Source: Gammaproteobacteria bacterium (lineage in GTDB: Bacteria > Pseudomonadota > Gammaproteobacteria > Eutrophobiales > Eutrophobiaceae). From it: a stretch of DNA of 64,000 bases. Both the position numbers and the translations under genes were made by a program. Shown in pieces: positions 1 through 64,000 of this stretch. The stretch lies in NCBI GenBank assembly GCA_041984885.1, contig JBHIXH010000001.1, forward strand, positions 50,365-114,364, written 5' to 3'. Positions within the stretch are counted from its first letter, which is position 1. Each line of letters opens with the position of its first letter. The notes beneath the pieces were generated by a model. That model saw nothing but the letters and a program-made list of their open reading frames with translations. It was not told where the DNA came from and did not search any database.

Positions 1-2
1 GA

Positions 3-440
3 GTAAACAAGGTCATACTCGTTGGTAATCTCGGAAACGATCCGGATGTACGCTACACCGCCAGTGGTGCCGCTGTTGCCAACGTCAGTATCGCGACATC
101 GGAATCATGGAAAGATAAAAACACCGGCGAACAACAGGACAGAACCGAATGGCATCGTGTCGTGTTTTTTGGTCGTCTCGCCGAGATTGTTTCTGAATAT
201 CTGCGCAAGGGCTCGCAAATCTACGTCGAAGGTCGATTACAAACCCGTAAATGGCAGGACAAGGAAGGCACTGATCGCTATACGACCGAGATCGTTGCCA
301 ATGAAATGCAGATGCTCGGCGGTCGTGGCGGCGGCGGCGGAGGTTCAGACAACTATTCCTCGAGCAAATCACAAAATGAACCCGCTCCTGCACCGGCACC
401 TGAACCGAACAACGATTTCGATGACGATATCCCGTTCTAG
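3..440 (+). CDS. ssb: Single-stranded DNA-binding protein, 5'-truncated by the window edge
   Basis: In-frame translation from position 3 reads [19 protein letters not shown]...[17 protein letters not shown]. It has a Gly-rich linker and the acidic C-terminal tail DDDIPF, the canonical SSB terminus. Confidence 0.9.
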
Positions 441-558
441 CTGACGGTCGGAATAAACTTCGGATCCTGCAAACGGGTTAACTCTGTGTGACACGTGCTG
501 ACACCCAGGAACAAGTATGGCAATCTTTTCAAAACACGTTGCCCGGGATAATTAATAA

Positions 559-1053
559 CTAAAAATCATCGTTTTCCGGATCAACACGGTCGTCCAGAAT
601 ATATTGAAGCGACACCTGTTTTAACTTTCTTACCCGTCCGGGGGACAGCTGTCCGGCAATCGCTTCCAGCAGTTTTTCTGCGTTCCCGTTACCTTGTTTA
701 TACGCTGCATATAACCAGATATAGGCCTGTTCAAAATCGCGATTGCCTAATTCACCTGACTCGTAGATTGCGCCGAGATTACGCTGGGCCTCCGGATTAC
801 CGGCCTTCGCGGATTTTTCGTACCAGTAAAATGCCTTGTTGATATCACGCTCGACACCAAGCCCGAGATAATACTGGATGCCCAGGTAATTCTGCGCGTT
901 GCTGTCATCTCGTTCTGCTTGTTCTTTCCAGAGGGTAAACGATGTTGCGTAATCACCTTCATAAAAAGCCGTTTCGGCATCTTCATGCTGACTGCATGCA
1001 GACAGCATCAGTAACAGCAGAAGGGTTATAAATTTATAACTGCCTGATTTCAT
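559..1053 (-). CDS. Sel1/TPR-like repeat lipoprotein
   Basis: The internal Met at 1053 begins a lipoprotein signal (MKSGSYKFITLLLLLMLSAC). Repeated Sel1-like motifs follow (AQNYLGIQYYLGLGVERD; AFYWYEKSAKAGNPEAQRNLGAIYESG). Confidence 0.65.
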   Translation of the reverse strand: MKSGSYKFITLLLLLMLSACSQHEDAETAFYEGDYATSFTLWKEQAERDDSNAQNYLGIQYYLGLGVERDINKAFYWYEKSAKAGNPEAQRNLGAIYESGELGNRDFEQAYIWLYAAYKQGNGNAEKLLEAIAGQLSPGRVRKLKQVSLQYILDDRVDPENDDF

Positions 1054-1191
1054 TATTGAGTGAATCGGGGCATACCTGAATGGACTATCCTGATTTTCAG
1101 GACGGCAAGAATGCAGGTAAACGGAATTGTAGCGACGTGTTATTTTCTGGCAATCCAATGAATTTTCAAGACGGGAGATGTGACTAATAAA

Positions 1192-4100
1192 TTATATGTC
1201 AATATCAAATAACGGCTCCGGCTTGTGAATGGCATAACCCTGGGCGAAATTCACACCAAGCCCCTTTAACAGCCGCAACACATATTGAGTCTCGACAAAT
1301 TCGGCAATCGTCTGGATTCCCATTACCCTGGCAATATCGCTGATCGATCGCACCATCTCAAAATCGAGACGATCAGTCATAATATCGCGAACAAAGCTGC
1401 CATCTATCTTGATGTAATCGACCGGCATTTGTTTCAGGTAGGCAAAAGAAGAGACACCGCTGCCGAAATCATCCAGTGCAAAACTGCATCCGATACCACG
1501 TAACATTTGCATGAATTTTATCGCATGACTCATATTTTGAATCGCTGCCGTCTCGGTAATCTCGAAACAGTTTTTATCTCCGGGGATCTGGTAACGTTGA
1601 AACAACTCCAGTACCTCGTCAACAAACTTGATATTGCTGACAGACAGGCCGGACAGGTTAATCGAGCAAATGGAAAGTTGATCCAGTTTCTCCTCATTTT
1701 CCTTTAACCAGTGAAAATAGCGGCGCAGTACCCAGCTATCAATCTTTGTGCTGAGATTATAACGCTCGGCAGCCGGCATAAACGCACCTGGCATAACAAT
1801 ATGTCCATCTGCAGCGCGTAACCGTATCAATAGTTCATGATGTTCACCGCCGGCTATTGTTTTATATAACGGCTGGATTTTTTGTGTGTATAACACGAGC
1901 TGATTGTCTTCAATCGCCTCGTTGATGATCGACACCCACTGCATTTCACCGTGGATACGAGACACATCCTTGTCCTCCACGTTATATACATGGATACGGT
2001 TTCTGCCGGCTTCTTTCGCGGCATAGCAGGCGGCATCAGCCTGTCTCAGCACAGCAGTGATTGTCTGATCACCACTACTGATTGGCACAAGACCGATACT
2101 CATACCCAGTGAGAACCGTTTATCCTCCCAGGTAAATCGAAAATCACTGATACGGTTCAGGATTGTGTTGGAAACCTCCTGGGCTTTTTCCAGAGAACAA
2201 TGTTCCATCAAAATGCCGAACTCATCACCACCGAGCCGTGCCACCGTGTCTCGTTTACGCACAGTCGCACTGAGGACCTCGCTGATCTGACGTAACAATT
2301 CGTCGCCGGCCAGATGACCACAGGTATCATTAATTACCTTGAACTGGTCCAGGTCGAGGAAACACAGGGCATGATCTTCGCCGGAGGCCGCCGATGAATG
2401 GAGCACACGCTCAAGACGTCGTTCAAACTCAACCCGGTTAACCAGGCCGGTCAGGGCATCGTGGCTGGCTTGCCACGAAAGCTGATTCGATAATCGATGT
2501 ATCTCGGTAATATCTTCACAGACGATAAAAAAGCGCGATTCATTCTCGTCTTCCTGAATAAACCTGACTGTCTCACGAACCCATATCACCGTACCGTCAT
2601 GTTTAACCTTGCGAAACTCGATACGTTTCACATCATCCCGACGTTTCTCATGCTGCTGAAAATATTCAGTCACGGCAGAAATATCATCCGGGTGTACAAT
2701 TAATCGAATCGATTCGCCTATCAATTCGTTAATTTTATAGCCAAGTTCACGTGCGCCATATTCATTGACTGATAAAATTTTGCCTGTCATGTCAACGGTA
2801 AAAAACATGGAGGGCGTATCATGATATAAATCACGGAATTGCTTTTCACTTTCCGCCAGTTTTACCCGATCCAGATCATGTTCGTGCTTGATACGCAGGT
2901 TTTGTATCCCGCGAGAAAGATTTGTTGTCAAGTCATGAAGTAAATTTACTTCCTCGGTATCGAATGCATCCACCGAACCGGAATACAGAACCAGAACGCC
3001 AATAACCTGGGAGTTGATTATTATTGGAAACGAAGCCAGAGATTCATAACCACGTTTGATAGCTTCATCCCTCCACTTGCGCATCTTGTTATCGGTAAAA
3101 ATATTCCGACTGATACATGGGGTTAAACCACGAATACTCAAACCAACCGGTTCCTGACCACTTGCTGTTTCTGACCAGGAAAAGGCGTGTTGTAAATAAC
3201 CATCCTCAAAGCCGGCACTGGCGACAGGCTTTACGGTTTTCTGCTCATCGTCATGGGCATAGCCGATCCAGGCCATACGATACTGCCCGGTATCCACGAT
3301 CACTTCGCAGAAGTATTGCAACAGGTTTGATTCGTTATTGATTTTCACCAGGCCATGATTACAGTCATTCAGAACCTGCAAGGCGCGTTTGCTGCGCGTG
3401 AACCTGTAGTCCGCAAGCACTCTCTCTGTGATGTCGATTATATGCACGACAGCGAACATGAATAATCCATGTGCATCCATGACCGGAGACGCATAGATTT
3501 CTGTCCAGATTACCCCGCGATCCTGGGCAATGAACCGGTTTTCAATCCGCATTTCCCTGTTTGCCGAAGCAATCAAATCATTAAATGCCTTTTTGCATTT
3601 AAAGACATCTTTTGGATAGGTCAGGTGAAATAGATTAATCGACTCGGTAGTTCCGGATGGGAATCCCAGCAACCGGACTAATGAATCATTCGACTGAAAA
3701 AAGTTGCCGGACTTGTCGATCAGGGCAACACCGTTTGGTGCCTTGCCAAAAGCATCCCTAAATTTTTGTTCACTTTTCTCCAGGGCCAGCCGGGTCTGCT
3801 GCCATTCGGTAATATCCCGGCCGATAGACATGACACATTGCTTGCCTTCAATCACCAGCAGGCTTGAGGACAGCAACACCGTGACTATACTGTTATCGTA
3901 GATTCGAAGCTGGCACTCCCAGTTTTCAATTACCCCGTTTTTCTCCAGCTGTTCCACATACAGTTCGCGATCCTGAGGATTTTTCCAAAGACCGATCTCA
4001 AGCGTGGTTTTACCAATAACATTCGCGCGACTGTATCCGGTTAACTGTTCAAATCCGTGGTTTATTTCCAGAATGCGGCCTTCGTACAGTTCTGCAACCA

Positions 4101-6327
4101 GTATCGATTCGGCCCCGGTATTAAAAAAGCTTTCCAGGATATTTCTTTGTTGTTCAATCGATGAGGTTGAACAGTGTTTCTCTATGGCAATGGAGGCAAG
4201 GTAGGCCTGCGTCTGAATCAATTCGATATCAAATGAATCCGGTTCTCTGACTTCCGGATAATAAATGGCAAATGTACCGATAATTTTTTCATCCGAGGTA
4301 AAAATCGGCTGCGACCAACAAGAACGTATCGAATACTTTCGGGCAGTCTGCAGGAAGTCTGTCCAGTTCTCATCCAGTTCAATATCCGGGGTGATTATCC
4401 GTTGCCCGGTTTGCACTGCATGACTGCAGGTACCCTTGCCTAACCGGGTATCAAAGCCATCCAGCAGAGTCAGTATCTCCTGCGGCAGGCTGGGCGCTGC
4501 ACCAAGTCGAAGCGTGTAGCCATTGCTATCGAGCAACAGAATACTGCAACGCAGTTTATATCCGATCTGCTCGGACGAACTGGCAATCAATTCAAGCGTC
4601 GCCGGCAACGTCTGGTTGGTTGTGATCGCCTCAAACACACGGTAACGAATGTCTCTTAACAGCTCCTGTTGTTTTCGCTCGGTGATATCCTGGCCAATTG
4701 AAAACAGGCAGGTCTCATTATCCACTTGCATGACAGTGGAGGACTGTAACCAGTATCTCAGTCGTCCCTTTGCATCCGTAGCGGAACGCTCGACACCATT
4801 GATGACACCCTTTTTCCTCAGTCGCCGCAGGAATAATTCACGCTGTTGCGGTGAGTCAAATAACAGGTCCTCAACAGACTGGCCGAGCAGCTTGTCCCGG
4901 GGCAGTCCGATCATTCGACAAAAGCCCTCATTAAGATCGATGATCTCGCCATTATCGAGTCGGGTTATTGCAATGGCGTCCGGGCAAAGATTAATCGCAT
5001 TGGCATATTTATCTTTAACCTCTGTTAACAATCGAAACTGCCTTTCGCGCTCGACCTCAACAGCGGCACGCGAGCTGAAAACCCGGAGAAGTGAGCGATA
5101 AAACTCTGCATCCTCTAATGGCCTGGTATCAATCAGAGCAAAATGACCGATCGTCTTTCCGGTCGAGTCCAGCAGTGGCTCGCCAACAAAGCTTTCTGCG
5201 CCCATCCTGACCAGTTCTTCATCTTCAGGGAAACTTTTCTGCACCTGCTCGGAGAAAAAAACCGATTTTCCTTTAATCACGGCTTCACATGGGGTGCCAT
5301 CCAGATCGTATACGTTCATTGGTTGCAGTTGACCCTGGTCGGAAAATGCTAACGTACAAACCTGATTTACCGGGTCATCCAGACATTCTGTGACCAATGC
5401 ATAGCGCACACCCAGCTTTTCCGTTAACAGTCTGACGGCATCTTCAAAGAAATTTTCCCCGGGAATGGATGTGACCGCCTCGATTATCTGTTGATAGGTT
5501 GACTCTCTCTCGTACTGGCGTTGAAGGTTTCGGGCAAGCAACAAAAAATGCAGTTGTCCATCCAGCGGTACAACAGATTTCGACAGGCTAACCGGTACTA
5601 ATTCCTGGTTCGCACAGCGAAGCAGCGCATCACGATCGACAAAATCATCGCAGGTGATCAGGTCTGCACTAAAATTTTTCGGGTCTTTATTATCCGCAAA
5701 CAGATTTAATTCAGAGAGTTTGCGTTGTTTCAGTTCAGCGGGGGCATAACCGCTTAATTGTACGGCTACGTTATTGGCTTCAACAATACAACTATCGCTG
5801 TCACGGACAATGAAAATCGGCAATAACGATTGGCTGAAATTGCCTGCCTGCTGACTGGCGCCATCGTTGGCCGGCTCCGGAATTGAAATATCCTGCATGA
5901 AGCAGTAACAGTCGACGCTGGATTCAATTCGTTTCAGTCCGCGCACAATGACCAGCAACATATCGAATTCAGTGCCATCTGCTCTCAGACCGCGCAACTC
6001 GCCTTCACTACGACCGTCATCCAGCATTTGCTGATATAACTCTTGCGCCTTAGCGTGGTCGTCTGCATGCACGGCTTCCACCCATGCCATACCAATCATC
6101 TGGTCAACGCTATAACCACAGGTTTCGGCAAATCGATTATTGACACTGAGGAAGTGACCCTGATGATCGAGACGGCAGATACACTCGAGTGCATTCTCGA
6201 TGATGTCCTCGAGCTGCGACTGCTTCAGTCCTGCGCCGGTTTTCGCTTCGGTATCCGGTTCCTGTTTTTCCATATTACCGTCAGGGTCCATAATGTTTTC
6301 GTGCAGACTTCGCGCGCGGTCCACCAC
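1192..6327 (-). CDS. Large multi-sensor signalling protein with PAS/GAF repeats and a GGDEF-EAL (c-di-GMP cyclase/phosphodiesterase) output
   Basis: 1711-aa ORF. A GGDEF motif (RLGGDEFGIL) is followed by an EAL domain (EAL...MLRGIGCSFALDDFGSGVSSFAYLK...YIKIDGSFV). Several PAS-like and GAF-like modules lie upstream. Confidence 0.85.
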   Translation of the reverse strand: MVDRARSLHENIMDPDGNMEKQEPDTEAKTGAGLKQSQLEDIIENALECICRLDHQGHFLSVNNRFAETCGYSVDQMIGMAWVEAVHADDHAKAQELYQQMLDDGRSEGELRGLRADGTEFDMLLVIVRGLKRIESSVDCYCFMQDISIPEPANDGASQQAGNFSQSLLPIFIVRDSDSCIVEANNVAVQLSGYAPAELKQRKLSELNLFADNKDPKNFSADLITCDDFVDRDALLRCANQELVPVSLSKSVVPLDGQLHFLLLARNLQRQYERESTYQQIIEAVTSIPGENFFEDAVRLLTEKLGVRYALVTECLDDPVNQVCTLAFSDQGQLQPMNVYDLDGTPCEAVIKGKSVFFSEQVQKSFPEDEELVRMGAESFVGEPLLDSTGKTIGHFALIDTRPLEDAEFYRSLLRVFSSRAAVEVERERQFRLLTEVKDKYANAINLCPDAIAITRLDNGEIIDLNEGFCRMIGLPRDKLLGQSVEDLLFDSPQQRELFLRRLRKKGVINGVERSATDAKGRLRYWLQSSTVMQVDNETCLFSIGQDITERKQQELLRDIRYRVFEAITTNQTLPATLELIASSSEQIGYKLRCSILLLDSNGYTLRLGAAPSLPQEILTLLDGFDTRLGKGTCSHAVQTGQRIITPDIELDENWTDFLQTARKYSIRSCWSQPIFTSDEKIIGTFAIYYPEVREPDSFDIELIQTQAYLASIAIEKHCSTSSIEQQRNILESFFNTGAESILVAELYEGRILEINHGFEQLTGYSRANVIGKTTLEIGLWKNPQDRELYVEQLEKNGVIENWECQLRIYDNSIVTVLLSSSLLVIEGKQCVMSIGRDITEWQQTRLALEKSEQKFRDAFGKAPNGVALIDKSGNFFQSNDSLVRLLGFPSGTTESINLFHLTYPKDVFKCKKAFNDLIASANREMRIENRFIAQDRGVIWTEIYASPVMDAHGLFMFAVVHIIDITERVLADYRFTRSKRALQVLNDCNHGLVKINNESNLLQYFCEVIVDTGQYRMAWIGYAHDDEQKTVKPVASAGFEDGYLQHAFSWSETASGQEPVGLSIRGLTPCISRNIFTDNKMRKWRDEAIKRGYESLASFPIIINSQVIGVLVLYSGSVDAFDTEEVNLLHDLTTNLSRGIQNLRIKHEHDLDRVKLAESEKQFRDLYHDTPSMFFTVDMTGKILSVNEYGARELGYKINELIGESIRLIVHPDDISAVTEYFQQHEKRRDDVKRIEFRKVKHDGTVIWVRETVRFIQEDENESRFFIVCEDITEIHRLSNQLSWQASHDALTGLVNRVEFERRLERVLHSSAASGEDHALCFLDLDQFKVINDTCGHLAGDELLRQISEVLSATVRKRDTVARLGGDEFGILMEHCSLEKAQEVSNTILNRISDFRFTWEDKRFSLGMSIGLVPISSGDQTITAVLRQADAACYAAKEAGRNRIHVYNVEDKDVSRIHGEMQWVSIINEAIEDNQLVLYTQKIQPLYKTIAGGEHHELLIRLRAADGHIVMPGAFMPAAERYNLSTKIDSWVLRRYFHWLKENEEKLDQLSICSINLSGLSVSNIKFVDEVLELFQRYQIPGDKNCFEITETAAIQNMSHAIKFMQMLRGIGCSFALDDFGSGVSSFAYLKQMPVDYIKIDGSFVRDIMTDRLDFEMVRSISDIARVMGIQTIAEFVETQYVLRLLKGLGVNFAQGYAIHKPEPLFDIDI

Positions 6328-6542
6328 ATTGAGAATATCCGGTTAAGTAATCCCATGACGAACTTGCTGCCGCCTGATACTACTAGTGTAGTCGTATCTA
6401 ATCGTCAGACCAACGGAAAAAGCCGATATATCGGTGAAAAATGCAGTAATCTATTCAAAAATCGCGGTTCGTAACCGGATTGTCATCAAGCGACGCAGGC
6501 AAATAGCCGATAATTCAAACAACAAATGAAGCATATCTCATC

Positions 6543-7994
6543 ATGTCGATAACCACTGAAATAAACCTCTTGAAGATGCGCCGGACGAAAATTCTGGCGA
6601 CGCTCGGACCGGCCAGCAGTAGCCGGGAAACGATAAAAAGTCTCATCAATGCCGGTGTCAATGTTTTCCGCTTGAATATGTCGCACGGCGACCACGATTT
6701 TCACCGGCAAACCTATACCGATCTGCGTGAGCTGGCCGCGGAATCCGGGCGTCAGACAGGCATACTGGCTGATCTTTGTGGACCGAAAATTCGCACCGGT
6801 AAATTCAAAAACGGTGGCATCGAAATCAGGCAAGGTGACAGGGTTATCGTCACCACGCGCGATGTCGAAGGTGAACCCGGCCTGATCCCGTCGCAGTACC
6901 AGGCACTCGCTGATGATGTCGAGGCCGGTGATCCAATCCTGCTCGCAGACGGTACACTGGAATTACAGGTCGTCCAGGTCGACGGAACCGAGATCACCTG
7001 CGAGGTGATCTTCGGTGGCACGCTGGGAAATCATAAGGGGATTAACCTGCCCGGTGTCAACGTCTCCGCCCCCTCGTTAACAGAAAAAGACAAGCAGGAC
7101 GCAGAATTTGCACTCAACCTGGGTGTCGATTTTCTGGCATTGTCCTTTGTGCGTCGCGCCGACGACATAAACGAGTTACGCAAATTGATCACATCGGTCG
7201 ATTGTGAAACGCATATTATCGCCAAGATTGAAAAACCCGAGGCACTGCATGAGGCGAAAGCCATCATTGAGACGGCCGACGGCATCATGGTGGCACGCGG
7301 TGACCTGGGTGTGGAATTAAAACCGGAGCTGGTACCGGTCGCGCAACATCAACTGATCGACATGGCGCATAAAATGTTCAAACCGGTCATCGTTGCGACA
7401 CAGATGCTCGAGTCGATGATAGAGAATGCCCGCCCTACCCGCGCAGAGGTAACCGATGTGGCCAACGCAGTGACGCAGGGCGCCGATGCAATCATGTTAT
7501 CGGGCGAAACCGCCGTTGGTGCGCACCCTGCCGAGGCCGTGCGAATGATGGATCGCATTGCCCGACAAACCGAATCCTATCTCTGGAAACAACATGCCTA
7601 CGGCGTGGTGAAAAAAAGCAGCAACACAAAAATGCTGTCGCTGTACGACGCCGTCGCCAACGCCATGTCGCGCATGGCGCACGAATTACGTGCCAACTCC
7701 ATCATTGTTATTTCACAAAGTGGCACAACTGCGGCCACGATGAGCTCGGCGCGACCATCAGCGCCGATCATTGCAATCACGCGCAGTGAACAGGTCTGTC
7801 GTCGACTGGCACTATTATGGAGTGTGATCCCGGTGCAATCGGATGCCGCCGGTTCAATGAATCCGAATGAACTGGCCAGGAAAATCGCGGTTGAGCAGGG
7901 GATGGCGACGGCCGGAGAGAAAATATTACTGGTGAGAGGGTTCAGCGATACAGAGGAATTCAACACACCGTCGATCACCGCGATGACGGTTTAA
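6543..7994 (+). CDS. pyk: Pyruvate kinase
   Basis: MRRTKILATLGPAS...NMSHGDHD...MVARGDLGVE are canonical PK motifs. The true start may be the Met at 6576 (MRRTKI). Confidence 0.9.
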   Translation: MSITTEINLLKMRRTKILATLGPASSSRETIKSLINAGVNVFRLNMSHGDHDFHRQTYTDLRELAAESGRQTGILADLCGPKIRTGKFKNGGIEIRQGDRVIVTTRDVEGEPGLIPSQYQALADDVEAGDPILLADGTLELQVVQVDGTEITCEVIFGGTLGNHKGINLPGVNVSAPSLTEKDKQDAEFALNLGVDFLALSFVRRADDINELRKLITSVDCETHIIAKIEKPEALHEAKAIIETADGIMVARGDLGVELKPELVPVAQHQLIDMAHKMFKPVIVATQMLESMIENARPTRAEVTDVANAVTQGADAIMLSGETAVGAHPAEAVRMMDRIARQTESYLWKQHAYGVVKKSSNTKMLSLYDAVANAMSRMAHELRANSIIVISQSGTTAATMSSARPSAPIIAITRSEQVCRRLALLWSVIPVQSDAAGSMNPNELARKIAVEQGMATAGEKILLVRGFSDTEEFNTPSITAMTV

Positions 7995-8004
7995 CCGGGT
8001 ATTT

Positions 8005-8487
8005 CTATCTTCTTCGATACAGCGGCAGGCGCTCGTCGCTGGCTGCCTGATAACTGACAGAAAATGTATTGAATGCCTGCAGTGCCTCATTCAGATCCTT
8101 GTCTTCGCGCAATTGAAACGAATCAAACCCGCATCGCTGCATATAAAACAATTGATCCTGTAATACATCACCAATAGCTCGCAACTCACCGGTGTAGTTA
8201 AAACGTTCACGCAACAGGCGCGCATGTGAATAACAACGCCCGTCAACAAATGCCGGGAAATCCAGTGCGATGATCTGAAAGCTGCTGATTGAATCTGCCA
8301 GTTGCTCAACATCGGTGCTGCCATCGATCCACACACCGACCGCCTCATGGTTACCGAGACTGGCCGCATGCTCCTGCCAGAAAGTAAACGGTATTATGAT
8401 TTTACCTGGCGGCAGGTTGTCCGGTTCCGGCTCACGTAGCAGTTGCCAGTCATCATCAACGATGGCGTTCTGTTTAATTATTCTCAT
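8005..8487 (-). CDS. DUF934-family protein, the usual partner of assimilatory sulfite reductase
   Basis: 160-aa protein. Its stop overlaps the upstream sulfite-reductase gene (8484-8487). This family typically neighbours cysI/sir genes. Confidence 0.7.
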   Translation of the reverse strand: MRIIKQNAIVDDDWQLLREPEPDNLPPGKIIIPFTFWQEHAASLGNHEAVGVWIDGSTDVEQLADSISSFQIIALDFPAFVDGRCYSHARLLRERFNYTGELRAIGDVLQDQLFYMQRCGFDSFQLREDKDLNEALQAFNTFSVSYQAASDERLPLYRRR

Positions 8488-10139
8488 GTCTGGTTATACA
8501 CCCGCTGCTGAAACGGCTTGATGCCGATGCGTCGATACGTTTCCAGAAAACGTTCTTCACCTTCGCGTTCCTCAACATACACGTCAAGTATCTGACCGAT
8601 AACATCGGCAACTTTTTCTTTCTCGATTGCCTTGCCCAGACGATCACCGAGGCAGGCATCGTTTTCAGATGAACCGCCAAGCGTCAGCTGATAAAACTCT
8701 ACCCCTTTTTTATCCACACCAAGAATACCGATATGACCCACGTGATGATGTCCGCAGGCATTCATACAACCGGACATTTTTATCTTGATGTCGCCGACAT
8801 CATGCAGATAGTCCATGTTGTCGAACTTTTCGTTGATCTGCCTGGCAATCGGAATGGAACCGGCATTGGCCAGACTGCAAAAGTCGAGGCCGGGGCAGCA
8901 AATCATGTCCGTCAACATGCCTATGTTCGGGGTTGCCAGACCAAGTTCATTCAATTTTTGCCACACGGTAAACAAGTCACCCTGTCTGACATGCGGTAAC
9001 ACGAGATTCTGATCATGCGTGACCACGATCTCACCGGCACTGTAGCTATCGGATAAATCTGCAATGGCCTCCATTTGAGCATCGGTTGCATCGCCGGGTG
9101 GAACATCGGGAGCCTTGAGCGAAACAACGACGGCGTAGTAACCCGGTTGTTTATGCTGCGCCAGGTTGCGTTTTGTCCAGGCTGCAAATGCTGTGTCGCC
9201 AGCCTTGTATTCGGCAAACGTCGTATCATCCGCCGCGTTGACATCAAACTCCGGTTCAGTGAAAAACGCACGCACCCGATCAATTTCCTTTTGATCCAGT
9301 TTCATTGCCGAATCACGGATCAGTTCCCATTCTTTTTCTACCAGTTCGGTAAATTTTTCCTTACCGAGCTCGTGCACAAGAATTTTTATACGGGCCTTGA
9401 ACTTGTTGTCACGTCTGCCCCAGCGATTGTAGACGCGCAGGATCGCCTCAAGGTAGGAAAGAAGATGTTCTTTCTCGAGGAATTCGCGAATAACCTTACC
9501 GACGAATGGCGTGCGCCCCAGGCCGCCACCTGCCAGTACGCGAAAACCGACTTCGCCCTGTTCGTTTTTAACCAGATACACGCCAATATCATGCACCTGC
9601 ACCGCTGCGCGATCATGGGCCGCACCGCTGACTGCAATTTTGAATTTGCGTGGCAGATAGGAAAACTCGGGATGAAACGTCGACCATTGACGAATGATCT
9701 CGCAATAAGGTCGCGGGTCCTCGATCTCATCAGCGGCAAGGCCAGCGAATTGATCCGACGTTGTGTTTCTAATGCAGTTACCGCTGGTCTGGATCGCGTG
9801 CATCTGCACACTGGCCAGATCGGCGAGAATGTCCGGCACGGTTTCCAGTTTTGGCCAGTTGTATTGAATGTTTTGTCGTGTGCTGAAATGGCCATAACCC
9901 TTGTCATACTTTCGGGCAATATGTGCCAGCATGCGCAACTGTTTGGACGAGAGCAGGCCATACGGGATAGCCACCCGCAGCATCGGCGCATGTCGTTGAA
10001 TATACAGGCCATTCATTAAACGTAACGGACGAAACTCGTCTTCACTCAGCTTGCCATCAAGAAAGCGCCGAGTCTGATCACGAAATTGCGCGACACGCTC
10101 GTTGACTATCGTTTGATCGTAGTTATCGTATTGATACAT
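8484..10139 (-). CDS. Nitrite/sulfite reductase hemoprotein (ferredoxin-type assimilatory sulfite reductase, siroheme-[4Fe-4S])
   Basis: 551 aa. Contains the Cys cluster CCPGLDFC...SGCMNACG typical of the siroheme/4Fe-4S domain. It is coupled to the DUF934 gene. Confidence 0.8.
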   Translation of the reverse strand: MYQYDNYDQTIVNERVAQFRDQTRRFLDGKLSEDEFRPLRLMNGLYIQRHAPMLRVAIPYGLLSSKQLRMLAHIARKYDKGYGHFSTRQNIQYNWPKLETVPDILADLASVQMHAIQTSGNCIRNTTSDQFAGLAADEIEDPRPYCEIIRQWSTFHPEFSYLPRKFKIAVSGAAHDRAAVQVHDIGVYLVKNEQGEVGFRVLAGGGLGRTPFVGKVIREFLEKEHLLSYLEAILRVYNRWGRRDNKFKARIKILVHELGKEKFTELVEKEWELIRDSAMKLDQKEIDRVRAFFTEPEFDVNAADDTTFAEYKAGDTAFAAWTKRNLAQHKQPGYYAVVVSLKAPDVPPGDATDAQMEAIADLSDSYSAGEIVVTHDQNLVLPHVRQGDLFTVWQKLNELGLATPNIGMLTDMICCPGLDFCSLANAGSIPIARQINEKFDNMDYLHDVGDIKIKMSGCMNACGHHHVGHIGILGVDKKGVEFYQLTLGGSSENDACLGDRLGKAIEKEKVADVIGQILDVYVEEREGEERFLETYRRIGIKPFQQRVYNQT

Positions 10140-10251
10140 ATGCTGAATTATAACGCCTGCTGAAACGGGGCGGCTACGATAGCAAAACAGCTATATATAA
10201 GGAAGCGAAAACTGGCGCTATCGATATCGTGGAAAGTTATAAAAAACAGGG

Positions 10252-12306
10252 CTATCCGTCGTCATCTGCCCCCGGTTGATAGGCACTGGCCAGTTCCTGC
10301 TGCGTCTTTGCCGGGACCGGGTCGTAATGACTAAACGCGATCGAATAACTGCCGGTGCCACCGGTGATCGATTTCAATTGCGTCTGGTATTGGTCGAGTT
10401 CACTTAATGGCACCTGGCCCTGGATCTGCGTGGTACGGGCAGACAGGGTGCGGGTATCGTTGATGCGGCCGCGTTTGCCGGACAGGTCTGCCGTGATATC
10501 GCCCATGGTTTCGCCGGGGATGACGATCGTGATTTCGACAATCGGTTCCAGCACAACCGGTTTTGCCCGGGAGACCGCATCGAGGAATGCCTTTTTCCCG
10601 GCCGCTACAAACGCGACTTCCTTTGAATCTACCGCATGATGTTTTCCATCATAAATACGCACACGGATATCGCTGAGAGGAAACCCGGCCAGCGCACCTG
10701 ACTCCATCGCCTGATGTATGCCTTTTTCAACCGCCGGAATAAACTGCTTTGGAATAACGCCACCGACAATCTCATCGACGAATTCAAAACCGCTGCCGCG
10801 CTCCAGCGGTTCTATCTTTAAATACACTTCGCCGAACTGACCGGCACCGCCGGATTGCTTTTTATGTTTATGATGGCCCTCTGCTGCACGCGTGATTGTC
10901 TCACGATATTCAATCCGCGGCGGGCGCGTCTCAACGTCAATATGATAAACGTCGTTCAGTTTTTCCAGGATCATGCGCAGATGGTATTCGCCGAGTCCGC
11001 GAATCACGGTCTCGTTTGTATTCGTATTATGTTCGACGCTGAAACTGGGATCTTCCGCTTCCAGTTTTTTCAGTGCATCGGAAATCTTTTGCTCATCACC
11101 GCGACTCTTTGTCTGGATCGCCAGGCCGAACATCGGCGCCGGCAGTTGTACCGGTTTCATATGAAAGTGGTCTTCTTCATGTGAATCATGCAATACGGAT
11201 TCGAATTCGATCTCATCCACTTTCGCCACTGCACAGATATCGCCGGGAATACCCACGTCGGTTTCCCGGGTCTCCTTGCCCTGCAGCTTCAACAGGTGTC
11301 CGACCTTGAAGGGCTTGCGCGCATCACCGATAAATAATTGTGTGTCTTTATTTATTTTGCCCTGGTGGATACGAAACACGCCGAGTCGACCGACAAACGG
11401 GTCAATCGATACCTTGAACACATGCGCCAATGCGTGCGCATCGGCCTCCGGTGAAATTTCTATCGTCGTCGCCTTTTCACCCTCACCTTTCAGGAACCGT
11501 GGCGGGTTACCTTCAAACGGTGTTGGCATCAGGCGGGCAAAAATATCGAGTAACTGATCGATGCCGGCACCACTGGTCGCCGAGACGAAACACACCGGCA
11601 CCAGGTGCTGCTCGCGCAATGCCTGTTCAAACGGATCATGTAGTTGTTCCGGGCTGATCGCCTGTCCCTGCTCGAGATAGACCTCCATCAGGCTTTCGTC
11701 CAGTTCGATGACCTGATCGAGTATTTCTGTGTGCGCCTGTTCAACGCTGGAAAAGTCCGTCTGTCCGCCACTTGGCTGAAAAAAACAGTCGACTACTTCT
11801 TTACCGTTACTCGCAGGCAGATTCAGCGGCAAACATTCCGGTCCAAATGTATTGCGGATGTCTTCCAGCAGCGCAGGCAGGTCAACATTCTCGGCATCGA
11901 TCTTGTTAATTATGATCAGACGATCGAGTCTTCGATCCTTCGCCACCTGCATCATTTTCTGCGCGACCATCTCGATACCGTTTTGCGCATTGATTACGAC
12001 GGCACAGGTCTCGACCGCTTCCAGCACGGACAATGCCTTACCGAGAAAATCGGGATAGCCGGGAGTGTCGATCAGATTCACATGCCCGCCGTGGTAATCC
12101 ATGCTGACGATGGCGCTGTCGATTGAATGTCCGTGCTTCTTCTCCTGGGCATCGAAATCGCAGACCGTCGTGCCTTTTTCGACCGAGCCCTCGACACCAA
12201 TCGCACCGGAGTGCTGCAACAGTGTTTCAATCAGCGTGGTTTTGCCGGCACCGCCCTGGCCCGTCAAAGCGATATTGCGGATGTCTTCAGTGGAATACGC
12301 TGTCAT
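10252..12306 (-). CDS. Elongation factor G-like GTPase (EF-G paralog)
   Basis: G1 motif TGQGGAGKTTL, DTPGYPDF and NKID GTPase motifs, and EF-G domain IV/V-like C-terminus. The longer ORF runs to 12351; the Met at 12306 (MTAYSTEDIRNIAL) follows a GGGGGAAG Shine-Dalgarno-like stretch. Confidence 0.8.
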   Translation of the reverse strand: MTAYSTEDIRNIALTGQGGAGKTTLIETLLQHSGAIGVEGSVEKGTTVCDFDAQEKKHGHSIDSAIVSMDYHGGHVNLIDTPGYPDFLGKALSVLEAVETCAVVINAQNGIEMVAQKMMQVAKDRRLDRLIIINKIDAENVDLPALLEDIRNTFGPECLPLNLPASNGKEVVDCFFQPSGGQTDFSSVEQAHTEILDQVIELDESLMEVYLEQGQAISPEQLHDPFEQALREQHLVPVCFVSATSGAGIDQLLDIFARLMPTPFEGNPPRFLKGEGEKATTIEISPEADAHALAHVFKVSIDPFVGRLGVFRIHQGKINKDTQLFIGDARKPFKVGHLLKLQGKETRETDVGIPGDICAVAKVDEIEFESVLHDSHEEDHFHMKPVQLPAPMFGLAIQTKSRGDEQKISDALKKLEAEDPSFSVEHNTNTNETVIRGLGEYHLRMILEKLNDVYHIDVETRPPRIEYRETITRAAEGHHKHKKQSGGAGQFGEVYLKIEPLERGSGFEFVDEIVGGVIPKQFIPAVEKGIHQAMESGALAGFPLSDIRVRIYDGKHHAVDSKEVAFVAAGKKAFLDAVSRAKPVVLEPIVEITIVIPGETMGDITADLSGKRGRINDTRTLSARTTQIQGQVPLSELDQYQTQLKSITGGTGSYSIAFSHYDPVPAKTQQELASAYQPGADDDG

Positions 12307-12459
12307 AGCTTCCCCCTGCCTTGTTGTTGTTATTTGCACGGCCAATGACATGGAGACACTGACCGAGATTTTCAGCGTCTACATAGATTATGGAAGATCA
12401 GCCCAGCGCTTGCATCCTTGCGCTGCAATGAAATGATAAAAAGTGCTTATGTATTCAGT

Positions 12460-12678
12460 TTAGACGTAACGCGCGATCAGGGCTCGTCCCTTGCGCGTTA
12501 ACATTCCATTATCGTCGACCAGGCCCATTTCCGTTGCCTTGTCGAGTAAGCGGTGGGTCAGGTTTCTCGGCACATACATCAAGCCGGCACCGAATCGATT
12601 TTCGAGCACGGCGGCAATCTGGTGTTCCTGCACCAATGTGTTTTGTTTTTCCTCTGAATGGGAAACGGCAGTGGCCAC
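12460..12678 (-). CDS. Small hypothetical protein (72 aa)
   Basis: Intact ORF with plausible coding composition. No family recognised with confidence. Confidence 0.35.
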   Translation of the reverse strand: MATAVSHSEEKQNTLVQEHQIAAVLENRFGAGLMYVPRNLTHRLLDKATEMGLVDDNGMLTRKGRALIARYV

Positions 12679-12874
12679 GATGGTTTCCTTTTACTACTTT
12701 TTAATTTTAAAAATAAATATATACACTTATATAGAAGATATAATCTTCAACGTCAAGTTTTAGCACTATTTTACTGAAATAAAATGAAATAGTGTTCGAA
12801 CCGGCAGCGACACATAAGCCTACTGAATATTCGACCGGATCCGCCCGGATCTGTTCAGGAAATTGCCGACAAAT

Positions 12875-13972
12875 TCAGGGTAAATGCTGGCGCGCCAGAT
12901 AGTCGTGCGTCGCCATCTCGTTCAAACGGCTTATCGTCCGTTTGAAACTTTTCCTGATTTTATTTCCCTGGTAGAGCTGACTGGCCGTGGTTTCGGCGGT
13001 GATGATCAATTTGACATTATGATCATAAAACTCATCCACCAGTGTCATAAAGCGTTTGACCATATCGACTTCATCGTCCGTCATCACCGGTACGGCCTCG
13101 ATTAACACGGTATGAAAGATACGCGCAATCTCGATGTAATCGGCTGCCCCGCGTGGTCCATCACAGATGGCATTGAATTCAAACCAGACGACCCCGCCAG
13201 CGACACGCACCGCCGTGATTTCACGCCGCTCGATGTTTAACGTGTTGGCTTCGTCTCTTGCTTCCAGCGACATGTGCTGGAAATGTTCGTGCAGGACCTT
13301 GTTGGCGTTGGCGTCTAGCGGACAGTGATAGATCTCGGCGTGATCCAGGTATTGCAAACGGTAGTCAATTCCGGAATCAATATTGACGACTTCAGTAAAC
13401 GTCTTGATCAATTCGATCGCCGGTAAAAATCGCTGTCGTTGCAGGCCATCGGCGTACAGTTGATCCGGGTGTTCATTGGATGTGGTGACCAGGGTGACAC
13501 CTCGCTTAAACAACGCCTCAAGCAAACCGGCCAGGATCATCGCGTCAGTGATATCGGCAACATGAAATTCATCGAAACAAATAACAGTATTTTCAGCAGC
13601 GATTGAGTCGGCGACAGTGACCAGCGGGTTTTCAATGTCATCCAGCTGGCGCAACTGTTCATGCACCATCTGCATGAAACGATGAAAGTGCATGCGCATC
13701 TTGTCATCAAATGGCAGCGATTCAAAAAACAAATCCATCAGGAACGTCTTGCCGCGGCCAACGCCACCCCAGAAATAATAACCACGAACCGGCTTGTGGC
13801 CGTTACCGAGGAAGCGTGCCCTTAACCTGTTCACAAATGAGTTTTTTTCAGCAATACGCAGAATCAACTGATCATGCAATTGCTGTAGCTGTGCCACGGC
13901 CTGCTTCTGCATGACATCCGGTTGAATGTTATTTTCTTCCAGTGCCTGGGCGTAAAGTTGTTTTGGAGTCAT
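12875..13972 (-). CDS. zapE: Cell division protein ZapE (AFG1-like ATPase)
   Basis: The Walker A context YFWGGVGRGKTFLMD and the overall AFG1/YhcM-like sequence. Confidence 0.85.
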   Translation of the reverse strand: MTPKQLYAQALEENNIQPDVMQKQAVAQLQQLHDQLILRIAEKNSFVNRLRARFLGNGHKPVRGYYFWGGVGRGKTFLMDLFFESLPFDDKMRMHFHRFMQMVHEQLRQLDDIENPLVTVADSIAAENTVICFDEFHVADITDAMILAGLLEALFKRGVTLVTTSNEHPDQLYADGLQRQRFLPAIELIKTFTEVVNIDSGIDYRLQYLDHAEIYHCPLDANANKVLHEHFQHMSLEARDEANTLNIERREITAVRVAGGVVWFEFNAICDGPRGAADYIEIARIFHTVLIEAVPVMTDDEVDMVKRFMTLVDEFYDHNVKLIITAETTASQLYQGNKIRKSFKRTISRLNEMATHDYLARQHLP

Positions 13973-14052
13973 TATTGGTTGTTTTCAATGCAGCACAGCG
14001 ATCCCATATACTATGTGTGCATGCTACACCGTGTAAACGATCTGTCCTCAAT

Positions 14053-14739
14053 ATGACATTACTTTTTATTGGCCTGACGCTGCTGATTCTGATCTTTGGC
14101 CCGCAACTGTGGTGCAGCCAGGTAATGAAAAAGTACGCGATTGAAATTGATAGCCTGCCCGGTAGCGGTGGCGAACTGGCTGAACATCTGGTATCGCGTC
14201 TGCAACTGCAACAGGTCGGCGTGCAAATGACAGACAACGGCCAGGACCATTATGATCCTATCAGCAAGACCGTCCGTCTCGGAGAAAATAATTTTGAGCA
14301 AAAATCACTGACCGCGATCGCCGTTGCCGCGCATGAAGTCGGGCATGCGTTACAGCATCATCTGGATTACAAACCTTTAACCATTCGCACACGGCTGGCC
14401 GGTGGAGTCGCCATTATAGAAAAACTGGCCTCGGCCATACTGGTCAGTTTCCCGTTTTTACTCCTGCTGACAAAATCGCACTGGATCAGCCTGCTGATTT
14501 TTACAGCGGGCATGAGCCTGATGCTGTTGCCGGTGCTGATGCACTTGATCACGTTGCCGGTGGAACTGGATGCCAGTTTTCAACGGGCCCTGCCCATACT
14601 TGAAGCCGGTCAGTATCTGCCGGCATCAGCCATGCCGATCGTGAAACGAATTCTGACAGCCGCGGCATTAACGTATGTCGCCGGTTCACTGGCGAGCCTG
14701 TTAAATTTTTATCGCTGGATGGCGATACTGCGACGCTAG
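14053..14739 (+). CDS. Putative membrane zinc metallopeptidase (YugP/Zn_peptidase_2-like)
   Basis: HEVGH zinc-binding motif and two hydrophobic segments. The start is set at the ATG at 14053 (MTLLFIG), downstream of the zapE end on the other strand. The longer ORF from 13942 is probably spurious. Confidence 0.65.
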   Translation: MTLLFIGLTLLILIFGPQLWCSQVMKKYAIEIDSLPGSGGELAEHLVSRLQLQQVGVQMTDNGQDHYDPISKTVRLGENNFEQKSLTAIAVAAHEVGHALQHHLDYKPLTIRTRLAGGVAIIEKLASAILVSFPFLLLLTKSHWISLLIFTAGMSLMLLPVLMHLITLPVELDASFQRALPILEAGQYLPASAMPIVKRILTAAALTYVAGSLASLLNFYRWMAILRR

Positions 14740-14747
14740 AAAACCGG

Positions 14748-15821
14748 CTAGAACAAGGTTTGTTGCTGCCCGGACAGAACCGGCCTGGTGAACAGGTCCG
14801 TAGTCAGCGTGGTCTTTTGCCTGTTCAGCTTGTGTTTATTGCACGCAATCCGAAAACGTTGTCGAATCACGTCGGCAAACTCACCGGTGCCCGTCTGACG
14901 CTGACTGAAATCCGCGTCATAATCCTTGCCGTTACGCATCGCATTCAAATTGTGCATCACGTGTTCGTATTTCAATGGTACAAACTCTTTCAGCCAGCTA
15001 CGAAATAATGGCTGCACTTCATGTGGCAGGCGTAACAATACGTAGCCGGCACGGCTGGCCCCTGCTGCGCTGGCGCTTTGTAACACTGACTCCATTTCCG
15101 TGTCATTCAACACCGGGATGACCGGGGCGAACATGACACCAACCGGCACTCCGGCTGCGCTTAATTGCCTGACCGTACGCAGGCGTTTGGCCGGTGCGGC
15201 AGCACGCGGTTCCATTTGTCTGGCCAGGTGCGCATCCAGCGTCGTAATTGAAATCATGACTTCCACCAGGCCTTGCTTCGCCATCGGTTGCAGAATATCC
15301 AGGTCACGTAGCACGAGTGCCGATTTCGTCACGATGGTTAAGGGATGATGGCTTGCCTGCAACACCTGTAATATCTCACGCATGACCTGGTATTGCTTTT
15401 CGATCGGTTGATACGGATCGGTATTTGCGCCTAGCGCGATCGGCGAACAGACATAATTTTCCGCAGCCAACTCCTGTTTCAATAACGTCGCCGCATTCTT
15501 TTTGACAAACAGCCGGGTCTCGAAATCTATGCCGGGAGATAAATCCATGTAGGCGTGTGCCGGTCGGGCATAACAATACGTGCAGCCATGCTCGCAACCA
15601 CGATACGGATTAATCGATTGCGTGAACGGGATATCCGGTGATTGATTACGCGAAATGATGGTCTTGCTGTGCTCTTCCAGCACCGTCGTTTGCAACCGGT
15701 TGTCTTCCGGTTCCTGCCACCAGCCATCGTCGGTATCTTCGCGGGTTTCTGCCGCAAAACGTGGTTCGATCCAGCGCTGTTGTCCCCGGCCCTGTGCCCG
15801 TTTTTCGGTCAGTGTTTTCAT
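14748..15821 (-). CDS. Radical SAM protein, PA0069/SplB-like family
   Basis: CEHGCTYCY (CxxxCxxC) radical-SAM cluster motif. Typical ~350-aa DNA-repair-photolyase-like architecture. Confidence 0.75.
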   Translation of the reverse strand: MKTLTEKRAQGRGQQRWIEPRFAAETREDTDDGWWQEPEDNRLQTTVLEEHSKTIISRNQSPDIPFTQSINPYRGCEHGCTYCYARPAHAYMDLSPGIDFETRLFVKKNAATLLKQELAAENYVCSPIALGANTDPYQPIEKQYQVMREILQVLQASHHPLTIVTKSALVLRDLDILQPMAKQGLVEVMISITTLDAHLARQMEPRAAAPAKRLRTVRQLSAAGVPVGVMFAPVIPVLNDTEMESVLQSASAAGASRAGYVLLRLPHEVQPLFRSWLKEFVPLKYEHVMHNLNAMRNGKDYDADFSQRQTGTGEFADVIRQRFRIACNKHKLNRQKTTLTTDLFTRPVLSGQQQTLF

Positions 15822-15892
15822 GGTGTGATTCTAGCATTTGCGCCGGAATCAGGCTGGCTGAAGCGCCTCGAATAACGTAATATCATGAACTC

Positions 15893-17215
15893 GTGGAAAT
15901 CAGCGCTCTTGTCAACCTCATCAGCCAGTTTGCGCTGCCTGTCCTGCCGTTTCTCCTGCTCTGGTTACTCTATCTTCTGAAACAGCGTTCCGCTGATCGT
16001 GTGGCACTGGAATCGCTGCAGGCAGACGTTCAGCAATTATCGGAACGTGCGATGCTTGCTGAACAACAGGAAAAAGATTCACGCCAGCATATCACTGATC
16101 TGATCCTGAACCTGATGCAAAAGCAGTTGAGTCAGTCTGCCGAACTGCGTGAACAGCTGCACATATTACTGAGTGAACATCGTACCGGCTTTGAAAAACG
16201 CCAGACCGAGGCGATCCAGTCGTTGAATGAAACGATTCAGAACGGCATGAGCCATACGCAGAAACAGATCCATACCAATCTTGATCACAATATCGAACAA
16301 CTCGGCAAGCGCGTTAATGAGCTGACACAGAAAACCGAACAACGCCTGCAAGAGATCGGTGGCCTGGTGGAAAAACGTCTCGACGAGGGCTTCAAGAAAA
16401 CCACCGAAACATTTACCGACATTGTGAAACGCCTCGCACTGATCGATGAGGCACAGAAGAAGATCACCGAGTTATCGACGAACGTCGTCAGCCTGCAGGA
16501 GATCCTAGCCGACAAACGCTCACGGGGTGCGTTCGGTGAGGTGCAGTTAAATGCCCTGATCGCAAATGTCATGCCGGACAACAGTTATGCGATTCAGTAT
16601 GCATTACCGAATGGCAAGGTCGCCGACTGCGCGTTGTTCCTGCCGGAACCGACCGGTACGATAATCATTGACGCCAAGTTTCCGCTGGAATCGTACCGGG
16701 TCATGACCGACTTCTCCCTCGGTGAACTCGAACGCAAGGCGGCAGAGAAACAATTCAAACGCGACATTCAGAAGCACATTAGCGATATCGCTGAGAAATA
16801 CATAATCCCCGGCACCACCTCGGACGGCGCAGTCATGTTCATCCCGGCCGAATCGGTATTTGCCGAAATCCAGTCGCGTCATCCGGAACTGGTGGAATCA
16901 GCCCAGACAGCCCGCGTCTGGATGGTGTCACCAACCACGCTCTGGGCAACATTAAATACAGCGCGTGCCGTGCTAAAAGATGCAGAAACCCGTGAACAGG
17001 TCGATATCATCAAAGAGCACCTGGGGTATCTGTCGAAAGACTTCGACCGCTTTCAAACCCGCATGGATGACCTGGCGCGACATATCAAGCAGGCGCACGA
17101 CGACGTGGAAAAGGTCAATACATCGGCTCGCAAGATCAGTAATCGCTTTGACAAGATCGAAAAGCTGGAACTGGACGAGGCGCCGGCCGCATTACCGAAC
17201 GAGCAGAAAAAATAG
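15893..17215 (+). CDS. rmuC: DNA recombination protein RmuC
   Basis: N-terminal TM segment, long coiled-coil region and the conserved RmuC C-terminal nuclease-like domain (FGEVQL...VMFIPAES). Confidence 0.8.
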   Translation: MEISALVNLISQFALPVLPFLLLWLLYLLKQRSADRVALESLQADVQQLSERAMLAEQQEKDSRQHITDLILNLMQKQLSQSAELREQLHILLSEHRTGFEKRQTEAIQSLNETIQNGMSHTQKQIHTNLDHNIEQLGKRVNELTQKTEQRLQEIGGLVEKRLDEGFKKTTETFTDIVKRLALIDEAQKKITELSTNVVSLQEILADKRSRGAFGEVQLNALIANVMPDNSYAIQYALPNGKVADCALFLPEPTGTIIIDAKFPLESYRVMTDFSLGELERKAAEKQFKRDIQKHISDIAEKYIIPGTTSDGAVMFIPAESVFAEIQSRHPELVESAQTARVWMVSPTTLWATLNTARAVLKDAETREQVDIIKEHLGYLSKDFDRFQTRMDDLARHIKQAHDDVEKVNTSARKISNRFDKIEKLELDEAPAALPNEQKK

Positions 17216-17235
17216 AGGCACAGCTGTAAAGACAA

Positions 17236-18051
17236 ATGGGTTATAAACCACTGACCACGATTATCTTTGATATGGATGGTACGCTGGCGAATACGGAAGA
17301 ATTACACCGGCAGGCGTTCAACGAGGCATTCAGACAGTTTGATTTACCTGTTGAATGGGACGCCGGGCTGTATGCCGAACTGTTGGCGATATCCGGTGGT
17401 CGCCAGCGCATTCGACGTTACATTAAGGACAACAATATTTCCCATCCCGGCAAGCCGCTGGCGTTTGCACGTAAGGTGCATCAATGCAAATCCGAAATCT
17501 ATCGCGAGAAACTGAAGGCCGGACACTTGCCATTGCGTCGAGGCGTATTACGTTTGATCCGTGAGGCGCACAAACACAATATCCGGATGGGTATTGCCAC
17601 CAGTTCCTCGCTACAGAATGTGGAAACGCTGATCTCGACGACGCTCGGTAAACGTGGGCTCGATTATTTTGACACCATCGTCAGCTGTGATTTGCTGTCT
17701 GCACAGAAACCTTCTCCGGCTGCCTATCAATATGCTCTCGCTGCACTAGGCGCGAATCCGGAAAACTGTATTGCGATCGAGGACACGAGTAACGGTAACC
17801 GCGCTGCGCTGGCGGCCGGTGTTCGTACTATCATCACAACACATGAGTTTACGACCGACAGTGATTTTGCCGGGGCCTCGCTCGTCGTCGATGACCTTGG
17901 CGAACCGGAACATCATTTTCATATCGAGTCCGGTAATGCCTATGATCACCATTATGTTAATCTGGATTTAATGAAATCAATCCTGCAGGGCGAACCTTCT
18001 GAAAACGAATGCGCTGGTTGGCCAGTGGCTGCCGCCGGTATGTCATATTGA
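17236..18051 (+). CDS. HAD-IA family hydrolase (CbbY-like phosphatase)
   Basis: DMDGTL motif I at the N-terminus, with downstream HAD motifs. Confidence 0.75.
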   Translation: MGYKPLTTIIFDMDGTLANTEELHRQAFNEAFRQFDLPVEWDAGLYAELLAISGGRQRIRRYIKDNNISHPGKPLAFARKVHQCKSEIYREKLKAGHLPLRRGVLRLIREAHKHNIRMGIATSSSLQNVETLISTTLGKRGLDYFDTIVSCDLLSAQKPSPAAYQYALAALGANPENCIAIEDTSNGNRAALAAGVRTIITTHEFTTDSDFAGASLVVDDLGEPEHHFHIESGNAYDHHYVNLDLMKSILQGEPSENECAGWPVAAAGMSY

Positions 18052-18067
18052 TTAACCTTGACCCGTC

Positions 18068-18985
18068 ATGACTCTGACTGAACTACGTTACATCGTCGCT
18101 GTTGCCCGCGAAAGACATTTTGGTCGCGCCGCCGCCGCCTGCTTTGTCAGTCAACCGACGCTGAGCGTGGCCATCAAAAAACTCGAGGAACAACTCGATG
18201 TCATTTTATTTGAACGCTACAAGCACGATGTAAAAATCACACCCATCGGTACGCAGATCGTCGAACAGGCACAGCAGGTGCTGGAACAGGCGGAAAAGAT
18301 AAAAACGATTGCGAACGAGGCTAAAGATCCGCTTGGCGGTCAACTCCGACTCGGTGTGATCTACACCATCGGGCCTTATTTACTACCCAAACTCATCCCG
18401 GTACTGCACAAGGCAGCACCCAATCTGAAACTGTATATAGAGGAAAACTTCACCGAGAACCTTGCAGAACAGTTGAAACGGGGAGAACTGGATATTGTTA
18501 TCCTGTCGACGCCGTTTCACCTGGCCGGTACTGATTCACGCCACTTGTATAACGAGGATTTTCTTGTTGCGCTACCGGATAAACATCCGTTAGCCAGGAA
18601 GAAATCGGTAAAAGTCGATGACCTGTTTGACGAAACCCTGCTGTTGTTAAAAAAGGGGAATTGCTTTCGCGACCAGGTACTGGAAGCGTGTGCTTCGTGT
18701 ATGTCGAAAAACCTGTCGCGCGAACATATACAGGAAACGCTGGAAAGCAGTTCGATAGAAACGATTCGACAGATGGTTGCGGCCGGTTCCGGTGTCACCA
18801 TATTACCGGCGACGTCAGTGTACGAGGGACCGAACATGAAAAATCGACTGCACTACCTGCCTTTCAGCAAACCCGTACCCCAACGTGAGGTTGTGATGAT
18901 CTGGCGCAAATCCTGGCCGCGCGATAAATTGCTTGAACTTGTCGAGTCCTCCGTCGCCAGGATCAACCTGAAAGGCGTCAGCTGA
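18068..18985 (+). CDS. oxyR: LysR-family transcriptional regulator, OxyR-like
   Basis: The HTH (HFGRAAAACFVSQPTLS) and the segment GNCFRDQVLEACASC parallel the redox-active GHCLRDQ...C region of OxyR. Confidence 0.65.
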   Translation: MTLTELRYIVAVARERHFGRAAAACFVSQPTLSVAIKKLEEQLDVILFERYKHDVKITPIGTQIVEQAQQVLEQAEKIKTIANEAKDPLGGQLRLGVIYTIGPYLLPKLIPVLHKAAPNLKLYIEENFTENLAEQLKRGELDIVILSTPFHLAGTDSRHLYNEDFLVALPDKHPLARKKSVKVDDLFDETLLLLKKGNCFRDQVLEACASCMSKNLSREHIQETLESSSIETIRQMVAAGSGVTILPATSVYEGPNMKNRLHYLPFSKPVPQREVVMIWRKSWPRDKLLELVESSVARINLKGVS

Positions 18986-18987
18986 TT

Positions 18988-20364
18988 TTATTTAATCACC
19001 AGGAACGCAGCCGTGTTACCCCGTATCACACGCAGTAACAGCGAATCTTTAATCTGATTCACCGTTGTCAGAAATTCGTTCAGGTCGGCAATGTTTTTCC
19101 GGTTAACCGAGGTGATGATGTCGCCCTTGCGCAAACCGGCCTGCCAGGCAGGGCTGCCGCGTTGCACCTCTGCGATGATGACACCTTGCAACTGACCATG
19201 TAATGGATGGTTTGGATTGATGTCTCCAACAGCAACGCCGGCGAGTCGTTCGTTCTGAAATTCGTCCGGTCGCATTGCGGCCTCGCTCGCCTCAATTTCA
19301 ACCTTTACCTTGACCTTCTTCCCTTCACGTAACACATCAAACTCGACTTTTTCACCGACCGCCATCAAACCAATGCGATTGCGCAAATCACCGGAGTTCT
19401 TGATCTTGCGACCGTTCAAGCCGGTTATTATGTCGCCGGCCTGAAATCCGGCCGCCTGCGCGGGCGAATCGTCCAGCACACGATTGATGATGGCGCCCTG
19501 CTGGTTTTTCAAACCAAACGCGTCTGCCAGTTCCGGACTCAGATCCTGTGCCTGTACGCCCAGAAAGCCACGTTCGACTTCACCTTTCTCAATCAACTGT
19601 TCCATTATGTTTAATGCCAGCTTGACCGGGATCGCAAAACCGATGCCGATATTGCCACCGGACTGGGAAAAGATAGCGGTATTAATCCCGATCAACTCGC
19701 CGTTCAGATTAACCAGTGCGCCGCCGGAGTTACCGGGATTAATCGATGCATCGGTCTGGATAAAATCCTCGTAACCACCAATGTCGAGACCACTACGGCT
19801 GAGTGCACTGATGATGCCGGACGTCACAGTCTGGCCAAGTCCAAATGGATTACCAATCGCAACAGCGAAATCACCGACGCGTAATTTATCCGAATCGGCG
19901 GGCTTGATATCGGTCAGGTTTTCGGTCGGAACCTTGATAACGGCCACGTCGGTTTCCGGATCCGTGCCGACGAGTTCTGCATCCAGTTGTCTACCATCAC
20001 GCAGCGTGACCGTGATTTGATCGGCATTCGCTATCACGTGGTTATTGGTCAGGATAAGACCGCGTTTTGCATCCACAATCACACCGGAACCGAGACTTTG
20101 GGTTTTACGCTCGGTTGGCATGTTTGGCAGGTTAAAAAAATGTTTGAAGAACGGATCAGAGAACAACGGGTTTTGACGCATCTGCACCTTGCCCTCGGTC
20201 GCGATGTTAACGACGGCCGGGGTCACCCGCTCCAGCATCGGTGCCAGTGACGGTAATTTCTGATCATCTACCTGAACCGGCAATGCCGCCTTGGCAGTCA
20301 CCGGCATCAAAATTGAAAAACTGATTAGGAATAAATTCAGAAACGAGAGGATTGAACGCAGCAT
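18988..20364 (-). CDS. Periplasmic serine endoprotease, DegP/DegQ (HtrA) family with two PDZ domains
   Basis: Signal peptide. Catalytic triad context (TNNHV; DVAV; GNSGGAL) and two PDZ regions. Confidence 0.9.
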   Translation of the reverse strand: MLRSILSFLNLFLISFSILMPVTAKAALPVQVDDQKLPSLAPMLERVTPAVVNIATEGKVQMRQNPLFSDPFFKHFFNLPNMPTERKTQSLGSGVIVDAKRGLILTNNHVIANADQITVTLRDGRQLDAELVGTDPETDVAVIKVPTENLTDIKPADSDKLRVGDFAVAIGNPFGLGQTVTSGIISALSRSGLDIGGYEDFIQTDASINPGNSGGALVNLNGELIGINTAIFSQSGGNIGIGFAIPVKLALNIMEQLIEKGEVERGFLGVQAQDLSPELADAFGLKNQQGAIINRVLDDSPAQAAGFQAGDIITGLNGRKIKNSGDLRNRIGLMAVGEKVEFDVLREGKKVKVKVEIEASEAAMRPDEFQNERLAGVAVGDINPNHPLHGQLQGVIIAEVQRGSPAWQAGLRKGDIITSVNRKNIADLNEFLTTVNQIKDSLLLRVIRGNTAAFLVIK

Positions 20365-20482
20365 GTTGACTCCTGACTTTGCGTGTGCAGATTTTTTATT
20401 GGTTTACTGGCGGAACATTCAGTCGACAAATTATTTTTTATAAGAGACGAATCACTCCGGAAAAGTTCAAGTCCGGTCAGCC

Positions 20483-20512
20483 CAAAACAAGACAGGCGGG
20501 TTTACCGCCTGC
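20483..20512 (-). terminator. Rho-independent terminator downstream of the hsp20 gene
   Basis: Hairpin CAGGCGG-GTTTA-CCGCCTG (20493-20511). On the minus strand it is followed by a U-rich run (plus-strand AAAACAA at 20484-20490). Confidence 0.5.
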
Positions 20513-20525
20513 CTCTAATAGTATT

Positions 20526-20981
20526 TTAGCTGTTGACTGTAATCCGCTTCGGCTGTTTTTGTTCCAGCTTTGGCAGCGTGATCTCCAGTACGCCGTTTTT
20601 GCCATGAGCTTTAATACGATCCGCATCAGCCGTATCCGGCAGGCTAAAGCGTCGGTAAAACGTACCATGCGCACGTTCAACGCGCGTGTAACCCTTGTTT
20701 TCTTCCTTGTTTTCAACCGAGCGCTCACCTTTCAGTGAGAGCACACCGTTGTCCATTGTAATTTCAATGTCTTTCGGGTCGACTCCAGGCAGGTCAGCAT
20801 GAATGACAAAACGATCTGCCTCTTCACTGATATCGACAGCCGGTCGCCAATGACTGGTTGCGATGTTCGAGTTGTCGTTCTCGCCTCTTTCATTAAACAG
20901 GTTGTCATACAGGCCATTGCCTGAAAGCTCTTTCTGTAAACGGTCAAGTAAGCCCCAGGGCTCATAACGTGTGAGTGTCAT
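20526..20981 (-). CDS. Small heat-shock protein, Hsp20/alpha-crystallin family (IbpA-like)
   Basis: ACD-domain motifs (WRPAVDI...FVIHADLPGV...GVLEITLPK). Confidence 0.9.
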   Translation of the reverse strand: MTLTRYEPWGLLDRLQKELSGNGLYDNLFNERGENDNSNIATSHWRPAVDISEEADRFVIHADLPGVDPKDIEITMDNGVLSLKGERSVENKEENKGYTRVERAHGTFYRRFSLPDTADADRIKAHGKNGVLEITLPKLEQKQPKRITVNS

Positions 20982-21017
20982 AGCGCACCTCCATTAATTA
21001 TCGTTGCGATAGTCCGT

Positions 21018-21045
21018 ATATGGGGTGGGCCAAAACGGTTTCAAG
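21018..21045 (-). promoter_or_regulatory. Sigma-32 (RpoH) heat-shock promoter for the hsp20 gene
   Basis: The minus strand reads CTTGAAA-N13-CCCCATAT, an exact match to the sigma-32 consensus CTTGAAA/CCCCATNT. The -10 ends ~37 nt upstream of the ATG. Confidence 0.6.
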
Positions 21046-21066
21046 ACCAGCGATGAAAAATATTTT

Positions 21067-21711
21067 CTAGATGTAGTACGCCGTTTTTGTCATGACTCTG
21101 GAACAAAACTGCATTGCCTTGCGTACCGGTTCCGGCAGGCTACGTGCACCGGCAGCAACGGCCTTGTCGCCGTGTTCGGCCTCGTCGATCTGCATCTGGT
21201 TGAGTATCGCCGCAGTTTTTCTGTCCTGGCGCGGTAACTGCTCCAGGTGTTGTTGCAGATGATCAACCACCTGGCGTTCGGTTTCTTCAATAAAACCGAG
21301 ACTCCAGTCGTCTCCGGCCAATCCGGCGAGCATGCCGATGGAAAAAGAGCCGGAGTACCAGACCGGGTTGAGAAAGCTGGTGCGACCGCCGAGTTGATCC
21401 AGTCGCTGCCGACACCAGGCCAGGTGATCGACCTCTTCCCGGGCTGACTGCTGCAGTTTGTCTTTCGTCGAGCCATCACGTGCCAGTAATGCCTGGCCCT
21501 GGTACAGCGCCTGCGCCGAAATCTCACCGGCATGATTGACCCGCATCAGGGAGGCGATATGCCAACGATCTTCGGCGGTCAGGTCGGTGTCCATAATGCC
21601 TTCCGCCGGCGATGGACGGCGGCCAACCGGGGCTTGCAGCAGCGGTCGCAGCACCTGTTCGTCAAACGCGATGACGAGTCGATCGATGGGGCTGTGTTTG
21701 ACTCTATGCAT
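21067..21711 (-). CDS. coq7: Demethoxyubiquinone hydroxylase (COQ7 family, di-iron)
   Basis: Ferritin-like di-iron motifs (NHAGEISAQALY...EEVDHL...DEAEHG). Confidence 0.85.
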   Translation of the reverse strand: MHRVKHSPIDRLVIAFDEQVLRPLLQAPVGRRPSPAEGIMDTDLTAEDRWHIASLMRVNHAGEISAQALYQGQALLARDGSTKDKLQQSAREEVDHLAWCRQRLDQLGGRTSFLNPVWYSGSFSIGMLAGLAGDDWSLGFIEETERQVVDHLQQHLEQLPRQDRKTAAILNQMQIDEAEHGDKAVAAGARSLPEPVRKAMQFCSRVMTKTAYYI

Positions 21712-21793
21712 ATCAAAATAATTTTCTTAAAATACAGTTAGTTACAAAATCCGGTTCGGATCCGTGAGGATGAATCAGGACGGCCTCCGGCTA

Positions 21794-21822
21794 TTGACAG
21801 TATCAGGGGCAATCCGTACTAT
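21794..21822 (+). promoter_or_regulatory. Sigma-70-type promoter of the rplM-rpsI operon
   Basis: TTGACA (21794-21799), a 17-nt spacer, then TACTAT (21817-21822). Lies 52 nt upstream of the rplM ATG. Confidence 0.45.
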
Positions 21823-21873
21823 GCCCGCTCTTTTTTTGCAGCATAACAACGAATTACGCAATCCAGCAATCAG

Positions 21874-22302
21874 ATGAATACGTACAGCCCAAAAGCTTCA
21901 GAAGTCACCCACGACTGGCTGTTGGTCGATGCCAGCGGCAAAACGCTTGGTCGACTCGCCAGTGAGGTTGCCAGCCGCCTGCGTGGCAAACACAAACCCA
22001 CGTATACCCCGCATATGGACATGGGCGATTACGTTGTTGTCATCAATGCGAAACAGATTCGCGTAACCGGCAACAAGTTAAAGGACAAACATTATTATAG
22101 CTACAGCGGTTATCCTGGCGGTATGAAGTCGACATCGCTCAGCGATATGCTGGCGACAAAGCCGGAGCAAGCCATCGAAATTGCAGTGAAAGGCATGTTG
22201 CCGAAAAACCCGCTTGGTCGCGCCATGTTTCGCAAGCTGAGAGTGTATGCCGGTGCCGAACACGATCACGCTGCACAACAACCGAAAACGGTGGAAGTCT
22301 AG
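21874..22302 (+). CDS. rplM: 50S ribosomal protein L13
   Basis: Highly conserved L13 sequence (WLLVDA...GRLAS...LRGKHKP). Confidence 0.95.
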
Positions 22303-22305
22303 TCA

Positions 22306-22698
22306 ATGAGCACACAGGTTTATTACGGCACAGGCCGTCGCAAAAGTTCAGCTGCCAGGGTCTATCTGAAAAAAGGCTCCGGTAATATCACGATTAATGA
22401 TCGCACACTCGAACAGTACTTTGGCCGCGAAACCGGTCGCATGATCGTTCACCAGGCATTACAGGCCACTGACATGTCTGACCAGTTCGACATCAATGTT
22501 GTTGTCAAAGGTGGTGGCATCTCCGGGCAGGCCGGTGCGATTCGTCACGGCATCACCCGTGCCCTGATGCAATACGACGAGGCACTGCGTAAACCCTTAC
22601 GCCAGGCCGGGTTCGTTACCCGTGATGCCCGCCAGGTGGAACGCAAGAAAGTCGGTCTGCATAAAGCCCGCAAGCGGCCGCAGTTCTCGAAACGATAA
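22306..22698 (+). CDS. rpsI: 30S ribosomal protein S9
   Basis: Conserved S9 sequence ending ...[11 protein letters not shown]. Confidence 0.95.
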
Positions 22699-22721
22699 GT
22701 CAAAAATTCTTACTCAAAAAA

Positions 22722-22747
22722 AGAGGGGTATCCCCTCTTTTTTTTTG
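22722..22747 (+). terminator. Rho-independent terminator of the rplM-rpsI operon
   Basis: AGAGGGG-TAT-CCCCTCT hairpin followed by T9. Confidence 0.7.
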
Positions 22748-22792
22748 TCAAAATTTGAAACCGTTGTCACTGTGGTATAAGTTTTGGTTCGT

Positions 22793-22866
22793 TGGGGGTT
22801 CGTCTAATGGTAGGACTACGGACTCTGACTCCGTCAGTAGAGGTTCGAATCCTCTACCCCCAGCCA
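22793..22866 (+). tRNA. tRNA-Gln (anticodon CUG)
   Basis: Cloverleaf. Acceptor TGGGGGT/ACCCCCA with U1-A72 (a Gln hallmark). Anticodon stem ACGGA/TCCGT with loop CTCTGAC. T-arm AGAGG-TTCGAAT-CCTCT. Discriminator G plus an encoded CCA. Confidence 0.8.
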
Positions 22867-22910
22867 ATTAAATCAAATACTTATAAATACTTATAATTCT
22901 ATAATTCTTA

Positions 22911-22929
22911 TGTAAGCGTAATGTAAGCA
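22911..22929 (+). repeat. Tandem TGTAAGC(G/A) motifs near the island left end (candidate integrase arm-type sites)
   Basis: TGTAAGCGTAATGTAAGCAC. The same heptamer pair recurs at 41144-41161 next to the integrase gene. Confidence 0.4.
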
Positions 22930-22943
22930 CTTTATGTATTTAT

Positions 22944-25900
22944 TTATTCTCTCTTCCACAATAGGTAAATCGATGGGATTACAATCAACGTTAAGATCGT
23001 GGCAGTCACCATGCCCCCAACCATAGGCGCAGCTATTCGTACCATAACTTCAGATCCAGTACCGGTTCCAATCATAATTGGCAAAAGCCCACCAATGATG
23101 GCAGCGACAGTCATAATCTTTGGTCGCACGCGCAATAATGCACCTTCAATAACAGCTTCTTTCAACTCTTTGTAATTTAAGTTTCGGTTTTCTGCATCAG
23201 CACGTTGCTTATATTTCTTATATGCATTATCAAGAAAAACTAGCATCACAATACCGGTCTCTGCTGCGACACCTGCTAAAGCAATAAATCCAACAATTAC
23301 CGCTACCGACAAGTTGTACCCCAGTATGTATAACAACCAGATTCCTCCAACCAATGCAAATGGCAATGACGCCAGAATTATCATCACTTCTGTGAAGTTT
23401 CGAAAATGGATAAATAATAGTAAAACAATGATCGCCAAAGTCATCGGTACGATAACGCTCAATCGTTCTTTGGCTCGTTCTAAATATTCATACTGCCCAG
23501 ACCATGCAATCGAATAACCTGGAGGTAATGTTATTTGCTCGGATATCTTTTGTTTCGCATCTTCAACATAACTACCCAAATCTCGACCTATAGTATCCAC
23601 AAATATCCAACCATTTAATCGAGCGTTTTCGCTCTTTATCATTTCTGGTCCGTCTTCTATCCGTATCTCTGCTAACTGGCTAAGTGGTACACGTGCACCT
23701 GCGGGTGTAATAACGGGTAACATCTTCAGGTTTTCTACAGAGTCTCTAATATGACGCGGGTAACGTAGGTTGACGGGATAACGCTCCAGACCTTCAACAG
23801 TCCAAGTCACATTCTTACCACCTACAGCAGTATTTACGACTTCTTGAACGTCGTTAATATTTAAACCCAAACGGGATGATTCCAAACGGTTAATGTCTAC
23901 AGTGATGTAACGTCCACCTGCAACTCGTTCTGCATAGGCAGAAGCAGTTCCCGGAATTTTATTCACTACCTGCTCAATCTCACGACCGATATCCTGAATT
24001 ACTTTTAAATCAGGACCGGCAATTTTAATTCCTACAGGCGTTTTAATACCCGTTGCCAACATATCAATTCGAGTTTTGATCGGCATTACCCACGCATTGG
24101 CCAAACCAGGAAAGAAAACGCGTTGTTGTAATTCATGCCGTAGTTTTTCTGGTGTCATACCTTCTCGCCATTCACTTCGGTCCTTCAACTTGACTATTGT
24201 TTCAACCATTGAAAGCGGCGCAGGATCAGTAGCCGTATCAGCTCGACCAATTTTGCCAAAAACATGTTCAACCTCTGGCACACTGCGAATTAACTTGTCT
24301 GTCTGTTGCAATATTTGTTGTGCTTTACCAATTGATAAAGCAGGTAATGTCGTCGGCATATACATTAAATCTCCCTCATCCAATTCAGGCATAAACTCAC
24401 TACCTAGATGTTGTGCAGGCCACATTCCAACAATAGTAATGACAATCGCTAATAATATGATTGTCCGTGGAAATGCCAGTGCTAATTTAATGAATGGTTT
24501 ATAAAGAATAATTAATAACCGATTAATCGGGTTTTTATTTTCATTCATTACATGGCCACGTATGAATATCCCCATTAGTACAGGAACCAGTGTAACGGCT
24601 AAGCCTGCTGATGCTGCCATGGCATAGGTTTTAGTAAAAGCCATTGGTTTAAATAATCTTCCTTCCTGTGCTTCCAATGCAAAGATAGGCAAGAAACTAA
24701 CCGTAATGATTAACAAAGAGAAAAATAATGCAGGCCCTACTTCCCTGGCTGACTCCATGACAATGGCCCAACGATCACTTATCTTATCTCCCGCTTGTTC
24801 AATATGTTTATGAAAATTTTCGATCATGACGATGGCAGCATCCACCATGGCACCAATAGCAATAGCAATTCCGCCTAACGACATGATGTTTGCGTTAATG
24901 CCTTGTGCATACATCACAGTAAAAGCAGCAAGAATGCCCAACGGTAAACTGATTATGACAACAAGTGCAGATCGTAGATGAAACAGGAAAAGAGCACAGA
25001 TCAATGCAACAATGATAAATTCTTCAATTAGACGATGCGTTAACGTTGATATCGATCGATCAATAAGGGATGAGCGATCATAGGTCTCTACAATTTCAAC
25101 ACCTTCAGGCAAACTCGGTTTCAATTCTTCTAATCGTTGTTTTACTCTTTCGATCGTTTTTTTTGCATTCTCACCAAAACGCATTACCACGATTGCACCA
25201 ACAACTTCACCTTCACCATTCAGTTCAGCGATACCACGCCGTTGATCAGGACCAATCTGGATATTGGCAACATCCTTGAGTAAAACGGGTGTGCCCGTTG
25301 TATTCACACCAAGTGGAATCGCCTTTAATTGTTCGATACCCTTAACATAACCGGTCGATCTAACGACGTATTCCGCTTCTGCTAATTCGATTACGGAACC
25401 ACTATCTTCCTGATTACCGCCTTGAATTGCTTCTCTAACTTTACTTAGAGTCAAGCCATAAGCACGAAGTCGATCAGGATCAATCACCACCTGATATTGT
25501 TTGATATACCCACCTACCGTAGCGACTTCTGAAACACCTTCTACGGCTTGTAACTCAAATTTTAAAAACCAATCCTGTAGGGAGCGAAGTTCAGACAAAT
25601 CGTGTTTGTTACTTCGATCAACCAATGCGTATTTGTATACCCAACCTACCCCGGTCGCATCCGGACCCAGTGCCGACCTTGCACCTTCCGGTAACAACGG
25701 TGTTACTTGGTTTAGGTATTCAAGTACACGTGAACGCGCCCAATACAGATCGGTTCCATCTTCAAAGATAATATAGACATAAGAATCACCAAAGTTTGAG
25801 AAACCACGAACAGTTTGTGCGCCAGGCACTGATAACATGGCTGTGGTTAATGGGTACGTTACCTGATCTTCTATTACTTGCGGTGCTTGTCCTGGCCATA

Positions 25901-26054
25901 CTGTTTTAATAATAACCTGCACATCAGATAGATCGGGGATAGCATCAACTGGGGTTTCTCTTACAGTGTACGTACCGCCCACAGCTAACATGATACTGAC
26001 CAGTAAAACCAGAAACCGATTATCAAGAGACCATTGAATCAAACGTTCTATCAT
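22944..26054 (-). CDS. cusA: Heavy-metal efflux RND permease, CusA/CzcA (HME) family
   Basis: 1036 aa with 12-TM RND architecture and a conserved HME-RND N-terminus (MIERLIQWSLDNRF...). Operonic with the CusB-like adaptor and an OMF. Confidence 0.8.
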   Translation of the reverse strand: MIERLIQWSLDNRFLVLLVSIMLAVGGTYTVRETPVDAIPDLSDVQVIIKTVWPGQAPQVIEDQVTYPLTTAMLSVPGAQTVRGFSNFGDSYVYIIFEDGTDLYWARSRVLEYLNQVTPLLPEGARSALGPDATGVGWVYKYALVDRSNKHDLSELRSLQDWFLKFELQAVEGVSEVATVGGYIKQYQVVIDPDRLRAYGLTLSKVREAIQGGNQEDSGSVIELAEAEYVVRSTGYVKGIEQLKAIPLGVNTTGTPVLLKDVANIQIGPDQRRGIAELNGEGEVVGAIVVMRFGENAKKTIERVKQRLEELKPSLPEGVEIVETYDRSSLIDRSISTLTHRLIEEFIIVALICALFLFHLRSALVVIISLPLGILAAFTVMYAQGINANIMSLGGIAIAIGAMVDAAIVMIENFHKHIEQAGDKISDRWAIVMESAREVGPALFFSLLIITVSFLPIFALEAQEGRLFKPMAFTKTYAMAASAGLAVTLVPVLMGIFIRGHVMNENKNPINRLLIILYKPFIKLALAFPRTIILLAIVITIVGMWPAQHLGSEFMPELDEGDLMYMPTTLPALSIGKAQQILQQTDKLIRSVPEVEHVFGKIGRADTATDPAPLSMVETIVKLKDRSEWREGMTPEKLRHELQQRVFFPGLANAWVMPIKTRIDMLATGIKTPVGIKIAGPDLKVIQDIGREIEQVVNKIPGTASAYAERVAGGRYITVDINRLESSRLGLNINDVQEVVNTAVGGKNVTWTVEGLERYPVNLRYPRHIRDSVENLKMLPVITPAGARVPLSQLAEIRIEDGPEMIKSENARLNGWIFVDTIGRDLGSYVEDAKQKISEQITLPPGYSIAWSGQYEYLERAKERLSVIVPMTLAIIVLLLFIHFRNFTEVMIILASLPFALVGGIWLLYILGYNLSVAVIVGFIALAGVAAETGIVMLVFLDNAYKKYKQRADAENRNLNYKELKEAVIEGALLRVRPKIMTVAAIIGGLLPIMIGTGTGSEVMVRIAAPMVGGMVTATILTLIVIPSIYLLWKRE

Positions 26055-27424
26055 GGTGTCATCTCCATAGCAGACCCTGAATTTTCTTCAGTGGTTTGCA
26101 TACGCTGGAAGCTGGCTTTCAGACTGGCCTCTGAATCGATAAGAAATTGCGCTGAGACAACAACTTCATCTTCATCATTCAGTCCTTCAACAATTTCGAT
26201 CCAGCCTTCACTTTCAATACCGGTTTTTATTGTTCGTTGCGAAAACTTTCCCTGTCCTTGTGCCAGAATAACTCGTTCATTATTACCATCACGTATCACT
26301 GCTTCACGCGGGACAACGAGTGCATTTTCTTGAGGACTGGAATAAATTTGTACATGAGCAAACATATTCGGCTTCAATACTTCATCCGGGTTATCAAACT
26401 TAAGCCTTACTTTTAATGTTCGTGTGACAGGATCAAGTACGGGATAAATGTAATCTACAGTACCTGACCAGTTACGATTTGGTGATGATGGAACAGTTGC
26501 AGATGCTTCCTGCCCTTCACGAATCCAACCAGTTTGTTGTTCAAACACTTCGGCTAATAACCAAACGTTACTCAAATCAACAATGGATACTGTTTCCGTG
26601 GCAGGTTCAACATACATTCCTTCTCGAATCAATAGATCAGTAACAATCCCTGCATGGTGTGCATATATGTTTATTGTTCGTTTAACTTCTCGAGATTTTG
26701 TTAAAGCGTTAATCTGTGAGGAAGAAATACCTAACGATTTTAATTTTTGTTTAGATGCATTAATTAAACGATTATTTTTACGTTCCAATGCCTTGATATA
26801 TTCTTCTTGTGCATTGACTAATGTTGGCGAATATAGTGAAAATAAAAGTTGTCCTTTTTTAACACGATCACCTATAGTATCTACCGTAAGGTTTTCAACC
26901 CATCCCTCAGTTCTTAAGTGGACATGACCGATTAACGATTCATTGGGTGTGATATACCCCACCGTATCAATACGACGGGCCAAATTTCTTCGTTCAACTT
27001 TACTGATCTTTACACCAAGGTTATTAATTACTTCCGGTGCAATCGTAACGTTTGAAGATCCTTCTGCTTCATTCTCATAAACCGGAATAAAATCCATACC
27101 CATACTGTCTTTTTGAGGCGTATCGGAAGTAATTTCCGGGTTCATCGGGTGACGATAAAAAAGAACCCTGGAATTTGATTGTGTTGTTTTTGCCGTCGCT
27201 AATGGAACGAGATCCATTGTACATATTGGGCATCGCCCGGGTTTATCACTCGTAACTTGGGGATGCATAGGACAATAATATGTCGCATCTAGATGTTTAA
27301 CCGCATGTTCCATCGCCGTTTCCGGTTCTTGGGGCATATAATCCTTGAACCAACTAAAAGAAATACCTGCAATAATTCCAATAGCAATAACTAAAGTTAA
27401 ACCTGTCATGATAATTTTATTCAT
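26051..27424 (-). CDS. cusB: RND efflux periplasmic adaptor with N-terminal heavy-metal-binding domain (CusB-like)
   Basis: The YYCPMHP...PGRCPICTM motif is typical of Cu/Ag adaptor N-terminal metal-binding domains. A membrane-fusion-protein fold follows. Confidence 0.75.
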   Translation of the reverse strand: MNKIIMTGLTLVIAIGIIAGISFSWFKDYMPQEPETAMEHAVKHLDATYYCPMHPQVTSDKPGRCPICTMDLVPLATAKTTQSNSRVLFYRHPMNPEITSDTPQKDSMGMDFIPVYENEAEGSSNVTIAPEVINNLGVKISKVERRNLARRIDTVGYITPNESLIGHVHLRTEGWVENLTVDTIGDRVKKGQLLFSLYSPTLVNAQEEYIKALERKNNRLINASKQKLKSLGISSSQINALTKSREVKRTINIYAHHAGIVTDLLIREGMYVEPATETVSIVDLSNVWLLAEVFEQQTGWIREGQEASATVPSSPNRNWSGTVDYIYPVLDPVTRTLKVRLKFDNPDEVLKPNMFAHVQIYSSPQENALVVPREAVIRDGNNERVILAQGQGKFSQRTIKTGIESEGWIEIVEGLNDEDEVVVSAQFLIDSEASLKASFQRMQTTEENSGSAMEMTP

Positions 27425-28683
27425 AAGGTTTCTCCTGACAGGTATAACAAGTTAATGTGGCTTTTGAAGTATTTTAATTCTATGTCTAGCATTTCTAACT
27501 GCGTATTCAATGCCAACACCCTAGATCGAACTAAGGTCTCAAAGTCGGTCAGATCATTTTGATAGGCACTAAACGTTGCATCCTGAGTTTGTTCAGCTTC
27601 AATCGTTGCCCGTTTTTCATAGAGATCCAGCCTGCGTTTTAATCTATCTAAATTTGCATACTCAACATCGATCTGACGGGTCAATTCACGTAATCGATCA
27701 GAACGATTAAAACGAATAGCTATTTCTTCTTTTTTACTAGCAATCAATACCTTGTCTTGACGTTTGTCAGTAAAAATAGGTAAAGACACTTTAAATAATA
27801 TTCCGGCAAAGTCCGGCCCGGTTTGTAAGTCAAACTGGCTCGCTGTATTTTCAGTTACCATGAAGTCAATCATCCATTTTGGTTTATATTGTTCTTCTGC
27901 AATTGCGACTGACTTTTGTGCTGCTTCAACATTGGCATTCTCAATCGCAAGCAATGGATGAAACCGGGCATTTTCTATACTCACTTCCTGTGTTGGCAAA
28001 ACAGACAACTGAGGCAGTTGAGTCTGCATAGGTCTTGATGCATTTTCCGGTTGTATCCATTCTGACAACTCTGCTTGTGCTACATCAATTAAACCTTTTG
28101 TTTCTTCGATTTTGTCCTCGATAAAAGATAATTCAAGCTGTGCCCTTAATACATCATGTTGATTATCTCTCCCTTCTGCATACTGGCTTTCTGTGATGTC
28201 CGCCATTTCAGTAAACAATTCACGATTTAATTCAAGTAAGCGATTTTTTTCTTTCTGAAAATACATTTCAATGTAAGAAGTACGCACATTATTTAATACC
28301 AGCAAGCGTTGGTTCAACATGCGCGCATACTCAACATCCGCCATGGAATTGGTTCGTTCTGATCGGTACTTTAGTGTATCTCCTGGAGGAATTGCCTGAC
28401 TTAAACCTAACCGGACTTCGGTATCTTCATGTTCGTTCAGGTTAAAATTATTCAGCGGTACTTCGGCCAATCCAAAGCTTAACTCCGGATCAGGTAGTTG
28501 ACCATCAGCTATAGCACGTTCTTTTAAACTTTCTGAACGAGCATTATATTTTTTAATTATAAAGTCCTGATCCAAAGCAATTAGCTCTGCTTCGCCCAAG
28601 TCTAGTTCATTGGCAATGGTTTCTACCGATAAACCAATGAGAAAAAATATACATATATATTTTATAAAACTGTATTTACACAT
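27421..28683 (-). CDS. cusC: Outer-membrane efflux protein (TolC/CusC family)
   Basis: Signal peptide and two OEP-like repeats. Overlaps the cusB start by 4 nt. Confidence 0.75.
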   Translation of the reverse strand: MCKYSFIKYICIFFLIGLSVETIANELDLGEAELIALDQDFIIKKYNARSESLKERAIADGQLPDPELSFGLAEVPLNNFNLNEHEDTEVRLGLSQAIPPGDTLKYRSERTNSMADVEYARMLNQRLLVLNNVRTSYIEMYFQKEKNRLLELNRELFTEMADITESQYAEGRDNQHDVLRAQLELSFIEDKIEETKGLIDVAQAELSEWIQPENASRPMQTQLPQLSVLPTQEVSIENARFHPLLAIENANVEAAQKSVAIAEEQYKPKWMIDFMVTENTASQFDLQTGPDFAGILFKVSLPIFTDKRQDKVLIASKKEEIAIRFNRSDRLRELTRQIDVEYANLDRLKRRLDLYEKRATIEAEQTQDATFSAYQNDLTDFETLVRSRVLALNTQLEMLDIELKYFKSHINLLYLSGETL

Positions 28684-28756
28684 GACACACCTCTAAAGCA
28701 AAAAAAGTACGACGCTCGTTCTTGCGAACAAACAACGAAAGCAATAGACAGTGTGT

Positions 28757-29167
28757 TTAAATCAGTAGTACGTTAAAAGATTTTAGAGGGAGGAGGATTG
28801 CCCTTTCAGGCGGTGGAGATATTCGCTCACTTGGAGGTGCTCTATTAGAAAGATTTATTTTCTGTTCAAAAGAAACATAGACATCTAGGAAATGTTTTTT
28901 CTTTTCGTTTTCCCCATGATTCGAGTCGCTGTTAATAACAACATTAAGCTCATCACAGTCACATGGGGCAAAACATTCTTTATCATTTGTATCTACAGAT
29001 GTTGAGTCATGACAAGGCATTGCCATTTCTTCCATCTGTTGTTCGGCCATTTGATTATAATTAGATGCAAAACAAGTCTGACACAATAGTAATAACCAGC
29101 TGCCGACAAATATCGATAACATCATTGTTGCCAATTTGTTCTGTATATTTTTTAATTGCATCAACAT
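28757..29167 (-). CDS. Hypothetical secreted Cys/Met/His-rich protein
   Basis: Hydrophobic N-terminus. Cys-containing segments (MPCHD...ECFAPCDCDE) suggest periplasmic metal binding. No family assigned. Confidence 0.4.
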   Translation of the reverse strand: MLMQLKNIQNKLATMMLSIFVGSWLLLLCQTCFASNYNQMAEQQMEEMAMPCHDSTSVDTNDKECFAPCDCDELNVVINSDSNHGENEKKKHFLDVYVSFEQKINLSNRAPPSERISPPPERAILLPLKSFNVLLI

Positions 29168-29252
29168 AACACTTATTATATTGCACTAATCTCGGTTTTC
29201 CCTATTAAATTAATAGATAATTTATAGAAAATAATAACAATACAAAGTTCCT

Positions 29253-29516
29253 CTATAAATGAACGCCTATTCCAGCTGCTTTCAAAGCATCCGAATTAAC
29301 ACCTTTGCCCTGACAACAATCCGCAAGAACACCATTAATAGCCACCGCAGGCACTGATTTTATCCCTAACTCATTAATACGAGACTGAACATCCGCATCA
29401 TGGGTGTCATGAATAATAATCTCACAGGAGGGACAGGCTAGTTCATTAACCAAGTTAATCGTGTCCTGGCACACCGGACAACCTGCACTGAATATTTCAA
29501 CCTTACGTTTAGTCAT
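29253..29516 (-). CDS. Thioredoxin-fold protein (glutaredoxin-like, CPVC active site)
   Basis: 87 aa with a CPVC motif near the N-terminus and a second CxxC (CPSC). Resembles small thioredoxin-family proteins. Confidence 0.55.
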   Translation of the reverse strand: MTKRKVEIFSAGCPVCQDTINLVNELACPSCEIIIHDTHDADVQSRINELGIKSVPAVAINGVLADCCQGKGVNSDALKAAGIGVHL

Positions 29517-29527
29517 TTTACATCTCC

Positions 29528-30283
29528 TTAGGTAATCGATTTCGTTTCGTTTTCACAGGCAGCACAAGAACCACGATTACCTATTGATTTGATTCTTGAC
29601 TGCCATATAATGGATACCACTAAACCAATAATGCCTGTGTAAATTAGGATATTCATTTCAAACAAAGTTTTTCCAAGTAGAATAAAAACAGATGATATGA
29701 TGCCAAGATAAACTGGTCTATATTGTTTGTTTACCCTTGCCCCCATGATTAAACCTGTAATGGTTAATATTAAAAACAAGGTTAACAACGGTATTAGATA
29801 GGGCGTGTAATTAATAAAATTAATGCCTATAGACCCCAATAATCCAGTGTAAAGTGGCCAACATAACGGACATACTACCTTAGGCATTAAGGCAATTAAC
29901 ATGGCTGGGATTGCCGTTATTTTTAAACTTGAACCGGAGCTTTGAATAACATCTTTATCTTCCGTTGTCGTTTTTTGAATTGCACTGATTATTTTCTCTA
30001 AAGGTGGAACACCACTAAATACATTATCAGTCTGTGTATATAATCGACATTGGTTAGCATTGTTTGAATTTTTCGACTGATCAACATCGAGTCCGTCAAC
30101 CAGAATTGTTGGTGAACCATATTGACGCACATAGTCTGGAGAAGATGAGTCGTTCACCTCCCATTCCTGCCAATGAGGTCTAACATTAATTTTTGAAAAT
30201 GCTTGCAAAAGTACCTGACGCGTTGGCTTAATATTTGGACAGCCTTTCTCGTAAACAAACTCAACCAATGGCACTTTATGCAC
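29528..30283 (-). CDS. Membrane protein with N-terminal thioredoxin-like region and C-terminal TM helices containing CxxC
   Basis: An N-terminal soluble part (KGCPNIKP) is followed by 3-4 hydrophobic helices (VVCPLCWPLYTG). Overlaps the MerR gene start by 8 nt. Confidence 0.45.
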   Translation of the reverse strand: MHKVPLVEFVYEKGCPNIKPTRQVLLQAFSKINVRPHWQEWEVNDSSSPDYVRQYGSPTILVDGLDVDQSKNSNNANQCRLYTQTDNVFSGVPPLEKIISAIQKTTTEDKDVIQSSGSSLKITAIPAMLIALMPKVVCPLCWPLYTGLLGSIGINFINYTPYLIPLLTLFLILTITGLIMGARVNKQYRPVYLGIISSVFILLGKTLFEMNILIYTGIIGLVVSIIWQSRIKSIGNRGSCAACENETKSIT

Positions 30284-30677
30284 TCCTCTTCCCTAATGAA
30301 TCAAGGATCGGACAATCGCTGATTGGTGCCTTGCCTGGACAAGCTTCAACTAATTTTTTAAGGCTTTTCTCCATACGCCGCAACATTTTAATCTTACTTT
30401 GAATATCACTTAATTTATCTTCAGCTAAATGTTTAACATCGTTACATACGGTGTTTTCATCAGATTTAATAGAGAGTAATTCACATATCTCTTTTAGAGA
30501 GAAACCAAGCTCCTTGGCCTGTTGTATAAAAAAGAGTCTTTCTATTGCATCACCGTTATATTGTCGATAACCGCTATCCTTTCGTTCAGGCTTTTCTAAT
30601 AAACCTTCCTTTTCGTAATAACGTATCGTTTCAACACTAACACCGGATTGTTTGGCAATCTGTCCTATGGAATACAT
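30276..30677 (-). CDS. cueR: MerR-family metal-responsive regulator, CueR-like (Cu(I)/Ag(I) sensing)
   Basis: N-terminal MerR HTH (YSIGQIAKQSGVSVETIRYYEKEGLL). The C-terminal metal loop CPGKAPISDCP matches the CueR C112-x7-C120 pattern (CPGDDSADCP). Confidence 0.75.
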   Translation of the reverse strand: MYSIGQIAKQSGVSVETIRYYEKEGLLEKPERKDSGYRQYNGDAIERLFFIQQAKELGFSLKEICELLSIKSDENTVCNDVKHLAEDKLSDIQSKIKMLRRMEKSLKKLVEACPGKAPISDCPILDSLGKRSA

Positions 30678-30711
30678 GGAAATAGCGCCTCTGCTAATAA
30701 TAATATGTTAA

Positions 30712-30743
30712 TTATAAACCCTGAAGTATACTATAGAGTCAAT
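30712..30743 (-). promoter_or_regulatory. MerR-type promoter (long spacer) upstream of cueR-like gene
   Basis: The minus strand reads TTGACT-N19-TTATAAT (-35 at 30738-30743; -10 at 30712-30718). An imperfect dyad (CTATAGTATACTTCAG) sits in the spacer. The 19-20 bp spacer is the hallmark of MerR-regulated promoters. Confidence 0.5.
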
Positions 30744-30758
30744 AGTTTTATACGTTAG

Positions 30759-33700
30759 TTAAGTTTTTATATTTTTTGAAAACCATTTATAAAGTGCAGG
30801 AATCACCAGCAAGGTTAATATGGTTGATGTCACTATCCCACCTACAACCACTGTCGCCAATGGTCGTTGAACTTCGCTACCTGTACCCGGAGAAAGTAAT
30901 AGTGGAATCATTGCCAGGACTGTTGTAATCGCTGTCATTAAAACAGGTCGTAATCTAAGACATGCGCCTTGTATAGATACCTCATCAATACTCATTCCCT
31001 TTTCTAAGATTTGGTTAAAATAAGTTATCAATACAATGCCATTCATTAAGGCAATACCAAAAAGAGAGATAAAACCAACAGAGGCTGGTACAGAGAGGTT
31101 TTGCCCGCTTAACCATAAAGCGACTACACCTCCTACCAGTGCCAACGGAATATTCAGAAAGATCAATGTTGCATTTTTAAATGAATTAAAACTGCTATAG
31201 AGCATGATGAATATTAATAGTAATGTAACGGGGATAACGATAGCTAAACGCTTATTTGCTTCCTGTTGTAAACGATACTGCCCGCCCCAGGTCACCAGAT
31301 AACCGGGAGGCAAATCAATATTCGCATCAATCTGTAGTTGTGCGTCTTCGACAAAGGTAACGATATCACGACCGACAACATTACTTTGTACTGTTATAAA
31401 ACGTTGATTGTTTTGACGCGTGATCTGTCTTTGCCCTACCAATTCTTCAATTACAGCAAGCTGTTCAAGTGGAATTTTTATTCCATCAGGTGTTTCGATG
31501 AGTATTTGTCTTATATCGTCTTTTGTTGCTCTTGCTTCTGGTGTATACCGAACAAAGATATCGAAACGGCGTATCCCTTCAAAGATTTGCCCGGCTGATA
31601 CGCCACCGACTGCGGCACTAATGACATTCTGAACATCTTCCAGATTTAAACCGTAACGGGCAATCGCTTGTCTATCAGGACGAATACGAAGTTGTGGAAC
31701 ACCCGAAACCTGATCGACTTGAACATCTTCAGCTCCTTCCACTTCCTGTACTACTGCTGCAATTTCATCGGCTTTCCGTTTTAAAATATTCAGATCATCA
31801 CCAAATACTTTGATAGCCAGTTCCGCTCTCACACCTTCCAGTAATTCATCAACTGTCATTTTAATCGGTTGCGTCAGGTTAGCCTGAATACCCGGGATGT
31901 TTTTTACTTTTTCCCGTATCTGATCTTCAATAAAGGATTGATCTTTAGGCTTACGCCATTCCGCATTGGGTTTAAGAATGACAAACATTTCGGCAGAGTT
32001 TGTTGGATCAGCATGCGCGCCCACTTCGCCCCGGCCTATACGTGTCACTACCTTGGTAATTTCAGGAATTTCCTGCAAACGTTTTTCAACCAATAGGGTA
32101 TTGCGCTTACTTTCGTTTAAGGAAATAGACGGTGCCATGGTTAAACGAACAACGATCGTGCCTTCATTCAACTTGGGTGTGAACTCAGCACCCAATTGAG
32201 GAAAGATTGCACCACCGATAAGAATTAAAACAAATGCAACAATTAGCGCGATGGTTCTGTTATGAACAAAAAAACGTACCAGTGGTGTATAAATTTTAAG
32301 TAACCATTTAACGATCGGTACTTGATGTTCATCATGATTACTGTCTTTTTGTTTGGGTTTGTTCATGACAAAGGAGGCAAGTACAGGTGCGATAAAGATC
32401 GCAAACAACAACGATCCTGTCATTGCCAATGCAATGGCATACGCCAATGGCCCGAATGTTTTGCCTTCAACCCCTTGTAATGTAAACAATGGAAGGAACA
32501 CGATTAGAATAATCATAATCGCAAAGACGATCGGCCGTCCTACTTCACAGCAAGCGCGTCCTACAATACTTAATACCGGTTCATCCGAATTTGCTTTGCG
32601 TAACAGGCGATCAACATTTTCTACCATGACCACACCGCCATCGACCATCATACCAATTGCGATAGCAAGTCCACCAAACGACATCAAGTTTGCCGAGATA
32701 TCAAGAACATACATCCCTATCAAGGCAAAGAAGACAGAAAACGGAATGGATATCGCGACAACAAAACTGGGCCGTAGCGCCCCCAAGAATAACAACAGGA
32801 TAATAATAACCAATACAACACCCTGAATAAGTGCATCGGTTACAGTCTTAACACATGCTTCAACCAGACTCTTTTGTTCATAATATGGAACAATCCGCAC
32901 CCCTTCAGGAAGTATCTTATTAATCTTAGATAATTTGTTTTCAACATCAGCAATGACTGTTGATGAGTTAGTCCCGAACAATTTGATCACCATGCCGGCA
33001 ATCACTTCCTCAACACCATTACGCGTTTGTAACCCTCGGCGTATGGCACCCCCTGTTTTAACATCCGCCAAATCAGCCAGAAAGATAGGACTGCCATCAA
33101 CAGTCTTAATAACAACATTGTTTAGATCATCAATATCTTTAGCCAGCCCAACAGAACGGACGATAAACTCTTCGGAGTTCTTCTCAATATACTGTGCACC
33201 GACATTGAGATTGTTAGCACGGATACGTTCGATTACTTCGTTTAATGAAACTGAATAACGTAATAAGGCATCTGGATTGATCTCAACATGAAATTGTTTT
33301 TCATATCCGCCTATACCTAATATCTCGGTCACACCCGGTACAGTTTGTAAGTTGAATTTGACTATCCAGTCCTGGATCTCGCGTAATTCTATCAGTGAAT
33401 ATTGACCTGTTGTATCTTCAAGATAATAAAACAGGATCAATCCCATCCCCGTAGAGATCGGTCCCATTACCGGTTCACCGAAACCTTCCGGAATTTGTTC
33501 TCTTGCTTCCTGTAAACGTTCATTGACTAACTGGCGTGCAAAATAGATATCAATATCATCATCAAAGTAGATATTGACGACTGACAATCCAAAGTTAGAA
33601 ACAGAGCGAACATTATCAATACCGGGTAATCCGGTCATAGCCACTTCCACCGGATAGGTGACGTACATTTCGATTTCTTCCGGAGCCAAACCATCTGTTT

Positions 33701-33854
33701 CAGTAAACACCTGGACAAGGTTAGGTGATACATCGGGAAAAGCATCAATCGGTAATTGTGTGTAAGCGCGATAACCGGCAATCATTATCAAGATGGCAAA
33801 CATCACCATCAATAATCGGTTATGCAAACTAAAGTCGATTAATTTATCAATCAT
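30759..33854 (-). CDS. czcA: Heavy-metal efflux RND permease, CzcA family
   Basis: 1031 aa with HME-RND architecture. Second RND pump in the island; operonic with a His-rich adaptor and an OMF. Confidence 0.8.
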   Translation of the reverse strand: MIDKLIDFSLHNRLLMVMFAILIMIAGYRAYTQLPIDAFPDVSPNLVQVFTETDGLAPEEIEMYVTYPVEVAMTGLPGIDNVRSVSNFGLSVVNIYFDDDIDIYFARQLVNERLQEAREQIPEGFGEPVMGPISTGMGLILFYYLEDTTGQYSLIELREIQDWIVKFNLQTVPGVTEILGIGGYEKQFHVEINPDALLRYSVSLNEVIERIRANNLNVGAQYIEKNSEEFIVRSVGLAKDIDDLNNVVIKTVDGSPIFLADLADVKTGGAIRRGLQTRNGVEEVIAGMVIKLFGTNSSTVIADVENKLSKINKILPEGVRIVPYYEQKSLVEACVKTVTDALIQGVVLVIIILLLFLGALRPSFVVAISIPFSVFFALIGMYVLDISANLMSFGGLAIAIGMMVDGGVVMVENVDRLLRKANSDEPVLSIVGRACCEVGRPIVFAIMIILIVFLPLFTLQGVEGKTFGPLAYAIALAMTGSLLFAIFIAPVLASFVMNKPKQKDSNHDEHQVPIVKWLLKIYTPLVRFFVHNRTIALIVAFVLILIGGAIFPQLGAEFTPKLNEGTIVVRLTMAPSISLNESKRNTLLVEKRLQEIPEITKVVTRIGRGEVGAHADPTNSAEMFVILKPNAEWRKPKDQSFIEDQIREKVKNIPGIQANLTQPIKMTVDELLEGVRAELAIKVFGDDLNILKRKADEIAAVVQEVEGAEDVQVDQVSGVPQLRIRPDRQAIARYGLNLEDVQNVISAAVGGVSAGQIFEGIRRFDIFVRYTPEARATKDDIRQILIETPDGIKIPLEQLAVIEELVGQRQITRQNNQRFITVQSNVVGRDIVTFVEDAQLQIDANIDLPPGYLVTWGGQYRLQQEANKRLAIVIPVTLLLIFIMLYSSFNSFKNATLIFLNIPLALVGGVVALWLSGQNLSVPASVGFISLFGIALMNGIVLITYFNQILEKGMSIDEVSIQGACLRLRPVLMTAITTVLAMIPLLLSPGTGSEVQRPLATVVVGGIVTSTILTLLVIPALYKWFSKNIKT

Positions 33855-33882
33855 TGTTATACGTTCTCTTATTATTCGTTAA

Positions 33883-35067
33883 TTAGTGAGCATGGCCATC
33901 GCCAAAGGATGACTTTTGCATTTGTGCTTTTAAGACAAACGCATTTTTGCTCACGTATTGTTCTCCGGATGCTAACCCATCCAATACTTCAACATGCGTA
34001 TGATCACTACGCCCCAGTTTCACAGGATGTGGTTCAAACCCTTCTTCAGATTTGATAAAGACAACGGATTGATTATCGATGGTCTCGATAGCTGTTTTTG
34101 GAATAACAATGTCACTGGTATAATCTGATAACGTCACTTGAACCGATACGAATAAACCGGGGCGCCATTTTTGATCTTTGTTATCAATAACGACTCGTGC
34201 TGATGCGCTACGTGTTTCTTCAGAAACTTTTGGACTGATGTAATCAATCACACTATCAACATCGGGGATGCCATAACCTGAAATCACACGGACGTGTTGA
34301 CCTGTCTTTATCTTTTCCAGATCTTTTTGATAAACAGTTAGATTTACCCAAATACGGTCAAGATTAGAAATGACAAACGGTCTACTTTGTTCATTTAACA
34401 ATTCTCCCTGTACTACATGCTTTTCAGTAATGACACCGGCACTTGGCGACCGTATTTCGTACAAGGTTAAATCACAATCATCATTACATTGATCGTCAAT
34501 TTGCTCGATCCCGATAGCACGTAATTTTTGTTTAGCCAACTTATACTCAATATAGGCGTTATCTTTTATTTGCTGTGCTTCCTGAAATTCCCTTTCGGAT
34601 GTTAACCCTTCCTTTCTTAATTCTTTCTCCCTTTCATACGTTGATATCGCCAACTTATATCGACTGTTGGCAGCTTCTGTTTCTGCCTTAATCTCTGCCA
34701 GTTCCCTACTCGATAACGTAGCTAATAAATCACCCGTCTTAACACTATCGCCTAATGTTTTATAAACCTGTTTGGTGATACCGGATACACGCGGCACAAT
34801 ATGAATCAATCGATCTGGATCGAGTGTAATCTCCCCCGGTAAAGTTAACGTTTCCCTAATACTGCCACTACCTGCCTTACCAAGTTTTATTTCAAACTCA
34901 TCGAGTTCCTTATCAGTAAGTACAAGATGATCGTCGTGTTCTCCCTCATGCTTATCTTGTTTTGCATTAGAGGTTTCATCATGTGCATGATCATGTTCTT
35001 CTTTCGCATTAGTATTAAAGCCAAGCAATAAACTCATGCAGATAGCGATACTCCATAAAACTTTCAT
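33883..35067 (-). CDS. czcB: RND efflux periplasmic adaptor with His-rich N-terminus (CzcB-like)
   Basis: Signal peptide. His/Asp-rich stretch (EEHDHAHDET...HEGEHDDH). Membrane-fusion-protein fold. Confidence 0.75.
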   Translation of the reverse strand: MKVLWSIAICMSLLLGFNTNAKEEHDHAHDETSNAKQDKHEGEHDDHLVLTDKELDEFEIKLGKAGSGSIRETLTLPGEITLDPDRLIHIVPRVSGITKQVYKTLGDSVKTGDLLATLSSRELAEIKAETEAANSRYKLAISTYEREKELRKEGLTSEREFQEAQQIKDNAYIEYKLAKQKLRAIGIEQIDDQCNDDCDLTLYEIRSPSAGVITEKHVVQGELLNEQSRPFVISNLDRIWVNLTVYQKDLEKIKTGQHVRVISGYGIPDVDSVIDYISPKVSEETRSASARVVIDNKDQKWRPGLFVSVQVTLSDYTSDIVIPKTAIETIDNQSVVFIKSEEGFEPHPVKLGRSDHTHVEVLDGLASGEQYVSKNAFVLKAQMQKSSFGDGHAH

Positions 35068-36401
35068 CTGATTGCCTCCTCAGCAATATATTCAGTACGA
35101 CCTCCCAACGATGATCCAATCAAGCGTTCAATCGCAACGACAACTCGGTGATACTCTGTCAGTGCATCGACATATTGTTGCCGTGTTTCAAAATAAGTAC
35201 GTTGTGCATCGAGCAAGCTCAATAAATCCAGTTTTCCTAAGCGGTAAATTTTTGTTGCTGCATTAAATGCTTCTTCTGCCCCGGGCAGGATTTCATTTTT
35301 TAATGTTGTGACTTCCTGATAAAGAATGTCTAAACGGTGATAAGCAACTAGTAACGCAGACCGTAATCGTGTTTCTGTTACAACTTGTTCTTTTGAAGCG
35401 CGACTGAGTTCTACTTCAGAGCGTTGAAAGCCGGTTTGCTTGTTATTAAAAATAAACAACGGAATAGAAATACTTGCCACCGCAGCGACATCATCAGTCT
35501 CATTGAGATGACGCAAACCTGCACTGACAGAAATGTCCGGAATCGTATCGGCACGAGCGAGATTAATGGCACTTTGATGACGGCTCACCTCTGTCGCCCA
35601 TCGAGCAATATCTGGATTGTTATTAAGCTTGTTAACGATTAAGGATAAGTCCGGTAATGGAGGTATATTGTAGAAATCTCCCAGTACCCTATTGAAGGTA
35701 ATTTCAGTCCCGCCCCAGCCTGCCACCAGTTGTTGTTTTGATATGGCTAATTGTCGTTCGGCATTCATCTGACTGAGGCGTGCTCGGGAAAGCTCAACCC
35801 TTGCCTTAATCTCTTCAAGCGGAGAAACCTTCCCAGCATCTACACGCTTCTTGACCGTTAGATAAATCTCATCGGCCAGTTCGTTAATCTCGTTAGCAAT
35901 CGTAAGCTTTTCCTGTTCACCAAGCACATCTGCAAAGGCCACGGCTGTTTGTGATAACAAATCCACTCGTTTAATTTCATAGTCCCATCGAGCCAAATCG
36001 CGATCTGTTGAGGCAAGTTGTCGACGTTTCATTCTCTTATCACCCAGTTCAATCACCTGGCTAAGTGCTATTGTGGTTTCCGCTGACCTGAACGTGCCGA
36101 TATCACCGGAACCCGCAAAGTTTTCTAATTCAATTTCTGCTTCCGGGTTCGGTAACAAGCCAGCTTCAATTTGATCAATTTCTTTAGATCGTATCGTCCA
36201 GGCATAGGTTGCTAATTCCGGATTGTGTTTCAGTGTCATAACAATCGCCTGCTGAAAAGAAAGATCGCCGCTCGGCTGAACCATCGGTTGATCAAATTCT
36301 TCCGGTGCAATTGTCGGTGGCAATAACAGCTCATCATTAACTGCCATGACTGTTGCAGTCATAAAGCATGCAACAGTAAGTACTAAAGTTTTAATAACCA
36401 T
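35064..36401 (-). CDS. czcC: Outer-membrane efflux protein (CzcC/TolC family)
   Basis: OEP-family architecture. Overlaps the czcB start by 4 nt. Confidence 0.75.
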   Translation of the reverse strand: MVIKTLVLTVACFMTATVMAVNDELLLPPTIAPEEFDQPMVQPSGDLSFQQAIVMTLKHNPELATYAWTIRSKEIDQIEAGLLPNPEAEIELENFAGSGDIGTFRSAETTIALSQVIELGDKRMKRRQLASTDRDLARWDYEIKRVDLLSQTAVAFADVLGEQEKLTIANEINELADEIYLTVKKRVDAGKVSPLEEIKARVELSRARLSQMNAERQLAISKQQLVAGWGGTEITFNRVLGDFYNIPPLPDLSLIVNKLNNNPDIARWATEVSRHQSAINLARADTIPDISVSAGLRHLNETDDVAAVASISIPLFIFNNKQTGFQRSEVELSRASKEQVVTETRLRSALLVAYHRLDILYQEVTTLKNEILPGAEEAFNAATKIYRLGKLDLLSLLDAQRTYFETRQQYVDALTEYHRVVVAIERLIGSSLGGRTEYIAEEAIR

Positions 36402-36493
36402 ACTTAATCTCGTAAATCAAAAGACAATACCCTCTCAGTACATACTGAAAGAGATTCGTTGTTGTTTGTGAACTACCTGATGGTAGTAAGAGA

Positions 36494-36805
36494 TTAAGCT
36501 ATCGGTGGTTGGTAAGGTGGTGGTCCTGTAATGGAGAGATAATCTTGTATCTGAAAAATCAGGACTTCATTTATTCGCTCATTCGCCGCAAATGAAATGG
36601 CTTGTACCATGCCCAAAGAATGTGAAGAGAAATGACAGCAGTGATCACAAGAGACCGAGTCAGTATCAGAATCATGATGCACATCCAACTCGTGAGCATG
36701 ACCTTCTGTTGTTTCTGCCAGCTCATGTGCATAAGCATGGAACGGCATGACGACACCCGATAAGATCATCAGAACCAATATGATTTTTGCTAAGCAAATT
36801 TGCAT
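36494..36805 (-). CDS. Small His-rich periplasmic protein, CzcI-like
   Basis: Signal peptide, His-rich segment (HELAETTEGHAHELDVHHDSD) and a CDHCCH motif. Located immediately upstream of czcCBA, as czcI is. Confidence 0.45.
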   Translation of the reverse strand: MQICLAKIILVLMILSGVVMPFHAYAHELAETTEGHAHELDVHHDSDTDSVSCDHCCHFSSHSLGMVQAISFAANERINEVLIFQIQDYLSITGPPPYQPPIA

Positions 36806-36870
36806 AACTTAAAATATGTATGAATTTTAGTAATTTTTCAACTTTTATGAGCTCCTATCATATAATTAAT

Positions 36871-36890
36871 TGATCACTTAAAAGTGATCA
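36871..36890. promoter_or_regulatory. Perfect 20-bp palindrome (candidate operator) upstream of the czcI-like operon
   Basis: TGATCACTT-AA-AAGTGATCA. Lies 66 bp upstream of the czcI-like start on the minus strand. Confidence 0.35.
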
Positions 36891-37125
36891 CTAAGCTCAA
36901 GCCCCTGACACTAGACAAATGCTGCGGTGCTACTACCCGCAAGTAAATAACACTCAGAAGGACCCGATATTTAATAGGAACCGGAAACCCCTAGTCTAAA
37001 TTACATCTGGGAAATAATCGCGAGACTTATACCCGTAACAATCAAACGGTAGAAGTACCTAATACAAATAAAATTATTCGCTACATTTTATAATCAGCTA
37101 TTAGTTTTATATATTGCATACTTTC

Positions 37126-38928
37126 TTAACCATTCTGGAGTATTTTTCCTGATTCAATATCATTAATATCTTGACTTGAAAATTTTGATTGTAATTGCTC
37201 TAAAGTAATATCAAGCCCTTTAATAGTTTCAACTAATATATCTATTACAGCATTATTTAATGAGGTATTTTTCCGTGGTTCTTGAACTTGAGTTTTGGGT
37301 GTTTCGTGAGTTTCTTTTTTTTCTAGATTTTTATTTGTCTGAGAAATTCTAACGTTAGAATCTATATTTCCCCCATTTCTCCCATTTCCCCCCAAATTTT
37401 CAAGTCGCCATGCTTGTGCCCTATGTATAAGGGAACCTCTTACTATCCTCATATCATCAGATACACGTCCTTCCCATCTACCTATTTTCCTACCAAGTCT
37501 TCTTGAGTTAATTTTTGAACCATCCCCAGCAATACTGAGTAATGAATCTTTCAATTTTTGTGTATCTTCATCTCCACCAGAAGTTGCATTTTGAATCATT
37601 GTGGCTACTAAGACTTCTTTTTCTCCATATAAATTGAACCAGGCCAATAATAATTCACCATGTTGCTCTCTCTCAGGATCAATTGTTTCAACTCTTTTCC
37701 TCGTTTCACATGGGTCTGTTGCACCTGACCAAACTAACGGATACCTAACTAATTTGTCCCATTCTTCAAATCGTCCAAAAGCTTTCAAACCTACATCAGG
37801 CATACCAGTATCTATATATGCTTTAATAATTGTCAAACCTGCATTTACAAGAGAAATACGATTTTCTAAGACATAATCCTTTATATTTTCTCTTTTAAAT
37901 ACCCTCTCCTCAGGATGCTCACTGGCTGGATCTAATCTAGATATCAACATTCTTGTTGATAGATCACCTTTCACTGTAAGGTTATTACCCGTCATTAATA
38001 AAGTTACTGCGGTTGATACACTAATCATTTTTGTTTCGCCTAATAAACGATCTCTATATGTCTCACTAGTAGAGATTGTACAAAGTGTTTCCCCGGAAAC
38101 CACTTGTTCAACATTATCCATCAAGAGCAAAGAGTCACCTGCAATAAGAATAGCTAAGATTGCTTTCTTAGTTTCTGATTCATCTCGTGGCTGCGTCATA
38201 ACTGAAGGAGGCTGTGCGTTTACTAATAAACTAATGATTGTGGCCAAGAGAGTTTTCCCAGATCCCATTATTGGAGCATCAATACCAAAGAATGGTGCTG
38301 CTGATAATTGCCATCTTACAAGTGATGTTAAAAATGCTGCAAGCCATGCTGCTCGTGCAGCAGAATCAATGAAAGGAAATTCGTTAATTAAGTCTTCGAG
38401 TAACAACCTTGCATTAATTGCATCGGTTTGTTCAAACTTATTAGGAATTGATTCCCATGACTTATATGTACTATATAGACCAGTACCATAATCATAGCCA
38501 GGCTTGATAATTAATCTACCTGTACTTGTAACTGTTGGCGCACCTAATAGTGCTCTTAAGACTGGTAAATTCCATTTACTACGTTCAATAAGGGTTGATG
38601 CAATATCACGAGGACAATCAATTTCTTTATAGTCACGTGATCTTGAATCATATTTTTTCCATGTACCAAATTTAGTACATAATTCTCGTATCGAACTAGC
38701 CCTTGAGGGAACGATTATGTGTAATTCATCAGATCGTTTTATATATTGATTATTGTTATTTTTGATTCTTGAAATTTCAACTAGGTATCCACCACGCTGA
38801 TAAATACCTGCGTCATGAAGAATTAGTAATTCTTCACATTTATCAACTAATTCGTGAAGATTACCGCCTTCTATAATTATTTCTGAATTCTTTACTTTTT
38901 CCCAAGAATCTTCACGAATATCTTTCAC
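37126..38928 (-). CDS. Putative mobile-element replication protein (phage/plasmid primase-helicase-like P-loop NTPase, DUF3987/VirE-like)
   Basis: Walker A motif (GIDAPIMGSGKTLLAT) and Walker B-like LLLMDNV. Genomic context next to AlpA and the integrase. Low-complexity Asn/Gly tracts (KNNNNQY; NGGNGRNGGN). Confidence 0.45.
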   Translation of the reverse strand: MKDIREDSWEKVKNSEIIIEGGNLHELVDKCEELLILHDAGIYQRGGYLVEISRIKNNNNQYIKRSDELHIIVPSRASSIRELCTKFGTWKKYDSRSRDYKEIDCPRDIASTLIERSKWNLPVLRALLGAPTVTSTGRLIIKPGYDYGTGLYSTYKSWESIPNKFEQTDAINARLLLEDLINEFPFIDSAARAAWLAAFLTSLVRWQLSAAPFFGIDAPIMGSGKTLLATIISLLVNAQPPSVMTQPRDESETKKAILAILIAGDSLLLMDNVEQVVSGETLCTISTSETYRDRLLGETKMISVSTAVTLLMTGNNLTVKGDLSTRMLISRLDPASEHPEERVFKRENIKDYVLENRISLVNAGLTIIKAYIDTGMPDVGLKAFGRFEEWDKLVRYPLVWSGATDPCETRKRVETIDPEREQHGELLLAWFNLYGEKEVLVATMIQNATSGGDEDTQKLKDSLLSIAGDGSKINSRRLGRKIGRWEGRVSDDMRIVRGSLIHRAQAWRLENLGGNGRNGGNIDSNVRISQTNKNLEKKETHETPKTQVQEPRKNTSLNNAVIDILVETIKGLDITLEQLQSKFSSQDINDIESGKILQNG

Positions 38929-38985
38929 AAGCTTATTCTTTCTTGCTTATCTGTTTCCCGGGAAACAATGTAAATTGAAAAATAA

Positions 38986-39243
38986 TTACCTAATATCGAT
39001 ATGACCCACACGAGATTTTTCGATAACTACTTTTAATACTTCTGGTTCGTATCGTACAGATCGTCCACGCTTAATATATGGCACACTAGGGTTAGTACCA
39101 TTTATATAACGATCACGTTGAAGGAAGGCAACAGAACAGTTTAGACAAAATGCAGCAGCTTCTTCATCTAAGAGATAACCGGTTTTAAGGAGTTCATTAA
39201 CTGTTAATCCATTGTATTTTAATACGATATGTTTGTTATTCAT
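38986..39243 (-). CDS. AlpA-family phage regulatory/excisionase-like HTH protein
   Basis: 85 aa with an HTH_17-like pattern (LLDEEAAAFCLNCSVAFLQRDRY...PYIKRGRSVRY). Typical position in P4-like islands. Confidence 0.55.
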   Translation of the reverse strand: MNNKHIVLKYNGLTVNELLKTGYLLDEEAAAFCLNCSVAFLQRDRYINGTNPSVPYIKRGRSVRYEPEVLKVVIEKSRVGHIDIR

Positions 39244-39296
39244 AATACCACCCTATAAGTTCAATGAAGCTTTAGGACAGTTTAAGAATTAACAGT

Positions 39297-39920
39297 CTAT
39301 TTTTTTACCTTAGAATTTATTTTTTTATCAGGCCTTAATCCTTCTGCAAATGCTTTAGCAATAAGTTTAGAAATATCAATTGGTTCCCTTGTAAATATTT
39401 TTACAAAGTTCTTTTCTTTACTTAATTTTTTCTCAAAATCCTCAGGCGTACCTAATTTCAATCTCTTAGAATGCCATTCTAATTCACATTCAAGTTCTGC
39501 TCTATCCTCAGGAGATAAGTTGTGATGTTTGATTAAATTATCAATATATTTTTTATTTTTAGTAATATGACCCTCAATGGTTTTAGTTGCCAAGTTTGAG
39601 TTATTAGCAATAAGTTTAATTGTTTTTTCATATCCATATTTATAATCTTCTCTATACATAATATATTCAATAATTATATTATTTATTTTATTTTCTTCTT
39701 GAATGGGATCACGTTTTATTCCTTGTTTTATTTTACCATTCTCTTTATGGATTATTGTCAAATCAATAAGATCTGTATATTCATCGATATTCAATATACC
39801 TTCTTTATAATTGCTTTGTATAAGTTTAATTCTTTCATGATATCCTAGTATTTCTATCCGTCTCTTGAGTTCCGATATGGCCGTCCACCGTTGAGTGTTT
39901 GTCAACTTTTTTCTCTTCAT
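39297..39920 (-). CDS. Hypothetical island protein (207 aa, K/N/I-rich)
   Basis: Intact ORF whose start overlaps the integrase stop (translational coupling). No recognisable family. Confidence 0.45.
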   Translation of the reverse strand: MKRKKLTNTQRWTAISELKRRIEILGYHERIKLIQSNYKEGILNIDEYTDLIDLTIIHKENGKIKQGIKRDPIQEENKINNIIIEYIMYREDYKYGYEKTIKLIANNSNLATKTIEGHITKNKKYIDNLIKHHNLSPEDRAELECELEWHSKRLKLGTPEDFEKKLSKEKNFVKIFTREPIDISKLIAKAFAEGLRPDKKINSKVKK

Positions 39921-41125
39921 TAAGCATTTCCAGTTTGTTTAACATTTATTATCGATGCAGACTTTTTCTGACCCGCAGATCTCAATATATAGTCAGTGAT
40001 TTGTTGCATAGGTTTTCTTAATCGTTCAATGTCAGCAACAATGTAACCTGCAGTCACATCAGGTATGGAATGATTGAGTAACCTTTTTAGAGCATAAGCT
40101 GGTATATTGAGACTTTCAGCAATTGTCGCAAATGTTCGTCGTAGATCATGAGGACAAAAAGTTACTTTTGATTCCTCAGCAACTAAACGATTAGCATTAT
40201 CTATGACACTTATGTGACCATTACCATGCCTAGCTGAAAATACATAAATTCCTTTCGATTTATTTATTCTGCTTTTCAGAATTTCGTACAAAAAATCACT
40301 CAGTGGAAGGGTATGGGATCTGTGATTTTTTGTATCCAGAACTGTTAGTGTTTTAGATTCAAGATCTACCTGGTCCACTTTTAAAGTTTTGGCTTCTCCA
40401 CTTCTAAGACCAGTAAATAATAATGTGAATAAGTATGCCCTCACATTTTCAGGTTGGTTTACTACTGCTGCAAACCAAGGTTTTAACTGAGATTGCTTTA
40501 TTACGGTTTGACGGCGTTCAATCCTATACCATCTTTTAGTATCTGATAATCGCTTGACTGGATTAGCAGTAATGATTGGAATTCCCTCCGAATCAGTATA
40601 TTGAATCATCGCATGTGAAAATATTGCTCTTAAATATTTCATAGCCAAATTTGCCTGAGCATGACTCTTGTCACCAATCTCCTTGTGTTTTTTTACACAC
40701 ATATCAGGCGTTATGGATAACAATGGTTTATTCATCCAGGACCTTAAATAACGACCAAGACAAGAGCGCATATCCATCACTGTTCGTGGTTTAAGATTTT
40801 TTGAATAAATATAATCATTAAGTCCATTTTCTACAGTTGCGCTTTTAAGCTTCGCTTTTTGTTTATTCGCAACAGGATCTCCGCCTTTAATTATTTCTCC
40901 TATTAACTTTCTGGCTTCTTTTCTTGCTCCATCTGGAGCCATTTCATGAGATTTACAAATTGTGAGTCTTTGAGACTTACCTTTAACCCTACGCTGTAGT
41001 ACGTAACTCATCGCACCGTTTGAAGTAACTCTAACTCCAAAGGACGGTAATTCATCGTCCCAAATAATTTGATATCCTGTATCAGGAATTGATAGGCTTT
41101 TGAGATTTGTTTTCGTTAGCTTCAT
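39920..41125 (-). CDS. int: Tyrosine-type site-specific integrase (P4-like)
   Basis: N-terminal arm-binding DUF4102-like region (MKLTKTNLKSL...YQIIWDDELPSFGVRVTSNGAMSY). C-terminal catalytic motifs (HDLRRT...; ...LNHS...). Adjacent to attR. Confidence 0.9.
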   Translation of the reverse strand: MKLTKTNLKSLSIPDTGYQIIWDDELPSFGVRVTSNGAMSYVLQRRVKGKSQRLTICKSHEMAPDGARKEARKLIGEIIKGGDPVANKQKAKLKSATVENGLNDYIYSKNLKPRTVMDMRSCLGRYLRSWMNKPLLSITPDMCVKKHKEIGDKSHAQANLAMKYLRAIFSHAMIQYTDSEGIPIITANPVKRLSDTKRWYRIERRQTVIKQSQLKPWFAAVVNQPENVRAYLFTLLFTGLRSGEAKTLKVDQVDLESKTLTVLDTKNHRSHTLPLSDFLYEILKSRINKSKGIYVFSARHGNGHISVIDNANRLVAEESKVTFCPHDLRRTFATIAESLNIPAYALKRLLNHSIPDVTAGYIVADIERLRKPMQQITDYILRSAGQKKSASIINVKQTGNA

Positions 41126-41143
41126 AGTCCGTCCGTTTAATCA

Positions 41144-41161
41144 TGTAAGCACTATGTAAGC
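41144..41161 (+). repeat. Tandem TGTAAGCA motifs next to the integrase start (candidate arm-type sites)
   Basis: TGTAAGCACTATGTAAGCA. Same heptamer as at the island left end (22911-22929). Confidence 0.4.
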
Positions 41162-41277
41162 ATAGTAATTAAAACTCCTTAGTACAATAACGGACTTGAT
41201 ATAAACTATATATTATTGTTTTATATGAGTATTAAAAGATAATAAAATTTATGTGTAATTATTAGAAATTAAATAAA

Positions 41278-41329
41278 ACGGACTCTGACTCCGTCAGTAG
41301 AGGTTCGAATCCTCTACCCCCAGCCAATT
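41278..41329 (+). repeat. attR: direct repeat of the 3' 49 nt of tRNA-Gln (+3)
   Basis: ACGGACTCTGACTCCGTCAGTAGAGGTTCGAATCCTCTACCCCCAGCCAATT is identical to 22818-22869. Confidence 0.85.
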
Positions 41330-41553
41330 TAAACGGATTCTCTTAGCTTCACCGCTTTAACCCTGCCTTTCATTTTCTTCTGGGGTAATGATGCTGCGGT
41401 TGAAGTTTTATGATCACAGGCAACCTGATCCATTTCACCACTTAGCGGGTTCCAGAATTTGATTTCACGCTCCTGCTTGATCGTGACCGGCTGAAGTATG
41501 TACTCATCTCGCCGGGCGCTGTCTTTCGTCATCATCTTGTATAAGAAAATCAT
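41329..41553 (-). pseudogene. Duplicated C-terminal fragment of the radical SAM gene at 52272-53627
   Basis: The 74-aa ORF is ~97% identical to the last ~64 aa of the 451-aa radical SAM protein. The underlying DNA, 41327-41520, is ~97% identical to 52270-52470. Confidence 0.7.
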
Positions 41554-41556
41554 AAA

Positions 41557-42750
41557 TTATCCAAACTGTCCGTCTATCCCGGGCCGGAGCCAGATCGGCA
41601 CATACACAATCGCAAACAGCACGAAAGCTATTATCCACAGCATTTGTGATATCAATATCCAGACTGAATAATATTCGATGGTCAGCAGTGGAATAAATAC
41701 ACGAACAACAGCACCCAGTAATAGCAGGACAAATGTAAGGGTAACCAGGGAAGATGGCTTATAAACGTTTCTTCCTGTATGCCCGAGTGTCACACGTGCC
41801 ATCATGCTGGCTGTTACCATACCAATGCCACCATAGGTCATCGCATGTATGGCGATAAATTGAGACACATCAGAGAAAACACTGACCGCAAACAGCAGGA
41901 AGCCGATAACAATGAATAACATGGCCACGTGCAAACTCCAGAGCATCGGCTTTTTCCAGATCCCAGGTGTATACCAGCCAACAAGTCGAATGAAGTAAAT
42001 ACTAAACAATATAATCGCCAAATAACCGGACAATAAACCGGTATGCAAAAACAGTTCGGAAATAAAAAAGAGCAGAAATACCAGCAGACCGACAAGTGTT
42101 ACCCATTTCGGATTGTAAAGAAGGACAGGATAGCCAACACCACGCTCGGTAAAAAAAGGGATCACCCTGCCACCAATTGTTAATACCAGGCCAACAATCA
42201 GATACAAACCTCCATAGAGTCCCCAAAACGTACCTCTTGGCAAATACCCCATTAATCCAAGATAAAAGACAAGATTGGCAATGCCCAGCAATACAAGCTT
42301 TGCGAGAATTCCAAGTTGGTTATAGTGACGCGATTCTATTACAGGAGTTGCGACTGCCACAATCAGGCCTGATATAAATAAAATATCAAGCACACCGGCA
42401 TACACTACGAAGTCTGAACCAGACAGAAATAAAATACGGCTGAATGCCCAAACACTGAATAACACAGCCAGCGGCTTGCCATTTATTGTTTGCTTACCAG
42501 TCCAGTTTTTCACCGCTGTTAACAGAAACCCTGCGACGACAGCGAGACAGTAACCAAAAATCATTTCATGCGCATGCCATTGAAAAGCGGAAAGACTCCC
42601 CATTGGCATGGCGGGATTAAAGGTGTAGATCAGCATCCAGGTCACTACCGAGATGATCGAATAGATTACAGCGCCAAGGAAAAACGGCCTGAATCCAAGA
42701 TCAAACAGTGCAAATCTTTCGTTTTTATTTGCTGATATCAAGTGAGGCAT
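41557..42750 (-). CDS. nnrS: NnrS-family membrane protein (haem-copper, NO-stress associated)
   Basis: ~12-TM protein with an NnrS-like N-terminus (FALFDLGFRPFFLGA...). Confidence 0.75.
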   Translation of the reverse strand: MPHLISANKNERFALFDLGFRPFFLGAVIYSIISVVTWMLIYTFNPAMPMGSLSAFQWHAHEMIFGYCLAVVAGFLLTAVKNWTGKQTINGKPLAVLFSVWAFSRILFLSGSDFVVYAGVLDILFISGLIVAVATPVIESRHYNQLGILAKLVLLGIANLVFYLGLMGYLPRGTFWGLYGGLYLIVGLVLTIGGRVIPFFTERGVGYPVLLYNPKWVTLVGLLVFLLFFISELFLHTGLLSGYLAIILFSIYFIRLVGWYTPGIWKKPMLWSLHVAMLFIVIGFLLFAVSVFSDVSQFIAIHAMTYGGIGMVTASMMARVTLGHTGRNVYKPSSLVTLTFVLLLLGAVVRVFIPLLTIEYYSVWILISQMLWIIAFVLFAIVYVPIWLRPGIDGQFG

Positions 42751-43675
42751 GTTTTAAGTCGTTTCGTTTAGCTTCATATACCTGAAGATGTGACAAGGCA
42801 TACCCCAATAATTTGGTTGATAAATTCTTTTCTGTACCTAGTTTTACTAATTCACCAAATATCTCATTAACCTCTGTCTGCCTGCCTGACTGTATATCTC
42901 TAAGCATCGAAGCTGTATAGTCAGAATTTATGTCGGTTAATAGCTCAGTATATTTCTTCATGGTATTCTCATCAGGTCTATTACGGTACGCTTTCGCAAT
43001 GTCGACGCACTCATGAAATAACTCAAGAATAAATTCTCGTCCGCTTTCAGTTTTCATAATTTCACCTACACTTCCCCTGAAAATGCAGGTTGCACCGGCA
43101 AGTGCCGCCAAAAAAATATATTTTTGCCACATATCGTGCTGGATATGGGTAGAAAATTTGTATTCCAGTTTTGTTTTTGATAACTGATCAAGAAATGACC
43201 GACTTATTGCCTCCTGATCGAAATGTCTGATACCGAATTGAATGCGATGAAACTGGTTCAGGTGTTGTATGTTTCCTGTCCCATCCTGTTCCAGGGCCAG
43301 ATGTACGAGACCACCCATTACAGCTTCCCGAGTAAAAACATCATCCAGAAGCTTTAAGTGAGACACCCCGTTTAATAATGGCAATATGTTTGTTTCTTTA
43401 TCCGCAACCTTTTGAATGTCGTTGACTGCTTGCATTAATGCATAGGATTTACATGCAAGTATTACAACATTGAAACCCGGCAGTAATTCCTTTGATGTAA
43501 TACACTTTGGAGTCAGACACAGATTCCCCAGCTGACTGTAAATATTCAGGCCATTTTCTTCAATGACGTTGCGTTTTTCCTCTCTTACCAGGAACGTAAC
43601 GTCTGCGCCAGACTCGATTAAACGCCCACCGATATAACCTCCAACTGCACCAGCACCAAGGATAAGAATGCGCAT
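42725..43675 (-). CDS. 2-dehydropantoate 2-reductase family (ApbA/PanE-like) NAD(P)-binding oxidoreductase
   Basis: MRILILGAGAVGGYIGGRL Rossmann motif. The family is recognised from the N- and C-terminal domains. Confidence 0.7.
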   Translation of the reverse strand: MRILILGAGAVGGYIGGRLIESGADVTFLVREEKRNVIEENGLNIYSQLGNLCLTPKCITSKELLPGFNVVILACKSYALMQAVNDIQKVADKETNILPLLNGVSHLKLLDDVFTREAVMGGLVHLALEQDGTGNIQHLNQFHRIQFGIRHFDQEAISRSFLDQLSKTKLEYKFSTHIQHDMWQKYIFLAALAGATCIFRGSVGEIMKTESGREFILELFHECVDIAKAYRNRPDENTMKKYTELLTDINSDYTASMLRDIQSGRQTEVNEIFGELVKLGTEKNLSTKLLGYALSHLQVYEAKRNDLKHASLDISK

Positions 43676-43677
43676 GC

Positions 43678-44280
43678 TTATACCGTAATAATTCTATCCA
43701 TCGGGATGTCATGTGATTGCGGATAGATTGTATCCAGGCGCGATGTGACCAGGCCCAACCCGATTGCATGCGGGCGATGACCAAGGTGTGCAATGGTTCG
43801 ATCATAGTAACCACCCCCATAGCCGAGTCGGTACTGGCTGTCGTCGAACCCAACCAGCGGCACCAGTAATACAGATGGTTCCACAGTCGTCTTGTCTACC
43901 GGCACCGGGATGTTCCAGATGCCGGGTTTCAGTTTTGACGACGGTGTCCATGGTCGAAACTCCATCGGTGCGCCGGCGCTGGCGACAACCGGTAGTGCAG
44001 CGGCCCAGCCATTATCGAGCTGTTGCCTGACAAGGTCACGCAGATCGAACTCACCTTTAATTGGCCAGTAGAAACCAATAATGCCCGGCTCCATCAGCGA
44101 TAGAACTTCCTGCAGCACGACATATAATTCCTCTGTTTTGTTTTTTCTTTCCTTTCTGCCAATCTTGATTCTTGTGCCTATCTGCAATTCACGCTGCACT
44201 TTTCTCCAGTGTCGTATGGATTGCCAGTCACCTGGCTCTACTGCAGGGATTTCCGGAATTTCTTTATCAGCACTCATCAT
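43678..44280 (-). CDS. 5-formyltetrahydrofolate cyclo-ligase family protein
   Basis: GFDDSQYRLGYGGGYYDR is the MTHFS signature region. Confidence 0.7.
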   Translation of the reverse strand: MMSADKEIPEIPAVEPGDWQSIRHWRKVQRELQIGTRIKIGRKERKNKTEELYVVLQEVLSLMEPGIIGFYWPIKGEFDLRDLVRQQLDNGWAAALPVVASAGAPMEFRPWTPSSKLKPGIWNIPVPVDKTTVEPSVLLVPLVGFDDSQYRLGYGGGYYDRTIAHLGHRPHAIGLGLVTSRLDTIYPQSHDIPMDRIITV

Positions 44281-45821
44281 ACATGTGCACTCTTGTTGGC
44301 CATCTTGATATTCGCGACATGGTTGATGAGCATGTCATTCAAGTCTTCCTGCAGGGCTGTATTACTGTTGGTTATAGCCAACTGTTTTATTTTTTTTACT
44401 ACCCAGGCCTGTCCCTTGTTCAAAAAACCAATTCGCTCCTCAAGGTCTCTTATCTTGATCGCTTTTTCATAGAAATTACCGACACGGCGCGATGGCGTCT
44501 GCCCCATGCGATATAACCACGTTGCCAGCATTTCACACCAGCGTACTTCATCCTGGTAAATGGACTGGAAAACTTCCCGGTATTTAGTATCCCTGCAATC
44601 AAGCATGGAGCGGATGGTGACGCGGGCACCGGCACGTTCTGCAGCCAGCAATTCCTTAAGTACCGGAATGATCTCGTGGCTGGCCGGCATAACTTCACTG
44701 GCGGTTTGACCCTGGAAGCACGGCGAGGAATACATTTCGATATCATCGCCACACCATGAACCCGTGTCATTCGTGCCGGTAAAAAGTCTCTGCTTTGCCT
44801 CGGTGACCATTCTGTTCAAAATAGTAGCCGCAGGCTCGATTCGATTTACCCGGTAGGCGCCGCAACCGGCATAAATGGGCATGGCTTCCAGGTCACCGAC
44901 CGTGTTCCTGAGTGGAGAATCGGTGCTGCGCAGGTATACCGGTCGCTGTCCTTCCTTGCCAATCACGACGCGGGGCTGACTGTCTACCTGTACATTCATT
45001 GTTGCTTCACGGGTAACGCTGTTCGGAATCACTCGCGTTTGTGCACCGTGCGGCCAGTTAATATGAAATAAACCGGTCAGGATTGTTTCATCCTGCTTAA
45101 GGTTAATAATCTTTCGCTTGTGGTAGTCATTAGCAAACGATTCTTTCGAGGCGAGAAAAGCCGTACCGACGACAACTCCATCAGCACCTCTTTGCAGTTG
45201 GTCGGCAAGATCACGGCCATCAACAATGCCACCGGCGGCGAGAACCGGAACCTCTGCGATACGCAATACACGCGGTAACAGTTCCTTTACCGACAAAGAG
45301 CCACGCACGTGACCACCTGCCTCAACGCCTTGTGCTATCAACATATGGGCACCTGCTGTCAATGCTGCGTCGGCGTCCTGTTCAGTCCCGACCTGGTGTA
45401 CGACCAGGATGCCCGCATCCCTGAGAGTTTTAATTACATCGGGATAGATGTCCCAGAACAGGCAGACCGAGGCTACCTGTTCCTTGATAAGCATGTGGAC
45501 TTGTTGTAGTAGCAGCTGCTGGTCTGTTGCCGCAGGGATAATATTCACACCAAATTCAGCATCGGTGTTTGCCTTGACCTTTTGAATCTCAGAGCGGATA
45601 AGCTCCGGCGTTTCGCGCACCATACCCAGGAACCCGTAACCGCCGGCCTCAATGACTGCAGTAACCAGTTCCGAACGGGAAACACCTCCCATACCCGCCA
45701 GCACGATCGGGTACTGGCAACCAAGCAGGTCACAGGCCATGGTATGCAAGCCGGACTTGATTTTATTTTTCATGAAATTGCGCCCTCGCCATTCAGGATT
45801 GCTGTTGTCCGACATAGTCAC
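44277..45821 (-). CDS. Nitronate monooxygenase (NMO/2-nitropropane dioxygenase-like FMN enzyme) with ~180-aa C-terminal extension
   Basis: NMO motifs are present (YPIVLAGMGGVS; AQGVEAGGH; VLAAGGI). An additional C-terminal domain of unknown function follows (…EVRWCEMLATWLYRMG…). The start may be an internal Met at 45773. Confidence 0.65.
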   Translation of the reverse strand: MTMSDNSNPEWRGRNFMKNKIKSGLHTMACDLLGCQYPIVLAGMGGVSRSELVTAVIEAGGYGFLGMVRETPELIRSEIQKVKANTDAEFGVNIIPAATDQQLLLQQVHMLIKEQVASVCLFWDIYPDVIKTLRDAGILVVHQVGTEQDADAALTAGAHMLIAQGVEAGGHVRGSLSVKELLPRVLRIAEVPVLAAGGIVDGRDLADQLQRGADGVVVGTAFLASKESFANDYHKRKIINLKQDETILTGLFHINWPHGAQTRVIPNSVTREATMNVQVDSQPRVVIGKEGQRPVYLRSTDSPLRNTVGDLEAMPIYAGCGAYRVNRIEPAATILNRMVTEAKQRLFTGTNDTGSWCGDDIEMYSSPCFQGQTASEVMPASHEIIPVLKELLAAERAGARVTIRSMLDCRDTKYREVFQSIYQDEVRWCEMLATWLYRMGQTPSRRVGNFYEKAIKIRDLEERIGFLNKGQAWVVKKIKQLAITNSNTALQEDLNDMLINHVANIKMANKSAHV

Positions 45822-46146
45822 TGATCACCCTGGCGTGATTGCACTTCCGGTCACGGGCAGCATAGACCAGAGTCACGTTACCCAAGCCCGTAAGTTCGAG
45901 TAAACGACTCATCGCTGCCGTATTTTGTTCGAGCTCACGGGTATACTGTTCATGAAACTTGTCCCACCGTTCCGGTTTATGGCCAAACCAGGTGCGCAGG
46001 TCATTACTGGGAGCAATCTCTTTCAACCACAGGTCTATCTTTGCATCTGTCTTGCGGATACCGCGCGGCCACAACCTGTCTACTAAAACGCGCATGCCAT
46101 CAGATTCATCAGCACTGTCATAGATACGTTTTATCCTGATGTTCAT
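45793..46146 (-). CDS. DUF488 family protein (YeaO-like)
   Basis: RIYD...DGMRVLVDRLWPRG...LWLKEIAPS..LRTWF pattern. Confidence 0.7.
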   Translation of the reverse strand: MNIRIKRIYDSADESDGMRVLVDRLWPRGIRKTDAKIDLWLKEIAPSNDLRTWFGHKPERWDKFHEQYTRELEQNTAAMSRLLELTGLGNVTLVYAARDRKCNHARVISDYVGQQQS

Positions 46147-46158
46147 AATAGACAGTCG

Positions 46159-46539
46159 TTACCAATGCCAGACCTGGTCATAACGCTCGAACAGGGAAGG
46201 TAATTGGTCGCGCCTGACGTACCTGATTCCACCGATGTGTTCGCGCTGGCTCAACCCCCTGCTTTTCAGGTCTTCCTGCAAGACAAATATTTCCACCCCC
46301 TTGTCGGCGAGCTTGATTAGGCCGCCCTCGATATCCGTTGGCTGCGTCTGCTTCCAGGTGCCGAATTGCAACAGCGGAGGTTGCTGCTGGACCAGGACAT
46401 AATTAACGGCATTGCCGGTAAGCAACACGGAGATGTCCGCCTCGATGCCACGCATGGCATGGGTAAGCCAGATAATTGTATCGTCCTGCTCTTCCAACGT
46501 GCCGCGATAGGCCGTTTCTACTACCTGTAAAGCGCGCAT
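46159..46539 (-). CDS. DsrE/DsrF/DsrH (TusBCD)-like small protein, third gene of triplet
   Basis: 126 aa. Size, position and composition are consistent with the third (DsrH/TusB-like) member. Assignment is tentative. Confidence 0.4.
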   Translation of the reverse strand: MRALQVVETAYRGTLEEQDDTIIWLTHAMRGIEADISVLLTGNAVNYVLVQQQPPLLQFGTWKQTQPTDIEGGLIKLADKGVEIFVLQEDLKSRGLSQREHIGGIRYVRRDQLPSLFERYDQVWHW

Positions 46540-46541
46540 GG

Positions 46542-46997
46542 TTATCTCGTTCCTATTACCAGCGAGTTAACCGATGCTGATGCCAGTTTCCAGAAATCGG
46601 CCGGCGAACCGCGTCTGACACCAGGCACGGTCTCATCGATACCTCTCTCGTCGGCACACAATCCGCAGTTCACCCACTCAATCTGTCCATTGTTCTGCCT
46701 GGCAAGTTGTAGTAATTCACTCACCCATTCTTTAGGAAGCGGGTGGTTCTCTTCCTCCCGCGTGGTGCCATGAACTGCGTTCGCATGCGGTTTTTGCTTG
46801 TTAAAAGAGAGGTGCACGCCACCTTCGTAGGCAAACACGTTGATGTGGTATCCGCGTGCTGCGGCAACGTGGAGGAGTCTGAAAAACGAGGTGGTACGTG
46901 CACTCTCGAAAGGCGGGTCCATTATTGCAAAGGTCAATGTGGTTTGTTTATTCATCACCACTAGTGCCATATTGTTTTTGTGCCTTCTGCAAGGCAA
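46542..46997 (-). CDS. DsrE/DsrF-like family protein, second gene of triplet
   Basis: About 140 aa if started at the Met at 46970 (MALVVMNK...). DsrE-like alpha/beta pattern with conserved Cys (NCGLC). Confidence 0.5.
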   Translation of the reverse strand: MPCRRHKNNMALVVMNKQTTLTFAIMDPPFESARTTSFFRLLHVAAARGYHINVFAYEGGVHLSFNKQKPHANAVHGTTREEENHPLPKEWVSELLQLARQNNGQIEWVNCGLCADERGIDETVPGVRRGSPADFWKLASASVNSLVIGTR

Positions 46998-47287
46998 TCA
47001 ATAATTTTATCTATCGCAGATAGACGTATATTTTTTTTCAGATCAACTTTCCCGATGGCACGCTCTTTTGCAGAAAAGTCATCTACTTCAATGTGTATGC
47101 CCTGCCGTATTAACGTCGCAAACGTACGGTTAATAGAACTTTTACGCGCAGGAAACACACCATTCTGTATCAAAAACAGCCTGACCGAGTGGCCGCCGTT
47201 TTTCAGGTTGATTGCAAGGCGATAAAAGTTTTCTGTCTCCCTGCATTCGAATGGATCTCTTGATGAGATCAGCATGTATCGACTCAA
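46961..47287 (-). CDS. DsrE/DsrF-like family protein, first gene of triplet
   Basis: 108 aa. N-terminal MLISSRDPF...LAINLKNGGHSVRLFLIQNGV resembles DsrE/TusD-like proteins. Overlaps the cysI stop by 4 nt. Confidence 0.5.
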   Translation of the reverse strand: MSRYMLISSRDPFECRETENFYRLAINLKNGGHSVRLFLIQNGVFPARKSSINRTFATLIRQGIHIEVDDFSAKERAIGKVDLKKNIRLSAIDKIIDCLAEGTKTIWH

Positions 47288-49041
47288 TGGTTTTCTCCCT
47301 TTTGCCTGTTCTTGAAATCGGGACCGCTGGTGACCGCCTCAACGTATCCCTGTCGTATGACGTAATCTCCAAACGCTTCATTTTCGAATCGTTCGTTTGC
47401 GTAGTTCACAATTATTGTTTCCAACTCGTTTAATATTTGTTCCTCCCCGATGTTTTCACGGTAGAGTCGCGACAGTCTTGTCCCGTTACACGCTCCACCC
47501 AGGTACAGGTTGTATTTACCCGGCGCTCTGCCGGTTAACCCGATTTCTGACAGGTACGGCCTCGAACAACTATTGGGACAACCACTCATACGGAGCGTAA
47601 TCGCCTGCTCAGCCAGGCCGTAATGCTTGAGCATCGCTTCGATTTTCGTGATGAGTACCGGCAGGTACCGTTCACTCTCGGCCATCGCCAGGCCACAGGT
47701 GGGAAACGCTACGCAGGCAATAGCATGTTGTCTGACCGGGCCCTGCTTCAGTCCATTATCGAGACGATACTTTTCCAGTATTTCCTCAATCTGCTGTTTT
47801 TGTTCTGCATGAACGCCGGCAATCATCATGTTTTGATTGGGTGTCAGTCGAAATTCACCGCTATGCACCGATGCCAGTTCGTGCAGGCCGGACATTAACC
47901 CGACACCGTCATGGTCCTTGATTCGTCCGTTTTCTACGAACAGCGTACAGTGCAGCCTGTTATCCTCGGCTTCTTGCCAGCCAGGCGTATCCGTGTTCTT
48001 TTCAAAATTAAAAGGTTTTGATTGCGCAAGGGTGATGCCCGTTCTGGCTTCCAGTTCAGACTTGAACCAGGCCAGACCATTATTTTGAATGGTGTATTTA
48101 AAACGCGCCTGTGCCCTGTCGACGCGATCACCATAGTCGCGTTGAATAGTCAGTGTTTCCCTCACCATGTCGAAGATCGCGCCTTTCTCGATATAACCCA
48201 GGACGTCGGCCAGCCTGGGATAGGTGGTCGGTACGCTATCGGTGTGACCCATACCACCACCAACGCAGACATTAAATCCACACAAGCGGTTGTTGCTCTG
48301 TATTGCGATAAATCCCAGGTCTTGTGAGAAAACGTCGATATCGTTTACCGGTGGCACCACGATTCCAATCTTGAATTTACGTGGCAGGTAAGTCGGACCG
48401 TACACTGGCTCTTCTTCCCCCGCCGTGTGTCCCGGCTCATCCAGCCAGGTCTCCGGGTAGGCACCTGTTTTCGGAATAAACTCGTTACTTATCTGCCTTG
48501 CAGTTGTATAAACTTCAGTGTGCAATCCGGACATGGCCGGGTTAACCGCACACATGACGCCCCTGGTATCGTCACCACACGCAGCAATGGTATCCAGGCC
48601 GACAGTCTGCAAGGACTGGATCACCGGTTTTAGATCCTGTTTCGGGACCTTGTGCAATTGAAAGGTCTGCCTGGTAGTAATACGTAATGCGTCGTCTGCA
48701 TGTCGTCCGGCAATCTCCATCAGTGCCAGTAACTGCCTTGCAGTGCATACGCCACCGGGTAACCGGATCCTGACCATGAACGTGTATTCAGGTTCCAGTT
48801 TCTGGTGTCGGCGCTCGTCGCGAATATCCCTGTCGTCCTGCTGATACATACCATGGAACTTGAGCAGTTTCGCATCTGTGTCCTTTACCGCGGCGGTTAC
48901 CGGGTCATGCAGACTCTCGGTAATGGAACCACGAAGATAGTTGCTCTGTTGCTTAAGCAATTCATCCGGGCTTAACTCACCGATTGGTCGGGATATATCC
49001 CTGCTACGGGCAGGCTTGTTGCTTTGGGAATTGGTCGTCAT
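47284..49041 (-). CDS. cysI: Sulfite reductase [NADPH] hemoprotein beta subunit
   Basis: 585 aa with a canonical CysI N-terminus (ESLHDPVT...LKFHGMYQQDDRDIR). Siroheme/4Fe-4S Cys motifs (CGDDTRG...; SGCPNSCS). Confidence 0.9.
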   Translation of the reverse strand: MTTNSQSNKPARSRDISRPIGELSPDELLKQQSNYLRGSITESLHDPVTAAVKDTDAKLLKFHGMYQQDDRDIRDERRHQKLEPEYTFMVRIRLPGGVCTARQLLALMEIAGRHADDALRITTRQTFQLHKVPKQDLKPVIQSLQTVGLDTIAACGDDTRGVMCAVNPAMSGLHTEVYTTARQISNEFIPKTGAYPETWLDEPGHTAGEEEPVYGPTYLPRKFKIGIVVPPVNDIDVFSQDLGFIAIQSNNRLCGFNVCVGGGMGHTDSVPTTYPRLADVLGYIEKGAIFDMVRETLTIQRDYGDRVDRAQARFKYTIQNNGLAWFKSELEARTGITLAQSKPFNFEKNTDTPGWQEAEDNRLHCTLFVENGRIKDHDGVGLMSGLHELASVHSGEFRLTPNQNMMIAGVHAEQKQQIEEILEKYRLDNGLKQGPVRQHAIACVAFPTCGLAMAESERYLPVLITKIEAMLKHYGLAEQAITLRMSGCPNSCSRPYLSEIGLTGRAPGKYNLYLGGACNGTRLSRLYRENIGEEQILNELETIIVNYANERFENEAFGDYVIRQGYVEAVTSGPDFKNRQKGENH

Positions 49042-49044
49042 GTC

Positions 49045-50907
49045 TCAGTACACATCCTTTTGATAGCGTTTCTGCCGGGACAATAATTTCAGGTATTCAG
49101 TTGCCTTTTCTTCGCTCAAGTCCGCCTCGTTGCTGATGATCTTTACCAGGGCCTGGTTGACATCCTTCGCCATGTGACTGGCATCACCACAGACATAAAT
49201 ACAGGCACCTTCCTGTAGCCAGTGGTAGATATCGCGGCCGTTTTCCAACAGCCGATGTTGGACATAGATCTTCTGTTTGCTATCACGGGAAAATGCGAGA
49301 CTGATACGGTGCAGGAAACCCATGCGTAACCATTGTTGCCACTCAACCTGGTACAGGAAATCTGATCGAAAGTTTCGCTCACCGAAAATGAGCCAGGATG
49401 GTCCGTGTTTCACACCAGTAGCCTCACGCTGCTGCAAAAAAGCACGATAAGGTGCGATACCGGTACCGGCCCCTATCATGATGATCGGGGTGGATGCATC
49501 CTCGGGGAGTCGAAAGTTATTATTGTTTTGAATATAAACTGCGGCCTGCTGCCCTTGCTCCAGTCCGCCACACAGGTAGGACGACGCTGCACCGAATCGC
49601 TGGCTGCCGTTTAACTCGTATTTGAGCCTTGCAACCGTGATATGAACCTCGTCCGCCACCATCTCCTGGCTGGATGCAATCGAGTACATTCTCGGTTGTA
49701 TCTTCCTCAGGCCGTTTACCAGTATCTCTGGCTGTATGTCAGCGACAGGATATTGCCGGATTACATCCAGGACGTGGTTTCTTGATGCAAACTCGAAGAA
49801 TTGCGCGCGCTTGTGCGGCAGGGACAGATCTTTCAGTAGTTCTGCCTTGCACAGTGAATACCATGTCTGCAGAAATTCCGGTGTCAGGATCGACAGTTCA
49901 TGGTCATGGGTCAGGCTATCTGCAATTGTCTTACCGTTGTCGGCCAGAGGTTGCGTGCCGTTAAATTTTAACTCGGTCAATATTTTATTGACCAGTCGCA
50001 CGTTATTAACAGGACGAACACCCAGCGCATCACCGGGCTTGTAGTTCAGGCCACTGCCGTCAAGTGAGAATTCGACATGCGCAACATGCTTCGTGGAGTG
50101 ACGGCCGGTAATCCTGATAATATCCAGAACCTCGGCTTCGAACGGTCGTCGCTTGTCATGAACCTTGTCTTTATCCCGCGAAACCTGTCCGGGTTCTGAA
50201 ACCTGTATGACAGGTGCGCTGATCCTGACAGCAGACGCAAACAGTTCCTTCAATCCTGACTTTATCGAGGCAAACCATTGTTCCGCTTGTTCATCATAGT
50301 CAACATCACAATCCAGCCTGGCTGCGACAGGTTTGCCACCTAGTTCACTAAAACGCCTGTCGAGTGTTTTTGCCGCCTCGCAAAAAAACTCGTAAGACGT
50401 ATCACCGAGACCCAGCACGGCATAGTGCAGGTGACCAAGAGCGGGTGCCTTGCGGCCTTCAAGTTCTTCAAAGAAGCCCCTCGCGGGTTCTGGCGGATCA
50501 CCATCGCCGTGTGTGCTGGTTATAGCGATAACACAGTGTTCCTGTTTCAGTTGTTGTACCTTGTAATCTTCAAGGTTATTGCAATTAACGGTATGACCTG
50601 CATCCCGCAATATCTCCGCCAGTTCTTCCGCCAGTTCTTCCGAGTTACCCGTTTCTGTTCCGTATAAAACTCGGATTGGCGGAGGCGCCTGTTGCACCAC
50701 TGCCTTATGTTTATCCGACATGCCCGCAACAGGCGTACTCTCCAACGCCGTTGCCCTGCAACGGGCCCAGCCGGCAAAGTAACCGCTGATCCACAGTGCT
50801 TCATCCGGTGACGTTTGCCTTGCCAACGTTTCAACCTGCTCGAGGATGTCATCCGCCAACACTGTCGCGGACAGATTGGCTACCGGCGTATCCATTACAG
50901 CGCCCAT
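49045..50907 (-). CDS. cysJ: Sulfite reductase [NADPH] flavoprotein alpha subunit
   Basis: Flavodoxin-like FMN domain, then FAD/NADPH domains (RMYSIASS...; IMIGAGTGIAPYRAF). 620 aa. Confidence 0.9.
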   Translation of the reverse strand: MGAVMDTPVANLSATVLADDILEQVETLARQTSPDEALWISGYFAGWARCRATALESTPVAGMSDKHKAVVQQAPPPIRVLYGTETGNSEELAEELAEILRDAGHTVNCNNLEDYKVQQLKQEHCVIAITSTHGDGDPPEPARGFFEELEGRKAPALGHLHYAVLGLGDTSYEFFCEAAKTLDRRFSELGGKPVAARLDCDVDYDEQAEQWFASIKSGLKELFASAVRISAPVIQVSEPGQVSRDKDKVHDKRRPFEAEVLDIIRITGRHSTKHVAHVEFSLDGSGLNYKPGDALGVRPVNNVRLVNKILTELKFNGTQPLADNGKTIADSLTHDHELSILTPEFLQTWYSLCKAELLKDLSLPHKRAQFFEFASRNHVLDVIRQYPVADIQPEILVNGLRKIQPRMYSIASSQEMVADEVHITVARLKYELNGSQRFGAASSYLCGGLEQGQQAAVYIQNNNNFRLPEDASTPIIMIGAGTGIAPYRAFLQQREATGVKHGPSWLIFGERNFRSDFLYQVEWQQWLRMGFLHRISLAFSRDSKQKIYVQHRLLENGRDIYHWLQEGACIYVCGDASHMAKDVNQALVKIISNEADLSEEKATEYLKLLSRQKRYQKDVY

Positions 50908-50923
50908 GCGAAGACAGCTTGCA

Positions 50924-51127
50924 TCAGGGGTTGAGTATGCTTAAAGCAACGGCATCCAAATCGTTTAACTTCTGCATCTTGAAGGCGGCTTTTGATGCAC
51001 CGCAGTAAGGACAGACCCAGTCCTTGGGGACATCCTCCCAGTGCGTGCCGGCCGGGATACCTTCATCGGGAATCCCCTTGTCCTCGTCGTAGATAAAATC
51101 ACACAATTCACAAACCCATATACTCAT
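50924..51127 (-). CDS. Rubredoxin
   Basis: The two CxxC knuckles (WVCELCDFIYDE...WVCPYCGA) are spaced exactly as in rubredoxins. Start set at the Met at 51127. Confidence 0.8.
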   Translation of the reverse strand: MSIWVCELCDFIYDEDKGIPDEGIPAGTHWEDVPKDWVCPYCGASKAAFKMQKLNDLDAVALSILNP

Positions 51128-51189
51128 CGACGTTCTCCTCGCTGTGTTTAACCCAAGCAAGGCTTTGTAGCCCGTGATCCAGTCTGATT

Positions 51190-51211
51190 ATTTGCTTTAT
51201 ATTAAGCAAAT
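51190..51211. promoter_or_regulatory. Palindromic LTTR-box-like site in the divergent rubredoxin-cysJI / lysR promoter region
   Basis: ATTTGCTT-TATATT-AAGCAAAT is a perfect 8-bp inverted repeat. It lies between the rubredoxin start and the LysR gene start. Confidence 0.35.
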
Positions 51212-51259
51212 AAATAATATTTATACTTAAGTTCAATTATTTCTATATTAAAAACGATC

Positions 51260-52120
51260 ATGGATATAGAAGTTGCTCGTACCTTTCTTGTGATCTCGTC
51301 GGCAGGTAGCTTCGTTCGTGCCGCCGAGCAATTACACCTGACCCAGACCGCGGTCACGGCCAGGATCAAGTCACTGGAAGAACAACTGGGTCGGACCCTG
51401 TTCGTGCGTAACAAGGCCGGGGCTAAATTGACACCTGCAGGGCAGGAGTTCATCAAATATGCAACTTCACTGGTCCAGATTTGGGAACGAGCGAGGCAAC
51501 AGGTCGCCGTTCCGCCCGGGCGACGCGCTATCGTTTCAGTCGGCGGTGAACTGAGCCTATGGAACCCGTTGTTGCTGAACTGGTTGGTGTACATCAGAAA
51601 GCAATCGCCAGATATCGCGATACGGGCACATGTTGATATACCGGAACGATTACTGGATAAAGTGCAGACCGGCATACTGGATGTGGCTGTGATTTATGAA
51701 CCGCAAAAACGTCCAGGTTTAAAAACCCGGTTGTTAATGGAAGAAAAACTGATTGCGGTCAGTACGGAACCGGGCACTACGGAGGTAGGTAATGCGGGTT
51801 ATGTATATATAGATTGGGGACAACAGTTCTCGACACACCACAACCATGCATTCCCACACCTCAGGGACACGGATATGCACGTTGGGCTCGGACCGTTGGC
51901 GTTAAGGTATATCCTGGCCATGGGCGGTAGCGGCTATTTCAGAGTACGGGCTGCAAAACCATACATGCAAAGAGGACGCCTGTTTCGTGTGGAGGGTGCA
52001 CCGGAGTACACATACTCGGCATACATGGTGATCTCTGATCATGCAGATGCAGAGGTAGTAAACATTGTTTACAACTCCTTAAGGACCGCTTCTTCTATTG
52101 AATATGAAGATTGGGTTTAG
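51260..52120 (+). CDS. LysR-family transcriptional regulator
   Basis: N-terminal HTH (FVRAAEQLHLTQTAVTARIKSLEEQLG) plus a LysR substrate-binding domain. Divergent from the rubredoxin-cysJI operon. Confidence 0.85.
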   Translation: MDIEVARTFLVISSAGSFVRAAEQLHLTQTAVTARIKSLEEQLGRTLFVRNKAGAKLTPAGQEFIKYATSLVQIWERARQQVAVPPGRRAIVSVGGELSLWNPLLLNWLVYIRKQSPDIAIRAHVDIPERLLDKVQTGILDVAVIYEPQKRPGLKTRLLMEEKLIAVSTEPGTTEVGNAGYVYIDWGQQFSTHHNHAFPHLRDTDMHVGLGPLALRYILAMGGSGYFRVRAAKPYMQRGRLFRVEGAPEYTYSAYMVISDHADAEVVNIVYNSLRTASSIEYEDWV

Positions 52121-52251
52121 AAATGAATTTTTTATTCTGTTGCTGAAATTTCATACACATATAGATACGAATCAAAGTGACTATTTTAAAATCAAGAAAA
52201 TTCGAACTGAAGCTGGGCCCGAAGGGGTGGAGTACCTGGATGTATGGAATC

Positions 52252-52273
52252 ATCCTCTACCCCCAGCCAATTT
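52252..52273 (+). repeat. Third, short att-like copy of the tRNA-Gln 3' end
   Basis: ATCCTCTACCCCCAGCCA+ATTT is 18 nt identical to the tRNA 3' end. The ~196 bp flank that follows is the same as after att copy 2. Confidence 0.6.
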
Positions 52274-53627
52274 AAACGGTTTCTCTCAGCTTCACCGCTT
52301 TAACCCTGCCTTTCATTTTCTTCTGGGGTAATGATGCCGCGGTTGAAGTTTTATGATCACAGGCAACCTGATCCATTTCACCACTTAGCGGATTCCAGAA
52401 TTTGATTTCACGCTCCTGCTTGATCGTGACCGGCTGAAGTATGTACTCATCTCGCCGGGCATTGTATTCACACATGGAAACCGGGCCGGACGGTGTCATG
52501 TTCTTAAAGACGCAGGCATCCAGACGTTCCTGATCCAGGTTGCAGGCGTCCATAAAATTATGCACAAAAAAAGACAGGCTGCTTGCCTTGCCTCTGGCGC
52601 GGTATAAATCTGCGCGCATTTGTAGCAGTTTTGATACTGACCACTTGATAAATTCCAGCGCCTGCAGCGGGTGTCGAATCAGCCAGGCAGATAACTGCAG
52701 CGCCGTGGTGAAGGCGCGGTTTCGATCCGCAACAATATTGCGTGTCTCTGCCTGCATACGACCGGTGAAGTCGGCATCGTCAAACAGGTTATAACATCGA
52801 TCATTGGTCACGACTGTCATGCCATAACGGTTGCACTGCGGATGACCGGTGCGTATCGCACGAAAATTGATCTCGGTACCGGCGACCTGTTCTATTTTCT
52901 GCCAGACGGTATCTGTACTGATGATCGTATCGCGCTGACGCTGTACTCCGCGACCGGTGTCTGCCTGCAATTGAAACGACGCCGTACGTATGTTCTGTGC
53001 ATGTTCGATAAAAAATCGTACCAGCTGTGGAATCTCGTGGAAGTTTTCGCGACAGACCGTCGTATTAAACACGACGGACAGGCCAAGTCCCCGCGTGCGA
53101 TTAATGTATTCACTACGAATCCGGTTCAACGCCTGCTCGCTGTTATAACCTTTACGTTCCTGCGTCAGGTCGACATGAAATGCGACGTCATTCAGCCCGG
53201 CCCTGGCAAGACGTTGTAACAGGGGTCGGGTCGCGCGAATGCCGTTCGTCATTAATGTTGAACGCATGTTGTTGCGTCTGATGTAGTCAATGATCTCGAC
53301 CAGCTCATCCTGATCTCGTAATGTCGGATCACCGCCGGTCACCTGGATATCCGTGTAGTCCCCGTAATATTGATGGATGCGGTCGATGCGTTTGAATATC
53401 TCCTGCAGCGGAATGTCATGCACCGCCTCGGAATGATCGGACAAGTAACACAGGGTGCAATCAAGGTTGCAGCGCTGCGTTATTTCCAGTGCCACGCAAC
53501 CGACGGACCAGCGTAATCCCATCTGCTGATTAGGTGAACAAAGCCCTTGTTGTTGCATCACCTGTCGGGCTTTTTTAAGGCTGAGTTCAGGGTTCATGGT
53601 CCCGGCTACGACTGACATTCTGTTCAT
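52272..53627 (-). CDS. Radical SAM protein with C-terminal Cys-rich (SPASM/twitch-like) domain
   Basis: CNLDCTLCY (CxxxCxxC) motif, GGDPTL (GGEP-like) motif, and 6-7 additional Cys in the C-terminal third. Overlaps the DUF547 gene by 4 nt. Confidence 0.8.
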   Translation of the reverse strand: MNRMSVVAGTMNPELSLKKARQVMQQQGLCSPNQQMGLRWSVGCVALEITQRCNLDCTLCYLSDHSEAVHDIPLQEIFKRIDRIHQYYGDYTDIQVTGGDPTLRDQDELVEIIDYIRRNNMRSTLMTNGIRATRPLLQRLARAGLNDVAFHVDLTQERKGYNSEQALNRIRSEYINRTRGLGLSVVFNTTVCRENFHEIPQLVRFFIEHAQNIRTASFQLQADTGRGVQRQRDTIISTDTVWQKIEQVAGTEINFRAIRTGHPQCNRYGMTVVTNDRCYNLFDDADFTGRMQAETRNIVADRNRAFTTALQLSAWLIRHPLQALEFIKWSVSKLLQMRADLYRARGKASSLSFFVHNFMDACNLDQERLDACVFKNMTPSGPVSMCEYNARRDEYILQPVTIKQEREIKFWNPLSGEMDQVACDHKTSTAASLPQKKMKGRVKAVKLRETV

Positions 53628-54427
53628 TCCCGGGTTCTGATGTCGTTCAGTGCCCAGTCATAATCAAGGAACCGCACTCTCACCCGGGTGAAGCTCCCCT
53701 GCTTGCTGGACTTCAGTTGTTTTTGTAATTCGGCATTATCGGTTATGTAGGGTGCGACCCAGGCTTCAACGGAACCGGCGGCGGTATCAAAGTCCTTTCG
53801 ATACCAGTTAAAAATGGACGATAACTCAAGTTGCTGCTTTTTCCTGTCAAAACGATTACGTTCAGGATCAGTGAGAAACAACCTGGTAGCATGTTCCAGT
53901 TGATCATTTAATGTGTCAGCGACGTAGGCCTGTTTTATCAGTGGCGGACAACCACGTGAGGCACAGTTCACGGCAAAATGAATTCTTGGCTCATTGAAGT
54001 TGTCACGTATCAGATCATGTTCAACATAATCCAGGTTCGCTGGCTCGCCAAACAGCGTGAAAAATTTCCTGTCCCACGGTGAGGAGAAGATCAGTCCGCC
54101 CAGATCCCGAATGGAATCGATTTCCGGATAGTTATCGATGATTAATTTTAATGTCAGTGCGTTATACGTATTAATCAAAAATGCCAGCCGCTGGTTATCA
54201 TTCCATTGATTGAACTCAGCCTCACTCACCGCTTCGATCTGTTTAATGTAAGCGAGCAACTGATTCGGGTTCGCTGCCAGCGTTGAATAATCAACCGAGG
54301 TTTGATGGCCATGTTCAACAACAACACGCTGCAATAGCTGATTGAACTCCGCGTGGGAATGGTCGAATGCGAATACAGACTGGATGCCAAAACCAATAAC
54401 AAGCAGGCACCTGCACAGATAAGACAA
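53624..54427 (-). CDS. DUF547 domain protein with signal peptide
   Basis: 267 aa with a hydrophobic N-terminus. Central region contains a CASRGCP motif. Co-transcribed with the radical SAM gene. Confidence 0.6.
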   Translation of the reverse strand: MSYLCRCLLVIGFGIQSVFAFDHSHAEFNQLLQRVVVEHGHQTSVDYSTLAANPNQLLAYIKQIEAVSEAEFNQWNDNQRLAFLINTYNALTLKLIIDNYPEIDSIRDLGGLIFSSPWDRKFFTLFGEPANLDYVEHDLIRDNFNEPRIHFAVNCASRGCPPLIKQAYVADTLNDQLEHATRLFLTDPERNRFDRKKQQLELSSIFNWYRKDFDTAAGSVEAWVAPYITDNAELQKQLKSSKQGSFTRVRVRFLDYDWALNDIRTRE

Positions 54428-54655
54428 GGAATCTCTCCCCCCTCGTGACTGATGAGCATTATGACCAGTGCCTGCCTGCCCGGTTCAGTACGAAGCCATT
54501 TCTGTTGCAAGACAACCCGCCGGAGAATTGCTGCAAAACATCGCAGGCTTGGCTAGGATATAGTTGAAAGAATGAGAATAATGGCTAAAGTCCCTGCCCG
54601 ATATTCCGTTATATAACTGATTACAAAAAATAATTTTTCAACCAAGGAAACGAAA

Positions 54656-56296
54656 ATGAAAGCGAGTGACCTGTTTGTGCAGTGCCTGGAAAACGAGGGT
54701 GTCAAATACGTGCTCGGCGTGCCAGGCGAGGAAAACCTCGACATGCTGGAGTCGATTCGCAACTCGAACCTGGAACTGGTATTGACCCGGCATGAACAAT
54801 CCGCCGGCTTCATGGCAGCAACGATCGGACGCTTGACCGGTTCTCCGGGTGTCTGCATGTCAACGCTCGGACCCGGCGCTACCAATTTCGTCACCGCTGC
54901 CGCCTACGCCCAACTTGGCGCGATGCCGATGTGCATGATCACCGGACAAAAGCCGGTGCACTCGAGCAAACAGGGACATTTTCAGATCATTGATACGGTC
55001 GACATGATGCGACCCATTACCAAATACACCAAGCAACTCGGCCACGGTAACCGCATACCTTTTGTGATTCGCGAAGCGTTCAAGATTTCCGAGGAGGAAC
55101 GACCCGGCGCCGTGCATATTGAATTACCCGAGGACGTGGCCAGCGAGGATACACATACCGATCCGATTCCGATATTCAAGGTACGGCGACCGGATGCAAA
55201 TGACAAGGCAGTACGTATCGCAGTAGATATGATCCAACAGGCGAAATCGCCATTGATACTGATCGGTGCCGGCGCGAATCGTAAACGTGTATCTAAAATG
55301 CTTTGTCAGCTCATTGATAAAACCGGCATCCCTTTCTTCCTGACGCAAATGGGCAAAGGCGTGATTGCCGAAGACCATGACCTGTGCCTTGGCACGGCTG
55401 CATTATCTGACAAGGATTATTTGCACTGTGCGGTTGAGCGCGCTGACCTGATTATCAATGTGGGTCATGACGTGATTGAAAAACCACCGTTCTTTATGGA
55501 GCAAGATGGTGCCAGGGTCATTCATGTGAATTACGTCGATGCGAGTGTTGACGAAGTCTATTTTCCACAACACGAAGTCATCGGTGATATCGCCAACGCA
55601 CTCTGGCAGATTTCGGAATCGATTGAAAAACAGGGTCACTGGGACTTTGACTACTTCCTGCGCGTCAAGCAGTTTGTTGATAAAAAAATCGCAGAAAAGA
55701 ACGATGACGACCGCTTTCCGATTATTCCGCAGCGACTGGTTGCCGATGTTCGTTCAGTCATGGGCCGCGAAGATATTATTGCTCTCGATAATGGTATTTA
55801 TAAAGTCTGGTTCGCACGCAACTATCGCGCGCTCGCGCCAAATACAGTATTGCTCGACAACGCCCTGGCGACAATGGGTGCCGGGCTGCCTTCCGCCATG
55901 GCGGCAAAAATGATTTTTCCTGACAGGAAGGTGCTGGCTATCTGTGGCGATGGCGGGTTCATGATGAACAGTCAGGAACTGGAAACGGCCGTGCGCATGC
56001 AACAGGATCTGGTAGTGTTGATTCTTAATGACAGTTCGTACGGTATGATCCGCTGGAAACAACAGGGCATGGGGTTCGCGGATTTTGGTCTGGAATACAA
56101 TAACCCTGACTTTATCAAGTACGTTGAAAGCTATGGCGGTCATGGACATCGAATCGAATCGACCAATCAGCTATTGACGACGCTGGAAAAGACCCTGAAC
56201 TCACCGGGCGTACACCTGATCGATTGTCCGGTTGATTATTCAGAAAATACAAAAGTCCTGACGGAAGAACTTGAATCAAAGAAAGTCATTGAATAA
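54656..56296 (+). CDS. Thiamine-pyrophosphate enzyme, acetolactate synthase large-subunit-like
   Basis: N-terminal TPP-Pyr domain. The TPP-binding motif GDGGF...N is near the C-terminus (ICGDGGFMMNSQELETAV). Confidence 0.8.
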   Translation: MKASDLFVQCLENEGVKYVLGVPGEENLDMLESIRNSNLELVLTRHEQSAGFMAATIGRLTGSPGVCMSTLGPGATNFVTAAAYAQLGAMPMCMITGQKPVHSSKQGHFQIIDTVDMMRPITKYTKQLGHGNRIPFVIREAFKISEEERPGAVHIELPEDVASEDTHTDPIPIFKVRRPDANDKAVRIAVDMIQQAKSPLILIGAGANRKRVSKMLCQLIDKTGIPFFLTQMGKGVIAEDHDLCLGTAALSDKDYLHCAVERADLIINVGHDVIEKPPFFMEQDGARVIHVNYVDASVDEVYFPQHEVIGDIANALWQISESIEKQGHWDFDYFLRVKQFVDKKIAEKNDDDRFPIIPQRLVADVRSVMGREDIIALDNGIYKVWFARNYRALAPNTVLLDNALATMGAGLPSAMAAKMIFPDRKVLAICGDGGFMMNSQELETAVRMQQDLVVLILNDSSYGMIRWKQQGMGFADFGLEYNNPDFIKYVESYGGHGHRIESTNQLLTTLEKTLNSPGVHLIDCPVDYSENTKVLTEELESKKVIE

Positions 56297-56371
56297 AGAC
56301 AGGCCTTGAGTCCGGCTATGTCAGGGTTTTAATTCAGGGGCCGCTGATTCGGATTGTGCTAAGGTAGACCT

Positions 56372-58006
56372 GTGCAATTTGAATTTGAATCAATACTGAT
56401 CCTTTTATCCCTGTCGGTGATCACGATATTGATCATCAACAGGTTAAACCTGTCACCACTTATCGGTTATTTAATCGTCGGTGTCCTGATCAGCGAACAC
56501 ACGACCGGTATTCTCAGTCACAATCATACGATCGGTTATCTTGCTGAGTTTGGCGTTGTGTTTTTGCTGTTCAGCATTGGTGTCGATTTTTCTCTGGAAA
56601 AATTCAACAAGATGCGTCATGCCGTACTGCGACTGGGTAGTGCGCAGGTACTGATTGGTACACTGTCCGGATTCATCATCGCGTCATGGCTTGGGCTCGG
56701 TTGGCAGGCATCGTTGATCCTGGGTGGTGCACTGGCACTGTCATCGACCGCCCTTGTTATGAAGCAACTGGTCGACCAGCTTGAACTACAAACCGAGCAT
56801 GGTCTGACCGCGTTCGGAATCCTGCTGTTCCAGGACCTGGCGGCAATACCGTTTCTGGTGTTGATCCCGATACTGGCCGAAGCGCAAGCGGATCAAATCT
56901 GGCTCGCCTTGTCACTGGCACTGGTAAAAGGTGCAGTCGTCATCGGTATCATCATTGCGCTGGGGATCTATGTCATTCCCAGGTTATTTCACCTGGTCTC
57001 GTTCTCGACCGAGTTGTTTACGTTAACGGTCCTGTTGGTCTCGTTAACCGCTGCCTGGCTGACGCATGAGTTCGGCATGTCACTGGCGCTGGGCGCATTC
57101 CTGGCCGGATTTATGGTCAGTGAGTCCCGCTATCGCTACCAGATTGAAAATGAAATCCGTCCGTTTCGCGATATTTTACTCGGCCTGTTTTTTATAACTG
57201 TGGGGATGCAACTGGATGTGTACGCAATAATTGATAACTGGTTCTGGGTGATATTTCTCGTCTGTGGATTGATGATAGGTAAGGGCATGGCGATCTATGT
57301 CGTTATGCGACTCAATAACTACTCAAAAATTGTCTCCAGTCGCACCGGCATGATACTTGGACAGGGTGGTGAATTCAGTATTGCGCTGTTGACGCTGGCT
57401 GTGCTGTCCGGGTTGATCAGTATTAGCGATATGCAACCGGTGCTGGCCGCGGTCATCCTGTCAATGTTGTTATCCCCGCTATTGATACGCAATAACCAGA
57501 TGATCTCGGCACGACTGTTCAGACAGGATGCGAATGATCAATTATCCAACCCTGAATTGTTGAAACAGATGTGTACGACAAACCGGAAACAGCGGGTGTT
57601 GATTTGTGGTTATGGCAGCGTCGGCGAAAAAGTCGCGCACAAACTGGAAGAGCAGAATATTGAATACGTCGCACTGGAAACCAACGCTGACATTGTTCGC
57701 ACGAACTGGGAACGCGAGGCACCCGTGTACCTGGGCGATGCAACGAACCGCAAGGTGCTTGAATCTGCGGGTATCCTTGAGGCTTCGGCAGTAATTGTCT
57801 GTGTCGACCGTTATCATGCACGTTTTGAAATACTCAGGCAGATACGCAGCATCTCGGCTGAAATTCCGATTATTATGAATACGCACGATAACAGCCATCA
57901 TGAGAGCCTGCTCGATAGTGGCGCAACCGTCGTTTACGCAGAGGCACAACTGAGTGCGGACAGCATTGTGCAAACTTTATTATCTATACGCGCAGAGACA
58001 AGATAA
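56372..58006 (+). CDS. CPA2-family monovalent cation:proton antiporter with C-terminal RCK/TrkA-N domain (Kef-type)
   Basis: ~12 TM helices. A Rossmann-like GYGSVG motif lies in the C-terminal KTN domain. Confidence 0.8.
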   Translation: MQFEFESILILLSLSVITILIINRLNLSPLIGYLIVGVLISEHTTGILSHNHTIGYLAEFGVVFLLFSIGVDFSLEKFNKMRHAVLRLGSAQVLIGTLSGFIIASWLGLGWQASLILGGALALSSTALVMKQLVDQLELQTEHGLTAFGILLFQDLAAIPFLVLIPILAEAQADQIWLALSLALVKGAVVIGIIIALGIYVIPRLFHLVSFSTELFTLTVLLVSLTAAWLTHEFGMSLALGAFLAGFMVSESRYRYQIENEIRPFRDILLGLFFITVGMQLDVYAIIDNWFWVIFLVCGLMIGKGMAIYVVMRLNNYSKIVSSRTGMILGQGGEFSIALLTLAVLSGLISISDMQPVLAAVILSMLLSPLLIRNNQMISARLFRQDANDQLSNPELLKQMCTTNRKQRVLICGYGSVGEKVAHKLEEQNIEYVALETNADIVRTNWEREAPVYLGDATNRKVLESAGILEASAVIVCVDRYHARFEILRQIRSISAEIPIIMNTHDNSHHESLLDSGATVVYAEAQLSADSIVQTLLSIRAETR

Positions 58007-58085
58007 TGGCATGCTTCTGCTGGATTTCCGTTTTCCGGGTGATCACCTATACTTTGACTCATAGTTTTTATTATTACTGATTGTT

Positions 58086-58352
58086 ATGGCAGGTGGTTGG
58101 TCAAAAGACGGGGCCGTACAGGACCAGATAGATGCGAGTATTGATGACGCCGTCAAGCTGGCTCGCAGTCGCATTACGCATGGTGAAAGCGAAACGCATT
58201 GTATCGAGTGTGGTGAGGCGATCCCCGAAGCACGCCGCCAGGCGATCGCCGGTGTGCGGCTATGTGTCGATTGTCAGTCCGAGCAGGACGCCCACCAGGA
58301 AGCGCATGCCCTGTTTAACCGACGTGGCAGTAAAGACAGCCAGTTAAGATAA
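58086..58352 (+). CDS. TraR/DksA-family C4 zinc-finger protein
   Basis: CIECGEAIPEARRQAIAGVRLCVDC carries the CxxC-N17-CxxC zinc finger typical of this family. Confidence 0.7.
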   Translation: MAGGWSKDGAVQDQIDASIDDAVKLARSRITHGESETHCIECGEAIPEARRQAIAGVRLCVDCQSEQDAHQEAHALFNRRGSKDSQLR

Positions 58353-60248
58353 TACGGCGTGCCTGACTGTCCCGGGCAACCCAGTCTGTGCCTGCAGGCT
58401 GGCCAGAAACTGTTCCGCCCGCTCCTTGCCCATGTATTTATTCAGTATCTGTCGTTCTGTCTCGCGTAAATCGACCAGTATCAATCCATCGACCACATTA
58501 TTAAAATCCGGATCAATATTGAAACCGACAAACTTGCCACCCAGTTTTAAATACTGTTTCACGAGGACCGGTATCCCTTTTTTATCGTTCTCCAGTTCAG
58601 ATACGATATCCGAGACCAGGCTGAGATCATCGATCGCACTCATTTCCTGTTTAATCCAGGCATCCTTGCGTTTGCTGCGGTACGGCCGTCGGGGCTTCAC
58701 CAATGCAGACAGGGTATTCTCAAAGTTATTCAGGGTCAGGCAATCGACAATCAAATGCCGGGACAGGATTTCATAGTCCTTGCTGATACTGACCGGTCCA
58801 AATAACACCGGACATTTTCCATGACGGACAACAAAAATGCCTATACCTTTCCAGAGCAGGTTTAAAGCGCTGAAACTTTTCTGGTATTCAGCCCGGACAA
58901 ACGAACGTCCTACTTCTATCGCGCAAGACAGTAACGGTAAAATTTTCTTTTTATATTTAAATAACGAATACGTATACAACCCCTTACGACCAAAGCGCGG
59001 CAGAATATCCTGCACGACACCGAGTCGATAGGCGCCGACAATTTCCTGCTTTTCCCGGTGCCATAAAAATAAATGATGGTAGTAGGAATCATATAAATCG
59101 ATATCGGTTGACTTGCCGGTGCCTTCACCGACCTGACGAAAAGTAATTTCTCGCAACCGGCCGATTTCCTGCAATAGCAATGGTGACTGATCGGCAGTTG
59201 TAGAAAAAATTTGAAACTCGCCCGATTCAGTCAGGCAACTGGATTCGGGTAACGCGGCCACCTCGGCCTGCAACGCTGTTTTCGCTATCGCCGTCTGTAC
59301 CGGCTGCGAATGCTGTTGTGATTTTCTGATTAATTCAGGCAAGACCGGTCTGGTATCACCCGAAGATATATTTCGCAGGAGGTAGGTTCTGAAGCGTAGA
59401 TAACGCACCACTTTCTCCGCCGTGTCCAGACGTTTTAAAGTCGTCCACTGGATATTCTGTCCAAGGCGTAACTGGATCGTACTGTCCTGTTTCCTGATTA
59501 ACTCCCACGGTAGCAGGCAGGTGCGTAGCAACGGATGTACCATGCCGGCATTTTGAAACGTCAAACTGTTGCGACCATGAAAATAGACCGGTAACACGGA
59601 CGCCTGTGACATCTGCACCAGTTTGCCTATGGTTTTGCTCCAGACCGGATCCGTAACGCGTTGTTGTTGCATCGACCAGGAAGAGACTTCGCCGGCAGGA
59701 AATGTGACGATCACTCCACCCTGTTGTAACCAGCGTACGCTGTCACGCAGTGGACGCAGATTTTTTTCAGTGGATGCGCTGGTACCGAAAGGATCGACAG
59801 AAATCAGGATTTTTCTTAGCCCCGGCAAACGTCCCAGAAAATAATTACCCAGTACCCGCACATCATCACGCTGGCTACAGATAATTAACGTCAGAATGAT
59901 GCCATCGATCGCACCAAACGGATGATTCGCGACCACGACAAGTGGTCCCGACTTTGGAATCTGTTCGAGTGCATTAATATTTAACGAATAGCGAACCTGC
60001 AGGCAATCGAGAATGTGTTCAAGAAAATCCGTCACCTTGTTCGACTTGGGTAACTGGCGATATTTTCCTGCCAGGTAATCAAGCCCGGTCAGCACTTCCA
60101 GGCAACGCTCAAGAATGCCACTCACCGGTTTCAATCGGGTGTTGGCAAAAGCACCGCTCAAGCTGAATGGTTGTTCTTCAATTTCGTGCGTATTGTCCAT
60201 CAACGGATGTTTCAGTCTGATTTCGAGAAATTCTGGCCAGGTTGCCAA
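58344..60248 (-). CDS. Bifunctional acyltransferase (PlsC-like O-acyltransferase N-domain + OlsB/GNAT-like N-acyltransferase C-domain; OlsF-like)
   Basis: The N-domain has the HxxxxD motif (NHPFGAIDG) and FPAGEVS. The C-domain has an OlsB-like DxYDxxxxHL motif (DIDLYDSYYHHLFLW). Confidence 0.55.
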   Translation of the reverse strand: MATWPEFLEIRLKHPLMDNTHEIEEQPFSLSGAFANTRLKPVSGILERCLEVLTGLDYLAGKYRQLPKSNKVTDFLEHILDCLQVRYSLNINALEQIPKSGPLVVVANHPFGAIDGIILTLIICSQRDDVRVLGNYFLGRLPGLRKILISVDPFGTSASTEKNLRPLRDSVRWLQQGGVIVTFPAGEVSSWSMQQQRVTDPVWSKTIGKLVQMSQASVLPVYFHGRNSLTFQNAGMVHPLLRTCLLPWELIRKQDSTIQLRLGQNIQWTTLKRLDTAEKVVRYLRFRTYLLRNISSGDTRPVLPELIRKSQQHSQPVQTAIAKTALQAEVAALPESSCLTESGEFQIFSTTADQSPLLLQEIGRLREITFRQVGEGTGKSTDIDLYDSYYHHLFLWHREKQEIVGAYRLGVVQDILPRFGRKGLYTYSLFKYKKKILPLLSCAIEVGRSFVRAEYQKSFSALNLLWKGIGIFVVRHGKCPVLFGPVSISKDYEILSRHLIVDCLTLNNFENTLSALVKPRRPYRSKRKDAWIKQEMSAIDDLSLVSDIVSELENDKKGIPVLVKQYLKLGGKFVGFNIDPDFNNVVDGLILVDLRETERQILNKYMGKERAEQFLASLQAQTGLPGTVRHAVLS

Positions 60249-61221
60249 GAAAACACCTGGCGGAACTGTCCCAGGTGTAGGTGCGTGCGTATTGAATACA
60301 ATCTTCCGGCTTCAGCTTTAATGCGGCTTCCACCGCTGGCAGCAGGTCCTCGTTGAGGACGCCGGTTTCACCCTGCTTCACCACATCAATCGGTCCGGTT
60401 ACCGGGTAGGCCGCGACCGGCACACCACACGCCATGGCCTCGATCAGGACAATCCCGAACGTATCGGTCCTGCTGGGAAAGACAAAGACATCAGACGCAG
60501 CGATGTGCGCTGCCAGTTCCTCTCCGAATTTAAAGCCGGTAAATACAGCATCCGGATATGTCTGTTTCAGTTTATCCAGATCCGGGCCATCGCCTATAAC
60601 CAGCTTTGTCCCGGGCAGCTCCAGGTCGAGGAATGCCGCGATATTTTTCTCGACTGCGACTCGTCCGACGTACACTGAAATCGGTCTGCGAAAATCAAGA
60701 TATGCCTTATCCCCCGGTTTGAAAATTTCTGAATTGACGCCGCGCGACCAGATGTTCACGTTTTTAAATCCACGCTGTATTAACAACTCACGCATATAAT
60801 TCGTTGGCACCAGGGTTCGTTCTGCGGCCTTGTGAAAATTTCTTACCATGCGATAGCTGAGAGACAGCGGCACCGGGATACGCGCTTTGACATACTCCGG
60901 GAATTGCGTGTGATAAGACGTGGTGAATGGCAGTTTCTGTTTCAGGCAGTATTTACGGGCGGCCTGCCCAACCGGACCTTCGGTGGCAACATGTATCGCA
61001 TCCGGCTCAATCTCATCCAGTTGCTGGCTGACACCGCGGTAGGGAAACAGGGCGAGTCTTATCGATGGATAGGAAGGACAGGGCATCGTGTTGAACTGCC
61101 CGGGATGAATGATATGCACGTCATGGCCAAAGCCGGTGAGCTCGCATTGCATGTTTTCATAGGTTCGAACAACACCATTTACCTGTGGCTGCCAGGCATC
61201 GGTCGCGATTACTATTTTCAT
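60178..61221 (-). CDS. Glycosyltransferase family 4
   Basis: GT-B fold with the EX7E-type C-terminal motif region (FVFPSRTDTFGIVLIEAMACGVPV). The start at 61221 forms an ATGA overlap with the upstream gene's stop. Confidence 0.75.
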   Translation of the reverse strand: MKIVIATDAWQPQVNGVVRTYENMQCELTGFGHDVHIIHPGQFNTMPCPSYPSIRLALFPYRGVSQQLDEIEPDAIHVATEGPVGQAARKYCLKQKLPFTTSYHTQFPEYVKARIPVPLSLSYRMVRNFHKAAERTLVPTNYMRELLIQRGFKNVNIWSRGVNSEIFKPGDKAYLDFRRPISVYVGRVAVEKNIAAFLDLELPGTKLVIGDGPDLDKLKQTYPDAVFTGFKFGEELAAHIAASDVFVFPSRTDTFGIVLIEAMACGVPVAAYPVTGPIDVVKQGETGVLNEDLLPAVEAALKLKPEDCIQYARTYTWDSSARCFLGNLARISRNQTETSVDGQYARN

Positions 61222-62009
61222 GCGGCCAGGTTGTGTACCTTGATTGTTTCCTGCCTGTCGGTCCAGTGCAGTAATTCCATTTTTCCCTGGTGCGTTTCCA
61301 CCAGTGCGGTACAACTTTCCACCCAGTCACCACAGTTGCAATAAATAATGTCATCAACATTGGTGATTTCCGCACGGTGAATATGACCGGAAACTATGCC
61401 ATGCACATCATGTTTATGCGCCGCATGTACCAGTGCGGTTTCGTAGTTGCTGATGTATTTCACCGCCTCTTTGACACGATGTTTTAACATGTTAGACAGT
61501 GACCAGTACGACAGGCCAAACCTTCGTCTGACGAAGTTGACCCAGGTGTTCGCTTTTAACAACAGGTCATACATGGCGCTGCCAAGCAAGGCGAGTGCTT
61601 TTGAATTCGTCACCACTCCGTCAAATTGATCGCCATGGATAATAAGAAATTTTTTACCGCACTTCGTTTCATGAATTGCATCGTCGACGATCTGCAGGTT
61701 ACCGAACGTCATGCCGGCGTAATCACGCAAGAACTCGTCGTGGTTACCGGTTACATAAACAACCCTGGTTCCGTGTTTCGCCTTACCGAGAATCGTACGA
61801 ATAACGTCATTATGTGCCTGTGGCCAATGCACTTTTTTCTTCATCTGCCAGATATCGATAATGTCGCCCACCAGGTATAAATAGTCACACCTCGTGGAAC
61901 GCAGAAAATCAAGCAGGTAATTGGCACTGCAACCGGAAAAACCGAGATGGACGTCAGAGATGAAGATCGAACGGAAGTAGGCAGGTTCTATCTTGTGGAT
62001 GTTCTCCAT
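61218..62009 (-). CDS. Calcineurin-like metallophosphoesterase, LpxH-like (UDP-2,3-diacylglucosamine hydrolase family)
   Basis: Metal-binding motifs: DVHLG; GDIID; GNHDE; HGD; GHIHR. Start taken at the Met at 62009 (MENIHKI...). Confidence 0.65.
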   Translation of the reverse strand: MENIHKIEPAYFRSIFISDVHLGFSGCSANYLLDFLRSTRCDYLYLVGDIIDIWQMKKKVHWPQAHNDVIRTILGKAKHGTRVVYVTGNHDEFLRDYAGMTFGNLQIVDDAIHETKCGKKFLIIHGDQFDGVVTNSKALALLGSAMYDLLLKANTWVNFVRRRFGLSYWSLSNMLKHRVKEAVKYISNYETALVHAAHKHDVHGIVSGHIHRAEITNVDDIIYCNCGDWVESCTALVETHQGKMELLHWTDRQETIKVHNLAA

Positions 62010-62197
62010 TGCGCACCACGTCGTCGTGAATTCGGGCGCAAGTCTCATTCACTTATATGACAGATCTGTGCTATTTACATGACATTTTCGTTAAAAATTC
62101 CTGTTTTATTTACAAATACGGAAAGTTAATCGATTAATAAGGCCGTAATATTCGCGCCCTAGACTGAACAACCCGATAAGGAAATGGACGACAAAAC

Positions 62198-62392
62198 ATG
62201 ATTAACGATAACGCGGACGAGACGATCCTGATTCAGCAAAGTATGAGTGAGCGACTCAGTGAACTGGAAGCTAAACGTTTATTCCTGACGCGTCGTCACT
62301 TGCAAAACCAACCGCTTCTGGATCTGAAGACAACCATTCACCGACCGAAGCGAGTACTGAAATACAAGACCTGGTTAGTGACTGACGAATAA
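62198..62392 (+). CDS. Small hypothetical ORF (64 aa)
   Basis: Intergenic ORF with a weak RBS. Uncertain. Confidence 0.2.
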   Translation: MINDNADETILIQQSMSERLSELEAKRLFLTRRHLQNQPLLDLKTTIHRPKRVLKYKTWLVTDE

Positions 62393-62407
62393 CTTCACCG
62401 GCATTGA

Positions 62408-62965
62408 TCATTCCAGGTCGACGGTCAGTTCACTGGCATCCCGGCGGTTTGACCGGGGTTGTTCATCCGGGTAGCCATACCAGATCAAACCGACTACCGA
62501 CTCGTTCTGCCGATCGACCCAGATCAAATCATAAAACCGGTCATCGCGTGTGACACTGCCGGTTGTCCATTTCATGCCGATTCCTTCCGCCCATAACAAC
62601 AATGACAGGTTATGGATGACGCAGGCACAAGCGGCGTAATCCTCCTGTTGTTGCAAGGCATCGTCCGAGTTTTGGCAGGTGACCACCAGCCATCCCGGGA
62701 TACTTGACCACTTTTTCAGTTTTATGCTGGCGGCCTGCTCGCCTTTTTCAGCCCGGACGATATCCGCATTCAGTTTGCATATTTTTTTTATTGTTTCGGG
62801 GCCCGGAATATAAAACCGCCATGGTTCGGTCATTCTGTGATTCGGCGCCCAGACTGAAGTTGCTATCGCTTGCTGTAGTGCCGTAATTGGCACCGGTTCC
62901 GGTTTATACACATTAATTGAGCGACGTTGCTCGATCAGTTTTCGGATTTGTTCAGGTTCAAACAA
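62408..62965 (-). CDS. Nitroreductase-family protein
   Basis: RRSINVY...P...L pattern and ~185-aa size typical of NfsB/NfnB-like FMN nitroreductases. Confidence 0.75.
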   Translation of the reverse strand: MFEPEQIRKLIEQRRSINVYKPEPVPITALQQAIATSVWAPNHRMTEPWRFYIPGPETIKKICKLNADIVRAEKGEQAASIKLKKWSSIPGWLVVTCQNSDDALQQQEDYAACACVIHNLSLLLWAEGIGMKWTTGSVTRDDRFYDLIWVDRQNESVVGLIWYGYPDEQPRSNRRDASELTVDLE

Positions 62966-62992
62966 TTTTCATCTCTTAAAGTTATGGCCTAT

Positions 62993-63973
62993 TTACCGGT
63001 CAAGCCGGGCACGCGCCTGGCGGATTTTTTCCAGCGCCTCTTGCAAGCCCTTATTATCCGGCGCTAATTCAATCGCTTCCAGTACATACTCTTCTGCCAG
63101 TTCATATTGACCTGCTTCCACTGCTTTTTTCACCTTGCGTTCAAAATTTTTCGCCATTCGCCGGGCCTGCCGCTGCGCAGATTTATTGTCCGGATCCTCT
63201 TCCAGAGTTTTCTGAATACGTTGAATCGTATTGCGCTCGGTCTCGTCCATTAACGGGCGCCTGTTTGAGTCTTCCATTTCGGTATTCTTTTGTCTTGTCT
63301 CCTCTGCTTGTAACTGCGCATCCAGATGCCGACGTGCCTCGGCCAATGCCGGGTGTAATGGATCAACCTGCCCCGCCTTGTCCAGGTATTGTCCGGCGGC
63401 GGCAATGTCGTTCTGGTTTAATGCCTTATGCATCAAGTGCAAATAGGTCTCTGCCACCCGTCTCATACCTGACCGTGCCTCGGTATTCGTCGGATCCAGT
63501 TGCAGTACCTGTGCATATTTTTCGACGGCATTATTGTCAGCCGGTGTCGTCAAGCGGTATGAGCGAATATCGTTATCGGCGGCCTGCAGTAGATCCCCTA
63601 TTTTCGCACTGGTCGGGTCGGTCTCAACCATGACCGGCGCCGGCTTCTCCCCGGTAATAACCTCCTGCTGGCCAGCAGGTGCCGGCTGAACGGCAGTCTC
63701 GGTATTCGTCTCAACCTCGGCGGGCAAATCTGTTTCTGCATGTTTATTCCGTTTGCCGAGCACGGAAAGTATGACCAGGACCAACCACAGTATCGCCAGC
63801 CACTTCAGTATCGTTTTAATCCGCTGCCAAAGCCGTCGAAAAAAAGACGGTGGATTCGCTACGGTGTCGGTTTGCACCGTGCCGGCCGACATCGCGGATG
63901 GATCCACCTGAAAGGTTTTCTGTGGTTCGCTGTCTGCCAGTTCCGTCTCGGCTTCCGAGGCAGATGGAGTCAA
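62993..63973 (-). CDS. Membrane-anchored TPR-like repeat protein
   Basis: One TM helix (ILKWLAILWLVLVILSV), followed by TPR-like helical repeats (QYLDKAGQVDPLHPALAEA...). Confidence 0.55.
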   Translation of the reverse strand: MTPSASEAETELADSEPQKTFQVDPSAMSAGTVQTDTVANPPSFFRRLWQRIKTILKWLAILWLVLVILSVLGKRNKHAETDLPAEVETNTETAVQPAPAGQQEVITGEKPAPVMVETDPTSAKIGDLLQAADNDIRSYRLTTPADNNAVEKYAQVLQLDPTNTEARSGMRRVAETYLHLMHKALNQNDIAAAGQYLDKAGQVDPLHPALAEARRHLDAQLQAEETRQKNTEMEDSNRRPLMDETERNTIQRIQKTLEEDPDNKSAQRQARRMAKNFERKVKKAVEAGQYELAEEYVLEAIELAPDNKGLQEALEKIRQARARLDR

Positions 63974-64000
63974 TGGCTCAGTGGCCGTGACATCGGCAGG

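Follow-up and report, generated by a model that had tools for sequence, protein, structure and literature searches.

An 18.5-kb island at a tRNA-Gln(CTG) gene, probably an integrative element, with heavy-metal pump cargo and a backbone resembling Gram-negative phage satellites

Boundaries and composition of the island

The window analysed here is a stretch of 64,000 nucleotides of contig JBHIXH010000001.1 (assembly GCA_041984885.1, a Gammaproteobacteria bacterium), in which an island of about 18.5 kb lies between an intact tRNA-Gln(CTG) gene and a displaced copy of the 3′ part of that gene. The tRNA gene, the single one called by ARAGORN, is located at 22793–22866 on the plus strand, downstream of rplM-rpsI and a terminator-like hairpin (22704–22756). 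All island genes are on the minus strand. The attachment features are the following:

22793..22866, plus strand: intact tRNA-Gln(CTG), the integration target, presumably restored after insertion (ARAGORN; Rfam tRNA, 62.4 bits)
22818..22869, plus strand: attL core, copy 1 of the direct repeat, 52 nt, exact
22875..22928, plus strand: P′ arm, with tandem AAATACTTAT ×2 (22875–22894) and doubled ATGTAAGC (22910–22917 and 22921–22928)
41143..41161, plus strand: P arm, doubled ATGTAAGC with an 11-nt period, 18 nt upstream of the int start codon
41278..41329, plus strand: attR core, displaced tRNA-Gln 3′ fragment, copy 2 of the direct repeat, exact, with no ARAGORN call

The two core copies are identical at 52/52 nt and span the sequence from the first base of the anticodon stem (ACGGA) to the encoded CCA and three further nucleotides, ATT. 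An earlier reading made from the sequence only had described an exact tRNA-Gln 3′ repeat of 49 nt; the repeat is real and exact, and its length is corrected here to 52 nt. A 25-mer of the repeat, with up to three mismatches allowed, occurs in two places only and was matched in 0 of 100 shuffles. Between the copies lie 18,460 bp, and the GC content is 38.6% inside the island versus 50.3% and 49.4% in the flanks, which agrees with the AT-richness noted before. The placement of an integrative island at tRNA-Gln also holds, as the intact tRNA and the displaced 3′ fragment bound the island and the integrase is inside.

The copies of ATGTAAGC in the P′ arm likewise have an 11-nt period, and both these and the tandem AAATACTTAT are candidate arm-type integrase sites. 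The doubled motif of the P arm is nearly invariant in the related loci L081–L087 and is found in the sister island L176 too, where the doubled motif of the P′ arm also adjoins the intact tRNA. L173 has an analogous doubled GTCTACAT.

Backbone genes and metal cargo

The part of the island next to the displaced fragment is formed by four genes, referred to here as the backbone, and a conserved non-coding block:

39920..41125, minus strand: tyrosine integrase with an N-terminal arm-type DNA-binding domain (Phage_integrase 66 bits, Arm-DNA-bind_3 41 bits)
39297..39920, minus strand: 207-aa orphan backbone protein, the start codon of which overlaps the int end
38986..39243, minus strand: 85-aa small DNA-binding protein with HTH_17 homology, candidate excisionase or AlpA-equivalent regulator
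37126..38928, minus strand: 600-aa D5-like SF3 helicase (predicted fold), a replication protein with no primase domain
36860..37040, no strand assigned: conserved non-coding block that follows the helicase gene, a candidate origin of replication or operator

The two domain matches bear out the earlier assignment of a tyrosine integrase, which further matches phrog_1 with 178 bits and has the catalytic R...HxxR...H...Y readable in its translation. The 207-aa orphan has four cluster representatives only among 1.84 billion, and it is 52% identical to its ortholog in L081 and 33% identical to that in L176. The 85-aa protein had been called AlpA-like. It has no direct Pfam match, including Phage_AlpA, and its structure model is uninformative (pLDDT 66), but the protein is 41% identical (E 1e-10) to a 68-aa HTH_17 protein in the same slot of the related island L173, and in L171 this slot is occupied by a Phage_AlpA protein.

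The gene earlier read as primase/helicase-like proves to encode the helicase half only. The 600-aa protein has no Pfam match, and its AlphaFold2 model (pLDDT 88.5) has as top Foldseek matches the helicase modules of ASFV PrimPol, NrS-1, SaPI5 Pri-Rep and MPXV E5/VACV D5. A primase domain is absent, judging from the fold and from the homologs, which frequently occur as fusions with Prim-Pol, Toprim or PriCT domains; for autonomous replication, a primase would therefore have to come from the host or a helper. At its C-terminus the protein has an additional helical domain of about 45 aa, which also occurs in an otherwise unrelated D5_N/DUF5906 protein of L087. The non-coding block holds two AGTGATCA boxes (36871–36892) and is kept in L081 and L087, and paired AGTGATCA boxes are likewise located just downstream of the helicase gene in L176. 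The block is a candidate replication origin or operator.

The remaining genes of the island are its cargo:

36494..36805, minus strand: 103-aa His/Cys-rich small protein preceding the second pump, with a weak CzcI resemblance
35064..36401, minus strand: outer-membrane factor of the second pump (OEP 142 bits)
33883..35067, minus strand: periplasmic adaptor of the second pump (HlyD_D23 135 bits)
30759..33854, minus strand: second heavy-metal RND permease (TIGR00914 1114 bits)
30711..30742, minus strand: candidate MerR-type promoter preceding the regulator gene, identified by inspection of the sequence
30276..30677, minus strand: MerR-family metal-sensing regulator with Cys78/Cys113/Cys122 (MerR_1, MerR and MerR-DNA-bind domains)
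29528..30283, minus strand: 251-aa protein in which a DF-family-like N-terminal domain is fused to a MerC-like membrane domain
29253..29516, minus strand: 87-aa thioredoxin/glutaredoxin-like protein (Thioredoxin_3 33 bits, Glutaredoxin 23 bits)
28757..29167, minus strand: 136-aa protein (from translation)
27421..28683, minus strand: outer-membrane factor of the Cus-like pump (OEP 95 bits)
26051..27424, minus strand: CusB-like periplasmic adaptor with an N-terminal heavy-metal-binding domain (HlyD_D23 271 bits, HMBD 61 bits)
22944..26054, minus strand: CusA-type (HME4) RND permease for Cu(I)/Ag(I) (TIGR00914 1285 bits)

The genes listed earlier are all present, and the 207-aa orphan, the 87-aa thioredoxin-like protein, the 251-aa fusion and the 136-aa protein are added to them. 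The operon described as cusCBA-like is genuinely of the Cus type: its permease is 59% identical to E. coli CusA and keeps the Met573/Met623/Met672 triad and the AIG-DAA-IEN motif of helix IV. The adaptor scores 238 bits with the CusB subfamily model, below the cut-off of 390.

The second pump had been read as czcICBA with Co/Zn/Cd specificity. It is a heavy-metal RND pump, and its DNA is 86% identical to czcBA of L087, but helix IV of the permease reads AIG-DGG-VEN, whereas the HME1/2 signature of this transmembrane helix is DFG-DGA-VEN (PMC3637150). The permease lacks the Met triad, ZneA (4k0e, 694 bits) is its best relative of solved structure, and the adaptor falls below the cut-offs of the CzcB/NccB and IhpB models. 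The 103-aa protein matches the CzcI model with E 0.021 and 15 bits, against a cut-off of 100, and DUF2946 with E 0.003. Its gene precedes the outer-membrane factor at the same position in L081, L082 and L087, to which the region is alignable at the DNA level. Judged by its helix IV motif, the second pump is not of the Czc type, and its substrates are probably divalent.

The regulator does not fit the CueR type proposed before. An alignment with E. coli CueR and ZntR places Cys at position 78, as in ZntR, where CueR has Ser, and only the ZntR model (PRK09514) is passed, barely (144.8 versus a cut-off of 143), while the MerR, CueR and CadR models stay below their cut-offs. The putative promoter consists of TTGACT, a 20-nt spacer with an imperfect dyad and TATAAT, an arrangement that suggests a MerR-type function. 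The 251-aa fusion matches NF049942 over residues 7–101 (63 bits, cut-off 70) and MerC over residues 128–228 (29 bits). In the 136-aa protein, a hydrophobic N-terminus is followed by a Cys/His/Met-rich stretch and a Pro-rich tail; family-model searches gave no family match, and a periplasmic metal-binding accessory protein is a possible role.

Related islands and alternative explanations

The backbone of int, the 207-aa protein, the 85-aa HTH_17-like protein and the helicase defines an island family. The integrases of L081–L086 are 75% identical, and that of L087 74% identical, to the integrase of the island, and in these loci the same Gln fragment precedes int by about 175 bp, with differing outside flanks. 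A complete sister island, L176, extends over about 10.5 kb from an intact tRNA-Gln beside rpsI to a Gln fragment beside int, with a core sequence that matches the tRNA of its own host; its int is 73% and its helicase 53% identical to the island proteins. It bears a fusion of a prohead (ClpP) protease and a major capsid protein (Phage_capsid_4), and other sister islands have Gabija with czc, or czc with P-II. The zone after the helicase gene is exchangeable, and contains a protease-capsid fusion, Gabija and czc, czc and P-II, or the two metal pumps. In the nearest IMG/VR relative, the helicase gene is followed by TerS, TerL, portal, protease and major head genes. The new finding is a backbone-defined family with a layout resembling that of Gram-negative PICI satellites; this phage-satellite affinity, missing from the sequence-only reading, is now seen in the family relatives. 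The host itself has no relative closer than 73% (NnrS) in genome or metagenome collections, and its S9 protein has no partner at 90% identity.

The locus is probably an integrative element of 18,460 bp that carries metal pumps and has entered the tRNA-Gln(CTG) gene after rplM-rpsI. Its boundaries, gene identities, family relationships and different contexts are observed; its activity, the point of crossover, its replication and the way it passes between cells are inferred. The anatomy suggests that the integrase recombined an attP bearing the 49 nt of the tRNA 3′ part (and 3 nt more) with the chromosomal gene, with the crossover probably within the anticodon loop, on either side of which the anticodon stem forms an inverted repeat. 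Such an integration would have left a complete tRNA gene at the left end, with the original 3′ part moved to the right end. The doubled ATGTAAGC on both arms is predicted to bind the arm domain of the integrase, the 85-aa protein probably directs excision or activates the module, and the D5-like helicase probably drives replication of the excised circle, starting at the conserved block just downstream of its gene. The cargo consists of a Cus-type Cu(I)/Ag(I) RND pump, the second heavy-metal RND pump, and the three-Cys MerR-family regulator followed by the DF-like/MerC-like fusion and the thioredoxin-like protein. As genomic islands go, this one is ordinary, apart from the phage capsid gene or anti-phage system that its closest relatives bear instead of pumps.

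The earlier reading had itself named a genuine second tRNA gene as an outcome that would count against it. There is next to no chance that the second copy is such a gene, or a local duplication unrelated to a mobile element, and both are already refuted by the sequence. The Rfam match at 41259–41316 (35.9 bits) exceeds the gathering score of 29, but covers model positions 7–64 only and is not joined by an ARAGORN call. Where the 5′ acceptor strand and D-arm should be, there is a stretch of A/T only (41259–41277), with no TGGGGGT strand to pair with ACCCCCA, and six other loci have the same truncated fragment directly beside int. A fixed remnant, integrated once, unable to excise any more and now chromosomal metal-resistance DNA, is rather unlikely. 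The lack of a primase domain and of late genes is consistent with it, and excision of the island is inferred, not directly evidenced. In L088, a near-identical copy (96.8% DNA identity over the int end, followed by unrelated DNA), the integrase is split into ORFs of 243 aa and 152 aa; this contig has a coverage of 2.9×, and the split may be an assembly error. Against a remnant, the arm motifs are conserved and the repeat is perfect although the displaced fragment is under no selection. The 52/52 repeat and the four intact backbone ORFs may be read as signs of recent or active status, in contrast to L173, the tRNA fragment of which has diverged to 94%.

Two further explanations concern the route between cells, and family-model searches of the island genes found no capsid, packaging, relaxase or conjugation gene. 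An active PICI-like phage satellite, induced by a helper through the small HTH protein, excised, replicated by the helicase and packaged in helper capsids, is conceivable, though we lean against it; if it were true, metal resistance would spread by transduction. The backbone order and single transcription direction match the published Gram-negative PICI layout (PMC10111431), one sister bears the capsid fusion and another Gabija, a typical satellite accessory, the closest IMG/VR helicase relative precedes a complete head and packaging module, and SaPI5 Pri-Rep is among the structural neighbours of the helicase. However, the island lacks a late, capsid or terminase gene, a recognised cos or pac site and a Phage_AlpA match, no helper is known, and its 18.5 kb exceed the 10.5 kb of the sister. 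Improbable is an integrative mobilisable element moved by conjugation, by way of an oriT that escaped recognition and with the machinery of a conjugative element in the same cell. Like many mobilisable islands, this one has integration and replication functions with no transfer genes of its own, and an oriT would be an equally possible role of the block with paired AGTGATCA boxes; on the other hand, the searches gave no relaxase, coupling protein or mobilisation gene, and the family relatives bear phage genes, not conjugation genes.

Comparison with known systems

The integrative element proposed here shares features with several known systems. Its first pump has the gene order of E. coli CusCFBA (outer-membrane factor, adaptor, RND permease), and differs in the absence of CusF and CusRS, in the N-terminal HMBD domain of the adaptor and in an outer-membrane factor that matches the general OEP family only. 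The second is a three-component heavy-metal RND pump like ZneCAB (HME3a) and CzcCBA (HME1) of Cupriavidus metallidurans, preceded, as with CzcI, by a small His-rich protein; its helix IV motif, a CzcI match far below the cut-off and the absence of czcD or czcRS set it apart. The helicase has the predicted fold of the self-loading SF3 helicases of the SaPI Pri-Rep/poxvirus D5 type (PDB 7ola, 7pds and 8hwh; Foldseek probability 1.00), with about 10–13% identity, no Pfam coverage, no primase domain and the additional C-terminal domain.

The island has several features in common with satellite phage P4 (NC_001609). In both, the integrase combines Arm-DNA-bind_3 and catalytic domains, the core has paired arm repeats on each side, some 150 bp away from the int start, and a small DNA-binding protein is encoded along with a replication protein of the SF3 type. 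The two integrases share only 23% identity (pairwise E 0.013), the helicase of the island has no primase domain and resembles alpha around the P-loop only, and sid, psu, delta, epsilon and cI genes are absent. The geometry differs as well, so that the earlier description of a classic P4 att site has to be dropped. The P4 core comprises 20 bp at the extreme 3′ end of leuX, whereas the island core comprises 52 bp from the anticodon stem. Since int of the island lies 5′ of the core and diverges from it, it adjoins the displaced fragment; P4 int lies on the 3′ side and therefore adjoins the restored tRNA, and the arrangement of the island is mirrored.

Gram-negative PICIs have a unidirectional int-alpA-pri layout with an ori downstream of pri and a variable late zone (PMC10111431). 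The island shares with them the unidirectional series of int, small HTH regulator, replication protein, conserved non-coding block and variable zone, the doubled co-oriented motif on both att arms, and a capsid gene in a sister island. It differs in the lack of a late or capsid gene, of a Phage_AlpA match and of a primase domain, in the 207-aa orphan inserted between int and the HTH gene, and in a cargo of about 14 kb of metal-resistance genes. The island fits the tRNA islands as Islander defines them (Hudson, Lau and Williams 2015, PMC4383910), with an intact tDNA and a co-oriented 3′ fragment as ends and a tyrosine integrase inside, and its attP is anticodon-centred. Anticodon-centred att sites are the commonest class among tDNA islands there (2083/3919), and nothing essential differs in the present island, in which the integrase is located at the fragment end and not at the tRNA end.

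Boundaries and insertion site

The stretch bounded by the two repeat copies is an integrative island at tRNA-Gln with two heavy-metal RND systems, and it is ordinary in kind. The island had been proposed by the sequence-only reading, and the repeats, the integrase and both pumps are confirmed here. As found, it represents a routine case of a tRNA-borne island that adds copper/silver and other metal efflux to an AT-poorer host. The tRNA-Gln(CTG) is the single ARAGORN call in the window (22793-22866, plus strand), and it scores 62.4 bits with the Rfam tRNA model. Nucleotides 22818-22869 recur at 41278-41329 as an exact direct repeat of 52 nt on the same strand, with the copies 18,460 bp apart from start to start. 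The repeat extends from the first base of the anticodon stem (ACGGA) to the encoded CCA, which accounts for the 49 nt reported earlier, and continues for three more nucleotides (ATT); the repeat itself was thus correctly recognized, but its full length is 52 nt. With up to three mismatches allowed, a 25-mer of the repeat finds only these two sites in the window, and none of 100 shuffles matched.

The GC content is 38.6% between the repeat copies, against 50.3% in the left flank and 49.4% in the right, as the earlier remark on AT-richness implied, and the most AT-rich part is the backbone end (GC 0.30-0.36). In the terms used by Islander, an intact tRNA-Gln and a co-oriented fragment of the same gene lie on one replicon, with a tyrosine integrase between them; Xer and integron models score far under their cut-offs.

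The possibility that the copy at 41278-41329 is a second genuine tRNA gene is rejected. There is no ARAGORN call at this site, the 19 nt before the fragment are all A/T, and nothing 5′ of the fragment is available to pair with ACCCCCA. As a separate observation, the Rfam tRNA model scores 35.9 bits on the displaced fragment (41259-41316, model positions 7-64), above the gathering score of 29, so, as a warning, a spurious second tRNA may appear in automatic annotation. Apart from the tRNA-Gln and its fragment, the Rfam search of the island gave nothing above threshold, and the promoter/terminator scan found no more sites than in shuffled sequence.

On excision, the attP junction would be expected to join 41277 to 22870 by way of the core, and the chromosome would be left with an attB that reads rpsI – tRNA-Gln – TAAACGGATTC…. 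The motif ATGTAAGC occurs five times in the window, and four of these occurrences form two co-oriented tandem pairs with an 11-nt period. One pair (41143-41161) precedes the integrase start by 18 nt, and the other (22910-22928) lies on the opposite arm; their distances from the middle of the anticodon loop are 134 bp and 93 bp, respectively. The integrase-side pair is almost unchanged across six related loci. Both pairs are present in the complete related island L176, and in L173, an island of Nitrosomonas, the counterpart of the doublet is a doubled GTCTACAT. The island provides a clean att site with predicted arm motifs.

The left flank is formed by housekeeping genes (a DegP-like protease, Hsp20, Coq7, rplM and rpsI) and a terminator-like hairpin that precedes tRNA-Gln. 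The right flank begins with a 74-aa ORF (41329-41553), followed by NnrS, PanE, 5-formyl-THF cyclo-ligase and a nitronate monooxygenase-like gene. The stop codon of the 74-aa ORF overlaps the last base of the repeat; the ORF has no Pfam, PHROGs or NCBIfam match and is probably not a real gene. NnrS (GC 0.44) and PanE (GC 0.40), the first two genes outside the island (41557-43675), lie below the flank average of about 0.50 and may represent foreign DNA acquired earlier at this hotspot; the region showed no synteny with relatives. An empty tRNA-Gln site was found neither among the NnrS relatives in genome_contigs (best 73%) nor among those in metagenome_contigs (best 60%), and in none of them does tRNA-Gln or a flank gene of the window lie close by. 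No contig was retrieved with an exact look-up of either NnrS or the 600-aa helicase, and the 90% identity clusters of S9 and NnrS have one member each. The missing empty site is explained by a host without a close relative in the collections.

Backbone genes

All genes of the island lie on the minus strand. Four of them form the backbone, which is followed by the metal cargo.

Genes of the island, in order from the displaced fragment towards tRNA-Gln
Minus strand: integrase, 401 aa; first backbone gene inward from the displaced fragment
Minus strand: 207-aa orphan protein; second backbone gene, start codon overlapping the end of the integrase gene
Minus strand: 85-aa protein; third backbone gene
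Minus strand: 600-aa P-loop protein; fourth backbone gene, followed by a 320-bp non-coding stretch
Minus strand: 103-aa His/Cys-rich protein; first cargo gene, counted from the backbone
Minus strand: outer-membrane factor, adaptor and RND permease of pump 2; after the 103-aa gene
Minus strand: MerR-family regulator; after pump 2
Minus strand: 251-aa fusion of a DF-like domain and a MerC-like membrane domain; after the regulator
Minus strand: 87-aa thioredoxin-like protein; after the fusion
Minus strand: 136-aa Cys/His/Met-rich protein; after the thioredoxin-like protein
Minus strand: outer-membrane factor, HMBD-bearing adaptor and RND permease of pump 1; ends 74 bp from the core

The integrase carries Arm-DNA-bind_3 and Phage_integrase domains and belongs to a very large family (5284 matches). 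Its closest phage matches are the integrases of Acinetobacter and Moraxella prophages (33%), and its identity to P4 Int is 23% over 349 aa (pairwise E 0.013). The 207-aa protein has only four cluster representatives among 1.84 billion; it gave no informative match in any search, family models included, and it is unlike the proteins in the same slot of L173 and of L171, another related locus.

The 85-aa protein, previously called AlpA-like, has no Pfam (Phage_AlpA included), NCBIfam or PDB sequence match. Its PHROG match is weak (E 0.0013, to a family of unknown function), only ten homologs are detectable, and its AlphaFold2 model (pLDDT 66) has no match in Foldseek. The protein does not align to P4 Vis or to the Phage_AlpA protein that occupies the same slot in L171. 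What survives of the AlpA-like description is kinship with HTH_17: a 68-aa protein in the same slot of L173, with a Pfam HTH_17 match, is 41% identical to it (E 1e-10). From homology and position, the 85-aa protein is read as a putative excisionase or AlpA-equivalent.

The 600-aa protein has no Pfam, NCBIfam or PDB sequence match. Among the PHROGs, its matches lie in the C-terminal parts of large primase-like phage families, and Prim-Pol, Toprim, PriCT or RepB-primase domains are frequent fusion partners of its homologs. The Foldseek neighbours of its AlphaFold2 model (53 homologs, pLDDT 88.5) are the SF3 helicase modules of ASFV PrimPol, NrS-1, SaPI5 Pri-Rep, PriRep1 and poxvirus D5/E5. Such matches, fusions and structural placement identify it, as modelled, as a D5-like replicative helicase without a primase domain, so that of the original primase/helicase label only the helicase is retained. 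Its last residues (about 556-600, window 37126-37290) form a helical domain of about 45 aa that follows a disordered linker. This domain is also present, at 36% identity, in the same slot of the related contig L087 (13607-13807), whose helicase is otherwise unrelated; a docking module specific to this family is one possibility.

Downstream of the helicase gene lies a conserved non-coding block, with paired AGTGATCA boxes in four family variants. The boxes are located at 36871-36892 in the window and at 4481-4515 in L176, with equivalents in L087 and in L081, another related contig, and each box contains GATC. These pairs may function as an origin or operator, or as an oriT.

Cargo: two efflux systems and a regulator

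Several of the cargo genes had been overlooked by the earlier reader. PADLOC reports no defence genes in the island. The permease of pump 1 is 59% identical to E. coli CusA and keeps M573, M623 and M672, as well as four of the five methionine-relay pairs that were checked; its helix IV reads AIGAMVDAAIVMIEN, with the A-D-E motif. By these residues, pump 1 is assigned as a Cus-type (HME4) Cu(I)/Ag(I) exporter, and the cusCBA-like operon described before is upheld. Genes for the CusF chaperone and the CusRS regulator do not occur between the repeats.

The second operon had been called czcICBA-like, a name that does not hold. The permease of pump 2 is 35% identical to CusA and lacks the methionine triad, and its helix IV reads AIGMMVDGGVVMVEN, whereas the HME1/HME2 (Czc/Cnr) signature is DFG-DGA-VEN (PMC3637150); it is therefore not a canonical CzcA. 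The CzcI model NF045614 gives the 103-aa protein 15.4 bits against a cut-off of 100, a negligible resemblance. The best solved relative of the permease is ZneA (694 bits), with CusA at 649 bits, and a divalent metal is a reasonable guess for the substrate.

The MerR-family regulator shows 38% identity to CueR of E. coli and 41% identity to ZntR. Its Cys78 aligns with Cys79 of ZntR and Ser77 of CueR, and it also has Cys113 and Cys122 in a CPG…DCP loop. Changela et al., in 2003, reportedly found that serine or cysteine at the CueR Ser77 position separates the monovalent from the divalent sensors. The ZntR model PRK09514 is the only one passed, and barely (144.8 with a cut-off of 143), and the CueR model TIGR02044 stays below its cut-off (134.4 with 147.4). 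These results do not support the CueR-type label. Directly upstream of the regulator gene lies a promoter-like site, TTGACT – 20 nt – TATAAT, with an imperfect dyad; long promoter spacers are typical for MerR-family control. The order of the three-cysteine regulator, the DF-like/MerC-like fusion and the thioredoxin-like protein (29253-30742) is a mer-like arrangement, and MerA, MerT and MerP are not found in this stretch; metal uptake, sensing or thiol handling are candidate roles for it.

Relatives of the backbone and comparison with P4 and PICIs

The new element of this analysis is the family context of the backbone. With respect to mobility, the same element family is seen in other contexts, namely in the related contigs L081-L088 and in L176. 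In L081-L086 (integrase 75%; L082 is the 54-kb contig Ga0209630_10000332, JGI 3300025892) and in L087 (74%), the same truncated Gln fragment is located about 175 bp upstream of the integrase gene, and the DNA outside differs. At the integrase end, 1.66 kb of L088 are 96.8% identical to the window, and unrelated DNA follows. A complete island of about 10.5 kb is found in L176/L175, between an intact tRNA-Gln adjoining rpsI and a Gln fragment adjoining the integrase gene. The S9 of that host is 74% identical to that of the window, and the island core matches the host's slightly different tRNA. The backbones of the window and L176 have four genes in common (integrase 73%, the 208-aa protein 33%, the 87-aa protein 60%, helicase 53%).

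Beyond the helicase, the content changes from one relative to another. L176 carries a 665-aa fusion of a ClpP prohead protease and an HK97-type capsid protein (Phage_capsid_4 192 bits, phrog_133 581 bits). The L081 type carries Gabija GajA/GajB (603 and 589 bits), the 103-aa gene and an outer-membrane factor. In L087, a 265-kb contig, the helicase is of a different kind (D5_N/DUF5906, with only the last ~60 residues in common with the window's) and is followed by the 103-aa gene, czcCBA (86% DNA identity to the window's) and a P-II gene. One backbone is found with a phage capsid gene, anti-phage Gabija or metal pumps, each in a different host, which suggests that satellite-type elements swap the cargo zone freely and may spread metal resistance by transduction. 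The closest helicase homolog in IMG/VR (51% identity) belongs to L177, an 18.8-kb viral contig (IMGVR_UViG_3300025159_000076), where TerS, TerL, portal, prohead protease and major head genes directly follow the helicase; L177 is a small phage or else a satellite that forms capsids. The family context suggests a backbone of satellite type whose cargo zone can be exchanged.

Several neighbouring features accompany these relatives. L173 (Nitrosomonas sp. PY1, BQXC01000001.1, 2211200-2220800) is a 9.5-kb island at tRNA-Thr(TGT), whose integrase gene lies beside the fragment and encodes a protein 48% identical to that of the window. Besides a RelE/MqsA toxin-antitoxin pair and an HTH_17 protein, it carries a Phage_GPA-type replication initiator and restriction-modification of the SmaI type. 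Outside the Gln fragment, a second truncated tRNA 3′ part is present in L082 (530-700), in the same region of L085 and in L087 (9600-9800). This part runs from the anticodon stem onwards, and its anticodon loop resembles that of tRNA-Asn(GTT) (GTGACTGTTAATCAC…GGAGCCA). ARAGORN does not recognize it as a tRNA, and it is probably the trace of decayed or tandem islands at adjacent tRNA genes. Also outside the Gln fragment, L088 (600-690) and L087 (9700-9790) have in common about 20 nt that resemble the left end of the window island. These are followed by another doubled motif, TGTTGGCTGT / TGTTGGCAGT, with an 11-nt period, and in L088 then by an ORF. By appearance, a second type of island on the same tRNA-Gln core has its left end here, which would form a tandem array.

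No selection acts on the displaced fragment, and yet the window repeat is perfect (52/52); none of the backbone ORFs is disrupted either, and both observations suggest a recent or still active element. The fragment of L173, in comparison, has drifted to 94%. It is possible, if doubtful, that the island is a working member of an undescribed PICI-type satellite lineage of uncultured gammaproteobacteria, with a tRNA-Gln target, a mirrored att site and an exchangeable zone, and an active satellite lifestyle is judged equally doubtful. The island contains no late, capsid, packaging, relaxase or conjugation gene; its sister L176 has the capsid gene. If this reading is true, phage satellites would be vehicles for heavy-metal resistance.

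The insertion had been described as the classic P4 att geometry, and here the comparison leads elsewhere. The P4 core is 20 bp (4078-4097, GAGTCCGGCCTTCGGCACCA) at the extreme 3′ end of leuX, whereas the window core is 52 nt and has its start at the anticodon stem. In Islander, the most frequent class (2083 of 3919 islands, PMC4383910) is that of anticodon-centred att sites, which are not a P4 hallmark. In the tRNA orientation, P4 int lies downstream of the core and so ends up beside the restored tRNA. In the window, the integrase gene precedes the core and points away from it; integration therefore leaves it next to the displaced fragment, at a distance of 18 kb from tRNA-Gln. Such a mirrored layout is found in the window, L176 and L173, and the P4-like layout in L171. 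The satellite genes of P4 (sid, psu, delta, epsilon, cI) are absent from the island and no other P4 family matched; P4 alpha resembles the window helicase weakly and around the P-loop only (E 0.025), and ORF88/Vis does not align to the 85-aa protein. What the two have in common is an integrase with an arm-binding N-terminal domain (DUF4102 / Arm-DNA-bind_3) and a catalytic domain, and paired arm repeats on both sides of a core that lies about 150 bp from int (P4 record).

Gram-negative PICIs provide the second comparison. Their published layout includes int, alpA and pri in one direction, an ori downstream of pri and a variable late zone, often with a capsid gene (PMC10111431), together with doubled co-oriented motifs on both att arms (PMC10111431). 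The window backbone, with its single direction of transcription, resembles this layout. The alpA slot holds the HTH_17-related 85-aa protein, with no Phage_AlpA match, and the pri slot holds the SF3 helicase without a primase domain. At the position of the PICI ori, downstream of the helicase, the window has the conserved block with the AGTGATCA boxes, as a candidate only.

Follow-up and report, generated by a model that had tools for sequence, protein, structure and literature searches.

The tRNA-Gln(CTG) locus downstream of rplM-rpsI is supported as an integration hotspot that holds a tandem array, and within this array a 10.7-kb segment with a sulfite-reductase operon, here called segment B, is bracketed by a direct repeat that runs from the 3′ end of the tRNA into the adjacent radical SAM (rSAM) gene. 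We consider the chances about even that this segment was added by one crossover of a circle that held B together with an 18-nt tRNA core and a captured flank of 199 nt. The array is a tidy instance of an already known form of genome remodelling, and the mechanism is not new.

Organization of the tRNA-Gln/kef interval

The window, that is, the whole stretch of 64,000 nt that was analyzed, is part of a draft contig of 142,434 bp, and ARAGORN found a single tRNA in it, tRNA-Gln(CTG), which starts 95 nt past rpsI and the rpsI terminator hairpin; the upstream rplM and rpsI were assigned by Pfam. The interval from this tRNA to kef spans 33.5 kb and is composed of three parts, the metal-resistance island A, segment B and segment C (rSAM-DUF547-TPP), which are located as follows.

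22793-22866, + strand: tRNA-Gln(CTG), intact, the integration target (ARAGORN)
22867-41277: island A, 18.4 kb, GC 0.30-0.43 (composition, Pfam)
39920-41125, − strand: tyrosine integrase of island A, Arm-DNA-bind_3 plus Phage_integrase (Pfam)
41526-52251: segment B cargo, 10.7 kb (Pfam, NCBIfam, composition)
52272-53627, − strand: radical SAM gene, full length, 451 aa (Pfam, homologue alignment)
53624-56296: remainder of segment C, DUF547 and TPP enzyme (Pfam, synteny, att scan)
53624-54427, − strand: DUF547 (Pfam)
54656-56296, + strand: TPP-dependent enzyme (Pfam)
56372-58006, + strand: kef-type K+/H+ antiporter (Pfam)

Island A encodes, according to Pfam, two RND heavy-metal-type efflux operons, MerR, a MerC-like protein and unknown ORFs. 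The tRNA-distal end holds its integrase, separated from att copy 2 by 152 nt. This is the sole integrase in the window, where tblastn found neither a second copy nor a remnant of it.

Segment B carries on the − strand nnrS, a panE/apbA-like gene, 5-FCL, an NMO-DUF6306 fusion, DUF488, a DsrH-like gene, two DsrE-like genes, cysI, cysJ and rubredoxin, while lysR lies on the + strand, divergent from the remaining genes; nnrS and lysR are thus the genes at its two junctions. Pfam confirmed in this way the accessory set from nnrS through lysR that had been listed in the preliminary description, and CysI and CysJ scored above the NCBIfam equivalog cut-offs. Segment B has no mobility genes, and an integrase was found in it neither by Pfam nor by tblastn with the island A integrase, so the earlier statement that the ~10.9 kb between att copies 2 and 3 are integrase-free also held. 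With a GC content of 0.49, segment B matches the core in GC, GC3 and tetranucleotide usage; its tetranucleotide z-score correlation with the core is 0.67-0.68, compared with 0.67-0.79 for core versus core and 0.41-0.52 for island A. Composition is therefore host-like in segment B and not in island A, and among the usual marks of an island, segment B displays the att repeats only.

Segment C is itself not conserved flank. The rSAM homologues align across their whole length and the rSAM-DUF547 pairing is kept in relatives, and the att scan found no distal att copy for this segment. The first right-hand gene syntenic with relatives is kef (56372), which marks the conserved flank of the hotspot.

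Three tRNA 3′ ends and a 217-nt direct repeat

The 18-mer ATCCTCTACCCCCAGCCA, which covers the end of the T-loop through the CCA of tRNA-Gln, occurs in three exact copies starting at 22849, 41309 and 52252, all on the + strand and in direct orientation, as the preliminary description had proposed. Shuffles gave a chance expectation of 0.02 matches for the 18-mer even with three or fewer mismatches tolerated, and the att scan found no further copy of the tRNA 3′ end in the 64 kb. The features at these sites are listed below.

22818-22866, + strand: att copy 1, an identity block of 49 nt that covers the anticodon stem through CCA, at the tRNA-proximal end of island A (repeat search, alignment)
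41278-41326, + strand: att copy 2, a displaced 49-nt tRNA 3′ fragment (repeat search, alignment, 18-mer scan)
41327-41525, − strand: r′, a duplicate of the radical SAM 3′ end, with the final 63 codons and the stop (alignment, codon comparison)
41329-41553, − strand: chimeric 74-aa ORF, 11 new N-terminal residues plus the rSAM C-terminal fragment (ORF list, translation)
52252-52269, + strand: att copy 3, an 18-nt tRNA 3′ fragment with its 5′ edge in the T-loop (alignment, 18-mer scan, Logan contigs)

Realignment of the region after att copy 2 recovered the previously described ~97% duplicated flank at the same position, as part of a direct repeat of 217 nt (41309-41525 versus 52252-52468, 97% identity) that encloses 10.7 kb and in which the 18-nt core runs directly into 199 nt of flank. 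The left copy begins with the final 18 nt of att copy 2 (41309-41326), and the right copy opens with att copy 3, 131 nt downstream of the lysR stop. By ungapped re-alignment, the repeat has a clean block of 209 nt (41309-41517) with four mismatches (41337, 41344, 41395 and 41449), beyond which lies a ragged border of 8 nt with three additional mismatches; the longest exact run common to both copies is 68 nt. The right flank copy, r, is the last 199 nt of rSAM (52270-52468), the stop codon of which lies 2 nt from the tRNA-like CCA, and the ORF at 52272-53627 (−) bears out the earlier assignment of the duplicated flank to the rSAM 3′ end.

Between the 199 nt following the left core (41327-41525) and the resident rSAM 3′ end, identity is 96.5-98%. 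Here, r′ is clean to 41517, and 41518-41525, the ragged border, was taken as the novel joint J1. Across the 63 shared codons, r′ and r have four differences, three synonymous and one Ser/Thr, a pattern with P ~0.05 under unconstrained change by our own estimate from only four substitutions. The preliminary description had read the ~3% divergence as a sign that the duplication is not recent; this does not follow, since the differences look like those between functional alleles of different strains and the divergence thus does not date the duplication event. The chimeric ORF, which has no Pfam match and no called gene on record, is probably a pseudogene remnant.

With respect to the tRNA, the first bases of the 18-nt copy are the final two of the T-loop, and the 49-nt copy opens with the 5′ strand of the anticodon stem. 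Three crossover subsites are recognized for tRNA-integrating islands, namely the anticodon loop, the T-loop and the T/acceptor junction (PMC4383910). Both fragment boundaries match recognized subsites, at which recombination may have occurred. That the 18-nt boundary falls in the T-loop could nevertheless be a coincidence, or the 18 nt could be the stump of a longer att left by an integrase-removing deletion.

Assembly support for the repeat

The preliminary description had named a collapsed or falsely duplicated repeat as what would overturn the structure. A draft contig as the source, and a left junction that was not independently recovered, leave some room for such an artefact. However, 4-7 positions distinguish the two copies, and their longest identical stretch, of 68 bases, is below sequencing-read length. 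Moreover, two Logan contigs (L068 and L069, from the separate runs SRR32696350 and SRR30684386) match the window at 100% over 50038-52299 and 51021-52317; both cross from lysR over the 18-nt copy into the rSAM 3′ end and have the variants specific to the right copy. One of them ends exactly 30 nt past the last distinguishing variant, which would be the branch point expected of a k=31 graph if the sample holds a second copy. This independent contig support covers the right junction only, in its integrated form, the left junction (41517-41556) having no independent read-level support. Because of the short longest shared run and the reproduction of the right junction in independent runs, an assembly artefact is unlikely, and we rate its probability as very small.

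The tRNA-Gln locus in relatives

Three relatives (L076, L159 and L160), with 92% identity in RpsI and 72% in DegQ to the window, have the order rplM-rpsI-(IVP)-tRNA-Gln followed by Kef ~1.4 kb on. The window kef is 63% identical to their Kef at the amino acid and 70% at the nucleotide level, in matching orientation. Mapping of att copies, as had been suggested earlier, found one tRNA 3′ end in each of them. Segment B is absent from their tRNA-Gln locus, at a relatedness to the window of only ~72% DegQ identity, and rSAM, DUF547 and the TPP enzyme are absent from their tRNA-Gln-to-kef interval. In relation to these genomes, which have the tRNA-Gln-Kef order without B, segment B is thus an insertion. 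The adjacency of rpsI and tRNA-Gln is common to all three and to L071 and L075.

In the more distant relative L071, a colinear B-like operon lies in a tract of GC 0.32-0.43 that starts exactly at its own tRNA-Gln, 13 GC points under the adjacent core; its rpsI-degQ side has a GC of 0.50, and the low-GC call uses just 4 kb of flanking core. The operon has the same orientation as in the window, is located <4.5 kb from tRNA-Gln and shares the flank rplM-rpsI-coq7-hsp20-degQ, with protein identities between L071 and the window of 58-88% for the B genes and 51-75% for the core genes. The short tRNA-Gln-Kef interval of the three relatives and this L071 tract uphold the earlier suggestion of tandem accretion at a tRNA hotspot. 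A colinear B operon is also found in L073, L074 and L079, and its presence in other contexts (L072, L073, L074, L079 and L163) indicates that the operon moves between genomes. The closest homologues found have 66% identity for rSAM and 65% for NMO, with no strain-level relative among them; none of 38 rSAM-bearing relatives has a structure comparable to B next to rSAM, and the original tRNA-proximal end of segment B was not found in the collections searched.

Proposed origin of segment B and alternative explanations

Duplication of the 199-nt flank is beyond site-specific integration by itself and requires a captured-flank or homology step. In the origin to which we give about an even chance, segment B would have arrived as an integrase-less circular molecule of 10,943 bp that contained the operon, the 18-nt tRNA 3′ core and the first 199 nt following the tRNA in a sister strain, that is, the rSAM 3′ end. 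The donor element would have been arranged as tRNA-B-core-rSAM before excision, and an aberrant excision would have illegitimately joined the tRNA-proximal end of the element to a point 199 nt into rSAM; such an event adds flank at one side and may cost the integrase end. A single crossover with the resident tRNA-Gln-rSAM junction would then yield core-r′-B-core-r-rSAM, exactly the order observed; a helper integrase could have acted at the 18-nt core, or RecA at any point of the 217 nt. A repeat bracketing 10.7 kb is the topology expected of one crossover between a circle and the chromosome; the lack of an integrase or its remnant in B fits a defective or mobilized element, and host-like composition is as expected from a donor ~2% diverged. 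Counted against the circle, on the other hand, were the lack of mobility genes in B and its host-like GC and tetranucleotide usage; in addition, the comparisons turned up no donor arrangement, no empty tRNA-rSAM site and no circle junction. A circle with the 18-nt core could recombine with the tRNA itself or with the distal att of island A, so B need not be older than A, and the older island seen in it by the preliminary description is not called for.

It is unlikely that B is instead resident chromosomal DNA, with the two copies of core and flank generated by local rearrangement (ectopic repair, gene conversion, or duplication plus deletions). Its core-like GC, GC3 and tetranucleotide usage, its lack of mobility genes, the housekeeping-type enzymes CysJ and CysI, and the L071 operon near the same tRNA-Gln and flank, with B identities similar to those of the core, all agree with residency. 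Yet the three relatives that are closer than L071 have Kef in place of B, the L071 operon tract is markedly lower in GC than the neighbouring core, and the operon occurs in unrelated contexts (L072, L073, L079 and L163); furthermore, no simple local mechanism produces a T-loop-edged 217-nt direct repeat, and the substitutions are unlike the decay of a pseudogene copy formed in situ. A little less probable still is an insertion of the e14 or phage 21-icd type, in which the target would be the rSAM 3′ end, ~199 nt before the stop, and not the tRNA. The element would then have brought a replacement 3′ end (52252-52468), fused in frame to the host gene and reaching 18 nt into the tRNA, and r′, contiguous with the tRNA, would be the displaced host 3′ end at the other side. 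The 3′ end of the target gene is indeed present twice and flanks the insert, rSAM remains full length, the r′/r differences are mostly synonymous, as they are in the icd duplication of e14 and phage 21, and the order of the parts is equally compatible. Nevertheless, no integrase lies beside either junction, the putative core at 41517-41532 is only patchily similar to its counterpart (8/15), the 38 rSAM-bearing relatives have nothing comparable next to rSAM, and the far edge of the block in the tRNA T-loop, a classical crossover subsite, would be a coincidence.

We regard as improbable, at the low end of these alternatives, that B is a decayed A-like island with a 49-nt att of the anticodon-loop type, in which a distal deletion took the integrase and the first 31 nt of the att copy and left an 18-nt stump, r′ being acquired separately. 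B lacks an integrase, and since that of island A adjoins its distal att (39920-41125 versus 41278), one deletion could remove both the integrase and part of the att. Such a history, however, leaves the duplicated 199-nt flank unexplained, for which a captured-flank or homology step is again needed; it also requires a deletion end-point in the T-loop by chance, and the 131-nt spacer between lysR and the 18-mer has no similarity to the int-att spacer of island A. Returning to the captured-flank circle, an extension of it holds that B is a working "homology-armed" mobile cargo, in which the captured 217-nt tRNA-Gln/rSAM piece enables loop-out and re-entry; this we think doubtful, on a par with residency. 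If it were true, B would persist and spread within the species by entering any genome with a tRNA-Gln/rSAM junction via RecA or a borrowed integrase, and the two lineages of the window and of L071 would each have acquired the lysR-cysJI-dsrEFH-like-NMO operon at the tRNA-Gln hotspot, independently of one another.

Comparison with known systems

The locus resembles the tandem island arrays known at tRNA and tmRNA genes (Islander; ICE/CIME accretion) in having an intact tRNA at one end, direct-orientation 3′ tRNA fragments that mark the internal and distal boundaries (here three att copies), att lengths that differ with edges at subsites (the anticodon loop for A, the T-loop region for B), and variability across relatives. 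It differs from them in that only island A has an integrase, the third segment is without a distal att, and the B repeat runs 199 nt past the tRNA into the adjacent gene, which plain site-specific integration does not yield. Islander accepts a tandem only when every member carries its own integrase (PMC4383910). Set against the Islander criteria, segment B has a tRNA with its fragment, a boundary at a subsite and a locus from which it is absent in relatives, and it has neither an integrase of its own nor a distinct composition. Distinct composition is a supportive and not an obligatory criterion for an island.

Lambda gal and bio transducing phages, as described by the Campbell model, carry host DNA that adjoins att at one side and miss functions of the opposite end, and after their reintegration by homology att and flank stand as a direct repeat on either side of the element. 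Likewise, B carries att-contiguous host flank on one side, lacks functions that the other end should have and is bracketed by an att-plus-flank repeat, but it has no phage genes or evidence of packaging. Homology at its novel joint ends at 41517-41525, where rSAM is the only known parent. With e14 and phage 21 at icd, B has in common a duplicated 3′ end that flanks the insert, an intact gene and mostly synonymous differences; unlike them, it has no adjacent integrase, and its block takes in the 3′ core of the tRNA as well, with its edge at a tRNA crossover subsite. Like CIMEs, finally, B is an att-flanked cargo without a recombinase next to an integrase-bearing element at a shared site, differing from them in that no conjugation or mobilization genes were seen here and that the integrase of island A appears to use another crossover position, that of the 49-nt block.

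Organization of the tRNA-Gln locus and its direct repeat

The locus is built around a tRNA-Gln(CTG), whose 3′ end recurs twice downstream; these three copies (att copies 1, 2 and 3) border the segments listed below.

Features of the tRNA-Gln locus
Left of tRNA-Gln: degQ, hsp20, coq7, rplM and rpsI, conserved core genes
22793-22866, + strand: tRNA-Gln(CTG), the only tRNA found in the window by ARAGORN
22867-41277: island A, GC 0.30-0.43, with two RND/MFP/OMF efflux operons, MerR and a MerC-like protein
39920-41125, − strand: tyrosine integrase at the tRNA-distal end of island A, 152 nt from att copy 2
41329-41553: chimeric 74-aa ORF after att copy 2, 11 new codons fused to r′ (the left copy, 41327-41525, of the 3′ end of a radical SAM gene)
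41526-52251: segment B, with nnrS, a panE/apbA-like reductase, 5-formyl-THF cyclo-ligase, an NMO-DUF6306 fusion, DUF488, a DsrH-like and two DsrE-like genes, cysI, cysJ, rubredoxin and a divergent lysR
Right of att copy 3: segment C, namely the radical SAM gene (rSAM), DUF547 and a TPP-dependent enzyme, then a Kef-type antiporter

The terminal 18 nt of the tRNA (ATCCTCTACCCCCAGCCA), spanning the end of the T-loop through to the encoded CCA, have exactly three exact occurrences in the window (22849, 41309 and 52252, all on the + strand), against a shuffle expectation of 0.02 matches with up to three mismatches. Att copies 1 and 2 share a 49-nt block reaching from the anticodon stem to the CCA (22818-22866 and 41278-41326), and copies 2 and 3 head a 217-nt direct repeat (41309-41525 vs 52252-52468) of 97% identity. 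By ungapped re-alignment, its clean part comprises 209 bases (41309-41517) with four mismatches, the left copy having A at 41337 and T at 41344 among these, followed by an 8-nt ragged edge beyond which the similarity is gone; this and the 18-mer scan confirm the repeat coordinates and percentages of the preliminary description. The flank within the repeat corresponds to the 3′ end of the 451-aa rSAM ORF (52272-53627, − strand; its resident copy is termed r), the stop codon of which lies 2 nt from the tRNA-like CCA. Such a tight abutment is typical of an island junction, and agrees with the absence of rSAM-DUF547-TPP from this interval in relatives.

Segment B encodes no integrase, and tblastn detected no integrase remnant in B or in the stretch from lysR to the 18-mer. 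A fourth att copy that would close segment C was not found in the window, even allowing 5 mismatches. The CysI and CysJ of segment B score above the NCBIfam equivalog cut-offs. From synteny with a relative's contig (L075, 13326-14372), a second NIR_SIR-type reductase seems to lie in the conserved core (8484-10139, − strand, 551 aa); if this is correct, the CysJI of segment B may be an extra copy and not the sole sulfite reductase of the cell.

Several minor features were also recorded. The identity block of island A runs 4 nt (AATT) beyond the CCA at both sides. At 52270-52274 and 41327-41331 the convergent rSAM end is so near the CCA that neither gene has space for a terminator, and a hairpin overlapping the 18-nt copy (52223-52262, GGGGTGGAG...CTCTACCCC) was no better than shuffles (z = −0.76). 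Island A, low in GC, is a metal-resistance island in which one MFP has a heavy-metal-binding domain and the MerC-like protein is a membrane protein; its ORFs of 600 aa (37126-38928) and 207 aa (39297-39920) have no Pfam match.

Independent contigs support the right junction of the repeat

An assembly artefact, the alternative that the preliminary description named as able to overturn the repeat, is unlikely as its source and is largely excluded by the copy-specific variants, by the longest identical run between the two copies being just 68 bases, and by contigs from other runs over the right junction. Logan contigs (assembled from separate sequencing runs) that encode the LysR of segment B match the window at 100% over 50038-52299 (SRR32696350) and 51021-52317 (SRR30684386); both span lysR, the 18-nt copy and the rSAM 3′ end, and carry the right-copy variants. 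The SRR30684386 contig stops exactly 30 nt past the last copy-specific variant (52287), and a k=31 graph would branch at 52317 if the other repeat copy were in the same sample. At the left junction, neither the 74-aa chimeric ORF nor nnrS was on record in Logan.

Relatives define a variable interval between tRNA-Gln and kef

The collections contain no conspecific genome. Besides the source contig, the closest homologues of rSAM and of the NMO-DUF6306 fusion are 66% and 65% identical, respectively, and rSAM reaches 57% identity at most among species-representative genomes. Exact look-ups of rSAM, its database twin and the chimeric 74-aa ORF gave no matches, nor did a first metagenome scan with the NMO fusion, while plasmid and phage searches returned only distant matches in uninformative contexts (50% for the NMO fusion, 33% or less for the island A integrase).

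A search with DegQ brought up L076/L077, L159 and L160, which are closer relatives than L071 (see below). Their RpsI and DegQ are 92% and 72% identical to those of the window, and they share the order rplM, rpsI, a small IVP gene, tRNA-Gln, a short ORF, DUF2189 and Kef, with a single tRNA 3′-end copy in each. Kef lies ~1.4 kb downstream of tRNA-Gln, in the same orientation as in the window, and is 63% (aa) or 70% (nt) identical to the window's kef. The conserved flanks are thus rpsI-tRNA-Gln (left) and kef (right), separated in the window by 33.5 kb of variable DNA. This layout places rSAM-DUF547-TPP, previously taken as the native flank, within the variable interval; distant relatives conserve rSAM and DUF547 as a module, and a tRNA adjoins rSAM in none of 38 relatives' loci. 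The near-empty tRNA-Gln-Kef sites and the three att copies support the earlier reading of a hotspot with a tandem array.

The closest relative found (L075, a Logan contig of SRR31628436; DegQ 83%, RpsI 92%) has a tRNA-Gln (1-74) identical to the window's and ends exactly at the tRNA 3′ end, as would be expected if that sample has att repeats or strain variation at the hotspot. The gene between rpsI and tRNA-Gln in relatives (L076 7157-7504, L159 7163-7510, L075 121-468) is small and encodes a four-helix bundle of the "23S rRNA intervening sequence protein" type; this gene is absent in the window and in L071, a more distant relative.

Composition and the L071 locus

Island A is clearly foreign, with a tetranucleotide z-score correlation of 0.41-0.52 with the core chromosome. 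Segment B is host-like in composition (0.67-0.68, vs 0.67-0.79 for core vs core); GC3 is 0.53-0.69 in most B genes and lower in nnrS (0.45), apbA (0.37) and one dsrE (0.42).

In L071, the 2.75-Mb contig ERZ25074583 ctg10007 with an NMO 63% identical to the window's, the operon has the same gene order and orientation (lysR, rubredoxin, cysJ, cysI, dsrE, dsrE, dsrH, DUF488, NMO-DUF6306, 5-FCL, apbA) and lies within 4.5 kb of a near-identical tRNA-Gln, followed by rpsI, rplM, coq7, hsp20 and degQ. Protein identities between L071 and the window are 58-88% for B genes and 51-75% for core genes. The GC content is 0.32-0.43 on the operon side for 17.5 kb or more, up to the end of the locus and beyond (1-17560), and 0.49-0.51 on the rpsI-degQ side; the switch is located at the tRNA, and the low-GC tract lies 13 GC points under its core. 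No second att copy or integrase was found within the L071 locus.

The L071 tract also has a cytochrome P460, GST, a TauE fragment, an aminotransferase, an XRE-type regulator and an ankyrin protein, and its NnrS is a different one, 26% identical to the window's. A − strand ORF of 199 aa at 559-1158, 21 kb left of the window's tRNA, is ~72% identical in nucleotides to L071 15901-16298, which adjoins GST inside the low-GC tract; the same pair stands beside a reduced operon in L072 (12209-13353).

Origin of the duplicated rSAM flank

Over 63 shared codons, r′ and r differ by three synonymous changes and one Ser/Thr change, with no frameshift or stop (P ~0.05 for three or more synonymous of four, assuming that roughly one random change in four is synonymous). 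Judged from these few differences, the pattern would be expected if each copy had diverged within a working gene of its own strain before the two came to share one genome; a local duplication that left one copy unconstrained would not be expected to produce it. The 2-3% divergence would thus estimate how far apart donor and recipient were and gives no date for the event, and the allele-like differences do not support the earlier conclusion from ~3% divergence that the duplication is not recent.

Site-specific integration at a tRNA duplicates the identity block alone (18 nt here) and cannot duplicate 199 nt of a neighbouring gene. We give about an even chance to the order core-r′-B-core-r-rSAM (core being the 18-nt tRNA 3′ end) having resulted from one crossover between a chromosome with core-r-rSAM and a 10,943-bp circle with core-r′-B, and the same balanced confidence applies to the mechanism that we infer for the flank duplication. 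Segment C would have been present beside tRNA-Gln beforehand, and in a sister strain B would have lain between the tRNA and the displaced 18-nt fragment. Aberrant excision there could have fused the tRNA-proximal end of B with the position 199 nt inside rSAM (the joint being 41517-41525), yielding a circle with extra flank, perhaps minus an integrase; such an origin would follow the logic of the lambda gal/bio genomes, which is that of aberrant excision. Entry of the circle at this site may have relied on a helper integrase acting at the 18-nt core, or on RecA-mediated recombination inside the 217-nt repeat.

The 18-nt fragment has its edge in the T-loop, which Islander (PMC4383910) lists among three crossover subsites, and island A, with its 49-nt block, appears to use another of these, the anticodon loop. 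Because the B circle could recombine with the core of the tRNA or with that in the distal att of island A, the order of A and B is unreadable from the map, and the proposal that B is the older island finds no support.

Three other explanations were weighed against a crossover with a circle. That segment B is resident DNA was suggested by the colinear L071 operon beside rpsI-tRNA-Gln and agrees with its composition; this was downgraded because of the 13-point GC drop in L071 and the near-empty Kef sites of L076/L077, L159 and L160, and with the repeat geometry also against it we regard it as unlikely. Somewhat more doubtful is an insertion into rSAM of the e14/phage 21-icd type, with a replacement 3′ end borne by the element, since no integrase is adjacent and the T-loop boundary would be a coincidence, even though the topology and the synonymous bias agree with it. 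Distal deletion of an A-like island, which could account for the missing integrase and the short att copy, leaves r′ unexplained and appears improbable. Delivery of r′ by island A was rejected, as a circle of A, att and r′ entering at the 49-nt att puts r′ beside the intact tRNA, not distal to A.

Implications for island detection

This is a well-resolved case of known processes at an otherwise ordinary tRNA hotspot; its one modestly unusual trait is that an integrase-less operon block of host-like composition carries a captured att-plus-flank arm. A metabolic operon with neither mobility genes nor foreign composition is still recognisable as horizontally placed by its repeat geometry (att core plus captured flank). 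Pipelines demanding one integrase per island would merge or miss this array. Divergence between repeat copies should accordingly be read as a gauge of donor-recipient distance, not of event age. Should B prove able to excise, it would illustrate homology-assisted island transfer in nature.

The B-type operon is widespread

The B-type operon is widely conserved and apparently uncharacterised, and occurs in many unrelated contexts (LysR 45-90% identical); a tRNA association was not found besides those of the window and L071, and no homology among relatives extends past the lysR stop. Its sulfite reductase, DsrEFH-like sulfur relay and FMN oxidoreductase suggest a dedicated sulfur or nitro-compound pathway. 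The conserved operon core (44277-52120) is also present in L071 and L073 (3600-13030 in each), L079, L115, L137, L143 and L146-L148, the partners of LysR being rubredoxin, CysJ, CysI, two DsrE-like proteins, a DsrH-like protein, DUF488, the NMO-DUF6306 fusion, 5-formyl-THF cyclo-ligase and a PanE/ApbA-like reductase. The divergent LysR regulator is 88-90% identical even where the enzymes are at just 58-70%, and marine and soil metagenomes contain the operon down to 45% LysR identity.

What the first reader, a model, noticed from the sequence alone, without database searches (positions are those of the whole stretch)
52272..54427. SPASM-like radical SAM enzyme operonic with a secreted DUF547 protein, function unknown, at an integration hotspot
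The radical SAM protein has CxxxCxxC, a GGDPTL (GGEP-like) motif and a C-terminal cluster of ≥6 Cys. That architecture suggests auxiliary Fe-S clusters, as in peptide- or cofactor-modifying SPASM/twitch enzymes. It overlaps (ATGA) a DUF547 protein with a signal peptide and a CASRGCP motif. No precursor peptide is obvious. The pairing is not a textbook system and sits immediately beside att copy 3.
Basis: inference. Interest (0 to 1): 0.6.

Follow-up and report, generated by a model that had tools for sequence, protein, structure and literature searches.

The report
Tes-like radical SAM enzyme with DUF547 partner
Two overlapping genes encode a radical SAM enzyme that resembles the archaeal tetraether-lipid synthase (not a SPASM peptide maturase) and an exported DUF547 protein; the two sit together in almost all related bacteria and are often linked to "arsenosugar" genes, but nobody has tested what they do.

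Summary
A 267-aa DUF547 gene (54427-53624, minus strand) overlaps by ATGA a 451-aa radical SAM gene (53627-52272). The radical SAM stop codon abuts a 21-nt copy of the tRNA-Gln 3' end.

The "SPASM-like" reading fails: there is no SPASM or twitch hit even at E<=10. The closest relatives are TrsS and Tes/GDGT-MAS. The only strong structural match is GDGT-MAS (Foldseek E 1e-15, 403 columns). The protein lacks the two N-terminal metal domains of Tes but keeps its C-terminal cluster motif (invariant C265, H356, M359, C372, C386, plus C44).

A DUF547 gene lies next to the radical SAM gene in 74 of 80 related genome loci, and only 3 loci with enough flank lack it. All the DUF547 partners look exported, with a signal peptide or a lipobox. 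Natural fusions exist: radical SAM-DUF547, and TIGR04283 glycosyltransferase-radical SAM. In 25 of 80 loci, ArsS, ArsM, TIGR04282/3 or a DedA-flavoreductase lies nearby. None of these is in this window.

Best reading: a compact Tes-like enzyme that modifies a membrane lipid, working with an extracytoplasmic DUF547 thiol protein. It is an uncharacterised variant of a known enzyme kind. The substrate is inferred, not shown.

The parts
53624..54427 (-). DUF547 gene (267 aa, TTG start), 'type A' subfamily. It is the first gene of the two-gene operon.
   Evidence: ORF. Pfam PF04784 scores 88.1 bits against a cut-off of 27. It has 5427 homologues. It clusters with the DUF547 copies of ArsS/TIGR04283 clusters. 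The AF2 model has pLDDT 92, and Foldseek finds no PDB match below E=3.
54368..54427 (-). Predicted Sec signal peptide of DUF547 (residues 1-20, MSYLCRCLLVIGFGIQSVFA). Cleavage would occur before the conserved FDHxH.
   Evidence: A hydrophobic N-terminus followed by invariant F21 and near-invariant D22 and H25 is seen in 25 aligned homologues. This is inferred from sequence only; no signal-peptide predictor was run.
53945..53965 (-). CASRGCP motif (C155-x4-C160-P161), the invariant Cys pair of DUF547.
   Evidence: C155, A156, C160 and P161 are invariant in A2. CxxxxC is present in all 160 type A and type B copies examined.
52272..53627 (-). Radical SAM gene (451 aa), a Tes/TrsS-like family. It is the second gene of the operon and overlaps the DUF547 stop by ATGA.
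   Evidence: ORF. PF04055 scores 65.9 bits. NCBIfam best hits are TrsS at 128.5 bits (cut-off 490) and Tes at 105 bits (cut-off 450). The Foldseek top hit is 7TOL/7TOM GDGT-MAS at E 1e-15 over 403 columns.
53448..53471 (-). CX3CX2C motif (C53, C57, C60), the ligands of the radical SAM [4Fe-4S] cluster.
   Evidence: Read from the sequence. Invariant in 145 family members.
53319..53336 (-). GGDPTL (residues 98-103), the GGE-type SAM-binding motif.
   Evidence: Read from the sequence. G98 and G99 are invariant and position 100 is D or E in 136 close members.
52470..52562 (-). C-terminal auxiliary-cluster motif H356-N-F-M359-D-A ... C372 ... C386, probably completed by C265 (52833-52835).
   Evidence: All these residues are invariant or nearly so in 145 members. 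HMMER aligns C372 and C386 with Tes C455 and C470, and H356 with Tes Met439, the labile ligand of [4Fe-4S]C.
53496..53498 (-). C44, a seventh invariant Cys, 9 residues before the CX3CX2C motif. Its role is unknown.
   Evidence: Conserved in 144 of 145 members.
52252..52272 (+). att copy 3: 21 nt identical to the last 18 nt of tRNA-Gln plus the 3 nt that follow it. It abuts the radical SAM stop codon.
52252..52468 (+). A 217-nt direct repeat, 97% identical to 41309-41525. It covers the att core plus the last ~65 codons of the radical SAM gene.
   Evidence: Family D1 of the repeat finder. Alignment. Copy 2 still reads as ...ARRDEYILQPVTIKQ...KLRESV*.

Best explanation
This is a conserved two-gene module. 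The second gene encodes a cytoplasmic radical SAM enzyme that is a stripped-down relative of the archaeal tetraether lipid synthase Tes/GDGT-MAS. It has the radical SAM core plus a C-terminal domain carrying one auxiliary [4Fe-4S] cluster (C265, C372, C386 plus H356 or M359). It lacks the rubredoxin and N-terminal cluster domains of Tes.

By analogy with Tes, it would cleave SAM, abstract a hydrogen from an unactivated carbon of a hydrophobic chain held in a tunnel, park the radical on the auxiliary cluster, and form a new C-C or C-heteroatom bond.

The first gene encodes an exported DUF547 protein with an invariant CxxxxC pair. It would handle the same membrane-embedded molecule, or supply or remove a thiol-bound group, on the periplasmic side. 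A membrane lipid is the obvious substrate that a cytoplasmic enzyme and an exported partner can share.

In many lineages the module is part of a larger cluster: ArsS, ArsM-like, TIGR04282, TIGR04283, a DedA-flavoprotein disulfide reductase, MauE/DoxX and a chalcone-isomerase-like protein. That points to (arseno)glycolipid or other lipid chemistry. In this window's lineage only the two-gene core remains.

Shown: the anatomy, the homology, the conservation, the fusions and the neighbourhoods. Inferred: the cluster ligands, the export of DUF547, the lipid substrate and the reaction.
For: - Homology: the radical SAM core motifs are invariant. The best profile hits are TrsS and Tes.
- Structure: the AF2 model (pLDDT 83) matches GDGT-MAS 7TOL/7TOM at E 1e-15 over 403 columns. 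The next hit is at 7.6e-08 and covers only the core.
- Sequence profile: the family profile hits 7TOL at 1.2e-24, including the C-terminal FMDA...C...C motif.
- Pairing: a DUF547 gene is adjacent in 74 of 80 genome loci across Pseudomonadota, Acidobacteriota and Bdellovibrionota, with only 3 informative exceptions.
- Coupling: genes overlap or lie within 10 nt in both gene orders.
- Export: the type A copies have signal peptides. Of 68 type B copies, 61 have a hydrophobic N-terminus and 34 have a lipobox.
- Fusions: P0243 is radical SAM, then a lipobox-like linker, then DUF547. P0249 is a TIGR04283 glycosyltransferase (230 bits against a cut-off of 182) fused to the radical SAM domain.
- Neighbours: MauE/DoxX in 29 loci, chalcone-isomerase-like in 13 loci, and ArsS/ArsM/TIGR04282/3/DedA-reductase in 25 of 80 loci.
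- Annotation: PGAP-annotated examples in Burkholderia thailandensis and Roseomonas plasmids show the same neighbours.
- Tes precedent: Tes binds lipids in hydrophobic pockets beside the C-terminal cluster and uses that cluster to hold the substrate radical (PMC9433317; PMC13459092).
Against: - No experiment exists for any member. PGAP calls the protein only 'radical SAM protein'.
- Similarity to Tes is distant: 21-22% identity, 105 bits against a cut-off of 450. Two of Tes's four metal domains are missing, so the chemistry may differ.
- The Tes Met439 ligand aligns with His here, and the third Cys ligand is assigned by conservation only. I could not inspect model coordinates.
- Export of DUF547 is inferred from sequence only.
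- The lipid substrate rests on analogy and on the compartment argument.
- No lipid gene is consistently adjacent in the window's own clade.
- A single fusion protein could be a gene-calling artefact.
Confidence: 0.5

Rival explanations
1. The pair is a dedicated step of organoarsenical biosynthesis (arsenosugar phospholipid, or arsenic-containing fatty acid or hydrocarbon). The Tes-like enzyme would join a lipid chain to a methylated arsenic species or an arsenosugar. DUF547 would bind or shuttle As(III) through its Cys pair.
For: - ArsS (TIGR04167, 457.7 bits against a cut-off of 300), ArsM-like methyltransferases, TIGR04283, TIGR04282 or a DedA-flavoreductase lie within 6 kb in 25 of 80 loci.
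- The window's DUF547 belongs to the type A clade. That clade is a core gene of the cluster ArsS - DedA/FAD reductase - DUF547 - TIGR04283 - TIGR04282, seen in 57 of 80 metagenome loci.
- A TIGR04283-radical SAM fusion exists.
- arsS lies 2 kb upstream of the pair in B. thailandensis.
Against: - None of these genes occurs in the 64-kb window, nor within 10 kb in four loci of the window's clade.
- I believe, from memory, that the 'arsenosugar' names of TIGR04282/3 rest on gene association with ArsS rather than on biochemistry.
- In the reverse test, the type A DUF547 of those clusters had no adjacent Tes-like radical SAM gene in any of 80 loci. The two systems are therefore separable.
Confidence: 0.2
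2. It is a true bacterial Tes orthologue that makes membrane-spanning lipids (brGDGT or diabolic-acid type) by tail-to-tail coupling.
For: - JGI annotates many close homologues as 'tetraether lipid synthase'.
- The fold and the C-terminal motif match GDGT-MAS.
- Bacterial Tes homologues in Acidobacteria and Proteobacteria have been proposed as brGDGT synthases (PMC8941075).
Against: - It scores 105 bits against the Tes cut-off of 450, and only residues 20-255 match.
- It lacks the rubredoxin and [4Fe-4S]N domains.
- Tyr459 and Met439, which are completely conserved in 1000 archaeal homologues, are not kept.
- From my own knowledge, the host groups (aerobic gamma- and betaproteobacteria, Bdellovibrio) are not known to make membrane-spanning lipids.
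- An obligate exported DUF547 partner is not reported in the Tes papers read here.
Confidence: 0.12
3. It is a SPASM/twitch radical SAM maturase acting on a ribosomal peptide or a cofactor.
For: - There are extra conserved Cys beyond the CX3CX2C motif.
- There are weak NCBIfam hits to PqqE, NirJ, MoaA and SPASM maturases.
Against: - Those hits cover only the radical SAM core (residues ~45-250) at 30-64 bits against cut-offs of 265-650.
- There is no SPASM or PqqD/RRE hit at E<=10.
- No conserved small ORF lies in or beside the operon.
- The conserved partner is a 267-aa exported protein, not a peptide.
Confidence: 0.04
4. It is a viperin-like or other defence gene carried by the adjacent genomic island.
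For: - PADLOC pVip models hit at 51.7 bits.
- The gene abuts an att site.
Against: - The pVip hit is core-only (residues 45-219), and DUF547 has no PADLOC hit.
- The pair has core-genome GC and lies outside the island.
- In relatives it sits in ordinary chromosomal contexts.
Confidence: 0.02

Closest known systems
Tes / GDGT-MAS (tetraether lipid synthase; MJ0619, PDB 7TOL/7TOM; NCBIfam NF045702)
   Same: - Radical SAM core.
- Overall fold: Foldseek E 1e-15, 403 aligned columns, TM 0.55.
- A C-terminal domain with the xFMDA...C...C motif that carries the [4Fe-4S]C cluster in Tes.
- Two long helices (residues 302-343) before that motif. These may correspond to the amphipathic helices of the second lipid pocket in Tes; I did not map the correspondence.
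   Different: - Only 21-22% identity, and 105 bits against a cut-off of 450.
- About 45 residues shorter at the N-terminus, with no rubredoxin-like Fe site (C9, C12, C33, H36) and no [4Fe-4S]N (C73, C77, C80).
- His356 replaces the labile Met439, and Tyr459 is not kept.
- There is an extra invariant C44.
- Always paired with an exported DUF547 protein.
- Bacterial hosts that, from my own knowledge, are not known to make tetraethers.
TrsS, radical SAM (seleno)protein (NCBIfam NF045646; Haft & Tolstoy 2025, cited in PMC13188914)
   Same: It is the best profile match, and the match covers nearly the whole protein (residues 26-390 on model positions 74-431, 128.5 bits).
   Different: - It is far below the cut-off of 490, so this protein is not a member.
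- The paper describing TrsS was not available, so its gene context and any DUF547 link could not be compared.
ArsS / TIGR04282 / TIGR04283 'arsenosugar biosynthesis' gene cluster
   Same: - It shares a core DUF547 (type A) with the window's gene.
- It is physically linked to the radical SAM-DUF547 pair in 25 of 80 loci and on the Burkholderia and Roseomonas plasmids.
- One natural TIGR04283-radical SAM fusion exists.
   Different: - ArsS is a different radical SAM family, about 300-330 aa.
- None of the cluster's genes is in this window.
- Most such clusters lack the Tes-like enzyme (0 of 80).
SPASM/twitch radical SAM maturases (PqqE, sactipeptide and other RiPP maturases; anSME is recalled from memory, not tested)
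   Same: The radical SAM core, and the presence of an additional Cys-ligated cluster.
   Different: - No SPASM or twitch motif and no model hit.
- No peptide substrate gene.
- The C-terminal domain is Tes-type.

Membership tests
Radical SAM superfamily (PF04055) | CX3CX2C cluster motif and a Pfam score at or above the gathering threshold of 29.5. | tested here: met
   C53-x3-C57-x2-C60 is present and PF04055 scores 65.9 bits. The motif is invariant in 145 homologues.
SPASM / twitch subfamily (PF13186, TIGR04085) | A C-terminal Cys-rich SPASM or twitch domain detectable by profile. | tested here: not met
   There is no SPASM hit in Pfam even at E<=10. NCBIfam SPASM-family hits stop near residue 250 and fall far below their cut-offs. 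Only 3 of the 7 C-terminal Cys are conserved.
RiPP maturase system | A precursor peptide gene and/or an RRE (PqqD-like) domain beside the enzyme. | tested here: not met
   No candidate small ORF was seen in 52100-54660; conservation of small ORFs in relatives was not tested. There is no PqqD/RRE hit. Only DUF547 is a conserved neighbour.
Tes / GDGT-MAS (NF045702) | A whole-protein score at or above the curated cut-off of 450 bits. | tested here: not met
   The score is 105 bits, and only residues 20-255 match model positions 68-303.
Tes / GDGT-MAS | An N-terminal rubredoxin-like Fe site (C9X2C12X20C33X2H36) and an N-terminal [4Fe-4S] cluster (C73, C77, C80 plus His). | tested here: not met
   The family starts about 45 residues later relative to the CX3CX2C motif. 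The only conserved upstream Cys is C44.
Tes / GDGT-MAS | A C-terminal [4Fe-4S] cluster domain with 3 Cys plus the labile Met439. | tested here: inconclusive
   C372 and C386 align with Tes C455 and C470, and FMDA is shared. Met439 aligns with the invariant His356, with M359 three residues later. The third Cys (C265) is assigned by conservation only. Model coordinates could not be inspected.
Tes / GDGT-MAS | The overall fold. | tested here: met
   Foldseek against the PDB puts 7TOL/7TOM at ranks 1-2, with E 1e-15, 403 columns and TMq 0.56 / 0.55. The next hit is at 7.6e-08.
Tes / GDGT-MAS | C-C coupling of lipid tails, with a bound lipid substrate. | not testable with these tools
   This needs lipidomics or enzyme assays.
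TrsS (NF045646) | A whole-protein score at or above the curated cut-off of 490 bits. | tested here: not met
   The score is 128.5 bits.
DUF547 (PF04784) | A Pfam score at or above the gathering threshold of 27. | tested here: met
   The score is 88.1 bits over residues 73-185. The CxxxxC pair is invariant.
ArsS-type 'arsenosugar biosynthesis' cluster | ArsS (TIGR04167), TIGR04282 and TIGR04283 genes in the same neighbourhood. | tested here: not met
   tblastn of representatives against the whole window at E<=1e-10 gave no hit. The feature is met in 25 of 80 related loci, but not in the four loci of the window's own clade.
tRNA-targeted integrative island (for the 'hotspot' claim) | Direct repeats of the tRNA 3' end flanking a segment of deviant composition that carries an integrase. 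| tested here: met
   tRNA-Gln lies at 22793-22866, and its last 50 nt, plus 14 nt of downstream flank, are repeated at 41278-41341 (92%). The segment between has GC 0.30-0.43. A tyrosine integrase lies at 39920-41125. The third, 21-nt copy at 52252 has no integrase of its own.

The most novel reading that the evidence does not exclude
The Tes-like enzyme could be the missing lipid-arsenic (or lipid-arsenosugar) coupling enzyme of arsenolipid biosynthesis. It would generate a radical on a lipid tail, as Tes does, and capture it with a methylated arsenic species or arsenosugar instead of a second tail. The exported DUF547 protein would be an As(III)- or thiol-handling partner. This would give DUF547, a domain also found in plants and animals, its first biochemical role.
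Probability: 0.1. Interest if true: 0.85.

Novelty: new variant of a known kind. Interest (0 to 1): 0.55.

Why it matters
Tes/GDGT-MAS is one of the few enzymes known to couple two unactivated sp3 carbons. It does so with four metal centres.

A widespread bacterial family keeps only the radical SAM cluster and the C-terminal cluster: more than 3400 hits in the word-indexed search, and 232 clusters at 50% identity with E<=1e-30. It would show which parts of that machinery are essential and what other bonds it can make.

The almost obligatory pairing with exported DUF547 proteins gives the first concrete, testable context for a domain of unknown function that is also present in plants and animals.

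The recurrent linkage to ArsS, ArsM and TIGR04282/3 genes offers candidate genes for the lipid part of organoarsenical biosynthesis. I found no paper assigning genes to that step.

Homologues sit on plasmids of culturable Burkholderia thailandensis and B. glumae, so genetics and lipidomics are feasible.

For this particular window, the instance is an ordinary member of the family.

Tried and rejected
**Rejected readings**
- SPASM/twitch reading: Pfam at E<=0.01 and at E<=10 found nothing beyond Radical_SAM and Fer4_12.
- Precursor-peptide search: ORFs of at least 20 aa in 52100-54660 showed nothing plausible. The promoter and terminator scan was no better than shuffles.
- Defence reading: PADLOC gave only generic viperin-core hits.

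**DUF547 fold**
- Foldseek against the PDB found no match below E=3.

**Source organism**
- The exact protein P0001 is not on record in the contig index.
- The cluster look-up gave no accession or organism.
- The best genome relatives are only 57-59% identical.

**TrsS context**
- The paper that defines TrsS (Haft & Tolstoy 2025) is not held.
- Second-tier relatives from the representative search did not reach any NCBIfam cut-off.

**Literature**
- No paper contains both DUF547 and radical SAM.
- The 26 DUF547 papers listed (of 28) are, by title, about plants or mention it incidentally; I did not open them.
- Nothing substantive was found on TIGR04282/3 or on arsenolipid genes.

**Other dead ends and corrections**
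- Reverse neighbourhood test: searching with the DUF547 profile in metagenomes returned only the ArsS-cluster paralogues. None had the radical SAM gene. This was informative, but it did not sample the window's own sub-clade.
- My first ORF-based neighbour clustering produced antisense shadow ORFs in high-GC loci (clusters 2 and 3). I replaced it with tblastn and HMM checks.
- Model coordinates are not exposed, so Cys-Cys distances could not be measured.
Full report
**1. What is there**

The minus strand carries two ORFs. One is 54427-53624 (267 aa, TTG start behind GGAGAG). The other is 53627-52272 (451 aa). The sequence GAATGAACAGAATG shows that the stop of the first ORF and the ATG of the second overlap as ATGA.

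Pfam assigns DUF547 (88.1 bits) to the first ORF. It assigns Radical_SAM (65.9 bits) plus Fer4_12 to the second.

The GC content of the pair (about 0.49) equals that of the surrounding core genes. The flanking genes are a divergent acetolactate synthase large subunit (NF006187, 882 bits) on one side and a LysR regulator, rubredoxin and CysJ/CysI on the other.

**2. The radical SAM protein is not SPASM-like; it is Tes-like**

No SPASM or twitch model hits, even at E<=10. In NCBIfam the two best hits are TrsS and Tes. TrsS (NF045646) scores 128.5 bits, covering residues 26-390. Tes (NF045702), the tetraether lipid synthase, scores 105 bits over residues 20-255. Both are far below their cut-offs of 490 and 450. 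All other hits (MoaA, NirJ, PqqE, SPASM maturases, viperin) cover only the core.

An AF2 model built on 23 homologues (pLDDT 83, pTM 0.85) finds GDGT-MAS (7TOL/7TOM) as by far the best PDB match. That match has E 1e-15, 403 aligned columns and TM about 0.55. The next hit is at 7.6e-08 and aligns only about 230 columns. A profile of the family hits the 7TOL sequence at 1.2e-24, and a second segment aligns the C-terminal motif.

Tes has four metal sites (PMC9433317, PMC13459092):
- a rubredoxin-like Fe (C9, C12, C33, H36);
- [4Fe-4S]N (C73, C77, C80 plus His);
- the radical SAM cluster (Cys102 and Cys105 named; C98 inferred from the motif);
- [4Fe-4S]C (3 Cys plus the labile Met439).

Here the polypeptide begins about 45 residues closer to the CX3CX2C motif. 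The only conserved upstream Cys is C44, so the first two sites are absent. Using the 20-residue tag offset fixed by Cys102 and Cys105, our C372 and C386 align with Tes C455 and C470. Our invariant H356 aligns with Met439, and M359 follows within the shared FMDA.

Across 145 full-length family members, the following are invariant or nearly so: C44, C53, C57, C60, H262, C265, H356, F358, M359, R368, C372, C386 and N389. The other five Cys of the window protein are not conserved.

I therefore read the protein as a two-cluster, compact relative of Tes. It is not a member of the Tes or TrsS equivalogs.

**3. The DUF547 protein**

All 25 aligned close homologues start with a hydrophobic segment that ends in a small-x-small site. 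This is followed directly by the conserved FDHxH, which is the pattern of a cleaved Sec signal peptide (inferred). C155 and C160 are invariant.

**4. Is the pair conserved?**

A scan of one genome per species returned 568 loci encoding relatives, and the best 80 were kept. tblastn found a DUF547 gene next to the radical SAM gene in 72 of them. An HMM recovered two more that were cut by contig ends. Of the remaining six, three are truncated right after the radical SAM gene. Only L009 (Photobacterium alginatilyticum), L012 and L047 have room and lack DUF547.

The hosts span Gamma-, Beta- and Alphaproteobacteria, Acidobacteriota and Bdellovibrionota. There are also MAGs labelled Deltaproteobacteria, Oligoflexia and (one) Actinomycetes.

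There are two DUF547 clades:
- Type A is window-like, 40-60% identical, and lies upstream.
- Type B is about 30% identical and lies immediately downstream of the radical SAM gene in most lineages.

L038, L042 and L064 carry A - radical SAM - B. Type B proteins are mostly lipoproteins or signal-peptide proteins: 61 of 68 have a hydrophobic N-terminus and 34 of 68 have a lipobox.

In the window's own clade the unit is the bare two-gene operon DUF547 then radical SAM, with 1-9 nt between the genes. It sits in unrelated contexts (L081, L162, L163, L164). The absence of a type B gene here is therefore not a result of the nearby integration events.

**5. Wider context**

Several genes recur near the pair in the 80 loci:
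- a MauE/DoxX membrane protein (PF07291), in 29 loci;
- a chalcone-isomerase-like protein (PF16036), in 13 loci;
- in 25 loci, at least one of ArsS (TIGR04167, 457.7 bits), an ArsM-like methyltransferase, TIGR04283, TIGR04282, or a VTT/DedA domain fused to a pyridine-nucleotide disulfide reductase.

The representative search (8583 hits at E<=1e-3; 232 at E<=1e-30) revealed two fusions:
- P0243 is the radical SAM domain, then the linker ...AAALAGCAVL..., then DUF547.
- P0249 is a TIGR04283 glycosyltransferase (230 bits against a cut-off of 182) followed by the radical SAM domain.

The reverse test used the DUF547 profile against metagenome contigs. It returned 80 type A genes (39-51% identical). 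None had the radical SAM gene beside it. In 57 of the 80, at least one gene of the cluster ArsS - DedA/FAD reductase - DUF547 - TIGR04283 - TIGR04282 (- ArsM) lies beside it.

So DUF547 type A is a core gene of that cluster, and the Tes-like enzyme is an accessory that travels with a DUF547 of one type or the other.

PGAP-annotated plasmids confirm the picture:
- B. thailandensis p2002721643 has arsS - hypothetical - YiiX-like hydrolase - radical SAM - DUF547 (4-nt overlap).
- Roseomonas p546-1 has TIGR04282 - DUF547 - radical SAM - a second radical SAM. Nearby on the other strand it has chalcone isomerase - MauE/DoxX - DUF547 - FAD oxidoreductase - VTT.

None of these accessory genes is in the 64-kb window.

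**6. Mechanism**

Shown:
- a radical SAM core;
- a Tes-type C-terminal domain with conserved candidate cluster ligands;
- obligatory genetic coupling to a DUF547 protein whose N-terminus looks like an export signal;
- fusions and neighbourhoods.

Inferred:
- The enzyme binds two [4Fe-4S] clusters.
- It abstracts a hydrogen from a hydrophobic chain and uses the second cluster to hold the radical, as Tes does.
- It forms a C-C or C-heteroatom bond.
- Because the enzyme must be cytoplasmic and its partner is extracytoplasmic, the shared substrate is most simply a membrane lipid, or a lipid-linked intermediate that crosses the membrane.
- DedA/VTT proteins, a GT2 glycosyltransferase and a chalcone-isomerase-like (fatty-acid-binding-type) protein in the extended cluster fit lipid chemistry. 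This last point rests on my general knowledge of those families.
- The CxxxxC pair of DUF547, together with MauE/DoxX and sometimes CcdA/thioredoxin neighbours, suggests thiol redox or metalloid binding.

I put about 0.5 on the lipid-modifying reading. Within it, I put about 0.2 on a specific organoarsenical role and about 0.12 on true membrane-spanning-lipid synthesis.

**7. The att site**

tRNA-Gln lies at 22793-22866. Its last 50 nt, plus 14 nt of downstream flank, recur at 41278-41341, and its last 18 nt (plus 3 nt) recur at 52252-52272.

Between the first two copies lies a low-GC island (GC 0.30-0.43). It carries a CusA/CusB/OMP-type efflux operon (22944-28683), a second ~1030-aa ORF operon (30759-36401) that was not scanned, a MerC-like gene, and a tyrosine integrase at 39920-41125.

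A 217-nt repeat (41309-41525 = 52252-52468, 97%) extends from the att core through the last ~65 codons of the radical SAM gene. A dead 3' fragment of the gene therefore sits at copy 2. The 10.7 kb between copies 2 and 3 holds ordinary-looking genes (NnrS, ApbA, NMO, DsrE, CysI/J, rubredoxin, LysR) and no integrase. I could not reconstruct the order of events. The pair itself is flank, not cargo.

**8. Verdict**

It is wrong on the enzyme class: Tes-like, not SPASM-like.

The system is a new variant of a known kind of enzyme, with an unexplained and nearly universal DUF547 partner. It is a good lead for the family as a whole. The copy in this window is an ordinary member.

Noticed in passing
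window 41309-41525 and 52252-52468: A 217-nt direct repeat (97%) joins the tRNA-Gln-derived att core to the last ~65 codons of the radical SAM gene. Copy 2 is a dead 3' fragment of the gene that still reads ...ARRDEYILQPVTIKQ...KLRESV*. This implies that tRNA-Gln once lay tail-to-tail with the radical SAM gene, or that an incoming element carried this flank. The order of events is unresolved.
   Followed up: partly
window 22867-41277: A low-GC island (GC 0.30-0.43) sits between tRNA-Gln and its 64-nt repeat (the last 50 nt of the tRNA plus flank). One operon (22944-28683) was confirmed as CusA/CusB/OMP-type metal efflux. A second operon of similar ORF sizes (30759-36401) was not scanned. The island also carries a MerC-like protein (29528-30283) and a tyrosine integrase (39920-41125) next to the right-hand repeat.
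   Followed up: partly
window 41526-52250: The segment between att copies 2 and 3 has core-like GC and no integrase. It holds NnrS, ketopantoate-reductase-like, 5-FTHF cyclo-ligase, NMO+DUF6306, DsrE-like, CysI, CysJ, rubredoxin and LysR genes. It is odd for a stretch bounded by att-like repeats to look like ordinary chromosome.
   Followed up: partly
window 50924-51160: A stand-alone rubredoxin gene lies 1.1 kb from the radical SAM gene, which lacks the rubredoxin-like domain that Tes has fused. It is separated by the LysR gene and the att copy, and is not conserved near the pair in relatives (a CDGSH Fe-S protein sits upstream in L081). The proximity is probably coincidental.
   Followed up: partly
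window 58344-62048: Lipid-type genes lie 4 kb from the pair: a 634-aa fusion of a PlsC-like acyltransferase with an Acetyltransf_5 (OlsB-type N-acyltransferase) domain, then a GT4 glycosyltransferase and a metallophosphoesterase. No link to the pair was tested.
   Followed up: no
P0243 and P0249 (from the representative search): Two natural fusions were found. One is radical SAM + lipobox-like linker + DUF547 (656 aa). The other is a TIGR04283 glycosyltransferase + radical SAM (712 aa). Each is a single cluster representative, so a gene-calling artefact is not excluded.
   Followed up: partly
L009 (Photobacterium alginatilyticum P03D4), L012, L047: These are the only loci with enough flank in which the radical SAM gene has no DUF547 neighbour. 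They could show whether the partner can be encoded elsewhere or is dispensable.
   Followed up: no
L165 (B. thailandensis p2002721643) and 47 Burkholderia plasmid records: The module is plasmid-borne in B. thailandensis and B. glumae. In L165 it lies next to Tn3 and IS5 transposases, with CcdA and thioredoxin genes beside arsS. So it is mobile in other lineages and available in culturable strains.
   Followed up: partly
window 53616-53627: A public annotation (P0001, 448 aa) starts the radical SAM protein at the second ATG (M4) rather than at the ATG that overlaps the DUF547 stop. Either start keeps the genes within 5 nt of each other.
   Followed up: yes
DUF547 residues 21-25 (window 54353-54367): If the signal peptide is cleaved after VFA, the mature protein would start F-D-H-S-H. 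His at position 3 fits the amino-terminal Cu/Ni-binding (ATCUN) pattern, as I recall it from general knowledge. FDHxH is conserved in type A copies. It was not compared in type B copies, whose N-termini mostly carry a lipobox instead.
   Followed up: no
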